NCBI GenBank assembly: GCA_047495785.1
Contig: JBLDXI010000074.1
Location: forward strand, 248,001 to 312,000
Direction of reading: 5' to 3'
Source: Lepidodermella squamata
Lineage: Eukaryota > Animalia > Gastrotricha
Length of the DNA: 64,000 nucleotides
Part shown: in pieces, positions 1 to 64,000 of the stretch
Position numbering within the stretch: position 1 is the stretch's first letter
How the letters are laid out: each line of letters starts with the position of its first letter
The notes under the pieces: generated by a model
Seen by the model: only the letters and a program-made list of their open reading frames with translations
Database searches by the model: none
Told to the model about the DNA's origin: nothing
Program-made: the position numbers and the translations under genes

Positions 1-1179
1 CGGCTGCTACACTTTCGCTTTAGTGTTTTTCTTTAGCTTGAGTCTTGAGTATTAAGCCCACTATCAGAAAATGTAGGGGTCGCAAGAGCTACACGACTCA
101 GATTTTCTTGTACAGAACTAACAAATATCATCATAAAAATTGTCAGCCAGGGGCCGCCAGCGTCGACTGAAAAGTCAATTTTTATTCACTTCCTTCGCAT
201 TTTCCTGGTTGAAACTGATTTTTCGTCTTTTAATACCAAGAAGTAATATCAACAGCTCCGACAGAACACGGGTGGAAATGCGTGTAATGCATGATGTTAA
301 TAATAACCATAACAGCAATAATAATGGTCCATTATTGCTTGGCGAGTGTGTGTGGCGAGAAAATGCGAGGACCGCGAAACGCGAACAGACAGACGTTAAT
401 TGCCTAGAAGGCGTTATGGAAGCGTGCCTCTCGCATTTGCTTATAAATCATGACAACAGTTTATCAGGAATTTGCAATTTTCCTCAAAATAATCCCGATT
501 TTCCTTTTTGATGCCATCTATCATGCTAGTTAATTAGGTTTAATGGACAGGCATTCTCGTGCGAATCAAGATTCAGGTTTTAAAAAAGGCAACCGCGCGA
601 TGAGGAGGCGAAACATGAGGCTGGGCTAAGATGCGAAAACTAATTCAATATTCCGGCCCATTGCCCGGAATCAATCGGACGAAAGCCATCATGTGGCGTT
701 AAGTGTTAAGTGTTAAATGGGCCTCGAATTGAAAGTATTCAACCCGGAAGCGCAGAATTTCGCGAACGCCTCGGATATCGAACCTTCATTTCCCGACGAA
801 CTTATCCAATTTATAGGTTTCGTAAATGGAGAGCAAGACTCGTCCGCTAGATATGAAGGTGCCATGACAGTTTGGATTGCACCATTGTGTACTACCTACC
901 ATCTGATAGAGCAGATCACAAATTTTAATCCATGAAAATTGCAGCCTAAACCCCGACCCTCTTTGGTGATGTGAAGAATCAAAGTTTTGCCAACTTGAAA
1001 ATCGACAAATTTTCGCGCATCAATATCCCCTGTTTGTAGCACCTCCTGTGAAACAAAAATAAGCAGTTTCTAGGTCACGGATAATAATTGGGAATTAAAA
1101 AATCCTTCTTAAAAAAACTCGCCGACTTTTTGCAGATAATTTTAGCATTGACTTTCGTCTCTGATTAATCTGATCTCTA

Positions 1180-1353
1180 TAGTGGAACCATTAAATCCAC
1201 AATTTCCTGATTGGTCCAGATTCTTGAAATCAGATTGGTTGGCTCATAAAGCAAGTGTCTCACACCATTTTTTCACGTTCACGCTTCTCTAGAGATGCTT
1301 CTTTTCTAAAAGTAGCAGCCATTAAAAAAATTGCGATTTAACTGGTTTCACTA
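1180..1353. mobile_element. MITE-like inverted-repeat element upstream of poly-UBL copy 1
   Basis: Ends TAGTGGAACCA...TGGTTTCACTA are imperfect inverted repeats; homologous copy at 4817-5000; contains ATTGG (reverse CCAAT) motifs. Confidence 0.55.
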
Positions 1354-1571
1354 GGTTAATCTCAAAATCGGCTTTCTTACGGATTTCGAGCAAAATCTCA
1401 TCTATTCACTGCAAACTATAGTTGGGGCTTCGAGTCTAATAATTTTCAATTCTGCATGGATTGAAATACCTGAATCGATAATTTTAGCGGTTTTTTACAA
1501 CATCTGCTGCTTTCGCTAATTTTTTGTTTTTTTGTAGGATTTATTCCATTAACTTCAATCGCTGAATACCC

Positions 1572-3107
1572 ATGAAATTTCAGTCCACTTACATATGTCG
1601 CCCGTGCGGTGAGCATGCTAGCGTCGAAATCGACGGTTTCGAACTCACAGACCGTGTGATTACAGTCAAATCTTTGATCGAAGCGGAAATAGGAATTCCG
1701 AAAGAATTGATCCAGCTTTACTATGGTGATACCGAGCTACTCGATCCCAACCAGCGACTATGCGACATCAAAGGGAGCAAAATTAACGAGAACCCTTGCG
1801 CTAAACTCAGCTTTCTCGACATCGATAGGAGCAACATTAATGAGAAACCCGGACTCAGCTTTAGAACTCAAATCGCAATTCTTGCCATTTTGCCGAATTC
1901 CGACTTCAAACTCCCGGATTTCGACGTCGTTGCATCGATGACGATTGCCGATCTGAAGAAATCAATTGCAGGAAAAATGACTATCAAGCCACAGCATCAG
2001 CTGTGTCTCTTTCGCGGCGATGATTTTTTCGATCAATTGGACGACCATCGTACGGTTGGATTTTACAAAAGCAAAGAAAATTGCCTGAAAATTTCTGCGA
2101 ATATTTTTGATGCGGATTTTTTCGAAATTTCTATCCGCCTGCCGTCGAACAAATTACTTCCTATGTTGATTCACAAAACTGACCAAGTCGAGAATGTGAA
2201 GGAGCGCATTTTCGATCATGTTGGAATTAGAATTCCAGATGCTTTGACTCGGATCGATTTGGAGCTGAAAAAAGTATCTGCGACTTTGGAGAACAAAGAT
2301 TTCCTGGGCTATCACAATGTCGAACCCTACTGCGTGCTCACTGCTGCTATTAAAAAAGCTGAACCTTTTGAATTCAGCTTCAGACATCCTGATCTTCCGA
2401 AAGTCTTCAAAATCCGAGAGGTTCGAATTTCAGATAAAATTGGTGATCTTAAGAGCAAAATTGCTACAGCGACTTCGATGCCTATCACTTCGTATCGGTT
2501 GCATTTCGAATCATTGCATGGCAAATGGCTCAATGATGACAGCCTTACTTTGTTCGAATGTGGAATCCACGACCCTTCGACTCAAATCTACATCGCTGAT
2601 AATGATGCTTTGATCATTTCTAGCGGAGATTTCGGCGATTTCCTGATCAAACCAGCCGATTTCAGCCTCATAGTAGCTGGTTTGAAGTCGAAAATTGAGG
2701 AATTGAAAGGCGTTCCAAGCCGTAGTCAGCTGCTTTCTGTGGAAAAAGGACCGCTGGACGATTTCCCTGGATCTTTGGCCACTTACGGTCAAATCGGCCG
2801 GATGACAATTATTAAGCTAAAATTGAAGAAATCGGAAGAAAACATCGCTGTCAAGATTTCAGCCGGGGTTTGTCGAGCTATTGCAAAGATCAAAATCGAC
2901 ACTAATGCCCGTGAGCAAGGGATGAAAAACGTTTTGAAGAAGTATTTCCCGTTGGTTAACGATTTTGGACTGTACAATTTTGCAACAAATCGCCTGATTC
3001 TTTCGGTATTCGAGTCTCATGTCTGGAATAACACGCAGGTTACGTTGGGGCCGAAACCGCAGAACCCCAGCCCGATGGATAGGGGTGATTTCCAAAGTTT
3101 CTGGTGA
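1572..3107 (+). CDS. Tandem ubiquitin-like domain protein, copy 1 (about 6 UBL domains; terminal ubiquitin domain absent)
   Basis: 511-aa intronless ORF with repeated beta-grasp motifs (VKSLIEAEIGIP..IQLYY, IADLKKSI, VENVKERIF, IGDLKSKI, LKSKIEELKGVP..QLL). Colinear with 26273-27985 but stops at GDFQSFW. Splice acceptor tttgtag about 33 nt upstream of ATG. Confidence 0.8.
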   Translation: MKFQSTYICRPCGEHASVEIDGFELTDRVITVKSLIEAEIGIPKELIQLYYGDTELLDPNQRLCDIKGSKINENPCAKLSFLDIDRSNINEKPGLSFRTQIAILAILPNSDFKLPDFDVVASMTIADLKKSIAGKMTIKPQHQLCLFRGDDFFDQLDDHRTVGFYKSKENCLKISANIFDADFFEISIRLPSNKLLPMLIHKTDQVENVKERIFDHVGIRIPDALTRIDLELKKVSATLENKDFLGYHNVEPYCVLTAAIKKAEPFEFSFRHPDLPKVFKIREVRISDKIGDLKSKIATATSMPITSYRLHFESLHGKWLNDDSLTLFECGIHDPSTQIYIADNDALIISSGDFGDFLIKPADFSLIVAGLKSKIEELKGVPSRSQLLSVEKGPLDDFPGSLATYGQIGRMTIIKLKLKKSEENIAVKISAGVCRAIAKIKIDTNAREQGMKNVLKKYFPLVNDFGLYNFATNRLILSVFESHVWNNTQVTLGPKPQNPSPMDRGDFQSFW

Positions 3108-3480
3108 AATTAACTGGTTAATAATGTGATTTGATGCAATTATTTCTAATCAAGCTCCGGCATTTATATTTTTGTTTTCATGTTTTTAGTTTTTAGGAAT
3201 TATATTATATACTCGAATATTTGGAACGCTGTCTCAGTTGATGTATGAAGAATGTATTGTATGCTTCTGCCTGCGCCTTGAATTATTTTTTCGAGAACGT
3301 GGCCAAATGGGTTAACTTGGTTTGTCTTGAATTTCAACAGAAAGCTGAAGTCTAAAAGTTGACCAGCATGCAAATATTATTGACATCCGCGTTTCTTTTC
3401 CCGCAGTTGACTGAGTCTGGGTCAAAACGTGAAAGCTTCACCCTGAGGTTACCCTAAGGTCACCCTGAGGTGACACATGC

Positions 3481-3787
3481 GGACCTGGCCCGCTGGTATG
3501 CCTTAAAAGAAGGGTGAGTTGGATCTATAATCTCTTCCTCGACATACTATGAAAAATATGAAAGGTCCGTCTGGCCCAATCGGTTTCATCGGCGACCCAG
3601 GCCCCATTGGCCATCGCTGCATGTTCGGCGTGCGTGGTCCTGCTGGCCCGAAATGCGACTCTGGGAAGCTCGGCCTGAAAGGTGATCCTGGGTGACTTGT
3701 TTCCCTGGATCCCCAGGACGAGAGGGCGAGCCTGGTGTTCGTGGGATCGGCCTGGAGGGCGACGAGGGTGAATCCAGCTTGCGATGA
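3481..3787 (+). pseudogene. Decayed collagen Gly-X-Y exon
   Basis: From 3558: MKGPSGPIGFIGDPGPIGHRCMFGVRGPAGPKCDSGKLGLKGDPG*, then after a frameshift FPGSPGREGEPGVRGIGLEGDEGES. Stops, a frameshift and Cys at two Gly positions. Confidence 0.75.
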
Positions 3788-4019
3788 GGAATTTTGCTCT
3801 TAAACGTTGCACAAAGCGTTTCCGAATAACCAGATTGAAAATTTCAATTTTTTCAGTTTTAAGATGGATTTTCATTTTCTTGAAATCACTCTTCTTATGT
3901 GATTTTTCGCATTTTTAGAGGTATAAACCCACGTAAAACGAAGAGGGTAGCAGCTTCCTCCCGAGTACTACATAAAATAGAGCCCACGATTCTCGGATTC
4001 TCGGAAAAATCGCATAATA

Positions 4020-4194
4020 CAGTAGAAGAACGTTATAGTGAACGCTCTCCGTGCCATCAAATTCGTTCACTATGACGATTGTTCACTATAGCGATAGTTC
4101 AATACACGTGAAGCCACAAGCCACGTGCCATCGAGTTCGTTCACTAAGACGATTGTTCACTATAAGCGGTGTTTACTATAACGATCTTCTACTG
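4020..4194. mobile_element. Tc1/mariner-pogo type MITE
   Basis: TA|CAGTAGAAGAACGTTATAGTGAAC ... GTTTACTATAACGATCTTCTACTG|TA; internal GTTCACTA repeats. Confidence 0.85.
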
Positions 4195-4816
4195 TATTAT
4201 GTTGTGAAAAATCGCCTCGTCTTATTTTGTGAGTTTTTTCTCGAAACTGTCCTCTATATAAATTATTTTTTTATCAAACTTGTGACCCTACCAGGAAAAC
4301 CGTGAAAAATCGAGAAAAGTTCAATTTTAAAGATTATGTTCAAATAGGCAATTCGATATTGAAATGTATTGAAGTTTTTTTTCAAAATTTAGAAATTATC
4401 GCCCAGCTCAAATTTACGAGTTGATTTTGTAATAAAAATGGGGATATGAATCGGCATCCTTTTTCTGCTCTCGGCAAAAGGAATTTTTAGTTTTTGTCTT
4501 TAACCTTATCAGCCCACTATCGGAATATTTACGGGTCGCAAGAGCTACCGAACTTGGATTTCATCCAACAGAACTTGAAAATATCATCGAAAGAATTGTT
4601 TTACGTTGATGTGGGCACTTGGACGGAGGATCGGCGTGGAATGACCTTGATTGAAAATGTAGGAAAAACTTTTCCTTTGCTTTAGAAAATCGCGGAAAAT
4701 CAAGATACGTGGCTTTCCAGAATCATCGGGTTGACTCCTGCTTCATACTATTCATTACTTTTCGTACCCGAGTCAATATAGTCTGATTTTAGAATAGATT
4801 CTGATTTTGAGATTCT

Positions 4817-5000
4817 TAGTGGAACCAGTTAATAATCCACAAGTTCCTGATTGGTCGGGAAGTTGAAATCTGATTGGTTGGCTCAACAAGCACGCGACTC
4901 GCGCCATTTTCTTCACAATTACGCTTTTCAGGAGATGCTTTTCGAGCGTGTTCTAAAAATAGCAGCCAATCAAAAAAATTCGGATTAACTGGTTTCACTA
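4817..5000. mobile_element. MITE-like element, paralogous to 1180-1353
   Basis: TAGTGGAACCAGTTAAT ... ATTAACTGGTTTCACTA inverted ends; duplicated along with the poly-UBL upstream region. Confidence 0.6.
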
Positions 5001-5597
5001 AGTCAATCTAGTTGGCTCATCAAAATAAAATTACTTCCTCATCAAAGGGATTTCGAGTAAAATCTAACCTCTCCGGTTTTATTGCCTTTATCTTTTAGCT
5101 TATTAATTCTTGAAAAGTGGACAATCTCAGAAAAAATGTTCGGCAACCTCGAGAGCCCCTGAAATTCAGAAATTTCATTATTTGCTAAGACTAGAATGCT
5201 CGAAAATCTACCCGCAATCGCGAGCTTCAGCAAATTGTTAGTCCAGCTAATAGCGATATTGCATGGACTCGGTGGTTCCGCTAAGTTGCTTTTTCATTTT
5301 ATTCTACTGGAACCTTTGGAACACGGAAAAGCTTTTGGATCTTTGCAATGAATAATTCCGAAAATCACCGATTAATGATCGGGTCACATTAGATTAAATG
5401 AGTATCTGAGCAGCCGATCTGAGCAGCAAACGCCCACCGGGTTTTCATGACATATTTTTTCAAGTTTCATTGAAGCTTAGCCTGGAGGGAGAATGTGGAA
5501 TATTGTGCCTGGCCAATGGCCAAGGTTCCCTGCTTGTAACAAAAAATTATATCCAAGTTTTAAGGTTTTAAGAGTTGTTGAAGCTTAGCATCAAATA

Positions 5598-6295
5598 GAG
5601 GAGGGAGCCCTAATTTCGGCCACTTCCTAAATATATACTCTCATTCTACAGGAGGCAAGGGATTTTTTAGATGTTTTTCTAGAATTTTAGAAAGTCAACC
5701 GCAGTTAGGCCATTAGGTAGAAGACAAGTTATCAAACTTGTACCTGTCAAAACAAGTTCAAGCACATGAGTTTCAGGCATCACGTCGTCAAGGGAAAGCT
5801 CACAGGTGAAGTGACAAAGGCGGTTTTTATAGTCAGCCTATTGAGACAAATCTAACTACAGTGAAATCTCCATAATTTAGACACCTTTCGTTGAGGCCTA
5901 AAACTGTCTAGTTATGGAGCTGTCTAAGATACAGAGAGTCCGAACAATAGTTGTCTTTGTGGTTCGTCGCCGATAAAAAGTGTCTAATTGTGGAAGTGTC
6001 TAATTTATAGACATCTAATTTATGGAGATTTCACTGTATACCAAATTTGCGGCATTAGTGTATCTGGATGAGGTGGCCGAAATTAGGGCACCCCGCTCCC
6101 TAATTCCGGCCGGGTGTCTGGGTGACTAAAGAATTAGCCATAAATCAAGGTAAAATCGTCCGGACTTGCGGAAAGCGGCATTCGATAGCCTAATATCTCC
6201 TCTTTAACTCTGCTTTTGCCGAATATTTTCAAAAATTCACCAGGCTGGCAAAGTAGGAAAAACCTGAAAAGCGGCCGAAATTAGGGGGGGTGCTC
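5598..6295. mobile_element. Non-autonomous DNA transposon containing a nested MITE
   Basis: CCCTAATTTCGGCC / GGCCGAAATTAGGG motifs at both ends and internally; termini TA|GAG...CTC|TA; lies in the extra 1.4 kb absent from the copy 1 upstream region. Confidence 0.5.
5859..6036. mobile_element. pogo/Tigger-like MITE
   Basis: TA|CAGTGAAATCTCCATAA ... TTATGGAGATTTCACTG|TA. Confidence 0.85.
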
Positions 6296-6670
6296 TAAAT
6301 CAAGTGCGGAAAATCAAGCGTTGATGAATCATAATTTCAAGCTGATTCTTGGACACGCGTTTCAGATAGTTTTTGAACGAGAACGCTTAGTAGAATTTTA
6401 CGAAGGTCGTGTTGCCGTTTGATGTTACGAGAACTAAAGATTGTCTAGACTTTTTTATTTTGTTTGCTGTGTGCGTCCACAATTCACTACTAAGTATTGT
6501 TCTGAGGCTTCGATTCTAATAATTATCAATTCATAATTTATTGGAATGAAGAACCTGAATCGATAAAATTCTGAGCTATATAAGCGGTTTTTACAATACC
6601 TAATGATTTGAATAATTTTTTTGTTTTTATTTGTAGGGTTTATTTCATTAACTTTATTCGTTGGATGCCC

Positions 6671-8384
6671 ATGAAATTTCAGTCCACTTACATCTGTAGC
6701 CCCTGCGGTGAGCATGCTAGCGTTGAAATCAACGGCTTCGAGCTGACAGATCGAGTGATAACAATCAAGTCGTTGATCGAAGCGGAAACGAAGATTCCGA
6801 AAGATTTGATCCAGCTTTACTATGGTGATACTGAGCTACTCGTCCCGAACCAGCGACTAAGCGACATCCAGATGAGAAATGCCGAGGAAGAAAATGTATG
6901 CGCTGGACTCAGTTTTGATACTCAAATCGCGATTCTTGCCATTTTTCCGAATTCCGACTTCAAATTCCCGGATTTCAACGTTGCTGCATCAATGACGATT
7001 GCCGATCTGAAGAAATTGATTAAAGCAAAAGTGAGCGTCAAGCCTCACATCACCTGTGTCTCTTTCGAGGCGATGATTTTTTCGACCAATTGGACGACCA
7101 TCGTACGCTTGGATTTTACAAAAGCAAAGAAAATTGCCTAAAAATTTCTGCAAAAATTTTCGATGCTGATTTTTTCGAAAGTTCTATCCGCATGCCGTCG
7201 GGCAAATTACTTCCTATGTTGGTCCACAAAACTGACTAAGTCGAGAACGTAAAAGAACGGATCTTCAATCATGGCGGAATTCGAATTCAAGATTCTTTGA
7301 CTCGGATCGATTTGGAGCTGAAAAAAGTATCTGCGACTTTGGAGAACAAAGACTTCCTGGGTTACCACAATGTCGAGCCCTATTGCGTGCTCACTGCTGC
7401 TATTGGAAAAGCTGAACCTTTCGAATTCAGCTTCAAGCACCCGGATCTTCCGAAAGTCTTCAAAATCCGAGAGGTTCGAATCTCGGATAAAATTGGCGAT
7501 TTGAAGAAGAAAATCGCAACTGCAACTTCGATGCCTATCACCTCGTATCGATTGCATTTCGAATCTTTGAATGGCAAATGGCTCAATGATGACAGCCTTA
7601 CTTTGTTCGAATGTGGAATCCACGATCCTTCGACTCAAATTTACATCGCTGACAACAATGCTTTCATCATTTCAAGTGAAGATTTCGGCGATTTTCTGAT
7701 CAAACCAGCCGATTTCAGCCTCATAGTAGCTGGTTTGAAGTCGAAAATTGAGGAATTGAAAGGCGTTCCAAGCCGTAATCAGTTGCTCTCTGTGGAAAAA
7801 GGACCGATTGACACTTTCCCTGGATCTTTGGCCACTTTCGGTCAAATCGGCCGGATGTCGAAAATTAAAGCCGGATGTAAAGCTAAAATTGAAGAAATCG
7901 GCCGAAAAAATCGCTGTCAAGATTTCATCCGCAGTTGGTCGAACTATTGCGAAGGTCAAAATCGAAACTACTGCCTGTGATCGAGGGATAAAACCTGCTT
8001 TGAAGAAGTATTTCCCGCTGGTCAACGATTTCAGCATACAATTTCACGACTAATCGGGTGATTCTTTCGGTTTCTGAGTCTTATGTTTGGAATATAACGC
8101 ATGTGAGGTTGGGTCCGAAGCCCCAGAAACCCAGCCCGATTGATAAGGGTGACTACAAAATTTTCGTCAAGATGCTGTCAGGGAAAACGCTGTCTTTCTA
8201 CGTCAATTCTGGCGAGTTGATTCATTCGGTGAAGGAGAAAGTTCATGCTGTTGATGGCATCCCGCCCGATCAACAGCGGTTGGTGTTTCGTGGTCTACAG
8301 CTGGAATCTGGTGGGACGGTGGGTGGGTATGGTATTGCTAACGAGGGCAGTATTCATTTGGTTTTAAAACTGCGTGGCTGTTGA
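6671..8384 (+). pseudogene. Tandem ubiquitin-like domain protein, copy 2 (pseudogene)
   Basis: Colinear with copies 1 and 3. 1-nt deletion near 7050, CAA>TAA stop at 7237-7239, CCGGATGT duplication/frameshift near 7850-7880, 1-nt deletion near 8035. Terminal ubiquitin-like domain ends HLVLKLRGC*. Confidence 0.85.
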
Positions 8385-9563
8385 AATAATAAAACAACCC
8401 GTGAATTGATTTCAAACATATGATGTGTAGCTTTCACCTTGTTGTTCGTTAATAAAATCCAGTTTTTTCGAAATTGATTTATTTCCTAGCTACCGATTCC
8501 GAATCCAAATTTCAAAGCTGATTGTTGATTAATTTGCATCAGCTTATATTGAAGTAAAAAAAATTGAAATGCTGAAGGTTTTTCGATTGGATAATCTGCT
8601 TTTTTCCTCAATAATCATAATAAATCGGTGAATAGTTTTCAACTGATTGGAGCACTGATTGGAAATTCTCTGATTTATTTGTTCAAGGCGAGATGGTACA
8701 TTGAAGCCTTGTAATTGAGTTATTAGATGGCAATCCGGTTAAAAAGCAGAGAAATTTGTTGAGGTAAATTCCTGGGAGCAAAATAATTTTCAGCCCCAAC
8801 TGTTCACAGGTTAGCGATTGGCAAAGGGGTTTCAAAACAACTTTTGAAGTGATCTAGCTTCGGCTTCGATTGTACATGAGATTGTTGGCAAAGTTGATAC
8901 CGCTGAAAAGCCCAAGAGGCGAGCTATTTTTCAAAACAAATTTCCTCTTTTTATCCGTTGTGCACAAATAGACATTCACGGCCGAAGCTTTGAGTGTCCA
9001 AATTAGGGAATTCAGGCGGTCGAGTGTGGGCTAAAACGCTTTCAAACAGGGAAACTAGGCGATAATTTCATTGCTCGTACTTTTGACTGAAAAAATTAAG
9101 ATTTTCAATTTTATCAGGTAATTTTAATTGGGTCTTACTTTTACCGGAACTAAAATTGCCTGTTGCGGAACCAGAGTTTCCAAATTTTCTGAAATTTCAT
9201 GATTAATTTGAAAAAAATCCGAATTAATGACCATACATTTTTAGTACTAACACTCTTAGCCATATCACGGGTAAAGTGTAAAGAAAAATCACGCATCACG
9301 CAGGCGTGACGGCTAGAAACGGCATTGAGCCGTGGCTACTCGTTACTTGTCACGTATTTTGGCGACTAAAATTGTCTATTCTCAGCTATCCGTTGCAAGC
9401 CGTCATATTTCTTTACAATCGAACGGCTTGTCTACGCATCACGGGTAAAAGGAGCGTTACTTGCCGTTAGAAGCCGTCTCTATCCGTTGCTTGCTATTTT
9501 CCAAAATCACGGCTACAAAACGCGTTACTTGCCGTCACTCATAATTCATTATTCGTTACATAG

Positions 9564-9791
9564 CGTGAGCAAGCCATTAGAAGGCGTTACGGGCTAATAT
9601 TATCCATATAGGGTACCAATCCACCTTGAAACCTGGTGCCAAGACTGCTACCCGCTGACTTTGAGACATGACAGTCGAAACTTCCAAGTCTCAGAAGTAA
9701 CAGGTAGCAGCCCTGAAACCAGATTTCAAGGTGGATTGGTACCCTATATGGATAATATTAGCCCGTAACGCCTTCTAATGGCTTGCTCACG
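9564..9791. repeat. 228-bp palindrome with 68-bp perfect arms around a MITE core
   Basis: 9564-9631 is the exact reverse complement of 9724-9791; core TA|GGGTACCAATCC...GGATTGGTACCC|TA. Confidence 0.9.
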
Positions 9792-10142
9792 TAGAATTGA
9801 CAAGACATTTTCAACATAATCAGAGTAATTTAGACATTTGAGAAAGAGTCATATTAGCACAACATCAAGCACAAACAGCACAACATCAAAAGTTAGACTT
9901 AACTTGTCATAATTTAGTTCACGTAGAAACGCCGCTTCCGCCTTGGCCTCGCCCAGCACCAAGACCAGAGCCACCGCCTCCTCTGCCACCTCGACGGGAG
10001 CTGCGCTTACCAGGCGGATCGGATGGGCTCGTAAAAATATCCGCATCCTTCTTGTGTTTGCTAGTAGCTTGTTAGGACCACTCGGCCGGGTCGGACCAGT
10101 TGTCACCGGATGATGTCACTGAAAATAATTATTTAAATATCT

Positions 10143-11528
10143 GGTAGTGCCGCCTTTCCTCAACCGCCTTTCCTCAACATATAGCTTCCTCAACATATAG
10201 TTTCCTCAACGCATTGTTTACTCAACATCTGCGCCACTCAACCATGCGCGCGCGAGTGGGGCGCCGAGCGGTCGCGCGACGGGTGTTGAGATGTTTCAAA
10301 ACAGGTGACATTTACTATCACGATTGTAACCAGTCCACCTTAATTGACGGCCACTTAGCTAATACTTTCCACTATTTACGGTTGTTTATATTATTGTTAA
10401 GATTGTCGTTGTTGATTTTATTTGGGATTACCTAAGATTTCCCTGAATGATGCTCCAGTATTGTACAGTGTGCCGCAAAAGTTTAAACGAGAAATCCCTG
10501 ATAGCCCAAGAGCGCTTTTCTAAAAAATGCTCCCAAGTCAAGCCACCGAAGCCGGGTGTACATCACTTGCGCATTTATTTCGAAATTATTCGAACTTCAA
10601 CTTCATACTTTTACCGGCATCCAAAAAGGTGAAACGGCTACTGGCTAGTTCATTCATCGCGCGCCGCGCGCCGAATTCGACCAATTTGACCGATTTGAGG
10701 CACTAAGTTTGTCCCTTGCAGTAATAGTACTAGTGCCTATTTCTCCAAGGTTTGTCCAAGGGAGAGTTAATTCGCCCGCGCATCAATGCCTGCAAACCAC
10801 CATAAAGCAGCCACTTTTTACGAAAAGAGGAAAAAATCGCATAATAGAGCGGTAAAATTGCAGAAAACATTCATGAGCTGATATTTTTTTCTTCGAATGA
10901 AAATGTTTGCCCAACAACAATGGTTTATCTAGCCACCCTCAACCCACCCCCAACCCACCCCCAAACTTTGGCTACCCACCCCCAAGCATTTTGGCATTTT
11001 TTGAAGTTTTGAGGGCTATTTTTACCCCCATTCTACGACTATGTTTCATTTGTCAATAAAATTTTTCATAAGTTGTTGCAATGACAGGCGCGCACATATT
11101 TTTATATTTGCTACACAGTTTTTGGGTCAGAATCAAATAATTTTTAGACGAAGGGATGCGTCATATTCCCTATTAACTTCAAGCCAAAGCCCCACATAGC
11201 ATGAAAATTAACGAAAAATGGAACCAACGTGTTGCCGTTTCCTCATCTCGCGTGCGCGCTAGCGAGGCAGGCGGTGGGCCCCCGTCGTGCGGGTGATATG
11301 ATCTCTCTATGATGAGCGAGTCTTCACTCCATGTTTATCCCCCCAGGAAGAAATTTTATGGCGTGACTTGAAGTTCTTAAACGGCGCTGAGCGCACCCAA
11401 CGACTCGCTAATCCAACTTAATCCCACTTATGCTATGAAGATGTTGAGCTAAGTATAGGTTGAGTAAATGCGTGTTGTGAAGCAAATATATGGTTGAGGA
11501 AAGGCGGTTGAGGAAAGGATGGCGAACC
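10143..11528. mobile_element. Non-autonomous DNA transposon with 8-bp TSD (superfamily uncertain)
   Basis: TSD AAATATCT on both sides; TIRs built from tandem CCTTTCCTCAAC units; GG...CC termini. Confidence 0.85.
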
Positions 11529-11624
11529 AAATATCTATTTAATTTCGGATGACTTGTCGCGGACGATTTGGCATTTCGCCGATAAATTATTCGCTATTAT
11601 TTATTATTTTTATATTTAATATTG

Positions 11625-12039
11625 GGTCATGCTATTCGCACATAACTATGTACGCGAAAATTGCTATTCGTACGTAGTTTTTTTAGATTTTTCAGCAAGG
11701 TGTGGAAATTCGAAAATTGACGGTAGCATCATGAAATTTTACAGGTAGACGCATCAAAGTGAGAGCTATTAAGTGGCTAAATTTCGTTAGATCATCACCC
11801 AAAGTGTTCGAGTAAGCGTCCCAAAACTGAAATCAGATTATACAGCGTTGCGACTCTAGCATAGGGGGTTCAGGCATGATTTTTTGACGGATACTAGGCC
11901 TAATACTCAGCTATGCGCACGCTAAAAATTAGACTAATCGGATGCCAATTGAGAAAGTTATTGATTTTAGAAATTTCATTTTAAAACTATGTACGAATAG
12001 CAATTTTCGCGTACATACTATGTACGAATAGACATTACG
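11625..12039. mobile_element. MITE with long TIRs
   Basis: TATGTACGCGAAAATTGCTATTCGTAC / GTACGAATAGCAATTTTCGCGTACATA inverted arms; flanks TAATATTG / TAATATTT. Confidence 0.8.
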
Positions 12040-13661
12040 TAATATTTAATACCTATGGTAAATGGTAAATTTTACTAATTTTTATAATTTACCAGGTTTT
12101 ACAGATAATTTTTTATAATTTTGAAAATTTGTAAAAATTTGCAAAGCTTTATAATTTATAATGAAGAAAATCGTCATTTTACTTAGGTGAAAAATATTGA
12201 AAATTCAAGTATTAACCTTCCCATCAAATATAGGCGTCGATTTGGTAGGGCCCGGCCTGACTTGCTCGCAGGATCGGTCCATGGTTTGACGCCGGATGCG
12301 GCATTGTTGCATGAGATTGCTCCTGAGACGTCGCTTGAGGTGGCGTTGAGACGTACCAGGCTCTGATGGTACGTGGGCTTGAAGTGAGTGACCCAGCAGG
12401 TTGTAGTTGGGAACAGCCCTTGGTTGGCCCTGTGGGCTGCAGTTGGGCACAGCCATCACCTGACCATGTTGGTCAGAACCTGGGTATTTGATTCACGAGC
12501 CGATTGACTGCCCGCCATAGGCCCACTCTATCCATGGGCGTGATCGCTGGAGAAAGACGGCATCAACGGCTGTTGAAAGTTGAAAGGAACTGGACGGCTC
12601 ATTTGACCGCCCTGAATTCGCTGGCAGCTTAAAATTTATAAATTATGTTCTTGTACAACATTATTTTGATAAATTACCTGAGGATAGTTAGACATCCCAA
12701 GCGGAAGAAAAATGATTTTGATAATTCCTATAAACAAGAAATTTATTTAAGACATTTTCAAACTCAAATTGTTTGAGGAAACGACGTTTTGACGCTCTAA
12801 AAATGCTGGGCAGAACTTGAAGCTGCTGGTTAATTACTGAGAAGTAATTGACCCGCTAGTTTACGAGGCAGTCATTACGAGCAATCATTACAGCTCAATC
12901 GACCAAATGAAACGCAATGATAAAACTGGTTTAGAAATGTCAACTCCAACGGACTCAAGAGTCAACTCATCAAAAAGCAAACTTTTCGAAAAATTGAAGT
13001 TTTATTTGTGAATGAAAACAAGTCAAATGAACGAAGGCAGTGTGTTTTGCCTTATCATCAGGTTACGCAACATGTGGTGTAAATTAGTTTTCGTGACGCG
13101 TTGATGACAGATAAAATAAGGTTTTGCCGTTTTTATCCGTCGCTCGTCACGCAGACAGTAATTTTGCTGTTACATCGCATAAAAAGCCGTGACAAATGCC
13201 GTAGACATGCCGTTACGCACTTTTTGGGCGACGGGGCTGTCGGGCCTAAGGGACTTTGTGATGGCTGGAGACGGCTAGTAACAGCAGTTGACGGCTAGTG
13301 GGTCGCCGACCTGAAAAAAATCCACGGCTCATCACGGCAAAATCACGGCTAAACCCGTTACAAGCCGTTACATGCCGTAGGATTGTTAAAGGAGAGGTGT
13401 CGCAAGCCGTGATTTGGCTCAGTGTGAAGCCTGGCAATCATTTTACGAACAACACATGATCATGATTAAACAAATTATTGGGAAAATGGCAATTTTTGAT
13501 AATTTTCGTTTGGTGCTAACTATTGAAATTTCATTCCGCTACAGCCAATTTTTGTTCCGCAACAGGCAAATTTGGTTCCGCTAAAAGATATTCTGATTTT
13601 AATTTGATAAAAATTGAAAAAACTTGATAAAAATGTGATTTTATGCAATTATTTTTCAATA

Positions 13662-14126
13662 CCGTATTTACTTGAATAAAGGCCGAATTCCGAATAAAGG
13701 CCGCACGCGAATAATCGCCGCAAAATTGTGTTGTTTACAAAAAAACAATCGAAATAAAGGCCGCACGCGATTAATCAGCGCAGCTCTAACACGCGCGGCA
13801 CAGCATCATCGCGAGAGATGAAAATGTTTAATTATTATTTTTTCAATTTTCAAATATTTTTTTTCTAATGTTCTTCTGAATTTAACGAATTTGTTGCGCC
13901 TTTGCTTTTTACGCCGAAACCGATCCAAACGAAGAAGATGAAATCGAAATGGAGTGACAATAATGAAATAAACAAGTTACATTTGAAAAAAATCTTTTTT
14001 TTGGCTAAGAGAGGAAAATAAAGGCCGCACGCGAATAAAGACCGCACTCGATTAATCGCCGCGTTTTTTACCTTTTCTGAAAAATTAGGAAAATAATCGC
14101 CGCGGCCTTTATTCAAGGAAATACGG
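13662..14126. mobile_element. pogo/Tigger-like MITE
   Basis: TA|CCGTATTTACTTGAATAAAGGCCG ... CGGCCTTTATTCAAGGAAATACGG|TA; internal AATAAAGGCCGCACGCGA repeats. Confidence 0.85.
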
Positions 14127-14800
14127 TATTTGAGAAATTATCGACTGAGAGAGTCCCGACTCGAGCGAAAAATTTTCGCTGTGCTTATTTGGCTCGAATT
14201 TAATCTAGTTTCGCAATTTGAAATTAGATTTGAAATTTGAACTTTTTTCAGATCGTGTCAAATGGGTCTGACAGCGGAGCGACGCGGCTCTTCAAGCAGC
14301 TCAAGGCTAAGCTCCACAGCCATCACTGCGATGTCAATCATCAGCGGCGAGCGTTATCGGAAGAGTAGCAATGAATTTCTGTGCCAACAAAGTCCAACAA
14401 ACTTCAACAAAGCCTCAATCTATTTCTTCTGCTCCGCAATTTCAACGATTACCCATTTCGACGTCTGGTCGATTCCTATGAAGTCGAAGCAAAATCTAGT
14501 AACAACTACGTTTTGATGACTTGCCGTTTTCTCTTTTAAAACTTGTTTTTTTGATGAAATGTGATTCATTAGTGGTACGGATAAATTATACCAATAAATT
14601 CGATTGAAATGGATATGCAACGCGTCTGAAGAAAGAAAATCCGAGGCTTTTCATGATCCAAGGAAAAGGAATAAGTTAACGAGTTTATTGCATTCTTCAA
14701 TTTTTCATCAGTTTGAATAGGAAGTATAGCGCATTCAAGAGATTCAAGTACCATAGATATTCAAGAGGCACTTAATCAATAATAATGCAAAATCGAATGT

Positions 14801-15059
14801 TTAAACAAAGCCAAGGAAGCATTTTACAGCTTGGCGGCGGACGGCAAGCGTGGCATTCGCAGCAACGGGCAGGCCGTAAAATTGGCAAAGTTCATTAATC
14901 CGATGGCCGTTAGCGTTGCTAAGGCTGCTGAGGAGACGAGGCGCGGCGAATTCGAGACGATGAAGAGTTTGATTTGGCGGGTAGCGGATCGCAATCGCTT
15001 CCCCCGGGCCGGCCGTCTGCTGGTGGTCTCGGTTTTCTTTCTTCACATCCGAGAGAAGC
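14801..15059 (-). pseudogene. Orphan exon 2 of the Mug135-C-like gene (partial duplicate of 23287-23545)
   Basis: Open frame ...INELCQFYGLPVAANATLAVRRQAVKCFLGFV*. Homology to the second copy spans about 14670-15120; no exon 1 found upstream. Confidence 0.55.
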
Positions 15060-15691
15060 CTGGTAAAAGCAGGGAAAAACTCACATTATTTACTAAACTT
15101 TATAAGTACGTAAGATCTGATAATGTTGGGGCCCAAGTCAGAAACGTGCCCGAACGCGTTCGGGTATACCCGAGCCCGACTGGGTAATAGCGTTTTGCCT
15201 GTTCGCACTCTGGCTGTTTCAAATGCTGCCCGTATGCAGCGTTTACGTTAAATGGATGAAAATGAAGCAAATCCCGCATGAGTGGACACGGGTAAGAGCA
15301 GGTATCAGCCCGAGTACGGCTGAGAGAACAATAGAACGAACGGCGCATTGTTCTGCGCGCGGTCATACTTTTATACTTCTCCGGGCTTGGGCACCGTTGA
15401 TGCCCGAGTTCGACTATCGACTACAATAATAGCAGGGCGCGCCATGCTAATAAACATTTTTAAAGAAAAGGCAGCAATTTTAGTGAACCAAGGCAGCAAA
15501 GAAACAATCGCATTATTTTTATTTTCCAGTTGTTAAGTGTTAGATTCGGCTTTATTCGGCTGAATAATTCAATAGATAATAAGTTGATTAAAATAGATAG
15601 TGCATAAAGAAGGCAAAATTTGGTACTGTGATTCACGCGCTTATTGTTCGATATTTGTCCCACAGAAATTTGGTGAAAGTATTTTCAGCCA

Positions 15692-16726
15692 TCAAGTCCC
15701 AATAAGTTCTGCTTGCAATCTGGGCCGGAAGAGATTCAAAATAAACTCCGAGCAATTCGGGCAGCAGCGATTTCCTCGACGCATAATTTCACAAATGCAA
15801 GAGAAATGAAACGAATGGTTGCATGTTGCCTGTGCCCAATCTTCAACGCGAATATCGGTCTTACAAATTTCGCAAATGCCAACTGATGCGTGAGCTTCTT
15901 TCATAATGTAGTCGATGGCTTCAGCCGCTCTCTTCTTTGCGCCCATCAATGGAGCGCCGATCATCTGGAAATATCGAAGCAAGATGTACTCCATCAATTC
16001 AACGAAGCTTATCGGCGCGGGGCCAAACTTGGTTTCACATTTGTTGATGAAGTTGTTCAGCTCATTCAGACAATTTTTACGATAATGCTCATTCTTCTTC
16101 GCATATTTTCCTAATCCATTCTCGGTTAGGATCACCCGATTGCCAATTTTATCGAAAAACTGCTGCATTTCCGAATCATCTGCTCATAACGGGATTGAAA
16201 AATGAACAGAGGCTTTGAAAGCTTCAAGCATACCCTTTAGCCAGTTTTTCATAGATTCCTCCTGCGAATCGTCCATACCCTTTTTGTAATGCGTAGCGAC
16301 AACTATGCAGTTGGAGGCCCATCGAGAATCGAACATCTTCGAGATGAGAGCTAAATTCGCTCGTTCTTCACTTGAAACGCGGCCAAATTGCATCACGATG
16401 ATGATGCCATGCAATCCCAATTTCGCCCTTCTTATGAACTTGGTCAAGTTAAATTTCAGTTCAGTATTTGAAGAGCCGCTATCCCCGAAACCAACTGTAT
16501 CAGCAAAGAGCGTGTTCATCTTTGAATTGACAATCCAGCTTTGCTGTTTGGTCACTGAATTTACGGTGCAGTCGATTGGACATGGCGACTTGCATGCTTC
16601 CACACTGAAGTCCTGATTTTGCAGCATGTTAACTATTGTTGATTTACCTTTGCCCGTAGTTCCAACGACAATAATAATTCGCCGTACTGCAACATCAGCA
16701 TTGGTTTCGGGAATGGGATGAGACAT
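15692..16726 (-). CDS. AIG1/GIMAP-type GTPase fused to RING-H2 finger, gene A (326 aa; exons 16726-16234, 16179-15692)
   Basis: G1 GTTGKGKS, G2 SVT, G3 DTVG, GIMAP-like box GLHGIIIVMQFGRVSSEE, G4 THY. A 54-nt GT-AG intron joins in frame to CEIC...CNHSFHFSC...CPNC. Confidence 0.85.
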
Positions 16727-17191
16727 CTCTTGGGTGATGTAGCTTCTAAATCAATAGAAACATTCAATTCAAATAGTAATCTAGGAGCTATAACAGTGTG
16801 ATAAAGAAAACAAATGATTAAGCAAAAGTTTCCGTGTGACTTTCGAACTTTGGATTCTCACGTATTGTCAAGTAGGCACGCGATCTGCCAACACAGACGT
16901 ATAGGCGCGTAGATGATTTTCGGCGCGTGTGAAACCTATTTTCGCGCCCTGACACACTGCTCACATTTTGCAGCCAGCCATAATTGTCTGAAACAAGCTT
17001 GAAATAATGTCGCCCATGATACTTCGAAACGTTTGCTCGGTTAGCAAAGCTCATTAATTACTTTCCTGGTTTGCTTGTTTCACGGTTCCCATATGTTTAA
17101 ATTGCTCACTTTAATTGATGCTTCGCAATTAGATATCGCAATTAGTGGCTCATTCTAGGGTGTTTATTTAGCAGGGTTTGGTCGCTGCTGG

Positions 17192-17543
17192 GAGCGGTGA
17201 TTAACAAAAAATGGGGCTTGTAAGCAGCCGTCCAAGTGGCGAAATTATGAAGAAATCGAAGAGGCTGATACTGTCTACAGGATCACGATGGTTCTAGTCC
17301 TTATGAATTGAATTACATTTTTTAGCTGAAATAGATTTTATCGCATTTTCTGCTTTGAAAAAACTAATCAACGCTATACAACAATAATGACGGATTCAGA
17401 TGGACTCTCGAAACCATCGGGCTCCTGTAGACAGTATCAGCCTCTTCGACCACTACGCCACGATGATGGCTCATAATTTCGCCACTTGGACGGCTGCTTA
17501 CAGCTTCACCGAAAAAGCCCAATTTTTTGTTAACCACCGGCTC
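17192..17543. mobile_element. MITE/foldback element between the divergent GTPase-RING genes
   Basis: TAAGCAGCCGTCCAAGTGGCGAAATTATGA and GAAGAGGCTGATACTGTCTACAGGA recur as reverse complements at 17430-17500. Confidence 0.8.
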
Positions 17544-18072
17544 TTTGCTCTCGTAAAGTGTGAACAAACATTTTTTTGCCTCGCTTCGCGCGGACAGCAT
17601 TTTCCTCATCAGATTTCTCTCCCGAACCCCATTCTAACGGAAAGTTGTGGAAAGTTCACCCCAGGCTAGATCTATCGATTGGCGAAAACCGCATTGAAGA
17701 ATTCCTCATGGTTACGAAGTTATTAAAAAAAACTCGAGGCAAAAAAAAGTTTGCGCATACTTTATTTTGAAAATTAATTCAAAATATAGCTATACTCTAT
17801 ACGATGCAAGCTTCTATTCGAAAGTTGCGAAGGCAGTTTTATTTGATTCTATTTTTTTTAAACTTGCTGGCCCTACCAACCCAAAACTTTAGCACGCGGC
17901 AATTCACGAATTACAATAAGCGTATAGACGTGCAATTAATATGGCGCCCTGCCTTGTTATCCGGGCACTATCCTGTATTTTGAATGATTATTGACCTCGA
18001 GGCTCTGCATACGAGACTGCCTTCTATTTAGGTTCTGCCTTCTGATACGGTATATATAATTAAGGAACTCTC

Positions 18073-19133
18073 ATGGATGTGGTCCAAGATGTTCCAATCA
18101 AGAAAGTCATCTACACAATGGGGAGAACTGGGACCGGAAAGTCATTGATTGCTAATATGCTGTACAACAACGACTACTCAGTTATAGCATGCTCACAGCC
18201 TTGCGCAATCGGCAATACAGCAAACTCCGTTACCAAACAATGCCGATGGATCTTTGACCCAAAACGAGGCTACTTGTTCGCCGATACCGTTGGCCTTGGT
18301 GACCCTGTGAAGAAGCCCGAGGATGTTTCAAAGGAGCTGAAAAAAATGCTTCGAACAGCCGAGCTTGGCGTGCATTGTATCTTCTTTGTCGTCAAGTTCG
18401 GCAGGCTTACAGACGAGGAGATCAAAAATTTTGAAATCTTGCCGCTCATTTTTGACAGCACGTGGGCTGATCGTTGCGTGTTGGTGGTCACTCATTATGA
18501 AGGCGAATTGGCGGATATAGATGGCGTAGATTTAAAGCTAGCAAAGTGGGCTGGTGGAGAGAAACGTATGCTGTGGTTTCTCCAGAAAATCAAACGCCGA
18601 GTAATATTCACAGATAATTCAATCGATGGTGACTGCGAGGAGGAAAGCCGGTTTGTTATTTGTAGAAATGTTCGTTAAAATCTTGCATTGAAACTGATGT
18701 ACGCAGTCCGGATCGGCGCGACTGTCTCAATCAACTGAACGCATTCATAGATGATGCCGATTCGGTCACGCGCGCTGCAAGTCATGGCATTTTCGAGTAC
18801 GCGGCCCGTATCAAATACTTAATCGAGAACATATTAATAAAGTTTGGCGTGATGAATGAACGTCAACAACTTATTAATAAGATGCTACCGCAGCTGTTGA
18901 AGTCTGGCTGCAGCGTTGGCACGGCAGAAGACTGCGCAATTTGCCTCGAAGAGGTCGACGTGCGGAATATGTGTCGAACGTCATGCAACCACTTTTTCCA
19001 CTATGAGTGCCTGCGCAGGGTGGTCGATAACTGTGATGGTACCTGCCCCATATGCCGCTCGCCGGTGACAATCATCACTCGCCCTCTGTTACGCGATGAG
19101 CAGATGGTAGTAGATTCCAAGACTGCCGCTTGA
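18073..19133 (+). CDS. AIG1/GIMAP-type GTPase fused to RING-H2 finger, gene B (334 aa; exons 18073-18650, 18707-19133)
   Basis: G1 GRTGTGKS, SVT, DTVG, GVHCIFFVVKFGRLTDEE, THY, TDN. A 56-nt GT-AG intron joins in frame via RRDCLNQLNAFID (matches RKNCLNELNNFIN of gene A) to CAIC...CNHFFHYEC...CPIC. Confidence 0.87.
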
Positions 19134-19865
19134 TCATTTCAGATGGTACACGAGGGATCGAATGGCAATGCTCGTTAACTGTGTAGCAAGTGATGGTCCG
19201 CTAATTTCTTTCATTTATTCTTGCATTTTATTTTATTCCAATTTTTCAATTGGTAATCATCACGTGAACGTCTCTGGATCGATTTACTTTGAAATGATTG
19301 AACTCTGACGAGAAATATATCAAACTACTACTAATGTATATATCAAAGCTAGTCAAATGAAAGTAAATAATGTATGACTTGCACACACTTTTTCTGAAGT
19401 AGTTGTATCCGAAGTATCATAGTCGTTATTTTACGAAGTTCAGATTTTGATATGGGCGGACATGAGGCATTTTGCATACTTATACATACAGCGTGCGTGT
19501 ATTCGAGACAATCGACAAAGTCTTGAACTAGGTGAAAAATGTCGGGTGAAAATCTATATTCAGATGAGTAAGAACCGACAGCGCGCCCATTGGGCATTGA
19601 TTAGAATCGGCTGTCAAAACAAAGAAAACCTCGACGGTAACTGGTTCGGTAATTTTTGGTATTTTACCCGGTTGGACCAAAATTTTCCGGAATATTTTAA
19701 TCACATTACCAAGTGACATACCTTTAATATTGTTCTCGTGATTTTCATAATTTTTCTAAAAACTTTCTGGCCATGTCAAATGAAAAAGTTCAGAAAATTT
19801 AAAAAAATCGTCTCTCATTTTAGAGCTTCTGAACCGTGTATTTTCTTTGCTTGCGTACTTTATGT

Positions 19866-21697
19866 CAGTGGTTCTCAAACCCTGGCACGTGTGCCAATCG
19901 TGGCACTCCAAGAAAAATAATCGGCGGAGGGTTTTAACTTCGTGTGCTATATGACGTGCTTCAAGAAGTAAGGCTAACCGTTTTTGAAAGGTATTTGGGC
20001 GTATTTTTGTGAAAAATGCCTACAAATTTCCTCGCTTCGCTCGTTTAGTTTGTCCCAATATATCTTACTCAACGTTCACAAATGCGTCACGCAGTGTGCG
20101 ACTTTCAAAGAGGAATTCCTTAAGGCTCGGATAAACGGGCAAACATGTTTGCCAAACATTGGCTTCAAACATTGTTTGCCAAACATTGCATTTACACGTT
20201 CAAACTTCTTGTTCAAACATTGTCAAGACCGACAAGGCTTTCAAACATGTTTGACCGTTTAAATACTCGTGAATTTTGAAAGAAAATGTTTGAAAAGTTT
20301 GTTGAAAATGACTTCAAACAAAATCACTTGGTCGAGCGATTTTGTTTGACAAACATACAAACATTTGGCGCTGTGGCTGCAGCGGAGGTGCCAGCCGGAA
20401 CGGCATCTGCGGAAGCTTTGCATGCGCTTCTTCAAAAATGGATAAAATATGATCACATTGATTCATAAATTGCTAGGGTCACGCGGCAACGAAAAAAATC
20501 GAATCAGTGCGGTCGAAAATGTAGAAGCATTCTACCAGTTTATGTCATGTTTCTCCTAATTTGCATAAATTAAACAGATTATCTTAATGATTTACATAAA
20601 TTATGCATAAATTATGCAAATTATGCAACTTGCATACATTATGCGTGATGATTTGCATACATTTTGCTAGTTTTCTTGCAAACACTGTTTGAGCGTGTAA
20701 ATGAAAGTTTGGCAAACTGATGTTTGAAGCTTCGAGAAGTGACCTTTCACCTTTTCCAATGTTTGACAAGCAAGTTTGATCGTCTAAAAGCATTTCAAAC
20801 ATTTTCATCAAACATCGATGTTTGAAGTAAAAGTTTGACAAACTGTTTGCCCGTTTATCCGAGCCTTTTACCTTAAACTCGGTTAAACAGGACAAGAAAA
20901 CCACGATTACGCTTGCTGTTTCGTCAATTTTTAGAGGTTTTGGAGCATGTTTAGTGTTTAGTAGGAAATCTTCAAAGTTTCCCTCTCTTCGCTCGATTCT
21001 TGTTTGAAATCACTAGAGGGTAATTCATAGACAACACTGTAACAGATAGGACACCAACGATATTTCCATAGTGAATTTATTCGAGCTGAATTTGCAAAGA
21101 GTGCGGCACGCGACCACTTTTTATGCCACCTAACGCCCTATCCGCCCATTGTAATTTTAATTAATTTCAAAAATTAAAAAAGCCGCAGGTACCTTTTTCG
21201 AAAATTTTGATTTTCTGCTCGTAAATACTAGAAGCGGCCCTCTATCTAATAATACCAGGTACACTTTGTGGTCCCTTATTTCGATTTCCGATTTTTTTCC
21301 GGCTGTGCATATTGGACTTTTAATTCTCTCACAGCGCTATCTAGTTCAGAAATATTCTGGCAAATAATAATTTTTCGAGCCAGGAAAAATCGGAAAATAG
21401 AAATAAATTATTTACCCTACAAATTTTATATCATTGGATAGAGGAATTTTTCAGTATGGATAAACTAATTTTTCAGAATTTGCAAAAATTTTTCGAAAGA
21501 GCCAATCGTGGCAGAAGAAGGGCAATTTCGCCCAAAATCTCTCGAAAAAATCGTCTTTATCAAAGACATTCTCAATTTTGCAACACAGGCTGGAATTAGG
21601 TTTTCTAGGCAATTGATGAAAATTCTTGGAATGGCACACGAGATACTCGACGTGCCACTTTTTCATGCACAGCTTCGAAAAGGTTTGAGAACCACTT
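19866..21697. mobile_element. Non-autonomous hAT (Buster/Charlie-like) element
   Basis: TIR CAGTGGTTCTCAAACC ... GGTTTGAGAACCACTT; exact 8-bp TSD CTTTATGT with central TA. Confidence 0.9.
20124..20865. mobile_element. PIF/Harbinger-like MITE nested in the hAT element
   Basis: TAA|GGCTCGGATAAACGGGCAAACA ... TGTTTGCCCGTTTATCCGAGCC; CAAACA/TGTTTG internal repeats. Confidence 0.8.
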
Positions 21698-23286
21698 CTT
21701 TATGTAAAGAAACAAATCCGACGCTTTTTCATATACCCAGACGGAAATTTAAGACCAAAATCTCGGCTTAATGTTTCGGCTGTTTATTTGATACCCCCAA
21801 ACTGTCCAAAAGTTTTACTCGAAAATTCGGCCAAATGGTCGAACGTTAAATTTGGGCCAATTTTTTCACCAAAAGTCTTTCTGAAATTGTCAAATTTCGG
21901 TGTAGTCGATGGGTGAAAATTTCGGCGAAACTGCTATCCGAGTTAATTGATGGGCCAAATCTATCATGCATTAGTTCCGATACTTATATGCTGGGGGTTT
22001 TACTCCATCGGCCGGCTTCATGTTGCTCAGTTCTTTTAGTCATCTCAGATCCCATCAGCTTCTCAATTACATCGTATTTTCAATTTTAATTTTATTATCA
22101 ATTTTTCATTTTAACATCACTATATAAATGCCTGCTTAGGTATGAACGCAGGTCATGTCGAACTTGGTACTTATTTTTTCCGAAGCGCCGAAAAGATACC
22201 GTCAATATTTCAATAGGCTTTGAGGTTTATATAGGAAAAATAACTTTCACTTTTGAGACCCAAAAAAATCAAATGAGAACTCTACTAGAGAAATTTGTCA
22301 TTCCGATCTCTGCTGTGACGTGTGTGACGCAACACAGCTTTGAGTTGCACAACAATCGCGCGGAATGAGGGCATTTCTCATTACGACTTTTTTCACTCTC
22401 ATTTTAGATTGATTTTATTGCGATTCTGAATTGGGTTCTTCGCAAGAATAAGCCTGACACTAAATTCAAGAGCAATTTCATCCGATCTTAAAATTGATAA
22501 AACGCGAAAATTTCCCGCTAGTGAGATTTTTTACTATTCCTTTCGGGGCTGAAATCAAACGAAAAGTGATGGTCATGCACCCATGAATCGAATCGAAATC
22601 ATTTAGTTTAACTTGGTTAATTTCATACCGTAGAAAAACAGATGAGCTATAAATTCTTCCTGCTGTGTCGCGAAAGTGAGGAAAGAAAGTCAATCCCTAA
22701 TCCCTCGAAAAGAAGTGTTTCACAGCCTTAATAAATATTGAAACTACTGCTGCCGGCTATATATGTAAGACAATATAATTCTTAATATTAAATTCCAATC
22801 CATGCCGAAACTGTCAGCGAACTGTGGAGAAATAGCTACGGTCGACAACTCGACAGTTAATTACAACGAAAATCAGTTCGCCTAAACTTACTCGCTCAAA
22901 TAATCGATAAATAGTTTTCAGCATAAGATTTCGTTAAGCTTTTTGTCCAACAGGTGAAAACTCAATTTTTGCTGAAAATCGTCAATGAAACCATGGTAGA
23001 AATTCTTAAAAGTGAAGTTGCCAAAAATTAACGCTAAATTTGAAGAATTTTATGGGGGAAATCTCACACCGAAAAATTTGGCCGAAGATTTGGTCCTAAC
23101 GCCCTCTTGGCCACACGAATTTCCGTCTGGGATATATAATCCATGGCGGAAGAAAGGTAAAATACCTTGAAAATGTTAACGAGTTTATTTCACATCTCAT
23201 TGTTTAATTTTCTTTTTAAATAAGAAGCGAGACGTAAATTAGATATTCAAGAGGCATTTAATCAATAATAATGTAAAATCGAATGT

Positions 23287-23986
23287 TTAAATAAAACCGA
23301 GGAAGCTTTTTACAGCTTGGCGGCGGACGGCGAGCGTGGCATTCGCGGCAACGGGCAGGCCATAAAATTGGCAGAGTTCATTAATCCGATAGCCGTTGGC
23401 GTTGTTAAGGCGGCTGAGGAGACGAGGCGCGGCGAATTCGAGACGATGAAGAGTTCGGTTTGGCGGGTAGCGGATCGCAATCGCTTCACCCGGGCGGGCC
23501 GTCTGTTGATGACGGTAGTTCGCCTTCTGCACATTCAAGAGAAGCCTGGTAACATCGGAGAACAAAATCACATTATTTACTAAACCTTAAAAGTACGTAA
23601 AATCTGACAAATTTTAAATTAAAAATTAAAAAAAAACGAAAAGACGCTACAAAAACTGTTCACGTTAATTTTTAAGTAAGAAAATTTAAAATCCAAAATC
23701 CGAAAAAAATAAAATTTGGTAAATTTATGATTGGTGTTTAATTTCGAATTTCAAGCTTTCGAATTTCAAAATTTCGAAAATGCTGAAGCCTGTGGCGATT
23801 TTCGGAGCCTAGTTTCCAACATCAATAATCTCACCTTTCGTACTCCATTTCGTTGGCCCGTTCTTGGCCCGCTCGAATCTCCTCCACTGTGGCCATAACG
23901 TTTCCTAAAGCCGCCAGCACCTGATCTTGGTTGGCGGCGGGCGCTCCGGCGTTGCCAGCGAAAACGACTGCCTGCCGTGCGGCCAT
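23287..23986 (-). CDS. Small two-exon protein with Mug135-like C-terminal motif (136 aa; exons 23986-23835, 23545-23287)
   Basis: Exon 1 MAARQAVVFAGNAGAPAANQDQVLAALGNVMATVEEIRAGQERANEMEYE splices (GT-AG, phase 2) in frame to RLLLNVQKANYR...INELCQFYGLPVAANATLAVRRQAVKSFLGFI*. Confidence 0.7.
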
Positions 23987-24281
23987 GTAATTTCGTTGAT
24001 GACAGGCGTTGATGAGTCACGGCGAGGGGATGCCGGCTGCAGTTCAAATAAAAGCAATGAAGAATTATGTTGAAATTATGAGTGCGAATCAAGCGTGTTG
24101 ATTGATGCGAATGAATGCTGAGTGAATGATTGCGTACCTGCAGCAAATTGCTGCATTGTCTGAGTCACTGACGCGAGCCAATCAGCTTTCGACAAATTTC
24201 ATCTAGAAAATTATTAAGGCGCATTTTTTATTTACTTATTTATCATTCCTTTTTGAATAATATTGTGTGTGCGTGCATTAC

Positions 24282-24684
24282 GGTTGTACGACTTTTCTTT
24301 TCAGCAGTGACTTTTCCTCGGTGACAAATGAGCAATGACATTTGAGCTGCGACATTTGCGCAGTGACAATTCATCCAGTGACAAGTCAGCAGAGATTTTT
24401 GTTAATTTATATATTTTTCCAAATTTATTATTTTTATCTCGTTGACATTTGTGCAGTGACATTTCAGCAGAGACATTTCATCAGTAGAACTTCAGCCTTG
24501 TTCAGCAGGTGGAATATTCGCTGCATTAAAGTTGAGTTCAAAAAGTGCAAGTTCAATGCCCGAGATTTATAAATGAAAATTGCCGAATTGTCACTTGCTT
24601 ATTTTTCACTGATGAAAATTGAAAATTCACCGCTCAATAGTCACTGGTAATCTGTCGCTGCTGAAATGTCACTGCTCACTTGTC
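24282..24684. mobile_element. Foldback-like element made of about 14-15 nt CAGTGACATTT units
   Basis: Tandem GCAGTGACA units on the left and inverted TGTCACTG units on the right. Confidence 0.5.
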
Positions 24685-25347
24685 TTCAAATGATTATTTA
24701 AATTAATACTAAAAGTTTATTATTATCAATTTTTTCTTGCAAAGTGTCACATTTTAAGAGGTGTTTTGGCGTATTTTTGTACAAAATGCCTAATCTCCTC
24801 CTTTCGCTCGTATAAATTTGTTCAAATTTCGCTAACTTTCACAAATGCATCATGGAATTTTTCAGTTCTTTGCGCTTGCTACTTACAAACTAATAGAAAA
24901 TCAATTCCAACTTCAATCGGCGCAAGGCTAGTAGTTTGCCCGTTTTTCTTGAAAGGCTTTACCAGCGCTTTTTCGAAGCGGATGGTATAGGATCTTAGAT
25001 CCAGCCTCCTCCATCCCTTCTCGTGGGCTCTTGCTGAACGCGATTGAAATAAACCTGATAAAGAAAGGAACTTGTGCCAAAACTATAAAATTCAATTAAT
25101 GAGACATTCATTTTTTCCGCAAATGGACTACTTTATTTCTCGTTCGACACGTGACTCATCCAGCAGCTGGGTTGGGCGATTGCATAACAATGGGGACTGA
25201 TATAAGACATAAGAAGCATCAAAGCTTGCTTTTCTCGCTCTTCAGCTATTACATGGTGACAGTCTGCAGCTTTATTTCCTAGTGATAATTTACTACAAAA
25301 TTCTCCCAAGGTATTTCTCCCAACCAAAACCAATCAACCTATTATTA

Positions 25348-25527
25348 CAGGGTGGCCAAAAAATTCCGCAGAGCGGGAATTCGCTGCGCATCAATTTAAT
25401 GAGGAGTTTTGAGAAGATTGAGAATTTTAAGCATTCTTTTGCCAATGGAACTCCTCAATTTCTTGAATCTCCTCATTAAAATGATGCGCAGCGAATTCCC
25501 GCTCTGCGGAATATTTTGGCTACCCTG
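25348..25527. mobile_element. Tc1/mariner-type hairpin MITE
   Basis: TA|CAGGGTGGCCAAAA...TTTTGGCTACCCTG|TA with near-perfect arms. Confidence 0.9.
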
Positions 25528-25573
25528 TACAAGTATTTCTGGCCTCAAATTTCAATTTCAAACCTGAATTGTC

Positions 25574-25790
25574 GGTTCTATATGTCAATTGAGCAAACGA
25601 AAATTGAGCAACGAAAATGGAGCAAGGGCTTTTGAGCAACGATATTAGAGCAAAACGACACGAGAGCAAATTTTATTTACAATGAATAACAGCTGCAATT
25701 AATTATTAAATTTGCTCTCGTGTCGTTTTGCTCTAATTTCGTCGCTCAAAAGCCCTTGCTCCATTTTCGTTTGCTCAATTGACATAGAAC
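25574..25790. mobile_element. Mutator-like MITE
   Basis: Long TIRs with GAGCAA(C)GA units; 9-bp TSD TGAATTGTC. Confidence 0.85.
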
Positions 25791-26272
25791 TGAATTGTCA
25801 GCAATCATTTTTATATGTATATTTTATTGTATGAAAATTTTCAGAATTTTCGTTGACATTATTTTGACTCACAAAATTAAAACGGAATATTCGCAATCAA
25901 TTAACGATATACCTGTGCTATTTAGGTTTTAGATTCTTTCACCATTATTTCACAAGATCAAACTTGTTCATCATTTCGTTGCTCATTTTCGTTACAGGCA
26001 TGACTGGTAAATTGAAGGCTTCGCATTCACTCACCAAGTAATTACGATCAAAGGTCCGAATTGCGTCCAAATTGCGGCCGAATTTAAGAATTGACTGAGA
26101 TTTTTAGGGATTTTCTCTGCTCTATCAAATGATTATTGAAGTCGGGGAGGGAACAACGTCGATATAAAATCTTTCTATTAGCTTCACTATTAATTTTTGC
26201 TCTTCATACATCTTCGTCTTCGTAGATAAGTATTTGTAAATTTTGATCAGATTCATCAACCAAAATAAGTGC

Positions 26273-27985
26273 ATGAAATTTTTATGCAATTACATCAGCA
26301 GCCCCTGTGGCGGGTTTGCTAGCGTTGAAATAAATGGATTCGAGCTCACGGACCGAGTGATTACTGTCAAATCTTTGATCGAAGCAGAAACGGAGATTCC
26401 AAAAGATCTGATTCAGCTCTACTACGGCAATAGAGAACTACTCGATCTTAACCAGCAACTGAACGACATTCAAGAAATCAAAAAGAGCAAAACTAAAGAA
26501 AAAGATCTATGCGCTGGACTCAGGTTTAGAACCCAAGTCGCAATTCTTGCTATTTTGCCGAATTTCGATTTCAAATTCGCGGATTTCAACGCCAAGGCAT
26601 CGATTTCGATCGGCGAATTGAGGAATGTGATTGCAGGATTTGTGAAAATGAAACCAGGCAATCAGCTGTGTCTCTTTCGAGGCGACGATTTTTTCGATCA
26701 GTTGGACGAAAATCGTACGGTTGGATTTTACAAAAATGGAAACAATTCCCTGAAAATTTCGGCGAAAATTTTCGATGCCGAATTTTTCGAGATTTCCATT
26801 CGTTTGCCGTCTAAAAATTTGCTGCCTTTGCTTGTCCAAAAAACCGATTACGTGGGAAATGTTAAAGAACGGATCTTCGATCAGGTCGGAATTCGGCTGC
26901 CGGATGCTTTGCGCAAGATCAATTTGGAGCTGAAAAATGGGTCTGTTACTATGAATAACATGGACTTCTTACTACAGCACAGTATCGAGCCCTATTGCGT
27001 GGTTACTGCTGCTATTGGAAAAGCTGAACCTTTTGAATTCAGCTTCAAGCACCCGGATCTTCCGAAAGTCTTCAAAATCCGAGAGGTTCGAATTTCGGAT
27101 CAAATTGGCGATTTGAAAAAGAAAATTGCAACAGCGACGTCGATGCCTATCACCTCGTATCGGTTGCATTTGGAATCTTCGAATGGCAAGTGGCTCAATG
27201 ATGACAGTCTAACATTGTTCGAATGTGGAATCCACGACCCTTCGACTCAAATTCACATCGCTGACAACAACGCATTCATCATTTCCAGCGAGTATTTCGG
27301 CGATTTTTTGATCAAGCCAGCCGATCTGAACCTTAAAATTGCTGGTTTGAAGTCGAAAATTACGGAATTGAAAGGCGTTCCAAGTCGTGATCAGCTGCTT
27401 TTCGTGAAGAAAGATTCGATTGATAGTTTCCCTGGAACCTTGGCTAAATTCGGTCAAGTCGGTCGGATGTCGGTTATAAGGATGAATTTGAAGAAATCAG
27501 CCAGTAATGTCGCTGTTAAGATTTCAGCCGGAGTTGGTCGAACTATTGCGAAGGTCAAAATCGACGCTGGTGCAACTGCGCAAGGCATTAAATTTGGATT
27601 ATCAAAACATTTCCCCTCGGTCAACGATTTCAGCTTATACAATTTCGCAACAAATCAGCTGATTTTTTCCGCTACCGAGTCTTATGTTTTGAATAACACG
27701 CAGGTCCGGCTTGGGCCAATGCCTCAGAAGCCTAGCCCGATGAATAAGGGTGATTACCAAATTTCTATTCGGACTCTGACTGGGAAATTGTTTTCTTTTT
27801 ACGTCAATTCCGGCGAGTTGGTTTATTCGGTGAAGGAGAAAGTTCAATCGATCGAGGGCATCCCGCCTGATTCACAGCGGCTGATTTTTGGTGGCCGCCA
27901 AATGGATGTTGGTGGTACAGTTAACGAGTATGGAATCACGAACGGAAGTTGCGTGCATTTGATTCTGAAATTGCGTGGCTGCTGA
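26273..27985 (+). CDS. Tandem ubiquitin-like domain protein, copy 3 (intact, 570 aa, about 7 UBL domains, C-terminal LKLRGC)
   Basis: Intronless ORF whose ATG is equivalent to the paralogs' MKF start. The last 76 aa align gap-free with ubiquitin (TLTGK, EGIPPD.QRLIF, HL.L.LRG). No internal LRGG. Confidence 0.88.
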   Translation: MKFLCNYISSPCGGFASVEINGFELTDRVITVKSLIEAETEIPKDLIQLYYGNRELLDLNQQLNDIQEIKKSKTKEKDLCAGLRFRTQVAILAILPNFDFKFADFNAKASISIGELRNVIAGFVKMKPGNQLCLFRGDDFFDQLDENRTVGFYKNGNNSLKISAKIFDAEFFEISIRLPSKNLLPLLVQKTDYVGNVKERIFDQVGIRLPDALRKINLELKNGSVTMNNMDFLLQHSIEPYCVVTAAIGKAEPFEFSFKHPDLPKVFKIREVRISDQIGDLKKKIATATSMPITSYRLHLESSNGKWLNDDSLTLFECGIHDPSTQIHIADNNAFIISSEYFGDFLIKPADLNLKIAGLKSKITELKGVPSRDQLLFVKKDSIDSFPGTLAKFGQVGRMSVIRMNLKKSASNVAVKISAGVGRTIAKVKIDAGATAQGIKFGLSKHFPSVNDFSLYNFATNQLIFSATESYVLNNTQVRLGPMPQKPSPMNKGDYQISIRTLTGKLFSFYVNSGELVYSVKEKVQSIEGIPPDSQRLIFGGRQMDVGGTVNEYGITNGSCVHLILKLRGC

Positions 27986-28530
27986 AAAAACCCTTCTTCT
28001 ATGTAACTTGTAACTGATTGCTTACATAAAATCTTTGTACAAGGAATATTTCTATTGTGTAATAAATGTTTAGTAGGTGTTCATTTCGCCTCAAAATCGG
28101 AATTAAAATTGAACTCAGGAATTTTTTGTTGAAGGTTGAAGGTAGTCTGAAGTATACCAGAAAAATACTCACAGAGCCAATTTAGTTTTGGACACTCAAT
28201 GACATACTCAAGAACCGCCATTTAACGGAAAATTGACACCAAATATGACGTTACTCATCTGAGTCGCATCACCATAGTAGTCGCATCGTTTCATTCTTCA
28301 GAACTGAACCTGAAAACGAATTTTACCCAAGTTGAAAAAGAAAGCAGAAAACGTCTCCTCCGAAGTTACAGTTTCCTCTGAAATTTATTTCACGCTCACC
28401 GAATAAGAAAGCAAACCAGTTGAGTCTAAAATTCGCTTTTGGGTAGCAACCTGATTATCTTTGTCATTTAGTCATATTATGTCTAATTAGGCTATTTGGT
28501 AATTGAGGTAAGATGGCACGTTGCTAATAA

Positions 28531-28647
28531 CTCGCTAGCGGCGCAGCATAAAGTTCGATTATGCGGTGATTTTCATTTCCTTGGGTTTCACGCACTGGAA
28601 AAAGTTATACCGATATACTTCACGTTATATGCTGCGTCGCTAACGAG
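28531..28647. mobile_element. Small MITE-like inverted repeat
   Basis: CTCGCTAGCGGCGCAGCATA ... TATGCTGCGTCGCTAACGAG. Confidence 0.55.
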
Positions 28648-28686
28648 CTAGGACTGAAAAGCAGGGGTAATCTGAACTAACAATCC

Positions 28687-30537
28687 CTAGTCAACATATA
28701 GTTCCAATGTCACACGTTTAAAAAGACTCGACGGAAGTCGTAAACTGTCCCGAAGGTCCTCGGAATCGCGATAATGGCCGATAAAGCGACGAACAACGAT
28801 TGCGCTGAGCTGTTCCAAGCGTAACGGTTGCTTCTGCCTATCGGCAACACACTTCGCCAATGTTTTATCCGAGGGCAATATGTCGACGAGGCATTTCAGA
28901 ATTTGATTACAGTTACCAGCTGCCACCAAAACTGCCAGTACATCTACAATGATCAAGAAATGAATGATCACAATTTTCAATAACAGTTAATGACCTTACT
29001 TTCGCTTAAATGCCCGTCGGGGCAAAGCTCACTGATCGAATCGGCGGTTAGATGGGTAAGTCCCGAGAAACGCTTCTCGTCATTTTCCGAGGATATCACA
29101 CGTGGTCGAGGGAGGTCACAGCCTGTCATTTGCAATAAGCTGACCAAAGCGTAAATTCGACCCCTCAGACTCGCGCAAGTCACTGCAAGTGAAATCTCCT
29201 CCAAAAAACGATTCGTATTGAACTTGCTGCTGCACCTCTTAACCAGTTCACTGGTCAATGATGAAGATCCAACAGAGGCTCCCAGCATAAGGGCAGAGTA
29301 ACCGTCACTTGTGCTTTGAAATGCAAATTTTTCGTCAAATTCACCGTTCTCTTCGAGCTTGTCCAGTAATCGAATGAAGTTTTCCAAATCATTGCCCGTT
29401 GCAGCGATGTGATACGGCGTAACGTTGCCTTGAATGATTTTGGAACCGCAGCACGACTGCATTAGTTCACAGGGGGCGGTCAGGCAGCAGCCTATATTGA
29501 TCGCAGAAAAAATGAGCCGTAAGCTTTGAAATCAGTAAAGACTACCTTTTTCAATTAAATACTCGACAATTTCGTTTCGTTCGAGTGCGAATGCGAAATG
29601 AATAGGACGATAGTTGCAACCAGTCAGCGCCAGTTCCACATCAGCACCGCTCCTCATCAACTGAAATGCAATATCGGAGTGATCTTTTTCTATCGCCATC
29701 AAGAGAGGCGTATAGCCCTGTTGATTCTGCGCGTCAATATCTGCTCCTTTTGAAAGCAAAAGGTCAACAGTCTTCGCGTAACCTGCAAGCGTGTATGAAT
29801 TTGAGTTTCAGCTAAGCAGAATGTAGTCAAAGTTACCTTCCTGAACAGCCATATGTAAGGGTGTAACACAATTTGCATCGGCAAGGTTCACAGTCTTGCA
29901 TGGTCTATCAGCTTTGATTAGGGCTTTCACGACGTCCTCGTGACCGTAGCAAGCTGCTAGAAACAGAGGGGTACGTTGTTGCAAGGTCAGAGCGTCGATC
30001 GGGGCGCCAGCCTTAATCAAGACTTCTACCGTCTCCAAATGACCATTGACAGCCGCCCAGTGTAAAGCACTCACCTGACAAAAAGGAGTTTAATTATGTT
30101 ATTGATGTTATGACTTTTTCGAACGTCCTCACCTTCGTTCGGTAAATAGCGCGTGAAGGGTTAGCTCCGTGGTCAATAAGCATTTGGACCATTTCCTCGT
30201 GACCTTGTCTCGCCGCTAACACCAACGCCGTGTAACCATCAGGACAGTGGACATCGACGTAGATCTTTGTTTTATCGAGTAGGTATTTCCCAATTTCGAC
30301 GTAACCACGCTGGCCGCACAGGCGGAACGCGCCGGCGATTTGTTGCATGTCCAGGGCCGCAGGTGGAGCGAGGATTCGTTCTACAACATCGAGACGGTTG
30401 CGGTTGACCGCTTCGTACAAGCTCCATTTTGCTGGATCTTCAGAAGGCTTCTGAATGCCGTAGTTCTTTGATGTGCCAGTGTGATCCGGTGAAAATACCG
30501 GGAAAGTCGGGTCGTAAAAAGGGCGGAAATCCCCCAT
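28687..30537 (-). CDS. Ankyrin repeat and SOCS box (ASB-like) protein; exons 30537-30133, 30074-29837, 29782-29546, 29491-29000, 28943-28687
   Basis: Ankyrin motifs (TALVLAARQGH, SALHWAAVNGH, TPLFLAACYGH, TPLHMAVQEG, TPLLMAIEKDH) and a C-terminal SOCS box PLRLEQLSAIVVRRFI...LRLPSSL; in-phase GT-AG introns. Confidence 0.85.
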
Positions 30538-31689
30538 TGAAAATAAGCTCCTATGTTGTAAGGAAAAACTTCATGACTGCTAAGATAGAGTTTCGATATT
30601 GGAGTGACAATATCAGCAGTAAAATAATCTGCGATGACGTTATTAGTTCGCGGGATCTATTGCCTATTCGTTGTTGTGGTGAAAACACTAACTAATAAAC
30701 TACCTACTTCTGTAAGAGCAAGAGCCTGAGCCGATCATAAGACATCGAATTGCCGACGAACGTCTCCCTTCAGCTAGTTGAACTTGAAATTTACCGTTTT
30801 TCACACGAATGGTGAGCCCTCTGGAACACTAATTTATTCGGCAAATATTTCCAAGCCAATTTCGAAAATCTCCGCTTTCAAACAACCGATTGTTGGGCTT
30901 GGCGTGTCGAGGTCACCCCTAGCGAAACCATGCTCCAATTTCAAGTTGTGAAAACCAAGGCCAGCTTCCCGTTCTACGCGGAAACCAGCAAGAGCTGCAC
31001 TTCGAAGCTGATTGCTGATTGAACATTCAGGACTTTTCTTTGAGCTGTACAAATATTATATCAAATAATGCAACATGCTTTTCAGATTATAAGGTTTGAC
31101 CGCCGTTAATCTGGGAAAATCATCACTGCAAACAAATTCTCAGTTGCTGTTATTCCTGGAAAACCGATAAGGGAATTTTTAGTAAAAAACACACGTGGAG
31201 CATCGTCACTAACCAATTTTATTTTGGTCTCATCATTTCTTCGAATTGTCGCAAGAAAAATGCCGTGAATATTTACAAAGACAAGCAAGTTTAAAAAAGC
31301 ATCAACACTAACGCAGTATAAAATTTAGACACAATCGTTTGTCAGCTTAAAATAACAGCAATAAGATGCATGCAACAGAAACAGTAAATACGGACAATTA
31401 TTATTGTAAAAACAAAAATGCATAACCGAATAAGTTCGAAGGAGCCATGCAAAGCTCCATTTTTAAATAAAACTTGAAGCAAAATATTTTCAACGGGAAG
31501 AAATCGCTGTCATGATTGAAAAAAGCGCACCTTGATTTTCGGTAAAATATTAGTTGATTAAAGCAGTTTTAAATAACGTTAAAGCAGCGGCGAAAAAGAA
31601 AGCGCGGAATATAAATAACGAGTTGTCACGTGAACCTTGAATAATACGCGAGATGGAGATTTTCCAGAATCTCATAACCCGGAAGACTG

Positions 31690-34600
31690 TCACGCCTTGA
31701 CCAGATTGGGCAATTTAATTCGTCGGGTCGCGCAAAACGTTGGCGTGAAGGGTATGCAGTTGAAATACGCACACGCCTCGCATTCGTAGACTGGGAAGAA
31801 GTAGAAAAGCAAAACAAGGGCCGTTAGAATACCAGCGGCTAGCAGGAAGCACACAAACAGGGTCGACGCTCTCGTCAATCGCTTCAACTCAACATCTGGC
31901 AGCAGCATACACGACATAATTCCGCCGAATGCGAATCCGAAAACATGCGCCCAGTTATCGATGAACGGCAGCAATCCGATTGCGAAGAGGAATACACAAA
32001 TCGCGACGATTTTCAGAACTGCAAGGCATGGGCTTTGGTAAGACGCCCGGTTGTGGTAGATATCCACGATTAGCGAGACAACCAAACAGGCGATCAGCCC
32101 GAAATGCGACCCGGTCGGGCCGGCCTCAGCGTGGTATGGCGTGAAAATGGCACTAGCCAAATTTCCGACCAACCCTGAGAGTAAGTAAATCAGGCTAATA
32201 CGCAACCACCCGGCGTATTTCTCCAAATGCCGCATAATGGTCATTTGAAACGCGATTGAAATAATGAGATGTAACACCCCGGCGTGTAGGAATAAAGACG
32301 TCCAAAGCCGGTAGAACTGGTCGGGTCTCGTATCGTCTGCAAATGGGATCATGCCGCAAACATCTCCGAGGCAAGATACTTGCGAGCATAGGAAAGCCTC
32401 CTGGTGGAAGTAGCCGTTCTGAAATTCGCAGTATTCGCGGGTTGTCAGGATGCATTGGCCCACCAGACCAACGCAGCACGGCCGGCCAATAATGTCACAG
32501 TGCATGTGTAGAACGTCTTTCGGAATTTCAGCCGATGGAACTTGAGATCGACAGATCTAAAATGAAAACAGATATATTAGCTAATTTGTCAACTTCAGTA
32601 CCTATTAGGGCCTTAACCATTCTTAATTGCTAGATTTTAATAATAGTTATGCTTCAGATGATTTACGAAACTTTTTTGCTCAGCTGCAGTGCGACTGCTA
32701 ATAATCGTCACCAGTGTTTCCACTGCATACGACTACTACGCTTATGTCAATTGGCATACAACTAGCACCGCCCTGAGCTTCATACTCTTACTTCATAGCG
32801 AAACAATATCCGAAAAATCTAAATAGATGGATCTCTTGATTACTGTATACGTCGTAATTTTCGTTGTGACTTTATTTTCGTTTTTGGCGATTCTCCATCG
32901 ATAATTTAATTTTCGTTGCTTTCATTTTCGTTGGCCCAGATTTCACCGAAAATTTGAACCCAGCGAAAATTAAAGCCTAATGAAAATTTGGAGCAATGAA
33001 ATATGCCTTTTTACGAATTTTAACGCCGTTACGGTTGTTTTCGTGCGGACAGATGTGAAAAAGGTAGTATTCTTTCTTCGATAGTTTAACGGGCTGAGAG
33101 GCTGAAAGGCAAGGGTGTAATTCTCAATGCTGCAGCTTTTGGAAAGAAGAGCGGAAGGCCAACGAATCTCCCCAAGGTACTAGATGACATGTTGATTTCT
33201 TATTTGGAAAAACTAAGGGCCAATGGTAAGTTGGTTACAATTTTACGTCAAAAGTTGAAATAATTAAGTATCTTCTTCAAGGTGGAATAGTGAACAATGT
33301 GATAGCCGTATGCGTTGGAAAGGCTGTTTTGAAAAAGCACAACCCCGAGTTGAGCAAGTCACTGAATCTGAATCGTTATTGGGCTCGTAGTCTGTTACCC
33401 GTGTTACCCGTGTACTCATTGATTGACTGAAATTTAACTTGCTTGAAACTTCTAGCGTTTCGAAACTGGTTTCAGTGGTTTTTAGTTAAATAACATAGGA
33501 ATAAAATTTCGTTGCATTAATTTTCGTTATTTTACTCGAAACCACGAAAATATAGCCCTTAACGAAAATTAAGTCACAACGAAAAATAAGACGTATACAG
33601 TATCTATTTTCGCAATCTACGTCCATTCTAGCATATGCATGGTCTAGGATCCAGGACGCGTCATGTGGTGTATACCACGCGTCATGTGGTGATCCCAAAC
33701 CTCGCCATTTTTGACCAGTCAATCGAATTCCAATGGGTGGACACAAACTACCTCACTTCTGATTTTGACGATTGCTTGAATTTCGCCGGATTCGTGGTCG
33801 ACAGCAAAGCAGATAAAACGAAGAAGGTAATCCCCTTTACTACATGCTCATTCAAGCCAACCTCTGTCTTTTCTATAAAATCGTCCAACTGCTGCTGTGA
33901 GAAGCGCCGAACATCGTCTATTTAATGTTGATTCAATCTCAAATTGAACGCGATAAGACGCGATTAATTGATGCCTCGAATGATGACAAGAGAACCACCG
34001 ATATCTCAACATGGACTAAACCACTACAACCTTTGTATGATATTATTAAGAGACAAAAAACGATAGCCTTCAAAGAAGGTAAAAATCTAAAAAATAGCTA
34101 CTGTCGCTCCTTAAATACCGTAAATACTTCTATTGAACCTTTTTTAAACTAAATCGGCTAACATTGCTATCGCATGATCCATCAAGACAGGAAGGGTAGT
34201 GGCTTTGTAGTCTATGTGAAGAACTATCGAGAAATCCTGGCGTTGTTTTCTAGGGCAAACCTTCGCGACATAGAAAAACTTTCATGAGGAGAAGCTAATT
34301 GTGCAAACGACGTAAACGTCGGACGAGTGGATCAAAGAACCAAAAGAATAAAAAAATCAAGAATCAAAAGAACTTTCTTTTGAGAAAAGAAATTTGAAAT
34401 TTCTTACAATTGAATTCAACGAGACGTTGCACCACCTGCTCTGACTGAACGAGTTCCGAGAGAGCGGCGTTTACCTATGAAATATGGTTATGACGCAAAC
34501 TTAGGACGAGTGGATCATTTCGATCGACGTTGGTGTCGACGATAGTCCCCAGGTCTAAATCACTCAAAGATACCGCGTAATCACTTGTAAAATCCATCTA

Positions 34601-37100
34601 AACACATCTTTCGATTTCGTTAAAATGGCTTTCAAAATGTATAAGTTAAGTGAAAAAAACGTGGAAAAAACGGCGAAAGAAGCAGCGATATAAGCCCCGA
34701 TCGAAGCATCAATTCATCGAAAAAATAGAAGACAGTACCTTATAATTCGGTAACTAAGCTCCACGAACTGTCTCATCCTTTTCATTAGCTATCCATCTCA
34801 TTATCTTAATTGCTGTCACTCTCTACGAGAATCATGGGGCATTGGAATATGCCCATTTATCGACGTAACGCGTAACGTGAGGCCGACCTTATTGAGAGAT
34901 ACCATGGTGCCCTCGAAGCGGGCGTCTGTTAAGCTAGTGATACTTAATCATTTTCTCTAATAAATTTTGGCCTATATTTGAGCTCTCAAAAATTTAGCCG
35001 GCCGAAACAGATATTAAGGCTGCCAATTTCGTTAAATTTCAATCGTCAAATGCGAAAATATTCTTACCGGCCATCTTGTGATTTCGGCCGACCATGTGAA
35101 AGGCGCAACAGAAGCTGGATCCAGGCAGTACTCCGGGTCAAGCCCGCAGACCGGTCCCTTCGTAAAATTCGACACGTGCGAACTCGGCATGCCAACAGCT
35201 GACGAGTAAGATCGCGAAGGCAAGGAACTCGGCCACCTTAACCAAGTCGACAGCGCATCGGCGCAGTATGTTTTCGTGCTCTGAATGCAACCGGTGCGAT
35301 CGTTTCGAATGCAGCACCCCGACTCTTCCTCAGACGCCCGTTCACTCTCGATAAATGCCTGGATATTCGAATCACGACGCATGCACGGCGCGTATCTAGC
35401 GCCTAAATGGACTAACGAAGCTTGAGACGGGCCGATCCATAAATTTTCAGGTTCGGCCCTGGAAACAAGTTGCGGCACGCCCCATTCTCGCATGACATTT
35501 TCCTGGGTAGTCCGAGTATCCACCCCGATCGGAGCTATCCCGTAACTAATGACTGAGAACAGGAAAATCGCGATATGGACCACGGTTATCCAATACGTGA
35601 AAAACGCCCGATTATCCAGGGTCGTGCTGTCGAAGGTCGACAATTTTTTCGAGTTTTTTGACGTTTTCTTGTCATTCCTCGGATATTGACTCGCGCGACT
35701 AGTCGGCCGAGGTGGTGACAGCGGCATTTCATCCCGCCCTAAAACTCGGGCAATAACTCGGAACGGTAACGAAGAATGTTCAGATTTTTCGACGACAGCG
35801 GAGAAAAACCCGTCCGCCACATCAGCCGCGCCCTCCAAACTCGCCATTTTCGGCACCATATCAGGGTCGTCGAATACCTGTGGTATCGATTGGTTCGACC
35901 GGGTGACGAAAATCGAAACCGCCGTATCAGCCTCGTCACTAGTTGTCGGTATTGACGAGGTCGATGAGCCAACCTCGGTAATCGCGCTTAAATGAGAGTA
36001 GCGGGAAAGCGCGGTTACGCCCGGTTGGACATGGTCAAACAACCCCCGCGTGACAAAATAATTCCGGGGTAGGTCGTAGAATGAGTCGATGACCAAATCT
36101 TCGGCCGATGCTGATAACGGAGGCGCTTCTTCCATATAAGGCGAGAGTTCTTGCCTTTGAGATGGCGCGGCGAGTTTCACGGTGGCTAGAACCGGCGCTT
36201 GGTCCGGCTGGTCCAAGGTTTCTGGAATTTCGGGTATAGACGCGAATTCGGAAGATCTGAATTCGTGGTGATGATGATCAGAGTCTGGCGTTTGAGTGTA
36301 AAATGACACCGGCATCTGGCTGGCTGTCATCGGCGTTTCGAGGAAAGACCCGGGCGTGGGCGGTTCGACCGGGGACGGCAATACTTCGGCATCCTGCACA
36401 ATCGACCAGCATCGAGACGAAGGACGGTGGCGCTGAAAGAAAAATGGATATAAACTACCAAAAACAGAATTTTCCAACTTACAAGGCCTCCATTTCTCAA
36501 CGCGCTAAAAGCCATGGTAGATAAGCTATCCCTTCGCCTAATATCCATCGAACCCCGCCTCCTGTATGCGTACGAGGACGTTGAGACCACACTAGTAGGC
36601 GTCTGTCCCTCTTGTTGCGTGGGTCTCTGTAAAAAGGCAGGCCGTTGCGGGGTCGCGCCTTGAATCACAACCAGCGGCAAATCCCCCGGCGGGACAGGTT
36701 GAGGCGGTTGGGATACTGATAACGCGGCTGCGAGTTCGCTTTCAAGCTGAGGCGGGGCGGTTCGGGCGAACATTAGCGGCATGGTCGGCACCCGTCCGGC
36801 GCCTGTTGTGTACGCTCTGGTTACCGGCAAACTCCTCGGCCGGCCTGAGGACGGGGTTTCAGCCGCGAAATCGACTGTATCCCCACCGACGCCGCCGGTT
36901 ATATCGGCAGGCTGGCGGGCGCTGCCGAACCGCCGCCTTAATAACTCGGCTCTTCGCAGCTTCCACTCCTCGGTCTGAGCGGTTGGGTTGAGGCCGAAAA
37001 ACGAGGCCGTCGCTTCTGCGGCCGCTCGGACCGCCGAAGAATAGCGCTTTCGAATCGCGCTCTGTTGCCGCTGGGTTGTATGCGGCGGGCCTCCGTCCAT
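31690..37100 (-). CDS. RHBDF: Inactive rhomboid protein (iRhom); exons 37100-36483, 36432-35068, 32556-31690
   Basis: Long cytosolic N-terminus, FFTYWITVVH TM1, Cys-rich iRhom homology loop (NLWIGP, GCCIRNDRTGCIQ, GPVCGLDPEYC), PDQFYRLWTSLFLHAG, and pseudo-catalytic GPTG. Confidence 0.93.
32843..33600 (+). mobile_element. Internally deleted pogo-like transposon in iRhom intron
   Basis: TA|CTGTATACGTC ... GACGTATACAG|TA. Internal 33140-33400 reads GRPTNLPKVLDDMLISYLEKLRANG|intron|GIVNNVIAVCVGKAVL...LNRYWARSLL, resembling a CENP-B-type HTH. Confidence 0.8.
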
Positions 37101-37964
37101 CTTTCAACTTTAAACCCTAAAATTGACAACAAAAATGCCGGTTAATTTTCACAGACAAAGTTTTACTAGAGTTTTGTGTTAAGAAGAGAAAGAGCAGGCG
37201 TACTTATTTATCATCTCAAAGAAAGCAGCATTCGCTGGCAGTAAAAAGAAGAAGATAATTGTTGATGTCCCAACTCAGCTGCTCACAATTATATCGCGTA
37301 ATTTCACCACACAAAACACACAACTTTTTTCGTATTATCTCATTGCTCTAGTTTTTTAAACGAAATATTTACAATTTTTTATTTATTAAGAAACCACGAC
37401 GACGACGAAAAAAACGGCACACTAGGTACGCCGCGCCTCTGAACACCTTCTGAAAGAGTTGTTTTTTGGGACACAAACGTCGACTAGGTCCGCGAGACAC
37501 GATTGATTGAGCCTATTTAGAAAAATTATCATCAAATATCAGAATAATAATTGAATAATTTTTTCTCTTCATCATCATCATCAAGCTATTTATAACTGGG
37601 ATAGTTAATAAGCGCGTATGAATATATATTTATATGTGATGATCTAGCTGGGAACGACCGGACGAGAAAAAATCTGCGATTCTTTTTATTATATGTACAC
37701 ATTATGAAGCCTGAAAACGAAAAATTCACACAGACAAAACTAAAAAGGCTGCAGAAATAACAACACCCGATTATTAGCAAGAGAGAGTTTATAGTAGTTG
37801 TAGAGCAAGTTGAGAGAAGAAATCAGAGAGAGAGCAATTATGGAATTTCGGCATTCGCGCGATAAAAACACTATCACGTTAGTTATTTTTCATCATTCAC
37901 AAGCAAGTCTCGTCATTTAATATCGATCAATGATCGTCAAAAATTGGTCATTATTTTTCCGCAT

Positions 37965-40900
37965 TTATTTCCGCAGACTCGTTTGCGCTTGCAACAAGCC
38001 GGCCGTCGACTGCTGCTGCTGCTGCGTTGCCGTCGATGACGCTGACGACCCAGGAGCGCCCGACCCCACGACAGCCGAGCTCGCCTGGCCGGTGGAGCCC
38101 TGGCCCGGGGCTCCGACGGCTGGCGCGCTCTGCATGCACGACGAGGCGAGGCTCTTGAACAGCTTCTCGAAGTCGGGGCTCGACGTCACGAACAGCTTGT
38201 CCCACAGGCGGTAGTGCGGCCGCTTGAACAGCTCCGTGAACGTCACGAGCAGACCCCACGGGTGGGGCCGGCTAACGATTAGACGTTCCAAGAAAACGCG
38301 TACAATCTGGAAATTTGAGAAAAAATAATTAATTTTTGTTAAAGAATAAATTAAAAAAATTGGTCGAATTTTGAATTATTTTGATATTTTTCAGCGAATA
38401 AATCAAATTTGACCCGAATATTTCACCGATAATAGCCGAAAAAAACAGATTGTGTATTTCGGCAATTATCGCCATAATTTTTTTCAAGGTTTTTCGAGTT
38501 TTCTCACAAATTCCCATAAAATTCCATTAGTTCGATCCCTCCGTTTTCAGAAATAAATTGATTCCTTATAATCGAGTCATATGAAATCCTTCCGAGTAAC
38601 AAACCTGGTCTTCGACATCAGCGCGGCCAGTTTCCGCGAAGAGATTCAACAAGACGCAGTGGAAATACGCCGTATGGCTGTTCGGGTAACGCAGCTGGTT
38701 AGTCATCGCCGACAGGTACAGGTACCGCGCTTCCGTGTTGAAGTGAATCGCCATCGACAGGAAGATGTTCATATGCCGCTGGCGGTACACCTCCGTGATC
38801 GAAATGTCACGGCCCTCGTCGCGCAGGCACCTGATCGCATGCGAACCAACGTACAAGACCAACGCGTTGATCATCGGCACGTTGTAGCGATTTGACGGGT
38901 CGTTGTCGACTCGTAAGAAGCCTTCGATATTGTTCAGAACGTCAACGGCCTGGCCGGTTTCGATGAACGCGTCCAGGTCGCGCTTTAAGGTGGCTGGCAG
39001 CACAACAGCGGGGTCGCCGTAGATCTGCGGCAGGACGTTCATTTCGCGAATTTGGCTCAGGTCGAGGTTTGGCGAGAACGGGTCTTGAAGGCGCATTGAT
39101 TTAGGATACGCCGATAGAATGACATTGCGCAGTTGGATGCAGTTCAGCGGGATGATGTCGCAGAACAACGGGCAGAACGTGCACAGAAATTCGGGGAAAT
39201 CGTGCAGAACCACGAGAAGAATTCGCAACGTGCCCTTGTACAACACATGCATCGATTTCGTAATTTCCATATTGCGCAAAAATGGCGCGAAAAATCGGAA
39301 CAAATCAGCGAGTAACTGCGCGAAGTACAGCCAGGATCGGCGGCCGGCATTCGGCGGCGAGTACGTCAGCACTTTGCCGAGGAAATAGCGATGGGCGACA
39401 ATGTCTAGCCATGAGAAGACGAAAGATGGCGCTTTCGTCGGGCGCAGGTAGTGCAGGGCATTTGCGAAAGCCGCGATGATGAATTGCATCCATGGCTCGG
39501 CAACGGCCGAATCATTGACGACAATTTCCGTCCACAGGCAGACGAGAAGTCTGTGATATGGCAGTGGGTGGAAATTTTCCTAAAAATTAAAATATATATT
39601 AAAAAATTAGTTCATAAATTGAAGATGAAATTTCATTTTTCTCAGCGACAAAATTTCATGTCTCGTTCTTCAAATATTTAAAAATTAAAAAAAATAATCG
39701 GAATTGAGATGAAAAATTTGAAAATCGAATTTTGAAAATTCCCTTAGAAAATGAACAAAAATTATTTAAAATAAAAAAAATTACCTGGCGACGTTCTTGG
39801 TCGCGGAGGGTGACGCCAACAATTAGACCCAACACCTTATTCAGAAGACTGATGCGGCTATGAGCAGCCTGGTCGCCTCCCGATGTGTTCTTCAGCACGG
39901 TCACAATGAGCTTGACAAACGCATCGGTGACGTGGAAAGCGCGCGCTCGTTGCTGCGTCGGCGTCAAATTTTCGCCCAGGCTTTCGTACGCATGCTCAAC
40001 CGCGATTTCAACGCCGTGGCGGAAAAATCGGGTGACGACATCGTCCGATTGCAACACGCCCATTTTAATCATCTGTTGGATGTAGCCGTGGAACAACCGG
40101 CCGACGTCTTTCGGCTGAGTATGGCACAGTTCGACCCAGGTTCGCAGGAGCGATTCGGTCTTATCGCGGAGACCGGGTGGGTCATCATTGACATCTCGGG
40201 CCGCAGCCACGCCGTTCATCATCATCTCGAATGGCTGGCTAGTTGCGGTGGCGCCTGGTGGCAGCGGGGTTGGCTGCGAGCCTCCAGGTGGCACGACGAA
40301 GGGGCGGTCCGGCAATACGACGCAATAATCACTTTGCAGCGCCAACGAATTGACAACTTGTTGCAAAGGTTCAGCAACCTAAAATTAAATAATTCAAAAT
40401 TTTAATGAGAAAAATTATTAGATTTTTTTCAAATTTTGATAAAAACGAACCTGCGGGTTGTGAACGTGAGGCAACAAACGGCGAAGAGCGTCGATGGTGC
40501 GCGCGAATTCGGCCTCGTGGAAAGTGTTCGAGATGGTAACAAGCGACGGGCCGTCTTCCGCCAAGCAGTACGCCTGCAGGAACAGTGCAGCAAAGCCGAG
40601 GAAGCTGAGCACGCCCGGTGACAGGGTCGACGAGGCAGCCGCGTCCAAGCTCGCCGCCATCTGGTTGTCGAGGACGTGGCCTAGGAAAAGGCCGGCCTTC
40701 AACACGCAGACGAAAGCTTCGACGTTGTAGCGCACTTCTTCGCGGCATTCCAGCCATGCTTTGGTAACTTTTTGCGATAACCAGCCAGGTCCGAACATGG
40801 CGAGTTGCTGCAGTTTAGCCAGTGCGTACAGGTGAACGTCTCGGAAACGCGACAACAACGGGTGATCAAGGCCAACAACGGTTGCCAGCGCGACAGGTGC

Positions 40901-43900
40901 GCGGTATCCTATAATTGAAACAGAATCGAAAAATTAATAATTGTTATAATAAAAGCGAAGAAAAGTTGGGAAATGTTAAAAATCCGCCTTAAAAATCCCA
41001 TAAATTTAACCGATATTTCAATTAATTTTGCTTTCCTACTTCCTACTCCCATTTTCTGAATTGGAGAAAAAGCTCACCTTCGAAAAATGATTCGAAAATT
41101 TTGACAACAAGCTGGTCCGGGCTGACTTCGGTGGCGCGAGCCTTCTGCAGCCACTCCATCAGCTCCATCAACAATTTGACCTGGCGCGTTTGTTGCGCCT
41201 CAGCCGAGCCCAGAATACCCGCGATATACATGTTCTGAAACGCTTGTTGAACGTCGTTTCTCAGCGATTCGATCAGCACCTGAGCTTCGTCCAAAGCTGG
41301 GCTGGTCGATGCGGGTGGGTGGCCGATAGCGCCGTGACCGCCACCGTGACCGCGAGGCGGGGGCTGGTTGGTCGGGCCGGTTTGCAGACCAGGTGATGGG
41401 ACTGGTTCGATGCCGATAGACGGCGCCGCCATAGGTTGGAACCCAGGCATATTGCGCAACAATTCTTCATAGGCCGCGATTTGATGCGGCAACACTGAAC
41501 CGACCTTCAGCCGCAACGGCTCCGGCATGCGTTCAGCCTGGTATTGCAGGGTCTGGTGGCTGCAGTAGTGACGGCCTTCATTACGCGCCAAACGGCGGAC
41601 TTCATACTCGGGGCCGAGGTGCTTCTCCATCTCAGCCGCGGCGAATTCCATCGTTTTAGCCTGGACAAAGGCCATAACAGCCGGCAGACTGTCGTCAACA
41701 ATGCGCCTGGCACACTCGTCGAGTTGCTCAGCTGAGAAATCACGACGAACCGAGTCGCTGGACAGAATCGCCCGGACTCGGGTCATCATGTTCGTCGCAA
41801 TCATTTCTTTAAGCTGGACGAGGGTGGTGCCGCAGACCAGTTGTTTGATCAAATAACCGGCCGCTTGACGCAAATGATGTTCCTCCGGGTCGAGGGCGAA
41901 GTCTTTTTTGACGAGAGCCTCGCATGTTGCCAGGGTGTGTTTCAAGATACGATCCATACCAGCCTGGATGCTTTCCTTCGCCGCAGTGTCCAGGTTTCGT
42001 TTCAGCGCCATGACAACCATCTGGTTACCGGCGATTGGTGGTAACTGCTCGTTGAATTGCAGAAGGCCTGATTCGACGAGGTCTTTCTCGAGCGAAACTG
42101 TCCGGTAGTCGAAGAGTTGCTGCTGGGGCGCCGAGCCTTGAGCAGACGACTGTTGACCAGCCTGGGCAGCCTGGTTGGCTGCTGACTGAGCCTGGGCTGC
42201 GTTCGAAGACTGGCTAGGCTGAGATACAGCCGCAGCGGCTTGTTGCAACTGTTGCAGCGAGACTGGCACGGCATTCTGCTGGTTCGACTGTTGCTGCTGT
42301 TGTTGCTGCTGGACGTGCATGGCATGGGAGTTGGACGGAGTTTGGTTGAACCCGCCAGCAATCGCCGTCATCAAAGCAGCCTGAGAATATATTCGAAATT
42401 AATTAATGAATTGGTAATGGGTTGCAAACAGCCCGCAACATCCAAAGTTTAAAGAATTTTTTAGGGCCTAAAGTTGAAACCAAAGACTAAATTTGAGCTA
42501 TTATTTTGCACTTACTGACTTCCTGCTGCGTAAAAATAAATAAAAAATATTTCATAAAATCTGAATACTTAAGATTTCAAACCAACGATTAATTATCGAA
42601 AAATAAAATTTTTGCTATAAATCAAAAATCAACTATTTCCGAAATAAAATAATTTAAAAGTTACGGGTTGTTTAATAATCCTCGTTGGCATTTCAAAAAC
42701 CCGATACATATTTAGCACGAAGAAATTTATTAAATCAAGATAAATTCTCACCTGAGAAACAGCCGGAGTCGGTCCTCGAGACGGGATAACCGCGCCCGAT
42801 TGCTGCGACTGTTGCTGGCCCTGCTGAGACTGTTGACCCTGGTTCTGCTGCTGCTGCTGGTTCTGTTGGTTCTGTTGCGGCATGCGTTGCTGCTGTAACG
42901 CCGCAATTTGCGCCGCAGCAAGAGCCGCGCCCGAACTCGCCGACGTCGCAATCTGCGGTGGCTGGTTTTGGTTCTGCGGGGGCTGAATAGCCGGCATAAG
43001 CGGGGTAGGCACCGATTGCGGAAACAACGGCGCGTTACTCAACTGCGGCTCTTGACCCAAAATGTACTCCATGTAATGCTGATCGGTGAAAAATGGCCGA
43101 TGCCCGTACATATTCGACACGGTCTGTTGAATCTGGCGCAAATCAATGCCCAGTTGCTTGCACAGCACTTCAACTTCGAATTTGAGGTACAACTTCGAGT
43201 TCGGGTCATTATTCAACTCGACCAAAACTTTGAGTACAGCCGAGGCAATCGGGCTAGGGTACTTGAACAGCCGACTCTTCGCCGTCCCTTCCAGCACTTT
43301 AACAACGAAACAAACGACGTAGTACAGCTCAGGCCCGCCTCGGTGGTAAGCCTCGAAAAGCAGAGCTTTGAGATCGATTTCGTTGTACATAATCGGCCGG
43401 TTACGGTGGAGGGTGAGCAGACCCAGCCAATGGCCCAAGTTTTTCAGCAACTTTCGATCAGATAACGCGCCTTCAGACTTCGGCGCTTTGAGTAACACTC
43501 GAATATTTCTCAGCGTCTCCTTAATCATCAACTCAATCAACGAGATTTGGTTCAACGATTCCACGAATTGCAGGTACAAATTGTGGAAATTAATTTCCAA
43601 CGGGACGCGTTTTGTTACCAGGTAAGAGGCAACCCAGGGTAGGTGTTCGTCCTGGACAACTCGTCTGAAGTCGTGGAGTTTGTCTTCCAGGTTAGACAAC
43701 GATAAATTGTTGATGATAAATGAAACGCGTTCGACGACTTGATCCGGCGGTTTTTGAATGACCGGCTCTTCAACCGGCGGCGGGGGTGGAGGGGGTGCCG
43801 GGGCCTGAGGCGCCGGGGTCGGAGCCGGCGTGGCACTCGCCGAGGCTGACTGGGTCGGTTTGTTCAGAGCAGCATTGGCCATGGCTTGCAGTTGAAGCGG

Positions 43901-46900
43901 GGTCGAAGCTCCGCCCACTGCTGTCGCTCCACCCGCAACGGCGTCGAAAAACGCCGCAGCGTGCATTGAGTTCTGTTGGACCTACAAAGTAGGACACATT
44001 AAAGTATGCAAAATAGGTGACTTAAAAATAGAGTCTCAAAATTAAAGGTCAACATTAGACGTTTGCTGTCACATGGTACATTAGAGTGAGCACGCGCCAA
44101 AAATTTATTTGAATTCTCATTCTAAATTTGATCTTAACTAAGGAAAATTTTGGCGCACGACCGTTTAAATCACCGGACGTTCCAGATGTGCCAACAAAAA
44201 TCAGAAAAATAGAAAACGCGGGCGATAAAAAGGGTAAAATCTGAAGGAATTTTCGAAATTTGTTGACAATAGAATATTGACTGAATTATAGGAAAAGCTA
44301 TCGAATATTTCATTCAAATCCATTTGTTCACGGTTCAATCTGATGTATGTAGAGCAAAGTTCCCTTGTAGGGCAAAATGCGACATACTTCTTATTAAAAG
44401 AAGTTGACATGCTTCGGATGAAACAAGTTTTTTGTTTCTGTAATGGCCAAGTAATTCAATGAAAGCTTGGAATTTTACCTACAAATTCATTAAGCTGCCG
44501 AAAATATTTCAACTAAATTCAAAATTTCAAGTTAATTTACAGGTAATTTTTAACAATATTTTTATCGAATCAGAGCACGCGTTTCCTAACCTGTTGCTGT
44601 TGAGCCTGATGCTGGCGTTGTTGAGCCTGCAGTTGAGCCTGGACAACCTGCTGCAAAACAGCCGGATTCTGTTGATTAGCCGGGGCGGCCGCCGAGTGTT
44701 CGGACATATCACCCGGGAACTGTTTCCCAGCGCCGTAGTGTACCAACTGAATCAAGTGCAGTGGCAGCACGCGAATATTGATCTGATTAGCGTGGGCCAT
44801 TTCAAGAATAGCCGAGCAAAATCGCGAATAGTCCTTCAGCTTATGGCGGAACTGCTCGAGGGCGCGGACTGCGAATTCGTGCAGACGAGTGTTGTCGCTT
44901 TTCAGCGATTCGAGGATAATTCGCATTGCCATCACGAGTGGTTGCGGTGGTAGAAGTGATTCGGCGATTAAACAGCCGTACAACGTCGCGGCGATGCCGA
45001 GTTCTCGCGGCGGATATCGATCGTAATAACGGAACTCGTCGAGCAAGTTCTTCACCATGCAAATGAAAACTTCTTGATCGCGCCGCTGAGGCGAGTCGTG
45101 CAACCGTCTCAACTTTAGAATAAAAACAGAAACATTAAGGTGGGTCAAAATTACACAAGAAATAACACGAACCATCTCGACGATTTCACCGAATTCCATT
45201 GAACTCTGGCCCGAAAAGCCGAAGATCTTCTGGAAATAAGAGTTTGCCTCGCTTTCAATTGTGGCGTCGAAGTTATCAGGAATTTGACCCGGATTAGACG
45301 GAGCTCCGCCTTGAGATGGTGTTCCAGCGGGAGTGCCTTGTAGCAACGGAGGAGTGGCTGAAAATCATGAGAAATCAATTAAAAACGAAACTCAGAAGAC
45401 ATAAAATAATCATCATGCCTGGGTTATACTCCATCATAAAACCAATATTTCAAATATCAGCGAATAATAAAAGAGAATAAGTCGAACATGTCAAAAACAT
45501 AGATTGTGATCTAAGCCACGTCACTAAAACGAGTCTAGGGACTTATAGCAAGATAACAAGGCTGATGAATCATAGCTTAAGTCAACAATAGCCATGATTC
45601 ATCACTGTAAATCCCATTTCCAAGAAATTGATAGAGAAGTCGAACAAATTTGTTGATTTGGATACATTCTAGAACACTTGTAACCCATTATCTTGGGTAT
45701 TATAGGCTAAATTAAAGTTAGGGATGTAAATTTACCTGAAACGAGTCGACCGCCTGGTGGCGCCATTTGGCCAGGCATGCGATTGGCCGGTCCACTCGAG
45801 ATGGTGGGCGGACTGGGCGGTCTACCCGGCGCAACCGGGTTATTTTGCCGCGGCTGTTGTTCTTGTTGTTGCTGCTGCTGAGCTCGCACCATCATCTGCC
45901 GGTTATTACCAGCCATCATCAACAGTTTTTCCGTCAATTTGCTGGGCAACGGCCCGGCCTCGGTTGAAACCATGTATTTCTGAAGACTGGTCAGCAGTGG
46001 TTGGATCACCTCGCCGGCCTTCATCTGCCAGTACTCCGCCGGCGTGTTCGCATTCGGGTCGATCAAATACGGGAAACGCCGTTCGAGGTAAGACAAACAC
46101 TCGGCGAAAAACTCCTGGCCATGCTCGGTCAATTTCTGAGGCAGCCATTTGTACAAGTTCAAGAACTCGCGACGATACGCTAGACACGCCAGCTCAATCA
46201 CGAAGTTGAACGGGCGGAAGTTCAGCAGGGCTAGCACGGCTTTCAACTCGTGAGCTACGTCCAGAATACGACTCATCCGATTCAACGAGTCAATTCCATC
46301 ACCGCCATCAGGCGATCGATCGTACCATTCGGTCATAGCTCGGAGGATGCAAAGCCGTAATTGGTCGTTCGACTCCTGTTGCGCCTGTAATTGGTGCCAG
46401 ATAGGGCCCGAAGTCGGGTGGCGGTCGAGGAAGGTCTGAATTAGGTCGACTAAAATGTCTTGTTTCAAAAAATCCCAACGAGGAGCTGCGAGGAGGGATA
46501 ACGACAAAATCTCCGGGCAGCGTTCCCTCGGTTTTTGGAACAAATTTCTGACCTCCGCTTCGTGGCCTAATGACGCGAGATGTAATAAGGCGTTTACTAA
46601 CTCCCAACACCGCCACGTTTTCAACTCCCGATCTTCGTAAGAACCGTGTGGTAGTTTAAGCTGCTCGATCGGGATCATGAGTAACCCGGCTGTGGCGAAT
46701 GAAAACACATCCGGGTTTTGCAGGCTTTGAATGACGAATTCAAGTTGACCCTGCGTGTATTGCCAATTAGTTTTGCAGAAGACATCAGCCGGGAGGTGGG
46801 AATCATTTAACGCAACTTGAAGAGCCCGAACCAGGACTTGAAGCGCGTCTCGGTGAGGCACGGTGAAGAACTCGTTGTCGAGGTACCGCATGCATTCGAG

Positions 46901-48079
46901 CCAGTTGAATGATGAGAACTTGGTTCGAAGGGCCTGCATCACGTTTTGCACGTGCCACACATCGAAGTCATTCGCTTCATCACCCGGGTTCGACTGCTGA
47001 ATCGGGGCGAGGCTGGCAATTGCACCTCCGGGTTTGATGGCACGAACGACTTTGGCGAGGAGGATTGCACACGCGTTAGGTGTCACAAGTTGAGGCGGCA
47101 CTTTTTCGAGAAAAGCCTGAAAAAAACATATCATTTATTCAAAATTTTCTGAGAATTAGGTGGATTTTACTTGGAAATCATCGACGCAACGCGACACGGA
47201 GGGGCCAACTTCCATGACGTAGTCGCTGAACGACAGACTTTCACCAGCCGCCGACTTTGAAAACACCGAGTTCTGGCTTGCGACGAGACGGCCAACGTCA
47301 CCGCCGACCACGTCGCTGCCGATGCGCAGGCCTGCGAATGCCTGACTGAGGGGGCCGAGCGTCGACGAGTTCGCGCCCCATCCAATGAATTTGTTTACCG
47401 TATCGGACGACAGTTTCAGAGCTTTTTGACTGATCACGATCGTCGAAAAGAAGAAGTTGAGCTGATCCTGTGTGGTATCTTTAAGCTCAGATTCGTCTAA
47501 TTTCTCGAGCTTGTCCTTCAGAAATGATGGTACAAGCGACGATAATTCTGGTTTGGATTGTAGTAGAGCTAATGACAATATCACCTCCTATTATACAAAA
47601 ATAGAGTAATCGACGAGAACTAGAAAATCCGAGAAAATTACCTGAAACCTGCTTAGTTTAAGGTGACTGGAGATATTGCTGAGGAGCTCTTTACTGGGCC
47701 GTAAAGATTTTTGGTGGTTAAGGGGGTTTTCGATGGCGTACTGTAGTAGGTGCGGGAAGTTGGGGCCAGAGAACAGTGGCACGCCAGTAGTGGGTTGGTT
47801 GGGGGGTGGGGGAGTTCCAGAAGTTGATGAGCGATCTTGAAGATGGCACTCCTGGATGAGTAGTTGTAGCTGGTGGTAATCTTTGCTACCTTGCCGCCCG
47901 TCCGAAGCAAAGTCTACGGCGGAGAAAAGGCAGCGGATGAAATAGCGTTCGGCTTCGAAACCGTGCTCAGCGACTAAGGCGTGTAGTTCAGCAACTGATG
48001 ACTTGTAGTTCTTTTTGTTGAGTCCGGCTATGAGACTGCTAATTTGAGCGAGGGCGAACGAAAGTGGATCCAAATTCAT
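37965..48079 (-). CDS. CNOT1: CCR4-NOT transcription complex subunit 1 (about 11 exons)
   Basis: N-terminus [100 protein letters not shown]. Confidence 0.96.
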
Positions 48080-48241
48080 TCGATACGCATTCGCTCAAGG
48101 CCAGTAATAGCGCAACTTGCATGAGACAATAAGGGTGTTAAGGAATCCTAGATAAACCGGAAATTCATTAGTACTAAAACGATAAAAAAAACTTTGGAGC
48201 AAATTGAAAAGAAAGAAGACACTAGAAGTTTGAGGGCTCGG

Positions 48242-49139
48242 TCATTTGAACATGTCATCATAGTTGATACTGCTGCTCTCATTCTTCATCATCTTCAAGA
48301 TTTTTGCATATTTTCGTTTGATTTTTTGCAACTCAGTTTCCCTGAAAAATTATATATCAACAATAAAGAGATAAATCATGGGGCTATATAACAACATACG
48401 CTTCGTCTTTGTCGCTCTTTTCATCGGCATCCTCGTCGCCTTTGCTTTCACTGTCGGAATTAGATGCATCTTCTTCGTCGTAACTCGAGTCGCGCCCTCC
48501 GCGAGCCACTGAAAAAAGAATTCGGCATCACACAAATGGGCCCTTGGTAAGTTACATACCAAAATCGTCATCGTCATCGGGATAATCATTTCTCCAATTG
48601 CCTTCAGAGTTAGAGTCAGAGTCGTCATCAACATATTTCTCGTTATCAGAGCCATCGTCAGCAACTAAGTCTCGATATTCCGAAGGAAATGCAGAGATGT
48701 TGTCAAGGTTGCCAGAAACAGGTGCATTAGATTTCCACAAGTACAGATCGTAAACGAACGCCGAATCCATAACCTGATCATTACATGTTACTTGGTCAGG
48801 CCCCGATTCAACAGGTAACAGTTTGTTCTTGTCATCGAGATCGATCAACTTGATTCTTTTTGGTTTGCTAGCGTCCGAGTCATCACCATGCAGTAATGGT
48901 AAACTTCGCGGAGGGGCTTTAGACGAAAGAAGCTTCCCGTGCTCCCTAATTTCGTTCAACACACTTTGCGCGTCTTTTGCATCACCAACGGTCTTTAAGA
49001 AACCAGCTCGTTCAATAACTGCATTTGGCACACTGACATCATCAATGTCGTCCGTTTTCGCTTTCTTCAGGTTGACAACGAGTGATTCAGCAGCGGAGCT
49101 GTCGATACGGCGCTTAACTCTGATTATAGCGTATTCCAT
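48242..49139 (-). CDS. SLC7A6OS: SLC7A6OS/Iwr1-like RNA polymerase II nuclear import factor; exons 49139-48560, 48508-48400, 48341-48242
   Basis: N-terminal IIRVKRR...ESLVV, FVYDLY, and Iwr1 motif DDSDSNSEGNWRNDYPDDD. Confidence 0.85.
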
Positions 49140-50275
49140 GAGCGGTTTCTCACAAAGCCTAACGAATGAAAAATAAACCAGGTTAAAAATCGATAATGCA
49201 AGAGAAAAGAGAACTCGTAGGCTAAAGGTCAGAGAAAAAGTACTCGGCATTCAGCCTAATTTGCAAGATATGAATAGAATGCGCGGATAAACCTGTCTTT
49301 ATATGGATGAGATATAGGAACTTCAATAAAAAAATCCCCAATCCCCAACTCCTGACTCCTGAGATAATGAAAGAAGGAGCGCGTGATGTAGGCTTCGCCA
49401 CTAGTCAAACTTAGCGCTAGCATAAAGTCAAATAAACGACAAAAGACAAAAGGGCCTATTGCGCAAGGCCTTTGGGTCAAACTTTAGCTAGGCTCGACTG
49501 AAAAAAATGGCCTAGACTAGCAGCCAGTACCGAATCATCCGTCAGCTTGGCAGTTTCCTTCTCGAAACTGCGCAAAAAATGCATCGCGTGTTCCAACTCG
49601 GATTTTGAATTAGTGTGCTTTTGTTGAGTTTTTCTTGCATGACCTTGCCAAAATGTTAACTTCGAAAAATGTGTTAAAACTTTGTTTGACTTCTAAGACA
49701 TAGTTTGCTATTATGTGGCGGGAAATTTTTTTGAATTATTTTTCAAAGACGTGCTCACTTTTTTCCAATGAATGAACGGGGTGCATTCTGCACCGATTGG
49801 AGCGGCTCGTGCCGTTGCCGTCCTTCCTCTTATTCCCTGGTCCCTGGCCGCTCCGTAAATCACTTGAGGATGACCCACATATCCAAATGCTTCTTATGAT
49901 AGGGCTAACTAAAGCGTTGAGTAACATGGTGAAATATGATGTCCACATTTGTAGATTGGTCGCTGGTCTCTATTACGTGGACTTCTTCAGTCGGTTTCTA
50001 TTAAGTATCACCCAATTAAATTTAAATTGCTAAATTCAGCCATCATTCAGGCCAACATGGCGCTAACAAACGCAAAACAGGGCGAAGTAACTTTCACCTT
50101 CATTTCCTTCATTTTGTTATTCGTTTGGAACTTGGAACTTCGTGATGATTCATGAAGCCGTTCTGACCGATGACGATCACCGTAGCAGTATTAGATCATG
50201 TTGCAACTTCTTAATGAACTCACTCTGACGAGAATCATTTGATACTTTCATTGAAATAGAAATATACTCAAAAGA

Positions 50276-51166
50276 ATGCTGACCCGCCTCCGCGCGGCTC
50301 TTCTTGGCGAGCCGAATGAACCGAGAGGCCCGAAAATCACTGACCTTCCGACTGAAATCATTGTTAACATTCTTTCAAGGGTTGACCCTATAGAATTGCT
50401 GTTGTCGTGCTCAGTTGTCTGTAAGCGGTTCCATGACATAATTTCGACTGCTGACTTTTGGTCCGATCTCTTTTCCTATGTGTATGGTGTGGAAAATTTA
50501 GCATTGCTTCGGTCGAAAATGCCATCTCATCCTATTAACTTGAAGCGGTTGGTAGTTTTCCTCTCTTTTGAACGAAACTTGGTGTCGAATCCTGCGGGTG
50601 AGGATCACACGATCGACTTCTGGGAAATCACCATGAATGGAGGCAATAGATTGATCGTTGAATGGCGTAACGATACTCAGGAGGTACCCGGCTCTGGCAT
50701 GCGAATGACCAGAGGTGAATTGGAATTAGTTGACCGTCCAAATTGGCTGGATCTGCCGGCAAAGTCATGCTTTGTTTCCTCATATGGCCGCTGCGAGTTA
50801 GTTCAAGTTATTGAACTCACCGAACGAGGCTTCGATTCGGATATTCTCGACATTATTCAACCCCCTGTTGCAGTTGGAGTTTGGTTCGCTGCTCGATGGG
50901 ACTGCGGTGCCGAGTATAAATTGGATGTTGTTCTACGGGATGAAAATGATAAAGAAGTTGCTAGATTTCAGCAAACTCGTAGAATGACCGCGGACGAGGA
51001 CCGTTCTCGGTGGATTCCTCTACATCATGTTTTTTCTGACTATGGACGAGGCGTGCGAAAGGTAGAATTCCGTCAATCTGGTGTCGATACGCAATTTTGG
51101 CGTGGTCATTACGGTGCAAAATTTACGAATGCAACAGTCAAAGTTCTGTTTTCCACCCAGCGCTGA
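50276..51166 (+). CDS. F-box/FBA-domain protein (FBXO6/44/27-like), copy 1
   Basis: F-box ITDLPTEIIVNIL...CSVVCKRFHDII; RNLVSNPAGE, WFAARWDCG, DTQFWRGHYGAKFT. Confidence 0.9.
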   Translation: MLTRLRAALLGEPNEPRGPKITDLPTEIIVNILSRVDPIELLLSCSVVCKRFHDIISTADFWSDLFSYVYGVENLALLRSKMPSHPINLKRLVVFLSFERNLVSNPAGEDHTIDFWEITMNGGNRLIVEWRNDTQEVPGSGMRMTRGELELVDRPNWLDLPAKSCFVSSYGRCELVQVIELTERGFDSDILDIIQPPVAVGVWFAARWDCGAEYKLDVVLRDENDKEVARFQQTRRMTADEDRSRWIPLHHVFSDYGRGVRKVEFRQSGVDTQFWRGHYGAKFTNATVKVLFSTQR

Positions 51167-52144
51167 CAGATTTTTAATGCAGAGAAATAGCCATTTATTT
51201 GTGATTCGTATCATATTTGTTTACAATTGTTGCTGACTTTCAATAGCTAATTCAGGCGATATATTTTTGTAATTGTAAAATGTAAATGTTTCGGCTTTCA
51301 ATATTTCAATTTTATTCCTAGAATCGATGAATTAAATTTGTTGATGGCTTACTACACATACCCATGTCCTGCTATTTGGTGGTTTAACCTGCCGACAAGG
51401 AGAAGACTGTGGCACCCGCGAAGGAATCTTTAATCTTCTGCCCGAAAGAGTAACATATCGATTTTCACATTCGCTAGCTGAGTTTGGGAACTTCGATAGT
51501 CGAAATAATTTGGCTGTGTAAATTTTATCCAATGTTAATTTTAAACTATGAGTCGTCGGTCGCGCTACCTGCTAGGAGGGTTATGTTGGATTTTGCTCTG
51601 ATCAAACACTACAGTTTTGCCCTAATCAGCGAAATACGATCGTAAGCTCCGACCATGAAAGCTATCGTTGAATCTCAATCAACTCAGCCCGATCACTTTG
51701 ATTTTCTGAAATGTCTGTCTATTTTTTCCATGACATGGGTCATATCATAGGCACCAGGGAAATATCATAGGATTTTTTCTATGTGTTAGCCCGATTTCCT
51801 GCAGAAAAAGCCTTGTCCGACTAAGAATTGGTGTAATTTTTATCAAGATTTTTTTGCTCCGGTTATTAATTTTAGTTTCAATATTTCGATTGGCATTCGA
51901 CATTATCACATTAACTTTATTGGTAGCCGTAATCAGAAATGTGATGTCAGGCCTGAACTGTTTCTAAATTCTGGATCTTCTAATTTATTTCTGAAAAGCT
52001 AAGCTCAAGGTCTTCTTAATTCGTAAAATTAATATTTTCTACACTCGTTTGTTCAAATTACATTAAAATCAATGCACCACGGACTTAACTCAATACCGAT
52101 CAAGGTAGGTAACGATGGAATAATATCTTCAATTCTTCAGTCTA

Positions 52145-52459
52145 AAAAATGGTAAATGGATTCATGGAGACGTCCCATTCGTTGAATGGATGGGCCGAAG
52201 CCATGGGTCCCGAATGAGCGCTCTTAGGGTCGCTTGTTGGGGTGTCTTCAGTCGGACAGCTAGGTATCGATTAGTGCAGTCTCGCTGACACTCCTAATCT
52301 ACCACTTTTCACTTTTGTAACACGATGGAGTGGTCGGCCACCGTCGGGGTAGAGCGTCATTGATGAATCACGGCCGACCCGGATGGGGATCGAACTGGTG
52401 ACTGAATCAATCTTGACACTCTTGAGCAGACAGCTATCCACTGAACTACTGTTTGCCCC
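52145..52459 (-). mobile_element. tRNA-derived SINE
   Basis: Minus-strand head with A-box TAGTTCAGTGG and B-box GTTCGATCCCC, an about 230-nt body, and a CCATT-like 3' tail. Confidence 0.6.
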
Positions 52460-52586
52460 CTGTTCTTCAGTCTATATGCTGTAATATATGGAACACGATA
52501 CTTGATACATCTGCACATTTTCGGTCGCCGAGAATCCTTTGTACAGTTATTATTGATATAGACATTATATTGATGAATGCTGAAGC

Positions 52587-53480
52587 ATGCCTCTGGGCGA
52601 GTTGATTGAATCGAGAGACACAAAAATCACTGACCTTCCAACCGAAGTCATTGTTAACATCCTTTCAAGGGTCGACCCTAAAGAATTGCTGTTGTCGTGC
52701 TCAGTTGTCTGTAAGCGGTTTCATGACATAATTTATACTACCGAGTTCTGGTCCGATCTCTTTTCTTGTGAGTATGGTGTGGAAAATTTAGCATTGCTTC
52801 GGTCGAAAATGCCGTCACATCATATTGACGTAAAGCGGTTGGTCGTGTTCCACTCTTTTGAACGAAACTTGGTGTGCAATCCTGCGGGTGAGGATCATAA
52901 TTTCGATTTCTGGGAAATCATTAAGAATGGGGGCAATGGACTCATCATTGAGCGGCCTAAAGACTCTCCACAGGTTCCCGGCGTTGGCATAAAGATGACA
53001 AGGGGTGAATTGGAATCAGTAGATCGTCCGATGTGGTTAGACCTGCCGGCGACATCATGCTTTGTTTCTTCGCATGACCGCTGCGAGTTGCTTCAAGTTA
53101 TTAATCTCACAGAGCGAGGCTTCAATCCGGATATTCTCGACATTATTCAACCTCCTATTGCAGTTGGAGTTTGGTTCGCTGCTCGATGGGACTGCGGTGC
53201 CGAGTATAAATTGGATGTTGTATTACGGGATGAAAATGATAAAGAAGTTACTAGATTTCAGCAAACTCATAGAATGACCGCGGGCGAGGATCGTTCTCGG
53301 TGGATTCCTTTATATCATGTTTTCTCTGACTATGGACGAAAGCGAAGGGCGGGAAGGGCGCGAAAGGTGCGAAAGGTAGAATTCCGTCAATCTGGTGTCG
53401 ATACGCAAGGTTGGCGAGGTCATTACGGTGCAAAATTTACGAATGCAACGGTTAAAGTTCTGTTTTCCACACCGCGCTAA
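52587..53480 (+). CDS. F-box/FBA-domain protein, copy 2
   Basis: Close paralog of 50276-51166; basic insertion GRKRRAGRARKVRKV; DTQGWRGHYG. Confidence 0.88.
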   Translation: MPLGELIESRDTKITDLPTEVIVNILSRVDPKELLLSCSVVCKRFHDIIYTTEFWSDLFSCEYGVENLALLRSKMPSHHIDVKRLVVFHSFERNLVCNPAGEDHNFDFWEIIKNGGNGLIIERPKDSPQVPGVGIKMTRGELESVDRPMWLDLPATSCFVSSHDRCELLQVINLTERGFNPDILDIIQPPIAVGVWFAARWDCGAEYKLDVVLRDENDKEVTRFQQTHRMTAGEDRSRWIPLYHVFSDYGRKRRAGRARKVRKVEFRQSGVDTQGWRGHYGAKFTNATVKVLFSTPR

Positions 53481-53691
53481 GAGATATAGCCAATCAAGTT
53501 AACAAAATTGAATATATCAAACAGTCCGACTATGATTTCATACATTATGATCATGATTATATGCAGCTTATTTCCGAATATCAGCAGCTTAGTCTTTAAT
53601 TGTTGTGATTTTTCAATACTTCATATAATTTAGATTTTCATATTTTTAATTATAACTAGACTTGACCAATTAAATTTCTTGATGGCTAACT

Positions 53692-54567
53692 ATGGGAAAA
53701 TTCACTGAGCCTGAGGAAGAATCGCGTTTCGATAACCTGCCGTTAGAACTGATCTACCAGATATTATGTCATGTTCAGCCCAATGATTTGCTGCAGTCTT
53801 GTTCTCTAATCAATTGGAAATTCAATTCGATCATCAAATCACCATGTTTCTGGATGTTCAAATTTGAATCAAATCATGGCGAGAGAAGCTTCCAGATCTT
53901 GAATAGAATATCGAGACAGTCTTCCATCAACTTCAAGCGACTTGTTTTTAATAATTCATTCAATCGAAATTTGCTCCAAAATTCCTGTGGTCAATTAGGA
54001 TCGCCAAAATGCTGGACCATTGAGTTGTACGACGGTAATGGATTGCTCGTTGAATCAGTTCCACCGCCCGGATTTCGGACCAATAATGAAACGCTGATTG
54101 CTCAATCAAAAATCCGCCGGCCTTTTTGGCTTGAACTTCCTGCTAAATTTTGTTTCGCTACCTCATTCGGCCTGGGCCAGAAAAGCCAGGTCGTCGATTT
54201 ATTCCAGCAAGGTTTCCAGCCTGAAATTTTCGATCGAGTGAAACCGCCTATTGCTATCGGTGAATGGGTCGCTGCTCGCTGGGATTGCGGCGCTAGATAT
54301 CGCCTTCAAGTTTTATTACTCGACAGCAACAACAAAGAACTAGCCAGCTATGAAAAGTCTCTCCATTTAGTCGACCAAAGCGATCGATCGCATTGGCACC
54401 CGGTTTGGCACGTTTTCAGTGATTACCCGCCTGGTGTTCGCCGTATCTTATTTCGCCACTCTGGTGTTGATACCCAGGGCTGGTCGGGGCACTTTGGGGC
54501 CAAGTTCACAAAAGCTACAATCAAGGTGCTTCTGCCTGGTAGTACCAATTATTTTTCCACTGCTTGA
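53692..54567 (+). CDS. F-box/FBA-domain protein, copy 3 (divergent)
   Basis: FDNLPLELIYQIL, RNLLQNSCG, WVAARWDCG, HVFSDYPPGVR, DTQGWSGHFGAK. Confidence 0.9.
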   Translation: MGKFTEPEEESRFDNLPLELIYQILCHVQPNDLLQSCSLINWKFNSIIKSPCFWMFKFESNHGERSFQILNRISRQSSINFKRLVFNNSFNRNLLQNSCGQLGSPKCWTIELYDGNGLLVESVPPPGFRTNNETLIAQSKIRRPFWLELPAKFCFATSFGLGQKSQVVDLFQQGFQPEIFDRVKPPIAIGEWVAARWDCGARYRLQVLLLDSNNKELASYEKSLHLVDQSDRSHWHPVWHVFSDYPPGVRRILFRHSGVDTQGWSGHFGAKFTKATIKVLLPGSTNYFSTA

Positions 54568-54758
54568 TAAAAAATAACAAAAAAACACTTGTATGCGTGT
54601 TTTATATATAAATCTGATCACTATTTTTTATTATTATTTTACTTTGCCAAAAACCGACCAGAGACCTTGTATTTTCACCCTACTTTTTATTAGTATTGTT
54701 GTTTGATTTTCGATAAAAAAATAATTGTAATTAAACTGTTTTCTCTTTAGATTTTATT

Positions 54759-56172
54759 ATGTCTGAAAATTCTGGAATTAAGAGACCGGTTTCAGAAAGC
54801 GGGGGTGAAGTCGCGGCGAAATCGGCGAAAATTTCATCAAAAAGTCCAGTTTCATTCGCTGTTTCTTTGAAAGGTGAACGCGATGAATTGCAAGACGCTC
54901 ATCATTGTATCGATGATTTTCGCCCGAATCTCGCCGAGTTCATTGCGCAACCTGAAGAACTTCTTTCGGCTAGTTACTACTGCTTATGTGACGGCCATTC
55001 CGGGTCCCGAGCTGCATTAGCTGTGACTAAAGATCTTCACGTGAAAATTTGCGAAAATCTGAAGCGGAATAAACCGAAACCTGGGTTGAAAGATGTCGAG
55101 GGCGACTTGAAGAAATCGATAATCGATGCGTATAAATTGATTGATGACGAGTTCTTGAAGCGATGTGCCGAGCAGAAACCCCCATGGAAAGACGGTACTA
55201 CAGTTGCTAATGTTATTCTACTCAACCGTTATTTATATGTGGCGAATGTTGGCGATACTCGAGCTGTGTTGTTTCGCCGGAAGAAAAGTGATGATGGTTG
55301 TTGTTTGAAACAATGTGTTTGATTGGCGTGTGAGATGAATCGTTGTTTTTATCTGATGAGATAGAATCATCGACGGCTGCCTCGGAATTTTTGCAGGCGA
55401 TTCCGCTGACTAAAGACCACACGGCTAGTTTGTTCGAGGAGCGGCAGCGAATTCAGAAAGCCGGCGGAACTGTCAAGTAAATTTAATCATTCATGATAAA
55501 TTTCGAAAATTTAACCATCATTTATTTCAGGGATGGCCGGGTTCTTGGCATTCTTGAAGTTTCTCGATCGATTGGCGATGGGCCTTACAAAGGTCACGGC
55601 GTGACTTGCGTTCCCGAGGTCAAACGACTGCAATTAACTTCAAACGATCATTACCTTGTTATAGCATGCGATGGTCTTTGGAAAGTAGTAGAAACCACAG
55701 ATGTCGCATCAATTCTTGACGAATTATTGAAGGTAATTATCCGCGGTATTTTCGCAATTTCGTAAATTAAAATTCAATTTTGAATGTGAAATTTTGAAAA
55801 TCCATTCTCAGAATTCCTTCATGATGTTTATTTTCGATTTTTTCGGTTCCATCGTCCATTATTTGATTGATTTCGTTATTATTTTACGCCGCAGTGCAAT
55901 TTTAAGTTTTAAGGTAGATCTCTTCATCTAAATTTACTAAAATATTACTGTGTTTATAATGACTTACCTGAACATTTGATTTTACTTGGGTTTAAATTAT
56001 TCGAGCAACATTCCTGATTGGTCGATTCTAATTTCAATTTTAGGAGAAGCCGTTAGATTTCGCTAAATCTGCAAGCCAAAAACTGGCGGCGACTGCTCTG
56101 CGTAAACTTTCCGGCGACAACGTAACTGTGATAACTGTTGACTTGCGACCTCTCACCGCCAATTTTGATTAA
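54759..56172 (+). CDS. ILKAP: PP2C phosphatase, ILKAP-like; exons about 54759-55296, 55365-55476, 55531-55732, 56044-56172
   Basis: KGERDELQDAH, DGHSG, QKPPWKDGTT, ANVGDTRA, GRVLGILEVSRSIGDG.YK, ACDGLWK, GDNVTV. Confidence 0.88.
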
Positions 56173-56230
56173 AAATATCTATTACTCGGCCTCAATTTCA
56201 AATTTATTTAGTGATTACAAACAGAAATAA

Positions 56231-57226
56231 ATGGCATCGCAAAGACTGAGCCGGGTAATGTCCCTGAAACCATTCGTGTTTGGATTGGTGCATGTTCGAG
56301 CTCTCCCCGGCAGCCCTGGTTACAATCCGAAAACAATGCCATTTGCTAAAGTTTGCGATATTGCGGTTGAAGAAGCTCGATTACTGGCTAAACTAGGTCT
56401 GGTAAGTAGCGTTACATGAATGCTTTACCCCTCATATTTTAATGGGAACAATATTTCCCTAAATTCAAGTTTTGATGGGCAAAAATGAAATGTATATTGG
56501 AATTTAGGATGGCCTGTTTATTGAAAACATGCACGATGTGCCGTATTTGGTTGGCAAGAAAGTCGGACCTGAAACGGTCGCTCACCTCGCTACAATATCC
56601 ACCTTAATCCGCCGAGAAGTCAAAGAAAAGCCTATTGGCCTGCAAATTTTAGCCGGCGCCAATCGCCAGGCAATTTCAGTCGCTGCAGCCGCTGATCTCG
56701 ATTTGGTTCGCGTTGAAGGCTTTGTTTTTGCCCACGTGGCGGATGAGGGTTTCATCGACTCGTGTGCTGGTGATTTGTTGCGGTTCCGAAAATCGATTGA
56801 TGCCGAGAGAATTGCGATTTTTGCGGATATTAAGAAAAAACACAGTTCGCACGCGATAACTGCTGATATTTCGCACTCTGTTACTGCGGAAGCGGCTCGA
56901 TTTTTCAAGGCGGATGGGGTTATAGTAACCGGTTCATCAACTGGCCACGCTCCATCCCCGAATTTGCTAAAAGGTTGAGAATCGTTCGATTATCCCAAAT
57001 AGTTTTTAATATTTTTGTACAATCAGAAATCAAGTCCGAGGTGGGTTCTTACCCAGTTATGGTAGGTTCTGGCGTGGATGTGAAAAATTTGAAAGATTTC
57101 CACCGGGCTGGGGCTTCCGGTTTTATTGTTGGCTCGACTTTCAAGGTAAACGGTCATTGGGCTAATGAAATCGACCCTGAACGCGTGAAAGCATTTGTTC
57201 ATAGAATTAACGAGATTCGCGCTTAA
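56231..57226 (+). CDS. BtpA/SgcQ-family TIM-barrel protein; exons 56231-56401, 56508-56973, 57027-57226
   Basis: GLVHVRALPGSP, DGLFIENMHDVPY, RVEGFVFAHVADEG, DIKKKHSSHAIT, DGVIVTGSSTG, VGSGV, IVGS.FK. Confidence 0.9.
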
Positions 57227-57301
57227 AAATTGAACTTATTTCTTATTAATTCGAATAATTTATCATCGATTCTAATTTCGTTATTTAGTTTTTATATTGT
57301 G

Positions 57302-60300
57302 ATGTTGCGAATACTGTTTATTTTCGCGTTTATTGCGGGTCTGGTGTACGGTGAACAGTTTTCGGAGGAATTGGTGATTCGAAAACTGCCAGATGGCCAC
57401 ATTTATGCTCATTTCACGTTTGTTGTCGATCGAGGAGTAAATGAAAGTAAGTATTCGTAGTTTCGAAAGTCGATTATCATTCATTTCTTCCTTAATTCAG
57501 CTCATTATAGCTTTTTTCCGAAATCTCTGGCCGATGTTTTCTCGCACTACGATGTCGATGAGATGCACTTGTCGGTAACGCAGGGCCTTTGGCGGCATCG
57601 AAAATGGGGCTATCCTCTGCATTCAGAAGCGCCCCCTGGTACGGAACTGTGGGCTTGGTTCAAACCGGAAGTTTCCAGGTAAGGTTTTACAAGTTCTCCC
57701 TACAGATTTACGATGTTGGGATGGATGTTACAATATCATTCATCCCCTATTTATTCATTGACAATTTTGTAAATTCGAAAGAATTTGCTCCATCCATCCT
57801 AATTACCCCTTTCGACATTGTTTATAAGCATTATGACGCTTGATCGCATATCGCATCATGGTTTAATCGTAGCATCTCTTGAGCTAAATGTTTTCTCTGT
57901 CGTGATCGCTTGATTGAGAACTGATTTGGTCTTGATCATTTTTCAGCTTGCAGTAGCTTTTTTGTTGATTTTTTTGGCCTTTTAGTTGTTGGGGGTTTCT
58001 TAGGCTTCGTTTTTGGCTGAATTTCAATCGAGGGGCTTTGTTAATTGCCTTCAAGTTCTCAAAAGTCATCGTGGCGATACGTTACGTGTCTTGGCTTTCA
58101 TTCGATCTTTTCGAGTTCGAGCTAAATTTTCGTAAGCTGCGGCTTCTCTAAAACCACCGCCCCAGCTGATATTGCGCGGTTTTCCGGCCAGTTCGTCTGA
58201 GGAGTAATGGCTGATATGTCATTCGCTCCTGTAGAAGACTTCTTAGAATTTGAATCGATACGCAGCTATTTAAAATTGATACGCGGAAATAATTAGTTTT
58301 CTGTACTCAATTTCTCCGTTAACGTGAAAAGTTTGCCAGAGAAATCGACCTGATGCTACAGGTTCCTCGACAAAAGTATTGCATTCAACACGCCTTGACT
58401 TAAATTATACATTAGCTTTTTTCTGCGGTTTCTTTGGTTTGAAAAAACTATGTTGCAATTCATCGAAAATTTACGAAAGGAAGAATTCTGAGTAGACTTG
58501 TTCCCGACGGGATTCGTAGGAGTGGACAGTTGTTGAGGCTGATTCAAGGGCTTTGCCGAAGACAGAGGTTCGAACGATGCTGGACAATCGAGACATTTTG
58601 TGAACAGAAAAATGCAACACGACGCCTCAGCCTCATTCAAATGACTCGTAGCGAACTGGATCACGGCTGTCATTTAGCGACCACCAAGTGCCGTCGTAAC
58701 GAAGAACATTGCACTTGTAATGACCGTGGCATATGCTCGACCCATAATGATTGACAATGGCCACCGATTTGTAAAAACTTGAATTTATATTTATAAGCCA
58801 AATTGAGCGTCTCGTCAAATTGAACTGGCCGTTGAATCTTCGTTAGGATACCTGGTTCCGTGGGTTCAATTAGCAGTGCAAGAAATGAGTAGCTCAAATG
58901 TGTGAATGTCGCATACGACGAACGATTCTATATTATATTTGAGTCTGTACGGACGAAGATACGTGCGCAGAGTGCTGAATGTGTTAGCTGGGTCAAGTGT
59001 TGGCGGATCGCCGAAAGCAGCCATCATGTGGCCATTCCGTGGCTCGTCCCTTACCGCGCCGTTCGAGCGCCTTTGGGTCCGTATGGCATAATAGTCTGGA
59101 TTACGATTTGAACCACCCATTATTTCGAAAAGCTGCCTGTTAGGAAGACGGTCACCTAAGCGTACAACGGAAGCAGTTGGAACACGAGCAAGAAGCGTAG
59201 CAAGGTCGCCACGTTGAATTCTTTGATGGCCATGTCGGTTATATACGGTAGGAATTATCAAGAAAAACACCGTGTCGAAGCAATATATCATTTTGAACGC
59301 CGGAGATGAATGTTCAAGTTCTCGACTTTGTTGATATATATTCCATTGGACTTGAGAATGTCTATCACTCGAGCTTTCAATTCGGAACATCAATGTTGTA
59401 AATGTGATTGAATTCAGATCTGAAGAATGATAGAAAGCTCAAGTGAAGATTGAATCTGTGATGCAGAATAAATGGCATGAAGTTGGAAACAAAATGAGTA
59501 CACCATGACATCTTTATATTAAATGCCTAAAATGTGGAGGATTATTTACTCCACTCCACTCCGATGTCTGAAGTAGTTTTTTAAAAGTCATTTTTTCATC
59601 GCATTTTCCACCGATCTGAAAATCAGAATCTAAGTTATTCTAGTTACCGTAAATACCGAATTATAAGAGAGTGCCTTATAATAATTTCAAATGCCCCAAA
59701 AGTCCTGCCTTGTAAAACGGGTCTGCCTTTTATTTCGGGTCTGCCTTATATTTATTTTTACCGAGCACGAGAAATTCATTCATCATCATCACCAGTTATA
59801 ATTTCAACCTCATCGACCCGCACCTGGGAGGCGCCTGTGTTCTTTACCTCCTTTGCTGCTAGCGGCTGTGTGTAAACAAGGGATTAAATTCCTCACAGGT
59901 GGATTAAATACTACTTACGCTCTATCAAGTGCGCGAGATTAAGCTTCTTCCATTTGCACAGCTGACGCTCACTCAAGCCGGAATAAGAGGCACGTGCCTT
60001 ATATTTCGGTTCTGCCTTATATTATTTCAATTGACCTCTGACCTCTGCCCTCAATTCCGGTCCTGCCTTATATTTAGGTGATGCCTAGTAATTCGGTATT
60101 TACGGTAGATTAACGTTGGATCAATTTTCCGCTGTTTTAAATGTGTTTTTCACCATTTATTAGTGTCGATACTCAATGGAAGCGCTTGACTTCAGCTCTT
60201 TCCGGCGCGTTTTGCACGTCAATGCAATACATGGACGCAAAATCAACATCGACCCCGCATTTCGCCTATCGCATGGACGGTTTCGCCCCGGTCCGCAGCC

Positions 60301-61924
60301 AGAAAAACGTGCTAGCCGACAAGAACTCGGTTAGATACGCTGCCCTACCCGGCGAGACTCCCTGCACAAATACCCTGACACCCTGGACTAAACTACTGCC
60401 TTGTCACACGAAATCTGGGCTAGGATCTCTATTGGAACCTCACAGCATTTTTTCGGCGAGTTACGCCTCGATTGGCCTGCATTTCTTACACACGTGTCCG
60501 GACAACCAAGACCAGTGTTCCACCCCGTTGGAGCAAATTAAATTGAGCCTGGCCGTTGTCTACAACCCGAAAACCACCAATTTAGCCGGGCAAGTCTCGT
60601 TGCGCCGAATGTTTACACGAGACATTCAATCGTCTTGCGTTTTGGCGAAAAGGAGCAAAATTATTATTGATACCGAGTCGTTTTTGGCTGGTACAGTCAT
60701 CACCCCTACTCCGTCAATCACGAAACTCGACTCGAAATTCCACGAATACGACCTGACCGCGCCGATTTCATTCGCCCTACCCTTTGACGTGAACATTCGC
60801 TATCAAAAGAAGAAACGGGCAGAAAACTCGTCGGTTTTCGAGGAGACGAATGTCCCGATAACGGTGCATCGTTACCTGGCCGGTTATGGCCAGCAGTCTG
60901 GTACGGTTGTTTGTCAAATCGACAATCGTTTAGGCGATCACGTGCCGATTATTTATTCGCAAACGTTCCCATGGTTCATTTACGTGTACTTGCACTCGTT
61001 AAAAATCGTCGCAACGCCACAAGACGTTCGTCAAAGCTCAATCAGCATTTTACCAGGTAATTTGAATTTATTGATTTTTGCCACATTTTGGCGTAAATTT
61101 TCAAATTTCAAAAAATTGAATAGATTAATTTATTATGATATTTGATTTATCTAATTTAGCCTTCCGATGTAAAATTCTAGCTTGTTTCACCCAAATAAAA
61201 TTGAAAATTAAAAAAATTATTTGAAATTCTTTTTCTATAAATTCATTAAATCTTGATAAAAAATCTCACCTATTATTTGTTTAGGTTTATTAGCGTAATT
61301 AAGCAAAATTGTTTGAATTTTTCAGTGAAAATGCACTACACACCGAGCAAACTCCGTGAGCGAATCGCCGAGTTAGAACTGACGTTCATGCTGCCGCCTC
61401 ATTCCACGACAACAATCACCCTTGACCTCGACTATCAACTTCTCAGGTGGACTGAGTACCCGCCAGATGCTAACCACGGCTTCTACATCAATTCGGGAAC
61501 AATCACCGCCCTTTTGCCTGTTCAGGAAAATTCCGGTTTCGTCAGAAATTCTCTGCCCCGTGAATACGCTACCTTCTCTGAATATTTGAACCAACGAGCT
61601 CAGAACGGAAATTTGACTGGATTTACGTATATGTTCCGTCTTTATACCGAATCTTTGATCGTTTACCTACCCACCCCGGATTTTTCGATGCCTTACAACG
61701 CGCTGTGCCTTGTTTGTACCGTGGTAGCTATCGGTTTCGGGTCAGTTCATAGCCTTACAACGAAACGATTTGTCTTGGTCGACCCGCAACACCCTCCGCC
61801 TAATGCAATTTCGAAAGCGAAGGATATTCTCGCAAAGATTAAAAACCGAATTTTCGGCTCCAAGTCGAAGGAAGAAGCTCAAACGACTGCTGAATCGGAG
61901 AAAAAAGCTGAGAAGCAAGACTAA
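57302..61924 (+). CDS. PIGT: GPI transamidase component PIG-T; exons about 57302-57447, 57501-57678, 60164-61056, 61326-61924
   Basis: Signal peptide, EELVIRKLPDGHIYAHF, APPGTELWAWF, LPGETPCTNTLTPWTKLLPC, LRWTEYPPDANHGF, LPTPDFSMPYN plus TM segment. Confidence 0.93.
58530..59320 (-). pseudogene. Frameshifted USP (peptidase C19)-like deubiquitinase remnant, antisense in PIGT intron 2
   Basis: Successive frames give TKIQRPVQFDETLNL, VAIVNHYGSSICHGHYKCNVLRYDGTWWSLNDS (His box) and EASCCIFLFTK. Confidence 0.65.
59647..60105. mobile_element. pogo/Tigger-like MITE in PIGT intron 2
   Basis: TA|CCGTAAATACCGAATTA ... TAATTCGGTATTTACGG|TA; internal CTGCCTTATA repeats. Confidence 0.85.
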
Positions 61925-62300
61925 AGATTTTGTGATTACTAGTCCCGTTCTTTTTATGCTGAAGTTTCTCGACGTTCAACGTCTCAAGTTTTAATTTATA
62001 TACTCTCGTGAGTTGTGACCACATTTTGTGTTATGATGACGAAATTTTTTGTGCTAACATTGACTACTTTGTGTGCTCTCATAATGTGAAAAACAAGAAA
62101 AATGTCGATAACATTAATTGCAGGAAATTTATGAAATATTGAAACCTGTAATTAATTTTCGAAACTATTCCTGCTATAACGTGACTTCGTCTAATAAGCG
62201 ACAGAAATGCAATATAAATCCAATAAAACCTGTGTTTTTCTTATCAATTTAATAGGGGAGGTTCGCGAATATAGTAAAACTCGAATTATTGCGTTAATAT

Positions 62301-63146
62301 ATGGCCGAATCTGGCAAGCGACGTCTTTCAACAGCTTCGAACAGTGAAGAAGATTTAGAAAAGCGACCCAGACTTGAAGATGAAGATAACGAGGATGAGA
62401 GCTTGACTTCGCCGGACGAGTTAATTAAAATAACGTTCGACGTTGTGCTCAATGAAAGCCTCAGCGTGTTCCGGGCTTACAACAAGAAGCCGCCCGGGCA
62501 ATTTACAGTCACCCTCTACTGCCGGCCGGAGCATTTGGGCGACGGCAAATTTACGCCGTTCAACGCGAAAATTTTCAACGAGTCGCTGAATGTGTCAACA
62601 TGCAGATATCGCAGCTGTTTCAATTTCAACCGCGATTTCGCTGTGACCAGCGAATTTTTTGTTGATGTCGACTTGGGTTTTGCGGTTCCGGTTCAGCGCG
62701 TTGAAATTAAAGATTCGCTGAGATTTGGCCGGGTTTACACGGTTTCAGCCGGGTTGAACTGTTTAGGTAGCCATGACCACTGGACCTATGGCCATTGGAG
62801 GCCTGCGTGGCATAAAAATATCCCGCCTTATTCGCTGGAAGAACTCGCCCAGCCCTCGAAAAGCCTTGAATCTGCGGTTATTGTTCCGGAAAAATCGCGA
62901 AATACTCCCGTTAACGTGTTTCGATTTGAAATGAATTTCTATGCGAAAGGGTCGTTTTTCACCGATTTTGTGCCTTATGTAAGGCTTCATGCTGAAACTA
63001 AGAAAACGCGGAGTTTCGATGTAGCTGTTCGGTCTCATTCGGATGAAGTCTGCGAAGAAGAAACCTGCTTTCCCGGGTTGGATTTGTTGCCTGAAAAAGT
63101 TATCCTGCGAATTGTTCAATGCCTTAATGGCGCTGCTCGAACGAGG
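62301..63146 (+). CDS. FBXL4-like F-box protein, first exon (gene probably continues beyond the window)
   Basis: Beta-rich domain (VDVDLGFAVPVQRVEIKDS, PVNVFRFEMN, VRLHA) resembling the FBXL4 N-terminal domain, then F-box start LDLLPEKVILRIVQCL; donor GTGAGC at 63147. Confidence 0.6.
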
Positions 63147-63374
63147 GTGAGCTAATTATTTTTAACGTTATTTATTTAATTGTTTCAAAAATCTAAACAT
63201 TTTGATTTTCATTCCTGAATAACTAGCATCGTTGAAGTTAAAGATGGTCCTGTCTAATTTTGAAAAAATTGTTACTTTACTTTATTCTTTATTCTTTATT
63301 ATTCTTCTTGTTGGCGAACAACAGTGGCGAAATTGTCAAAATGGTCGAAATGGTTTTTAATTTCGATTTCATGA

Positions 63375-63775
63375 TTTTTGATTTCATAAACTGATTTAAT
63401 AGGATTATCAGCTACAAAATAAGGAAAACAAGGATTGTTATGACCAAGTCTAAGAACAACGCATTTGCTCATATTAATAGACATCTGATGTGAGATGAAG
63501 AAGTTAGTAACAGAATTTATGTCATATATTGTACAAGTTCAGGAGAAATGCCAGGCTTTGAATATAGCTTAACGTCATCAGCGTACATTCTTATAATACA
63601 TACAATTTTTCACAACAAAGGAAGATCATTGATAAAAATAAGAAACAACAATGGACCTAGTACACTACCCTGAGGAACACCAGATGAAACATTTGACCAG
63701 GCAGAAAATGAATTATTGATTGCAACACGCTGAAGGCGATTTGATAAGAAAGCATTTATCCACTCAAGAAGGTGT
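63375..63775 (-). mobile_element. LINE (CR1/L2-like) reverse transcriptase fragment
   Basis: [13 protein letters not shown]...[21 protein letters not shown], then MYADDVKLY and INMSKCVVLRLG; contains stops and frameshifts. Confidence 0.9.
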
Positions 63776-64000
63776 TGTAGATAATAATCACGTTGGGGAA
63801 AGGGACTGAAGGGACTCGTTGATGATAGTGGCAATGCGGCTTTCGACACAGACGCTTTAAATAATGTGGAAGAAGTCGACGCTTGCGGTCCAATATTGAC
63901 ATTGTCGGGGTTCTTATGAGGTAGCGGATTATATCAATCGGTCGAGCTTCAAAATTCGTCAAAGACCCGAAATCGCCCTCAATGCTCACGTAGCGGGAGA

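Follow-up and report, generated by a model that had tools for sequence, protein, structure and literature searches.

A stretch of about 30 kb in a small-intron invertebrate genome holds three copies of a poly-UBL gene, two genes encoding an AIG1/GIMAP GTPase fused to a RING-H2 finger, and one ankyrin gene. With slightly better than even confidence, we regard it as a lineage-restricted, locally duplicated ubiquitin-system gene neighbourhood, and not as a demonstrated system. Two of the families place well-known domains in arrangements for which we found no description. The poly-UBL genes encode a non-cleavable chain of seven units, the last being close to ubiquitin with cysteine in place of Gly76. 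The fusion of a GIMAP-type GTPase to a RING-H2 finger is conserved in at least one further organism. Our analysis covered a window of 64 kb, the whole stretch of DNA. The positions of all six gene loci named in the first-pass annotation were borne out. The features are as follows.

1572-3107, forward strand: poly-UBL copy 1, an open 511-aa ORF with units 1-6 only, lacking the terminal ubiquitin unit
6671-8384, forward strand: poly-UBL copy 2, a pseudogene interrupted by three frameshifts and a nonsense codon (DNA alignment)
14754-15120, no strand assigned: dispersed 370-bp repeat (self-blastn), with a second copy, 89% identical, at 23240-23607
15692-16726, reverse strand: GTPase-RING gene A, encoding an AIG1/GIMAP GTPase, helical linker and RING-H2 (326 aa spliced)
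18073-19133, forward strand: GTPase-RING gene B, with the same layout of AIG1/GIMAP GTPase, helical linker and RING-H2 (334 aa spliced)
25291-25881, no strand assigned: very high-copy repeat immediately upstream of poly-UBL copy 3
26273-27985, forward strand: poly-UBL copy 3, an intact 570-aa ORF ending LKLRGC (Pfam ubiquitin, 127.8 bits for the whole protein)
28690-30537, reverse strand: ankyrin-repeat gene, ASB-like, with five exons and a SOCS-box-like C-terminus

The units of copy 3, all on the forward strand, are as follows.

26273-26536, 26537-26788 and 26789-27037: D1, D2 and D3
27038-27283, 27284-27517 and 27518-27757: D4, D5 and D6
27758-27982, with the stop codon to 27985: D7, the terminal ubiquitin-type unit, in register with ubiquitin residues 2-75

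The ORF list and Pfam gave no additional convincing coding ORF between the six genes. The region had been described as TE-rich. This is right insofar as it contains one very high-copy repeat and one dispersed repeat, but no transposase or reverse-transcriptase ORF was found in the region. ORFs within the 370-bp repeat had no Pfam match. Across the repeat at 25291-25881, summed contig depth is 6,000-33,000, compared with 35-130 in the flanks, and there are many joints and loose ends. The housekeeping genes iRhom, CNOT1, PP2C, BtpA and PIG-T are interspersed among the ubiquitin-related genes of the window. The order FBA-PP2C-BtpA-PIG-T is conserved in a relative.

All three poly-UBL copies are intronless. 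Copy 3 consists of seven units, each of roughly 80 residues. Units D1-D5 and D7 match a ubiquitin-like profile (hhalign probability 92-99.6%, 3.6-84 bits; shuffled controls, at most 2.4 bits). The corresponding probability for D6 is 0.4%. Hence, the earlier description of six to seven UBL units is supported for units 1-5 and 7 but not for unit 6. Language-model features of D6 lean towards ubiquitin (0.92), which we treat as a lead only. Two AlphaFold models of poly-UBL were unusable (pLDDT 30 and 37). BLAST comparison of the copy 3 units with each other gave no matches, and the translation has no RGG at the unit junctions. These two results rule out a polyubiquitin precursor. GG pairs occur solely inside D1 and D7, with none at junctions or the terminus. 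Because RGG junctions are missing, the chain cannot be cut into monomers.

The other two copies differ in their state. Copy 1 aligns to residues 1-496 of copy 3 in one tblastn match with 69% identity. In DNA alignment and self-blastn, its homology to the other copies stops at 3095-3101. This is exactly the edge of the duplicated block, so copy 1 was probably born truncated. Copy 2 carries a 1-bp deletion (~7048), a TAA codon (~7237), a 13-bp insertion (~7860) and a 2-bp deletion (~8034), and its tblastn pieces are spread over three frames. Its last unit is still open, as a 108-aa ORF ending LKLRGC (8058-8384; Pfam ubiquitin, 65.7 bits).

D7 scores well above the PF00240 cut-off (72.6 versus 25.4 bits). 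It aligns to ubiquitin without gaps, and 36 of 74 residues are identical (49%). Ubiquitin residues L8, I44, H68, R42, L71, L73, R74 and G75 are all kept, while K48 is replaced by R, K63 by N, R72 by K and G76 by C. Hence, the tail of copies 2 and 3 reads L-K-L-R-G-C-stop, with Cys at ubiquitin position 76. The Cys76 codon differs between copy 2 and copy 3 (TGT versus TGC). Retention of the residue despite this synonymous difference hints that the D7 tail matters. Conjugatable modifiers have a C-terminal Gly-Gly; here, copies 2 and 3 end in Gly-Cys, and copy 1 is missing the unit altogether. An engineered ubiquitin variant among the best solved matches to D7 resembles its natural G76C. Such a natural variant may be inert, a binder or a trap, alternatives that are readily told apart at the bench.

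Between poly-UBL copies, dS is 0.4-0.8, and omega values of 0.26-0.40 and of about 0.16-0.3 were obtained; for D7 of copies 2 and 3, dS is about 0.9. The branch leading to copy 1 alone has 31 synonymous and 15 non-synonymous changes. We conclude that copy 1 evolves under purifying selection, and that units 1-6 are maintained in their own right. Purifying selection also acts on the copy 2 branch and between all pairs. The first-pass annotation had suggested a dN/dS scan; omega stayed under 1 in each of the 80-codon blocks across units 1-6, with no coarse signal of positive selection. Its picture of birth-and-death evolution fits the intact, tail-less and broken copies and their dS values.

Gene A has a single 54-nt GT-AG intron (16180-16233) and gene B a single 56-nt GT-AG intron (18651-18706). 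Both are intact once spliced. The genes lie head to head, 1.35 kb apart, and their products are about 35-36% identical in an end-to-end alignment. AIG1 was recognised by Pfam in A (59.9 bits) and B (48 bits; cut-off 27). The RING of gene A matches zf-C3HC4 (26.1 bits, cut-off 21) and that of gene B matches zf-RING_2 (38.6 bits, cut-off 27.3). Pfam detected no other domains in either. Both fingers have the pattern C-x2-C...C-x-H-x2-H-x2-C...C-x2-C (C3H2C3), which together with the profile matches places them in the RING-H2 class, as putative E3 ligases. The best solved relatives of the G domain are GIMAP7 (E 1.9e-8 for B) and GIMAP4, with no other solved matches. Motif G1 (GxxxxGKS), SVTK, DTxG and a G4 of the TH(Y)E/TRKE type align with these two proteins. 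Consistent with this, atlas features of GTPase-RING cluster with AIG1 (0.95).

An environmental contig (L004) encodes an uninterrupted 309-aa homologue with AIG1 and RING-H2, 31-33% identical to A and B end to end. Since this ORF from another organism needs no splicing, it validates the splicing predicted for A and B and makes the fusion an older family. The AIG1/GIMAP and RING-H2 fusion originally proposed is thus upheld. A survey of AIG genes in snails described 19 architectures, and five more from alternative splicing, with death, kinase, ARM and Hint domains among them (PMC7053062). The words RING, zinc finger and ubiquitin are absent from the text of that survey.

The ankyrin gene has four GT-AG introns of roughly 55-60 nt with canonical splice sites. 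Ank and Ank_2 Pfam matches fall on three exons and reach 71 bits. A SOCS-box-like motif, RLEQLSAIVVRRFIG...LRLPSSLF, was read by eye at the extreme C-terminus; it had no Pfam match even at E 10 and no PDB sequence match. Hence, of the ankyrin-SOCS gene first described, the repeats and five clean exons are secure and the SOCS box is a visual assignment. The product is probably a cullin-5 substrate receptor.

Ubiquitin-related genes account for five independent families among about eleven independent loci in the 64 kb, above the share expected from a typical genome. By a rough binomial estimate, such clustering has a probability of ~1e-4 to 3e-3 for each window. The adjacency is thus not comfortably put down to chance. 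A common cause is likely, be it that the genes share a function or that fast-evolving families gather in certain regions. The first-pass annotation favoured function: a co-regulated defence module, in which GIMAP-RING senses a pathogen and acts as E3 ligase, with poly-UBL as its dedicated tag or adaptor. Three ubiquitin-related families are indeed tightly adjacent with few genes between them, and AIG1/GIMAP GTPases are immunity-associated and expanded in invertebrates (PMC7053062, PMC8857920). A TARA scaffold from another eukaryote has poly-UBL and HEPN_DZIP3 genes in alternation, which shows that arrays of this sort can occur within conflict-type clusters. However, no promoter words were shared among the locus genes above shuffles. 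In DNA alignment and self-blastn the poly-UBL duplications left out the GTPase-RING genes, so the families were not co-duplicated. Searches found no locus of a relative with both families, and at two further environmental loci the poly-UBL genes have neither a RING nor a GTPase gene beside them. No E1 or E2 gene lies within the window, as the annotation had stated. The low omega throughout units 1-6 also counts against the module. A role as tag is weakened by the Gly-Cys tail and by copy 1, which has no tail; one as adaptor is possible. What suggests cooperation in defence is, at present, adjacency. We consider the module improbable; if real, it would be important. A more specific version makes poly-UBL, with its natural G76C, the dedicated partner of GIMAP-RING. 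A lineage-specific defence pathway would then use the terminal cysteine to form an unconventional linkage or, being non-transferable, to trap the catalytic cysteines of ubiquitin-handling enzymes from host or pathogen. We give this little credence.

Two further readings concern poly-UBL itself. As a covalent modifier with unusual chemistry, it would have its own E1/E2, encoded at another place in the genome, which would activate it either through the terminal Cys or once that Cys had been removed. D7 does keep the L8-I44-H68 patch together with R42, L71, L73, R74 and G75, and copies 2 and 3 have both preserved the LKLRGC tail at a dS of ~0.9 between their D7 units. However, known E1 enzymes adenylate a C-terminal glycine, and removal of the Cys leaves a single Gly, one residue short of the ubiquitin register. 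Selection maintains copy 1 even though it has no tail, and no enzyme is linked to the locus; we think a covalent role very unlikely. Alternatively, the genes could be remnants of a virus or mobile element, or decaying duplicates without host function. They are intronless, one copy is a pseudogene and another truncated. An exhaustive search of 1.84 billion representative proteins found no orthologue. The best matches to units 1-6 were environmental eukaryote poly-UBL arrays (top score 101 bits), all singletons. Against this, the branches of copies 1 and 2 and all pairwise comparisons show purifying selection. The copies share flanks, indicating local tandem duplication and not insertion (DNA alignment, self-blastn). 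A search of a viral collection, of limited sensitivity, found no relative. Other lineage-specific genes of the window, such as F-box/FBA, are likewise intronless. We find this reading, too, highly doubtful.

Under the neighbourhood interpretation that we prefer, poly-UBL is a non-cleavable seven-domain string with at least six ubiquitin folds, the last near-ubiquitin and ending Gly-Cys. It may act non-covalently, as a scaffold or by imitating, within one polypeptide, a linear ubiquitin chain, and so engage proteins that bind or handle ubiquitin. We do not think it a C-terminally attached tag. In the GTPase-RING proteins, GTP-dependent pairing of G domains, as in GIMAP2 and GIMAP7, would bring the RING fingers together and switch on E3 activity. 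GIMAP function is poorly understood, and direct wiring to an E3 finger offers a testable output for the GTPase switch.

Both families can be compared with known systems. Like the polyubiquitin precursors UBB and UBC, which were distant matches in the exhaustive search, poly-UBL has tandem ubiquitin-fold units; unlike them, its units are mutually unrecognisable by BLAST and lack RGG junctions. ISG15 and FAT10 are also non-cleaved head-to-tail UBL chains that most resemble ubiquitin at their C-terminal end. However, they have two units and end in LRLRGG or CYCIGG, whereas poly-UBL has seven and ends in LKLRGC, without their defining free Gly-Gly or a linked E1/E2. The environmental arrays (P0001-P0013 and others) are likewise long and non-cleavable, built of divergent members of the ubiquitin family with 0-1 RGG motifs. 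They differ in unit number (up to 16) and in their tails, none of which is RGC, and are not orthologues. Hub1/UBL5, the SUMO-like domains of Rad60/Esc2/NIP45 and the UBLs of Rad23, Dsk2 and ubiquilin have no Gly-Gly end and bind rather than attach. This is the mode that poly-UBL may share. These proteins carry a single UBL or a pair, mostly alongside other domains, and none is known to form a seven-unit chain ending in near-ubiquitin.

For the GTPase-RING proteins, GIMAP7 and GIMAP4 have the same AIG1 G domain with aligned G1-G4 motifs. Vertebrate GIMAPs end in helices or membrane anchors, whereas A and B end in a RING. In RNF112/neurolastin, the RING is N-terminal and the G domain is of the GBP/dynamin type; RNF213 combines dynein-like AAA modules with an RZ finger. 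The AAA modules and RZ finger are absent from A and B, so the RNF213-type likeness first suggested does not hold at this level. RNF112 and RNF213 do resemble A and B in that the E3 RING shares a polypeptide with a nucleotide-driven switch; in A and B, the switch is an AIG1 G domain placed ahead of a C-terminal RING-H2.

Six gene loci were recovered between 1.5 and 30.5 kb: three poly-UBL paralogues (copies 1 to 3), two AIG1/GIMAP-RING genes (A and B) and one ankyrin gene. The inventory in the first-pass annotation, which named the same loci, is correct. No further convincing coding ORF was found in this interval, and Rfam gave zero matches in the window. Judged from genes in the window, introns in this animal genome are very short (54-60 nt, GT-AG). 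Only one sequencing run, X1, had matching contigs. These covered spacers as well as genes. Hence, the run behaves as DNA. A related species' run gave no match to the window at 80% likeness. Between 26300 and 29900, many X1 contigs differ from the window by 2-8% and at several places, for instance 27172, all of them do. The run therefore contains another haplotype or strain, besides paralogues. Separately, the repeat at 25291-25881, directly 5' of intact copy 3, shows many rearranged joints, and its summed contig depth peaks at 33,000.

The poly-UBL paralogues are intronless. Copy 3 (26273-27985) encodes 570 residues, in units D1 to D7. The entire protein scores 127.8 bits against Pfam ubiquitin; taken singly, D7 scores 72.6 bits, D4 29.5, D1 22.7 and D3 13.7. 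BLAST comparison of the units within copy 3 gave no mutual matches. Proteins returned by our exhaustive search supplied 1,167 repeats, from which we made a broad ubiquitin-like profile. Against this profile, copy 3 units scored 20.1 (D1), 3.6 (D2), 18.2 (D3), 28.6 (D4), 12.8 (D5) and 83.8 (D7) bits, where the best of 300 shuffled controls reached 2.4. D2 of copy 1 scored 24.2 bits. By hhalign, the probability of a UBL match was 92-97% for D1-D5, 99.6% for D7 and 0.4% for D6. D6 (residues 416-495) had no significant match to a 1,132-row UBL profile with hmmsearch or hhalign. Read by eye, its elements are spaced as in a beta-grasp (strand-strand-helix-strand-strand-strand), and language-model features favoured ubiquitin families at 0.92, which we treat as a lead only. 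AlphaFold, given alignments of 4-5 rows, returned pLDDT values of 30 for the whole copy 3 protein and 37 for a D6-D7 piece. Thus, profile comparison supports six ubiquitin folds in copy 3. A seventh, D6, is plausible.

The final unit is close to ubiquitin. D7 aligns without gaps to ubiquitin residues 2-75, with 36/74 identical. It retains L8, I44, H68, R42, L71, L73, R74, G75 and lysines 11, 27 and 29. The substitutions are K6R, K33I, K48R, K63N, V70I and R72K. Position 76 is Cys, directly followed by the stop codon. Hence, D7 is a unit of ubiquitin length with a G76C change, which rules out a precursor whose Gly-Gly is followed by one more residue. The LKLRGC end is common to copies 2 and 3, with Cys encoded by TGT and TGC, respectively. 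GG pairs occur in copy 3 only inside D1 and D7, and RGG is absent from all its unit boundaries. Therefore, whereas polyubiquitin is cut into monomers, this chain cannot be cut likewise.

The similarity between copies 1 and 2 takes in ~170 bp of upstream sequence, along with a block farther upstream (1172-1362 and 4811-5009). It stops at 3101/8165, which is the D6/D7 border, and the copy 1 ORF runs three codons past this border before a stop. Hence, copy 1 was most simply born without D7, probably via a tandem duplication with an edge at that border. The sequence replacing its missing 3' end contains a short ORF with collagen-like Gly-X-Y triplets (3531-3692, plus strand). Copy 2 carries three frameshifts and one nonsense codon. 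Between copies, dS is 0.41 (1-2), 0.64 (2-3) and 0.80 (1-3), with omega of 0.26-0.40. By unit, D4 is the most constrained (0.07-0.14) and D2 and D6 the least (0.5-0.7). A dN/dS scan, suggested in the first-pass annotation, found omega >1 in no 80-codon block of units 1-6. Taking copy 3 as the outgroup, we counted 31 synonymous and 15 non-synonymous single changes on the branch to copy 1, and 25 and 16 on that to copy 2. The copy 1 counts indicate that selection has kept units 1-6 even in this copy, which has no ubiquitin tail. The proposed birth-and-death evolution is thus borne out by intact, tail-less and broken copies under such omega values. Summed X1 depth over copy 3 is up to ~450, compared with 35-130 beside it, and as many as seven contigs overlap D4. 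These depths fit copies 1 and 2, with perhaps one or two further paralogues elsewhere.

A word-index protein search with copy 3 gave no match. We then turned to exhaustive HMMER, comparing a D1-D6 profile with 1.84 billion representative proteins. There were 177 matches at E <= 1e-3, the best at 101 bits, and none at E <= 1e-30. At the top are singletons in environmental assemblies: long, diverged arrays of the ubiquitin family that are non-cleavable and have up to 16 units with 0-1 RGG. Lower matches are ordinary polyubiquitins. No RGC end was found among the profile matches. We rejected these proteins as orthologues, since the likeness is of a generic tandem-UBL kind. Scans of JGI metagenome contigs and of viral contigs found no poly-UBL, and we found no paper on seven-unit UBL chains. 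From these searches, the poly-UBL is a family without detectable orthologue, in a poorly sampled lineage. For the window's PIG-T, the nearest protein is 60% identical and lies on an ENA metagenome scaffold (L001); the next, from a nemertean, is 32% identical.

The environmental arrays have no consistent neighbours: HEPN_DZIP3 genes on L002, kinases on L003 and nothing related on two others. On L002, a TARA scaffold of ~22 kb, two 621-aa and one 317-aa poly-UBL genes alternate with two HEPN_DZIP3-domain genes, and the unit is repeated. Here, a poly-UBL array sits inside a conflict-type cluster of another eukaryote. On L003, an ENA contig of 135 kb, protein-kinase and ubiquitin-domain genes alternate beside a 663-aa poly-UBL gene, and a reverse-transcriptase ORF lies nearby.

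Genes A and B, 36% identical over their full length, are in head-to-head orientation with 1.35 kb between them. Gene A consists of two ORFs in one frame, and a 54-nt GT...AG intron (16180-16233) contains the stop. The intron of gene B is 56 nt (18651-18706) and lies 20 codons further on. The predicted spliced products are 326 (A) and 334 (B) residues. Both have AIG1 above the Pfam cut-off, with a P-loop, SVTK, DTVG and a TH-Y-E/K G4 motif. A partly hydrophobic helical linker and a C3H2C3 RING follow the G domain, for which the only solved structures matched were GIMAP7 and GIMAP4. In each gene, at differing positions, the single intron separates the G domain from the RING half and has an in-frame stop. 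Hence, intron retention would yield a GTPase-only protein.

A word-index protein search with gene B exon 1 gave no match, and a GTPase scan of viral contigs found none. The aligned A/B G domains, searched against JGI metagenome contigs, hit one contig (L004, 1,339 bp). Its uninterrupted ORF (37-966, plus strand, 309 aa) scores 40 bits for AIG1 and 31 bits for zf-RING_2. Over its whole length it can be aligned with both A and B (31-33% identical), across both predicted splice junctions. Hence, the AIG1-RING fusion is real and present outside this genome. It predates the A/B split, or is close to it in age. Since neither intron position holds an intron, the contig may be a transcript. We found no paper describing AIG1 plus RING. 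A survey of snail AIG proteins lists 19 domain arrangements, and five more from alternative splicing (PMC7053062). Death, kinase, ARM and Hint domains are named there; its text nowhere contains the words RING, zinc finger or ubiquitin.

The ankyrin gene has five exons with canonical splice sites, and the variant haplotype in X1 has its listed indels at or beside the predicted introns. The C-terminal 45 residues are SOCS-box-like and show LRLPxxL after a BC box (L-x3-S-x3-V). No SOCS box was reported by Pfam at E 10 or by PDB sequence search. Hence, the gene is only probably an ASB.

Outside this interval, the following genes were located.

50276-51166, plus strand: intronless F-box + FBA (FBXO2/6-type) gene, first of three in tandem
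52587-53480, plus strand: second such gene, 85% identical in DNA to the first
53692-54567, plus strand: third such gene
56529-56978, plus strand: BtpA-family gene between PP2C and PIG-T (family from Pfam annotation of the syntenic gene on L001)

The F-box/FBA genes carry the ubiquitin-related enrichment beyond 1572-30537. Counting each tandem family once, five of ~11 independent loci in the 64 kb are ubiquitin-related. They are interleaved with iRhom, CNOT1, PP2C, BtpA and PIG-T. On L001 (6,931 bp), which comes from a related organism, the order F-box/FBA, PP2C, BtpA, PIG-T and next gene is conserved as at 53.7-63 kb of the window. If 5-10% of genes are ubiquitin-related, we roughly estimate the chance of five in ~11 at 1e-4 to 3e-3 per window. 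Over ~2,000 windows of this genome, the chance of such clustering is not negligible. Regional clustering of fast-evolving families is sufficient to explain the neighbourhood, and leaves room for a shared function.

The first-pass annotation read the interval as a co-regulated ubiquitin-like defence system. Gene content and birth-and-death evolution stand; the defence system does not. In a weak test, 8-10-mers common to the promoter regions of poly-UBL copies 1 and 3, the A/B spacer and the ankyrin gene did not exceed those in shuffles. The poly-UBL duplications brought no GTPase-RING gene along and are much younger than the split between A and B. A true module of poly-UBL, GTPase-RING and neighbours is unlikely. 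We give less credence to a mobile-element leftover, since units 1-6 are under selection. The interval had been called TE-rich, which holds only in part: it has one very high-copy repeat and a dispersed repeat of 370 bp, and a transposase or reverse-transcriptase ORF was not found between 1.5 and 30.5 kb. Equally improbable is an unconventional covalent tag: D7 is near-ubiquitin up to G75, and its last residue is Cys.

We favour a poly-UBL that acts non-covalently, because Gly-Gly is missing in ubiquitin's register and a tail-less copy is under selection. It would form a chain of ubiquitin folds, either rigid or beaded, with a near-ubiquitin at the end. In A and B, nucleotide-dependent pairing of G domains would bring the RINGs together. 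We infer both parts of this mechanism. Interest is moderate, and is carried by two architectures, the poly-UBL chain and the AIG1-RING fusion, rather than by the cluster. Both are known domains in newly found variants. Some UBLs act by binding, among them Hub1, the SUMO-like domains of Rad60 and the UBLs of Rad23 and Dsk2. The poly-UBL described here would act in the same mode.

What the first reader, a model, noticed from the sequence alone, without database searches (positions are those of the whole stretch)
15692..19133. AIG1/GIMAP GTPase fused to a RING-H2 finger, hidden by introns
Seen: the ORF track splits each gene in two, but 54- and 56-nt GT-AG introns join GTPase and RING in frame in both divergent paralogs. 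The helical linker is conserved (RKNCLNELNNFIN / RRDCLNQLNAFID), all 8 zinc ligands are intact, and G3 is DTVG rather than the usual DTPG. Established: GIMAPs usually end in coiled coils or TM anchors; RNF112 is a RING-GTPase fusion but uses a dynamin/GBP-like GTPase. Inference: a GTP- and dimerisation-gated E3 ligase with an architecture I do not recognise as characterised.
Basis: partly seen in the sequence, partly recalled or inferred. Interest (0 to 1): 0.8.

Follow-up and report, generated by a model that had tools for sequence, protein, structure and literature searches.

The report
Paired GIMAP-type GTPase–RING ligase genes
Two back-to-back, expressed animal genes each join an immune-type (GIMAP/AIG1) GTP switch to a RING ubiquitin-ligase finger; the design is real and old (also in Hydra and single-celled eukaryotes), but I found no study of it, so it offers a testable link between GIMAP GTPases and ubiquitin tagging.

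Summary
Gene A (- strand, 15692-16726) and gene B (+ strand, 18073-19133) each consist of an AIG1/GIMAP-type G domain, a helical linker and a C-terminal RING-H2. The two exons are joined across 54- and 56-nt GT-AG introns. RNA-like public contigs lack exactly these introns; the DNA run keeps them.

The pair is one of six head-to-head A/B units on the same contig (11 intact genes), and every copy keeps its intron position and phase. The scan had already flagged another of these pairs (s1-431058).

The architecture is not unique. A full HMM search found dozens of 300-390-aa proteins with the same co-linear AIG1+RING layout. Named examples are Hydra vulgaris XP_012563599.1 ("uncharacterized"), a choanoflagellate and Paulinella. 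Hydra shares the B-type intron, position and phase.

P-loop, switch-I Thr, DT[VI]G, the equivalent of the GIMAP7 catalytic Arg, and the zinc ligands are (nearly) invariant across the family. Five literature searches found no paper describing it.

GTP or dimer gating of the ligase is inferred only. In RNF112, the one studied GTPase-RING protein, autoubiquitination does not depend on the GTPase.

New lead: A-types lack the RING linchpin Arg but keep an aromatic tail, and B-types show the reverse. This could mean an A/B heteromer.

Verdict: an uncharacterised variant of known kinds, of moderate interest.

The parts
16234..16726 (-). Gene A exon 1: most of the AIG1/GIMAP-type G domain (164 whole codons plus 1 base)
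   Evidence: Pfam AIG1 5.5e-16, 59 bits; ORF and sequence
16640..16663 (-). Gene A P-loop (G1), GTTGKGKS
   Evidence: Sequence; G and K invariant in 59 family members
16490..16501 (-). Gene A G3 motif, DTVG
   Evidence: Sequence; D and G at least 90% conserved
16379..16381 (-). Gene A Arg of the 'GR' motif, the equivalent of the GIMAP7 catalytic arginine
   Evidence: Alignment of gene B to GIMAP7 3zjc carried over to A by A4; R in 55 of 59 sequences
16180..16233 (-). Gene A intron: 54 nt, GT..AG, phase 1, lying inside the AIG1 domain
   Evidence: Sequence; skipped exactly by an X1 contig of 938 nt with no mismatch; kept in all 6 A-type paralogues
15692..16179 (-). Gene A exon 2: last strand of the G domain, helical linker, RING-H2, tail and stop
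   Evidence: Pfam zf-C3HC4 26.1 bits, zf-RING_2 24.5 bits; alignments A1 and A6
16043..16081 (-). Gene A conserved linker helix, RKNCLNELNNFIN
   Evidence: Sequence; the R..CL..L motif is conserved across the family
15752..15874 (-). Gene A RING-H2 (C3H2C3); the last Cys is followed by Ser, not the linchpin Arg; aromatic tail (LFRP)
16727..18072 (.). 1346-bp spacer between the two divergent start codons (putative shared promoter region); holds a high-copy repeat at about 17532-17785
   Evidence: the same head-to-head layout with 0.9-1.8 kb spacers at 5 other loci
18073..18650 (+). Gene B exon 1: complete AIG1/GIMAP-type G domain (192 codons plus 2 bases)
   Evidence: Pfam AIG1 1.4e-12; phmmer to GIMAP7 3zjc 1.9e-8 and GIMAP4 3lxx
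18121..18144 (+). Gene B P-loop, GRTGTGKS
18283..18294 (+). Gene B G3 motif, DTVG
18403..18405 (+). Gene B Arg of the 'GR' motif, aligned to the Arg of GIMAP7's LGRYT
   Evidence: alignment; at least 90% conserved
18651..18706 (+). Gene B intron: 56 nt, GT..AG, phase 2, splitting an Arg codon; same position and phase as in Hydra vulgaris
   Evidence: joints in X3 and X1 contigs; Hydra locus L006 reads AG|gt..ag|A; kept in 5 B-type paralogues, enlarged to 635 and 1024 nt in two of them
18707..19133 (+). Gene B exon 2: three-helix linker, RING-H2, tail and stop
   Evidence: Pfam zf-RING_2 1.3e-9; AF2 model me14a97a6a34f with pLDDT 83.5 and RING blocks at 92-97
18714..18752 (+). Gene B conserved linker helix, RRDCLNQLNAFID
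18933..19055 (+). Gene B RING-H2 (C3H2C3) with the linchpin Arg directly after the last Cys (CPICR)
   Evidence: the family RING profile hits RNF4, RNF126, RING2, RNF38 and others; structural matches to TRIM21, RNF125, TRAF6 and RNF8 RINGs

Best explanation
Shown. Genes A and B are expressed, intron-containing genes. Each encodes a soluble protein of about 325-335 residues. From the N-terminus, each has a GIMAP/AIG1-type G domain, a three-helix linker that resembles the C-terminal helices of GIMAPs, and a C-terminal RING-H2 of the kind found in active E3 ligases. The G domain carries a P-loop, a switch-I Thr, DTVG and the equivalent of the GIMAP7 catalytic Arg. The genes belong to an old, uncharacterised eukaryotic family of AIG1-RING proteins. 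In this animal the family has split into two types, A and B. The two types are always encoded head to head and have been duplicated together as a unit at least six times on one contig.

Inferred. GTP binding drives G-domain dimerisation, as in GIMAP2, GIMAP7 and Toc34, with hydrolysis completed in trans by the conserved Arg. Dimerisation brings two C-terminal RINGs together into an active dimeric RING, which recruits E2~ubiquitin. The nucleotide state would therefore set when and where the ligase assembles. The fast-evolving, tandemly expanded, GIMAP-like nature of the family points to a defence or stress role, but this rests on analogy only.
For: - Gene models and splicing.
- Domains.
- Sequence match to GIMAP7 and GIMAP4.
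- AF2 model of the full-length paralogue ORF: pLDDT 76.5. Its best Foldseek matches are GIMAP7, GIMAP2, GIMAP5 and GIMAP1 (E 1e-11 to 1e-9, 240-287 aligned columns, which include the helices), then Toc34.
- Family size: 14124 HMM hits, 67 at E <= 1e-30. At least 59 of the 152 proteins examined have a P-loop followed by a RING about 250 residues later. Pfam finds both AIG1 and zf-RING_2 at E<=1e-3 in all 10 sampled proteins, though a few score under the curated cut-off for one of the two.
- Conservation: P-loop G, G, K and 6 zinc Cys are invariant in 48 divergent members. The Arg is R in 55 of 59.
- RING: an aliphatic E2-contact residue sits between C1 and C2 in all 11 local genes. The linchpin Arg is present in 35 of 48 outside relatives and in 3 of 5 B-types.
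- The RING profile matches RNF4, RNF126, RING2/BMI1 and RNF38. The RING model matches dimeric helix-flanked RINGs: TRIM21, RNF8, TRAF6, RING1B-BMI1.
- Selection: dN/dS is 0.2-0.7 between the older paralogues (those with dS of about 0.5 or more) in both exons, and all 22 exon ORFs are intact.
- Shared intron with Hydra.
- The RING-bearing proteins form a clade apart from canonical AIG1 (SH-aLRT 99).
Against: - No biochemical data exist for any member.
- In RNF112, the only characterised GTPase-RING protein, autoubiquitination is independent of nucleotide state and of dimerisation (PMC12012479).
- The G4 base-specificity position is D/E in only 29 of 48 relatives and 2 of 6 A-types, so some members may not be guanine-specific or may not hydrolyse.
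- The position that carries a Trp in many RING-H2 E3s is Val or Ile here.
- The A/B G-domain complex prediction gave no verdict.
- No evidence of induction by infection. X1 and X3 are only presumed to be RNA.
- dN/dS is about 1-1.8 among the three youngest copies. This could be relaxation rather than an arms race.
Confidence: 0.55

Rival explanations
1. The two activities share one chain but are not coupled. The RING is a constitutive E3. The G domain serves only for localisation, scaffolding or substrate capture, for example on a membrane or a pathogen surface, and does not gate ligase activity.
For: This is exactly what was measured for RNF112 (PMC12012479). GIMAPs are described as scaffolds on intracellular membranes (PMC3417536). 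Nothing in the sequence shows allosteric coupling.
Against: The RING sits at the end of helices that, in the model, continue the GIMAP-like helical extension. The linker motif R..CL..L is as conserved as the catalytic motifs, which suggests the linker does more than tether. No transmembrane or strongly hydrophobic segment is present (highest Kyte-Doolittle mean over 19 residues is 1.26 or less).
Confidence: 0.25
2. The RING is not a ligase. It is a zinc module used only for protein-protein contact or dimerisation, and the proteins act as GIMAP-like GTPases.
For: A-types lack the linchpin Arg (0 of 6). B_L004 has an irregular last Cys pair, C-x4-C. The usual Trp of RING-H2 E2 contacts is absent.
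Against: Seven of the eight zinc ligands are invariant and the eighth (the second His) is kept in at least 90% of sequences. The aliphatic E2-contact residue and the CPxCR linchpin are the family consensus. The closest sequence and structure matches are all bona fide E3 RINGs bound to E2s.
Confidence: 0.12
3. The genes are decaying duplicates or a gene-model artefact: two separate genes per side, with the apparent introns being chance GT..AG pairs.
For: dN/dS is about 1 or higher among the youngest copies. Two truncated B-type fragments exist (L005; L001 5380-6011).
Against: Spliced contigs exist. There are 11 intact two-exon genes with conserved intron phase. Gene A's intron lies inside the AIG1 domain, so exon 2 is needed to complete the fold. 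The same intron is present in Hydra. Full-length co-linear homologues are found across eukaryotes.
Confidence: 0.03

Closest known systems
Human GIMAP7, GIMAP2, GIMAP5, GIMAP1 (PDB 3ZJC, 2XTN/2XTO, 6Z3E, 3V70)
   Same: AIG1-type G domain: G1, switch-I Thr, G3, and the 'GR' Arg aligned to the Arg of GIMAP7's LGRYT. A helical extension follows the G domain. These are the best sequence and fold matches.
   Different: These proteins end in a RING-H2 rather than a coiled coil or a transmembrane anchor. G3 is DT[VI]G rather than DTPG. They have no hydrophobic anchor. Identity is only 15-21%. They form a separate clade from canonical AIG1 proteins.
Hydra vulgaris XP_012563599.1 (LOC100213925, 'uncharacterized protein'), with Mylnosiga fluctuans EP00047_P007458 and Paulinella chromatophora EP00457_P008714
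   Same: The same co-linear AIG1-linker-RING architecture and length. Hydra is 32% identical over the full length to a B-type paralogue and shares the B-type intron position and phase.
   Different: No function is known for any of them. Hydra shows no head-to-head partner within 10 kb. The A/B split and the paired layout were seen only in this genome.
RNF112 / ZNF179 / neurolastin
   Same: One chain with a GTPase and a RING E3. The G domain dimerises in the transition state (PMC12012479).
   Different: The RING is N-terminal and C3HC4. The G domain is dynamin/atlastin-like, not AIG1. Here Dynamin_N matches only the P-loop, at E 0.0025 and below the cut-off. It is an independent fusion. Its autoubiquitination is not GTP-gated.
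Dimeric RING E3s: RNF4, TRIM21, RNF8, TRAF6; heterodimers RING1B-BMI1, BRCA1-BARD1
   Same: Cross-brace RING with a linchpin Arg after the last Cys (CPxCR). Helices or a tail flank the RING. These are the top profile and fold matches.
   Different: None of them carries a GTPase. Dimerisation of the RINGs studied here is not shown.
Other AIG1 fusions in public data (AIG1 with Macro, a PARP14 RRM or a RanBP zinc ribbon)
   Same: AIG1 G domains are often fused to immune-type effector or zinc modules (Atlas clusters).
   Different: No AIG1+RING cluster appeared in the Atlas hits listed, which cover only clusters of 50 or more members.

Membership tests
AIG1/GIMAP GTPases (Pfam PF04548) | Match to the AIG1 profile above the curated cut-off | tested here: met
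   59 bits (A exon 1) and 47.9 bits (B exon 1) against a cut-off of 27
AIG1/GIMAP GTPases (Pfam PF04548) | G1 P-loop GxxxxGK[ST], switch-I Thr (G2), G3 DxxG | tested here: met
   GTTGKGKS and GRTGTGKS; SVTK; DTVG. G3 is the DT[VI]G variant, not DTPG.
AIG1/GIMAP GTPases (Pfam PF04548) | G4 base-specificity motif T-(H/R)-x-(D/E) | tested here: inconclusive
   B-types have THYE or THCD (5 of 5). A-types have THY followed by K, K, N, D, D, G (2 of 6 acidic). Outside relatives have D/E in 29 of 48.
AIG1/GIMAP GTPases (Pfam PF04548) | Catalytic Arg as in GIMAP7 (the 'GR' in LGRYT) | tested here: met
   Aligned; R in 55 of 59 sequences. That this Arg is the GIMAP7 arginine finger rests on my own knowledge and on the short statement in PMC8066113.
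AIG1/GIMAP GTPases (Pfam PF04548) | GIMAP fold: G domain plus C-terminal helices | tested here: met
   Foldseek on the model of paralogue L001: GIMAP7, GIMAP2, GIMAP5, GIMAP1 on top, E 1e-11 to 1e-9. The model is of a paralogue, not of the window's own spliced protein.
AIG1/GIMAP GTPases (Pfam PF04548) | GTP binding and dimer-dependent hydrolysis | not testable with these tools
   Needs purified protein. The complex prediction gave no verdict.
RING-type E3 ligases (zf-RING_2 PF13639 / zf-C3HC4 PF00097) | Profile match above the cut-off and eight zinc ligands in cross-brace spacing | tested here: met
   B: zf-RING_2 38.6 bits against 27.3. A: zf-C3HC4 26.1 against 21 (zf-RING_2 24.5, below the cut-off). 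C3H2C3 is intact; the ligands are invariant or at least 90% conserved in 59 sequences.
RING-type E3 ligases (zf-RING_2 PF13639 / zf-C3HC4 PF00097) | E2-contact aliphatic residue between C1 and C2, and a linchpin Arg/Lys after the last Cys | tested here: inconclusive
   The aliphatic residue is present in all 11 genes. The linchpin Arg is present in gene B and 3 of 5 B-types, but in 0 of 6 A-types (S, S, S, S, E, K).
RING-type E3 ligases (zf-RING_2 PF13639 / zf-C3HC4 PF00097) | E2-dependent ubiquitin transfer | not testable with these tools
   Needs an in vitro ubiquitylation assay.
Uncharacterised AIG1-RING family (type example Hydra XP_012563599.1) | Co-linear full-length match: G domain, R..CL..L linker, C-terminal RING, 300-390 aa | tested here: met
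   Single-stretch matches over profile positions of about 15-317 in dozens of proteins; motif census; Pfam on 10 proteins; pairwise alignment; clade support 99
Uncharacterised AIG1-RING family (type example Hydra XP_012563599.1) | Shared phase-2 intron in the Arg codon before the linker helix | tested here: met
   Gene B and all B-types read CG|gt..ag|N; Hydra reads AG|gt..ag|A. A-types lack this intron and have a phase-1 intron about 35 codons upstream.
RNF112-like dynamin-superfamily RING GTPases | Dynamin/atlastin-type large G domain with an N-terminal RING | tested here: not met
   Dynamin_N matches only the P-loop, E 0.0025 and below the cut-off. The RING is C-terminal. The fold matches are GIMAP and Toc34.

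The most novel reading that the evidence does not exclude
A and B may be obligate partners of one split enzyme. In this reading the B protein keeps the E2-activating linchpin Arg and an acidic G4 residue but has lost the aromatic tail residue. The A protein keeps the aromatic tail (6 of 6) but has lost the linchpin Arg (0 of 6) and the conserved G4 residue.

Most close relatives outside this genome carry both the Arg and the aromatic tail in one chain. The pattern therefore looks like complementary degeneration of an ancestral homodimer into a heterodimeric GTPase-RING ligase. The analogy would be MDM2-MDMX or BRCA1-BARD1, but with a GIMAP7-GIMAP2-like G-domain pair attached. The two genes would be expressed from a shared spacer and copied only as a unit. 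That would make them a paired module resembling the head-to-head sensor/helper immune receptor pairs of plants.
Probability: 0.25. Interest if true: 0.75.

Novelty: new variant of a known kind. Interest (0 to 1): 0.55.

Why it matters
The biochemical output of GIMAP/AIG1 GTPases is still unclear, although they matter for lymphocyte survival, plant defence and invertebrate immunity. An ancient, conserved fusion of this G domain to a RING ligase is a "Rosetta stone" hint that one output of the GIMAP-type switch is ubiquitylation.

The fusion also provides small, soluble, single-chain proteins of about 330 residues in which nucleotide state, dimerisation and ligase activity can be measured together. 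Hydra is a tractable model and has a member.

The co-duplicated A/B pairs with reciprocal loss of RING features would, if confirmed, be a natural case of an E3 homodimer turning into an obligate heterodimer.

If the ligase proves independent of the GTPase, as in RNF112, the family is still a new class of localised E3s.

Tried and rejected
1. Word-index protein search with the 358-aa read-through ORF of paralogue L001 found nothing. This was a limit of the index, not absence: the full HMM search found the family.
2. Complex prediction with A exon 1, B exon 1, 2 GTP and 2 Mg gave no verdict (score 0.16, mark 0.34). It is evidence neither for nor against binding. My alignments were not used, and A exon 1 lacks the last strand of its G domain.
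3. A search for shared 10- to 14-mers in the six A/B spacers found none, so no conserved promoter element was identified.
4. Organism identification failed. A GRP94 exon matched nothing better than 63-71% identity. The source remains 'an animal without close sequenced relatives in the database'.
5. The ESM Atlas search by features showed only generic G-domain clusters under 0.9. The search by shape showed GIMAP clusters, some fused to Macro, a PARP14 RRM or a RanBP zinc ribbon, and none to a RING.
6. Five literature searches found no paper on an AIG1+RING protein. The Biomphalaria AIG survey lists 19 domain arrangements but does not mention RING.
7. Positive selection cannot be claimed. dN/dS is 1.1-1.8 among the L003, L004 and L005 copies, but non-coding DNA between L003 and L004 is not less diverged than the exons. 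Relaxed constraint or gene conversion cannot be excluded.
8. Pseudogene or two-genes-per-side reading: rejected (see the rival explanations).
9. The low-depth X1 joint 16310-16488 with 39 foreign letters, and the loose 22 letters before 18100, look like chimeric contigs of paralogues.
10. The spliced proteins of the window genes were never joined. All searches and folds used exon pieces by reference or the natural read-through ORF L001:3813-4886.
Full report
**Observation**

The ORF list shows four ORFs: 16184-16726(-), 15692-16168(-), 18073-18678(+) and 18849-19133(+). Reading the DNA gives two gene models.
- Gene A: exon 1 16726..16234, a 54-nt GT..AG intron at 16233..16180 (phase 1, with an in-frame TGA), exon 2 16179..15692.
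- Gene B: exon 1 18073..18650, a 56-nt GT..AG intron at 18651..18706 (phase 2, splitting an Arg codon), exon 2 18707..19133.

Pfam places AIG1 on both first exons (59 and 47.9 bits, cut-off 27).

**Splicing**

Public-run contigs laid on 15500-19300 show the following.
- A 938-nt contig of X1 with no mismatch joins 16179 to 16234, with ends CT..AC on the + strand (GT..AG on the - strand).
- Contigs of X3 (113 nt on the shorter side) and X1 join 18649/50 to 18706/7, with ends GT..AG.
- X1 and X3 leave the spacer 16643-17912 uncovered. X2 holds 98% of the words and covers spacer and introns without joints.
- So the intron-less forms behave as RNA and the intron-bearing form as DNA. Caveat: neither X1 nor X3 is on record as RNA; X1's 'RNA?' is the tool's guess and X3's kind is unknown.

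**The genes in their genome**

The window lies at C74:248001-312000 of a 121-Mb assembly. The G domain of gene B finds 13 places on C74. These resolve into six head-to-head units at about 264-267, 742-745, 828-832, 838-842, 854-858 and 1052-1056 kb.
- There are six intact A-type and five intact B-type genes, plus two B fragments (L005; L001 5380-6011).
- Every copy keeps a GT..AG intron at the same place and phase for its type. Two B introns have grown to 635 and 1024 nt.
- The A intron lies about 35 codons upstream of the B intron, inside the AIG1 domain. A's exon 2 begins with the '...RVILTEN' strand that B carries in exon 1. So the two introns are not homologous, and A's exon 2 is needed to complete its G domain.
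- In paralogue L001 the B intron is read through in frame, giving a natural 358-aa ORF. I used this ORF, by reference, for full-length work.
- Synonymous distances rank the loci the same way for A and for B: L003/L004(/L005) youngest, then L002, with the window pair and L001 oldest. The tree agrees. The pair has therefore been copied as a unit.
- dN/dS is 0.2-0.7 between the older copies (those with dS of about 0.5 or more) in both exons and about 1-1.8 among the youngest three. Non-coding DNA is not better conserved than the exons, so I cannot separate relaxation from diversifying selection. No ORF is broken.
- A profile search of the whole genome finds this RING-bearing family only on C74. 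Other AIG1 genes without a RING lie elsewhere.

**Relatives**

- The word-index search failed.
- The exhaustive HMM search used a profile built from the exon pieces and the L001 ORF (A2). It gave 14124 hits at E <= 1e-3 and 67 at E <= 1e-30. Dozens of 300-390-aa proteins matched profile positions of about 15-317 in one stretch.
- Of the 152 proteins examined, 59 have one P-loop followed about 250 residues later by a RING. These carry DT[VI]G, whereas the long multi-AIG1 hits carry DTPG.
- Pfam finds both AIG1 and zf-RING_2 at E<=1e-3 in all 10 sampled proteins, though a few score under the curated cut-off for one of the two.
- Named members are Hydra vulgaris XP_012563599.1 ('uncharacterized protein LOC100213925'), a second Hydra protein named 'phosphatidylinositol 4-phosphate 5-kinase-like', Mylnosiga fluctuans (a choanoflagellate) and Paulinella chromatophora (Rhizaria; a transcriptome, so contamination is possible). 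The rest are unnamed Logan, JGI or ENA sequences.
- The Hydra gene has its coding intron in the same Arg codon and the same phase as the B-type genes: AG|gt...ag|A against CG|gt...ag|T. BLASTP between the Hydra protein and the L001 ORF opens an 18-residue gap exactly over the read-through intron.
- In a tree of the G domains, the RING-bearing proteins separate from canonical AIG1 with support 99. A and B are each monophyletic (support 100) and sit with Hydra in a 25-row clade (support 98). The order of A, B and Hydra is unresolved.

**Structure and motifs**

- The G domain of gene B matches GIMAP7 (3zjc, 1.9e-8) and GIMAP4 by sequence.
- The AF2 model of the L001 ORF has pLDDT 76.5, with the RING blocks above 90. 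Its best matches are GIMAP7, GIMAP2, GIMAP5 and GIMAP1 over 240-287 columns, then Toc34.
- Across 48-59 divergent members, the P-loop G, G, K, an Asn, a Pro and the zinc Cys are invariant. The switch-I Thr, the D and G of G3, and both RING His are at least 90% conserved.
- The Arg of the 'GR' motif aligns with the Arg of GIMAP7's LGRYT and is R in 55 of 59 sequences. GIMAP7 is reported to stimulate its own and GIMAP2's GTPase by dimerisation and a catalytic arginine finger (quoted in PMC8066113). That this is the same Arg rests on my own knowledge.
- G4 reads T-H-Y-E in B. In A-types it varies (K, K, N, D, D, G).
- No segment reaches a transmembrane-like hydrophobicity.
- The family's RING profile best matches RNF4, RNF126, RING2/BMI1, RNF38, RNF165 and AMFR.
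- The model of B exon 2 (pLDDT 83.5) has three helices, a RING and a C-terminal helix. It matches TRIM21, RNF125, TRAF6, RNF8 and RING1B-BMI1 RINGs, several of them in E2 complexes.

**A new lead**

At the position after the last zinc Cys (the 'linchpin' that locks E2~Ub), outside relatives have Arg in 35 of 48, B-types have R, R, R, C, N, and A-types have S, S, S, S, E, K.

Seven residues further on, most close relatives have Tyr or Phe. A-types have Phe in 6 of 6 and B-types have Thr or Cys in 5 of 5.

In dimeric RINGs such as RNF4 and BIRC7, a tail aromatic of one protomer supports the ubiquitin held on the other. This rests on my own knowledge and was not checked here. Reciprocal loss, strict pairing and co-duplication suggest an A/B heteromer. 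However, each loss is a single event on a stem branch, so the counts are not independent, and the one complex prediction I ran gave no verdict.

**Mechanism**

Most likely (0.55): nucleotide-dependent G-domain dimerisation assembles a dimeric C-terminal RING ligase.

Main rival (0.25): the two activities are uncoupled, as measured for RNF112, where autoubiquitination was the same in all nucleotide states and in GTPase and dimer-interface mutants (PMC12012479).

**Surroundings**

The window's pair sits inside a tandem array of at least 13 genes for proteins made of several ubiquitin-like domains, at C74:191-276 kb. In the window these lie at 1572-3107, 6608-7980 and 26243-27985. The other five A/B units have no such neighbours, so a functional tie is only a possibility. 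Further along the window lie a rhomboid gene and a Not1 exon.

**Novelty**

I found no paper on the architecture. Members do sit unannotated in public databases, and both domains are well known. I therefore class it as a new variant of known kinds, of moderate interest.

Noticed in passing
window 1572-3107, 6608-7980, 26243-27985 (+); genome C74:191-276 kb: The GTPase-RING pair is embedded in a tandem array of at least 13 genes encoding proteins made of several ubiquitin-like domains (Pfam ubiquitin, Ubiquitin_2, Rad60-SLD). The other five A/B units lack such neighbours.
   Followed up: partly
window about 17532-17785: In the spacer between genes A and B, the summed contig depth in the DNA run is far above the flanks (440 to about 2000 against about 45), with many variant letters. 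This looks like a high-copy repeat.
   Followed up: no
L001 5380-6011 (C74: about 831.9-832.5 kb) and L005 2056-2262 (C74: about 742.6 kb): Remnants of B-type genes. One is a partial second copy next to the L001 pair. The other is a B gene cut down to its first 69 codons opposite an intact A gene.
   Followed up: partly
L003 1476-2105 and L004 851-1874: The B-type intron, 56-59 nt elsewhere, has grown to 635 and 1024 nt in the two youngest copies. The two share similar 5' sequence, which suggests an insertion before their duplication.
   Followed up: no
L009 985-2409 (-) (C25: about 2.251 Mb); similar open frames on C9, C25, C26, C28, C50: A second, apparently intron-less family of proteins of about 470 aa. 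They have an unassigned N-terminal half and a divergent AIG1/MMR_HSR1 G domain in the C-terminal half, and no RING.
   Followed up: partly
P0153 (Hydra vulgaris, 461 aa): This protein is annotated 'phosphatidylinositol 4-phosphate 5-kinase-like', but Pfam lists AIG1 plus zf-RING_2 and it is 85% identical to the uncharacterised Hydra AIG1-RING protein. The name probably comes from its N-terminal extension or is a mis-annotation.
   Followed up: no
L001 7064-7963 (-): A 299-aa ORF that reads as ankyrin-type repeats by eye (not scanned against Pfam) lies next to the L001 A/B pair.
   Followed up: no
It is probably a chimeric assembly and remains unexplained.
   Followed up: partly
window 31690-32505 (-) and 38566-39489 (-): Ordinary neighbours: a rhomboid-domain ORF and an exon of CCR4-Not subunit Not1.
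   Followed up: no

Follow-up and report, generated by a model that had tools for sequence, protein, structure and literature searches.

The 64,000-nucleotide (64-kb) stretch of DNA analysed here, the window, contains an intronless gene, copy 3, predicted to encode seven tandem ubiquitin-like (UBL) domains and to end in Arg-Gly-Cys. According to the reading that we favor, and to which we give about as much credence as doubt, copy 3 is a working member of a lineage-restricted, fast-turnover, tandemly duplicated family, and its product would be a non-processable, non-conjugatable poly-UBL scaffold working by binding, with Cys76 of the last domain blocking both E1 and deubiquitinase chemistry. 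The features of the gene are as follows:

26273..27985, + strand: copy 3 gene, an intact intronless open reading frame (ORF) of 570 codons plus TGA, with seven tandem UBL domains
26273..26557, + strand: D1 (aa 1-95), UBL whose final strand is preceded by a variable insert; hhalign against D7 E 1e-3; Pfam ubiquitin E 1e-4 (below cut-off)
26558..26773, + strand: D2 (aa 96-167), short divergent UBL; hhalign E 9e-4 against D7 and 5e-4 against D4
26774..27022, + strand: D3 (aa 168-250), UBL; hhalign against D7 E 4e-5, probability 71%; Pfam ubiquitin E 0.054
27023..27268, + strand: D4 (aa 251-332), UBL; Pfam ubiquitin E 6.5e-7, 29.5 bits, above cut-off; beta-grasp by AF2
27269..27496, + strand: D5 (aa 333-408), UBL; hhalign against D7 E 5e-3; 425 domain matches to UBLs; beta-grasp by AF2
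27497..27718, + strand: D6 (aa 409-482), probable UBL; beta-grasp by AF2, pLDDT ~82
27719..27754, + strand: Pro-rich 12-residue linker MPQKPSPMNKGD; model confidence is low here and nowhere else (model residues 235-241)
27755..27982, + strand: D7 (aa 495-570), true ubiquitin-family domain ending LKLRGC; Pfam E 2.4e-20
27980..27982, + strand: TGC codon of Cys570, which takes the place of ubiquitin Gly76; TGA next
28061..28066, + strand: AATAAA, candidate polyadenylation signal, 76 nt 3' of the stop

The frame is open to a C-terminus that reads ...HLILKLRGC and is followed by TGA, which bears out the LKLRGC ending described in an earlier note on this DNA. That an intron or alternative 3' exon hides the true C-terminus was judged unlikely from reading the sequence: no donor-like site was seen near the stop, the AATAAA lies downstream, and a paralogue, copy 2, has its TGA at the matching place.

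Scores against the Pfam ubiquitin family (PF00240, cut-off 25.4 bits) reach 72.5 bits for D7, 29.5 bits for D4 and 128 bits for the whole copy 3 protein; membership is thus indicated by the scores of D7 and D4 and by the beta-grasp fold in the AF2 model of aa 251-570. D7 aligns to PDB ubiquitin with E ~1e-20 and, by count of the HMMER match line, 36 of 76 residues identical, exactly the figure obtained by manual alignment in the earlier note; the residues listed there also hold, since D7 keeps L8, I44 and H68 and carries R48, N63, K72 and C76. The protein comprises seven colinear UBL segments with junctions of 3-5 residues, most pairs of which have no similarity detectable by hhalign. D2 has 332 domain matches to UBLs in multi-UBL proteins, and Pfam Ubiquitin_2 spans the D2-equivalent part of another paralogue, copy 1. 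Of the about six divergent UBLs claimed earlier, D1 to D5 are upheld by sequence statistics; D6 is recognized only from the AF2 model, colinear alignments and language-model features. Taken alone, D6 gave nothing significant by Pfam, hhalign or hmmsearch. It falls within colinear four-UBL HMMER alignments (query 271-563), and its top ten ESM-Atlas feature matches are all ubiquitin-family clusters (best 0.92); its model is partly circular because the underlying alignment was built from UBL arrays.

The AF2 model of aa 251-570 (pLDDT 85.6) contains four beta-beta-alpha-beta-beta (beta-grasp) units, in agreement with the domain count for D4 to D7. A full-length run, whose alignment consisted of the three paralogues only, gave pLDDT 29, and the confident model covers D4 to D7, not D1 to D3. 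The best Foldseek matches to the four-domain model are linear tetra-ubiquitins (7eb9_A, 5b83 and 7yui; all 320 columns, E 6e-26); ISG15, the tandem UBL of OASL (7sbi_B) and the HUBL of USP7 match as well. The predicted chain is without ubiquitin-tail cleavage sites between its domains and has Cys in place of Gly76: no RGG or other ubiquitin-tail site was found at any domain junction of copy 3, and deubiquitinases therefore cannot split it into monomers. The suggestion that this is a non-cleavable chain is supported, both by these junctions and by the end-to-end alignment of the modelled domains with linear tetra-ubiquitin. The further statement that internal diGly is absent is correct for the junctions and for positions after Arg; GG dipeptides do occur at aa 13-14 and twice within D7.

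Copy 3 thus resembles linear (Met1-linked) polyubiquitin and the UBB/UBC/UBI4-type precursors in having head-to-tail beta-grasp units in one polypeptide, and the likeness to the precursors extends to the intronless gene and to the one residue that follows the ubiquitin-like tail. However, polyubiquitin precursors consist of near-identical cleavable repeats ending in RGG, the last unit being RGG-X, whereas the units of copy 3 differ from each other, none ends in RGG and the last ends in RGC; copy 3 is therefore not a precursor of this type.

Two paralogues lie upstream in the window:

1572..3107, + strand: copy 1, open 511-codon ORF with D1 to D6 only; dN/dS 0.23 against copy 3
6671..8384, + strand: copy 2, seven-domain paralogue, a pseudogene; ends LVLKLRGC (TGT) TGA

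The three copies, one intact, one truncated and one a pseudogene, are found within 27 kb. Copy 1 has lost D7, the ubiquitin domain: its homology ends at 3101/3102, exactly at the start of domain 7. As its frame is open in this state, the family can perhaps do without D7. Copy 2 bears three frameshifts and one in-frame stop (a 1-nt deletion at ~7049, TAA at 7237-7239, a 13-nt insertion at ~7859 and a 2-nt deletion at ~8036). We rejected homopolymer assembly errors as a source of the frameshifts: no lesion coincides with a homopolymer, and the 13-nt insertion is a partial duplication. The last codon is TGT in copy 2 and TGC in copy 3, a synonymous difference at dS ~0.9, with a TGA stop in both. 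The earlier note had used the shared ending as an argument against sequencing error. Copy 2 does end in LKLRGC with TGT, but the argument is weaker than claimed, since copy 2 is a pseudogene and the terminal domain is kept by just two of the copies in the window. Conservation of the Cys is likewise seen in two window sequences, one of them this pseudogene.

All three pairwise comparisons of the copies give dN/dS of 0.23-0.26 at dS of 0.36-0.74. D7 has dN/dS of 0.26 (copy 3 against copy 2), and D4 is the most conserved domain (0.06-0.11). A ratio of about 0.25 among copies implies that purifying selection has acted on the family, and the sequence indicates that copy 3 is a real gene under selection. 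We may also hypothesize a silent or decaying family, in which young duplicates look constrained and yield no functional product, the Cys being a frozen accident such as the capping residue of a polyubiquitin gene that has lost one Gly codon. Many polyubiquitin genes encode one extra residue past the last GG, two of the three window copies are damaged, orthologues were not found in the protein and metagenome sets searched, and the sole public run containing copy 3 (run X1) consists of DNA contigs, not RNA. We had considered this run as RNA evidence and rejected it: its contigs cover intergenic DNA evenly and do not skip the introns of a neighboring ankyrin gene. We nevertheless think this hypothesis improbable, as the low dN/dS holds in every pair at substantial dS, the 570-codon frame is still intact, and homology of copy 3 with its paralogues is confined to the CDS (26272-27990), which is still similar while the flanks have diverged past detection. 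Among divergent contigs of run X1, 19 of 28 differences fall at third codon positions (p = 2e-4). Were copy 3 not expressed, it would merely be a short-lived ubiquitin-gene offshoot in one lineage.

Ubiquitin-like proteins are usually of two kinds, those conjugated via a terminal glycine (type I) and built-in domains (type II), which usually have no ubiquitin tail. The copy 3 family is of neither kind: an L-x-L-R-G tail is kept on the last of seven units, and only the reactive glycine is changed to cysteine. Instead of the C-terminal Gly of a type-I modifier, both D7-bearing copies have R-G-C-stop, so that processing could expose no more than one Gly. The UBL domains of copy 3 have no processing or conjugation motif, as in type-II tandem UBLs; however, retention of L-K-L-R-G in D7, unlike the usual type-II domain, hints at a continued use of the tail, be it in an enzyme cleft or in some other way.

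Under the binding-scaffold reading, established enzymology predicts that the encoded protein would be neither adenylated by a canonical E1 nor processed by a ubiquitin C-terminal hydrolase, so that it would most likely act unconjugated, as a stable scaffold or decoy that resembles linear polyubiquitin and is recognized by proteins binding ubiquitin or UBLs. D7, the least diverged domain, with the L8/I44/H68/I70 patch and the L-K-L-R-G tail kept, would be the main docking module, and Cys570 the end that blocks conjugation. One cannot take for granted that canonical ubiquitin readers would bind, since D1 to D6 are strongly diverged and D4 has His at the I44-equivalent position. Copies have arisen and been lost rapidly, a pattern suggestive of a role in conflict or stress, comparable to that of free ISG15, FAT10 and the OASL tandem UBLs. 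Like copy 3, these are fused divergent UBLs, lineage-specific and fast evolving; the structural matches of ISG15 and OASL (7sbi_B) to the copy 3 model are at fold level only. They differ in having two domains each instead of seven; ISG15 and FAT10 end in (LR)GG and are conjugated, where copy 3 ends in RGC and has no sequence orthologue among them in our protein searches, and in OASL the UBLs are joined to an OAS-like domain. The OASL pair, which has no conjugation motif and is reported to mimic polyubiquitin, is a precedent for a binding-only function (PMC6019448). If the copy 3 protein is made, it would provide a natural test of a deubiquitinase-resistant, hard-wired linear chain as decoy or scaffold, and also of cysteine-based ubiquitin-like chemistry beyond UBL3.

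No orthologue of D1-D6 was found with HMMER among 1.84 billion representative proteins, where identity never exceeds 31% and no E falls below 1e-30. A word-index search with the full protein gave no match, its words coming from the first 500 residues, which effectively excludes D7; a metagenome contig scan with the single protein gave 103 pattern matches and no relative. The best D1-D6 matches are unannotated metagenomic giants (P0001-P0016; 24-31% identity, E to 2e-23) that, like copy 3, contain long uncleavable arrays of divergent UBLs (8-18 ubiquitin-family domains). They are not orthologues. They are 700-1600 aa long, have tails that are lysine-rich and not UBL, and never end in RGC. An HMM search for multi-UBL proteins ending in LRGC had been recommended earlier; the giants do not have this ending, and a protein that shares the LVLKLRGC end (P0089/P0094, discussed below) is unrelated. 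We found no literature report of tandem-UBL proteins ending in Cys. A reading of Cys570 as a C-degron was dropped, the C-degron paper that we checked making no mention of a C-terminal cysteine.

Three further uses of the C-terminus can be imagined. In UFM1 and ATG8, a short C-terminal extension is removed and a single Gly exposed. Copy 3 could likewise be a precursor from which a dedicated protease removes Cys570, a non-canonical E1 then activating Gly569 and the whole seven-domain chain being conjugated. The LRG tail kept in D7 fits such a scheme, yet ubiquitin-type proteases and E1s require Gly at both P1 and P2, whereas P2 would here be Arg; the trimmed tail would also be one residue shorter than that of ubiquitin, and no gene for an E1, E2 or other partner enzyme was found in the 64-kb window. 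We hold this to be quite improbable. Very unlikely, in our estimate, is S-acylation (palmitoylation) of Cys570, tethering the chain to a membrane in a way functionally like prenylated MUB/UBL3: the terminal Cys is solvent-exposed and follows a basic stretch (K-L-R), and proteins with a ubiquitin fold and a membrane anchor are known (PMC6158211), but the sequence has no CAAX, CC or CXC motif and no transmembrane segment, nor is there a hydrophobic or myristoylation signal close to the Cys. Self-activation, in which an N-to-S acyl shift at the terminal Gly-Cys would give a Gly569 thioester to be passed to a thiol or amine without E1, borrows from chemical protein synthesis, where Gly-Cys-COOH peptides selectively form thioesters by N-to-S acyl transfer (PMC3277902). 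That chemistry requires ~60 C, acidic pH and excess thiol (PMC3277902), and copy 3 has no Hint or intein-like domain to catalyse the shift, which makes self-activation extremely improbable.

The cysteine itself may be a reactive handle, the tail guiding the thiol into the clefts of E1, E2, HECT/RBR or deubiquitinase enzymes, where a redox-dependent disulfide would trap or regulate the enzyme, or marking targets as UBL3 does. It stands exactly at position 76 after a kept L-x-L-R-G tail, the same residue and position, on a ubiquitin-family domain, as in engineered ubiquitin G76C. The latter is a laboratory mutant made to trap E2 enzymes as E2~Ub disulfide mimics, whereas copy 3 is a natural sequence; D7 aligns through residue 76 to the PDB sequence of ubiquitin G76C, whose entries include 5BNB, in which the mutant is disulfide-bonded to the catalytic Cys of an E2, Ube2S (PMC4734694). 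UBL3/MUB proteins also combine a ubiquitin fold with a C-terminal cysteine in glycine's stead, and Cys-dependent, disulfide-type modification of targets via C-terminal cysteines is reported for UBL3 (PMC6158211). However, UBL3 consists of one UBL plus a CCaaX prenylation box and depends on this CAAX box and on membrane anchoring; copy 3 has neither, its Cys being the very last residue after the LRG tail. G76C adducts arise in vitro under oxidising conditions, and as the cytosol is reducing, such disulfides would be short-lived. Gly to Cys is, furthermore, among the few single-base changes from GGY, and two other proteins, P0092 and P0086, have Ser at the position matching Cys570, which fits the view that any block will do. 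The reactive handle is unlikely on this evidence.

We regard as decidedly unlikely its boldest form, a natural "ubiquitin G76C": a deubiquitinase-proof seven-UBL chain that would form, without E1, a covalent yet reversible link (a disulfide or, following an acyl shift, a thioester), for redox-gated, cysteine-based modification of targets or of catalytic cysteines in the ubiquitin machinery. One recurrence of the ending bears on both. Two JGI samples contain an unannotated protein of 494 aa (P0089/P0094) with a C-terminal ubiquitin domain that ends ...HLVLKLRGC-stop, its last nine residues being identical to those of copy 2. The domain is 50% identical to D7; the N-terminal 415 residues, with one internal UBL and non-UBL regions, are unrelated, and the LVLKLRGC ending probably arose independently. 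If the natural G76C reading were true, this recurrence in an unrelated protein would represent convergence on such chemistry.

The window looks eukaryotic, with sparse ORFs and with introns interrupting the neighboring CNOT1, rhomboid, ankyrin, F-box/FBA and Gpi16 genes. Three copies of the gene family are found in it:

1572-3107, forward strand: copy 1, an open frame of 511 codons with ubiquitin-like (UBL) domains D1-D6
6671-8384, forward strand: copy 2, all seven domains, disabled
26273-27985, forward strand: copy 3, an uninterrupted frame of 570 codons counted from the first ATG
27755-27982, forward strand: D7 of copy 3, the last 76 residues, a ubiquitin-family domain

Copy 3 is the only intact seven-domain gene in the window. 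Its 3' end reads CGT GGC TGC TGA (Arg-Gly-Cys-stop), and an AATAAA lies 76 nt 3' of the stop codon.

Judging from its sequence, D7 is a bona fide ubiquitin-family domain. It matches Pfam PF00240 (E = 2.4e-20; 72.5 bits for a cut-off of 25.4) and PDB ubiquitin (phmmer E about 1e-20, 36/76 identities on the match line). Ubiquitin residues L8, I44 and H68 are retained, V70 is replaced by Ile, and further substitutions are K48 to Arg, K63 to Asn, R72 to Lys and G76 to Cys. Pfam and phmmer thus agree with the earlier note, whose description of D7 (76 residues, 36/76 identities, L8/I44/H68 and R48/N63/K72/C76) was accurate.

The 494 residues upstream of D7 were split into six segments by a repeating beta-beta-alpha-beta-beta pattern, and all six are colinear with D7 in alignment. 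In Pfam searches with single domains, D4 is above threshold (E = 6.5e-7), D1 just under it (1e-4) and D3 weak (0.054); D2, D5 and D6, each taken alone, have no match. Using thin three-sequence profiles, hhalign matched D1 (E = 1e-3), D2 (9e-4), D3 (4e-5) and D5 (5e-3) to D7, and D2 to D4 (5e-4). The D2 and D5 profiles match hundreds of UBL domains in multi-UBL proteins; the D6 profile has zero significant matches to such domains. AlphaFold2 gave a pLDDT of 29 for the full-length protein with the paralogs as sole alignment. For residues 251-570, modeled with a 36-row alignment including colinear fragments of distant multi-UBL proteins, pLDDT was 85.6 and four beta-grasp units corresponding to D4, D5, D6 and D7 were obtained, the Pro-rich linker preceding D7 being the sole disordered stretch. 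Linear tetra-ubiquitin chains are the top Foldseek matches to this model (all 320 columns aligned, E = 6e-26), with ISG15, USP7 HUBL and the chicken OASL tandem UBL ranking lower. Because the model's alignment was built from UBL arrays, there is some circularity in the fold result for D6. Independent evidence that D6 is a UBL, though soft, comes from protein-language-model features, whose 10/10 best named clusters are ubiquitin-family (top score 0.92), and from single HMMER alignments that are colinear over query positions 271-563 and span four consecutive UBLs of other proteins. On these grounds we accept seven domains, as first counted, with D6 as probable; the structure prediction suggested for this count, run on residues 251-570, recovers D4-D7.

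Domain junctions are 3-5 residues long and devoid of a ubiquitin-tail motif. The claim of "no internal diGly" was too broad, GG being present at aa 13-14 and twice within D7, but no GG dipeptide lies at a junction or follows an Arg. The proposal of a non-cleavable chain stands: ubiquitin-type sites are absent, so that the chain is predicted to be uncuttable there, and the encoded terminus is not Gly. E1 adenylation and cleavage by ubiquitin hydrolases or USPs need Gly at position 76, with Gly at position 75 as P2, so the canonical machinery should be able neither to activate nor to trim the copy 3 protein as encoded. A rival explanation is trimming to LRG combined with a private E1.

With middling confidence, we propose that copy 3 encodes a scaffold or decoy, stable and resembling linear polyubiquitin: its seven-UBL chain would stay unconjugated and be read by binding, mainly through docking at D7. 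A precedent is found in the tandem UBLs of OASL, in which a conjugation motif is absent and for which polyubiquitin mimicry is reported (PMC6019448). In the 251-570 model the chain has the same fold as a linear ubiquitin chain, and the protein would resemble an uncleavable version of such a chain in fold and putative mode of action. It is not a polyubiquitin precursor, since its units are dissimilar and lack RGG, nor an ISG15 or FAT10, since it has seven units, no GG end and no orthology, nor a MUB, since it has no CAAX box; S-acylation of the protein is a separate rival. It falls within a wide, already known class, the tandem-UBL proteins that are not conjugated, but our literature search turned up no description of a multi-UBL protein that ends in RGC.

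Retention of the L-K-L-R-G tail is the main counterpoint to a binding scaffold. The ubiquitin tail is usually lost from built-in UBLs, so a tail that is kept suggests continued entry into some cleft, and the possibility stays alive that Cys570, the terminal residue, is used for thiol chemistry. Ubiquitin G76C is the usual reagent when ubiquitin is to be joined by a disulfide to the catalytic cysteines of E2s (PMC4734694, PDB 5BNB), and the D7 alignment runs through residue 76 of the PDB G76C sequence that includes 5BNB. For UBL3, modification of targets via C-terminal cysteines is reported (PMC6158211). Formation of a thioester by N-to-S acyl shift at a Gly-Cys-COOH end is also chemically possible, but requires harsh chemical conditions (PMC3277902).

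Another, less probable reading is that the gene family is decaying and silent. Homology of copy 1 to the other copies ends at 3101/3102, exactly where D7 would start, and neither a D7 remnant nor an AATAAA is present 3' of it; Gly-X-Y collagen-like ORF fragments (3549-3790, forward strand) directly follow this truncated copy. Four lesions disable copy 2, all outside homopolymers: one nucleotide is deleted near 7049 and two near 8036, CAA has become a TAA stop at 7237-7239, and a partial duplication has added 13 nt near 7859. The D7 of copy 2 can be read as far as [14 protein letters not shown]; the synonymous terminal Cys codon reported there is correct, but its source is a pseudogene and its support accordingly weaker. 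An 89-nt direct repeat (55-143 and 4511-4599, 78% identical, spacing 4456 nt) suggests that a tandem duplication unit some 4.5-5 kb long contains copies 1 and 2. On the 3' side of copy 2 there is a 112-nt inverted repeat resembling a perfect hairpin (9564-9791, 88% complementary, 4-nt loop). Under the scaffold reading, gene turnover in the window is consistent with a fast-evolving role.

Nei-Gojobori estimates of dN/dS are 0.23 (copies 3 and 1), 0.26 (copies 3 and 2) and 0.24 (copies 1 and 2), at copy-pair dS of 0.36-0.74. Among the domains, constraint is strongest in D4 (0.06-0.11), and D7 has 0.26 at a dS of 0.92. Homology of copy 3 to the other copies starts one base 5' of the ATG and ends five bases 3' of the stop; the flanks have therefore diverged beyond detection and the coding sequence has not. 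In run X1, the single public sequencing run containing the copy 3 locus, contigs 5-10% divergent from copy 3 show 19 of 28 listed differences at third codon positions (binomial p = 2e-4), 17 of these 19 being synonymous. Taken together, low dN/dS, homology restricted to the coding sequence and third-position bias argue that the family evolved as protein-coding sequence and that the damage to copy 2 is recent. Retention of the Cys across a dS of about 0.9 would alone be mild evidence, coming from two sequences; by a rough estimate, a codon survives neutrally over that distance about one time in ten.

Over 26371-27508, run X1 includes contigs that differ from copy 3 by 6-8% and have a depth similar to that of identical contigs; the differing contigs represent a second, divergent haplotype or else a closer paralog elsewhere in the genome. 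Coverage of intergenic DNA over 24300-30200 is even and no intron skipping is seen in the neighboring ankyrin gene, so the run is DNA and was rejected as RNA evidence. Just 5' of copy 3 (25285-25875) are two inverted-repeat elements with arms 91-96% complementary:

25346-25415/25460-25529: inverted-repeat arms upstream of copy 3
25610-25676/25705-25771: inverted-repeat arms upstream of copy 3

Their summed contig depth in run X1 reaches about 28000, versus about 30-80 nearby, and they look like a high-copy MITE-type repeat.

A word-index protein search with the whole copy 3 protein returned no match, and a metagenome contig scan no relative. Exhaustive HMMER comparison of D1-D6 with 1.84 billion cluster representatives gave 76 matches (best E = 2e-23, maximum identity 31%). 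Top-ranked among them are metagenomic proteins lacking annotation, 700-1600 aa long, which combine 8-18 ubiquitin-family domains with non-UBL tails; none of these ends in RGC. As far as can be seen from these searches, the family appears absent from public protein sets and lineage-restricted. A search with D7 alone matched 13 proteins. Among them, P0089 is an otherwise unrelated protein of 494 residues with a C-terminal ubiquitin domain terminating in ...[12 protein letters not shown], its last nine residues being identical to those of copy 2, and P0094 is a 95.5%-identical variant from a second JGI sample:

L001:51-1535: DNA of P0089, first JGI sample
L002:67-1551: DNA of P0094, second JGI sample

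Of the other D7 matches, P0092 ends in LVLKLRGS and P0086, an Iris pallida 'polyubiquitin', in VVLRLRGS; Lys72 occurs in P0089 and P0092, and P0086 keeps Arg72. A C-terminal ubiquitin domain with Cys or Ser in place of Gly76 is therefore a recurring natural arrangement, and the recurrence suggests that such a terminus may be a usable design. Cys and Ser are each one base change from GGY, however, which fits a plain 'block the glycine' account.

Two further groups of genes in the window were recognized with Pfam. An AIG1/GIMAP-type GTPase ORF adjoins a RING-finger ORF on the same strand, with a second AIG1 GTPase 1.3 kb off; the F-box + FBA paralogs match Pfam FBA at E about 1e-46 (first and third), and the first and second share about 88-92% DNA identity:

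15692-16726, reverse strand, and 18073-18678, forward strand: AIG1/GIMAP-type GTPase and RING-finger region
50276-54567, forward strand: three tandem intronless F-box + FBA (FBXO2/6-like) paralogs
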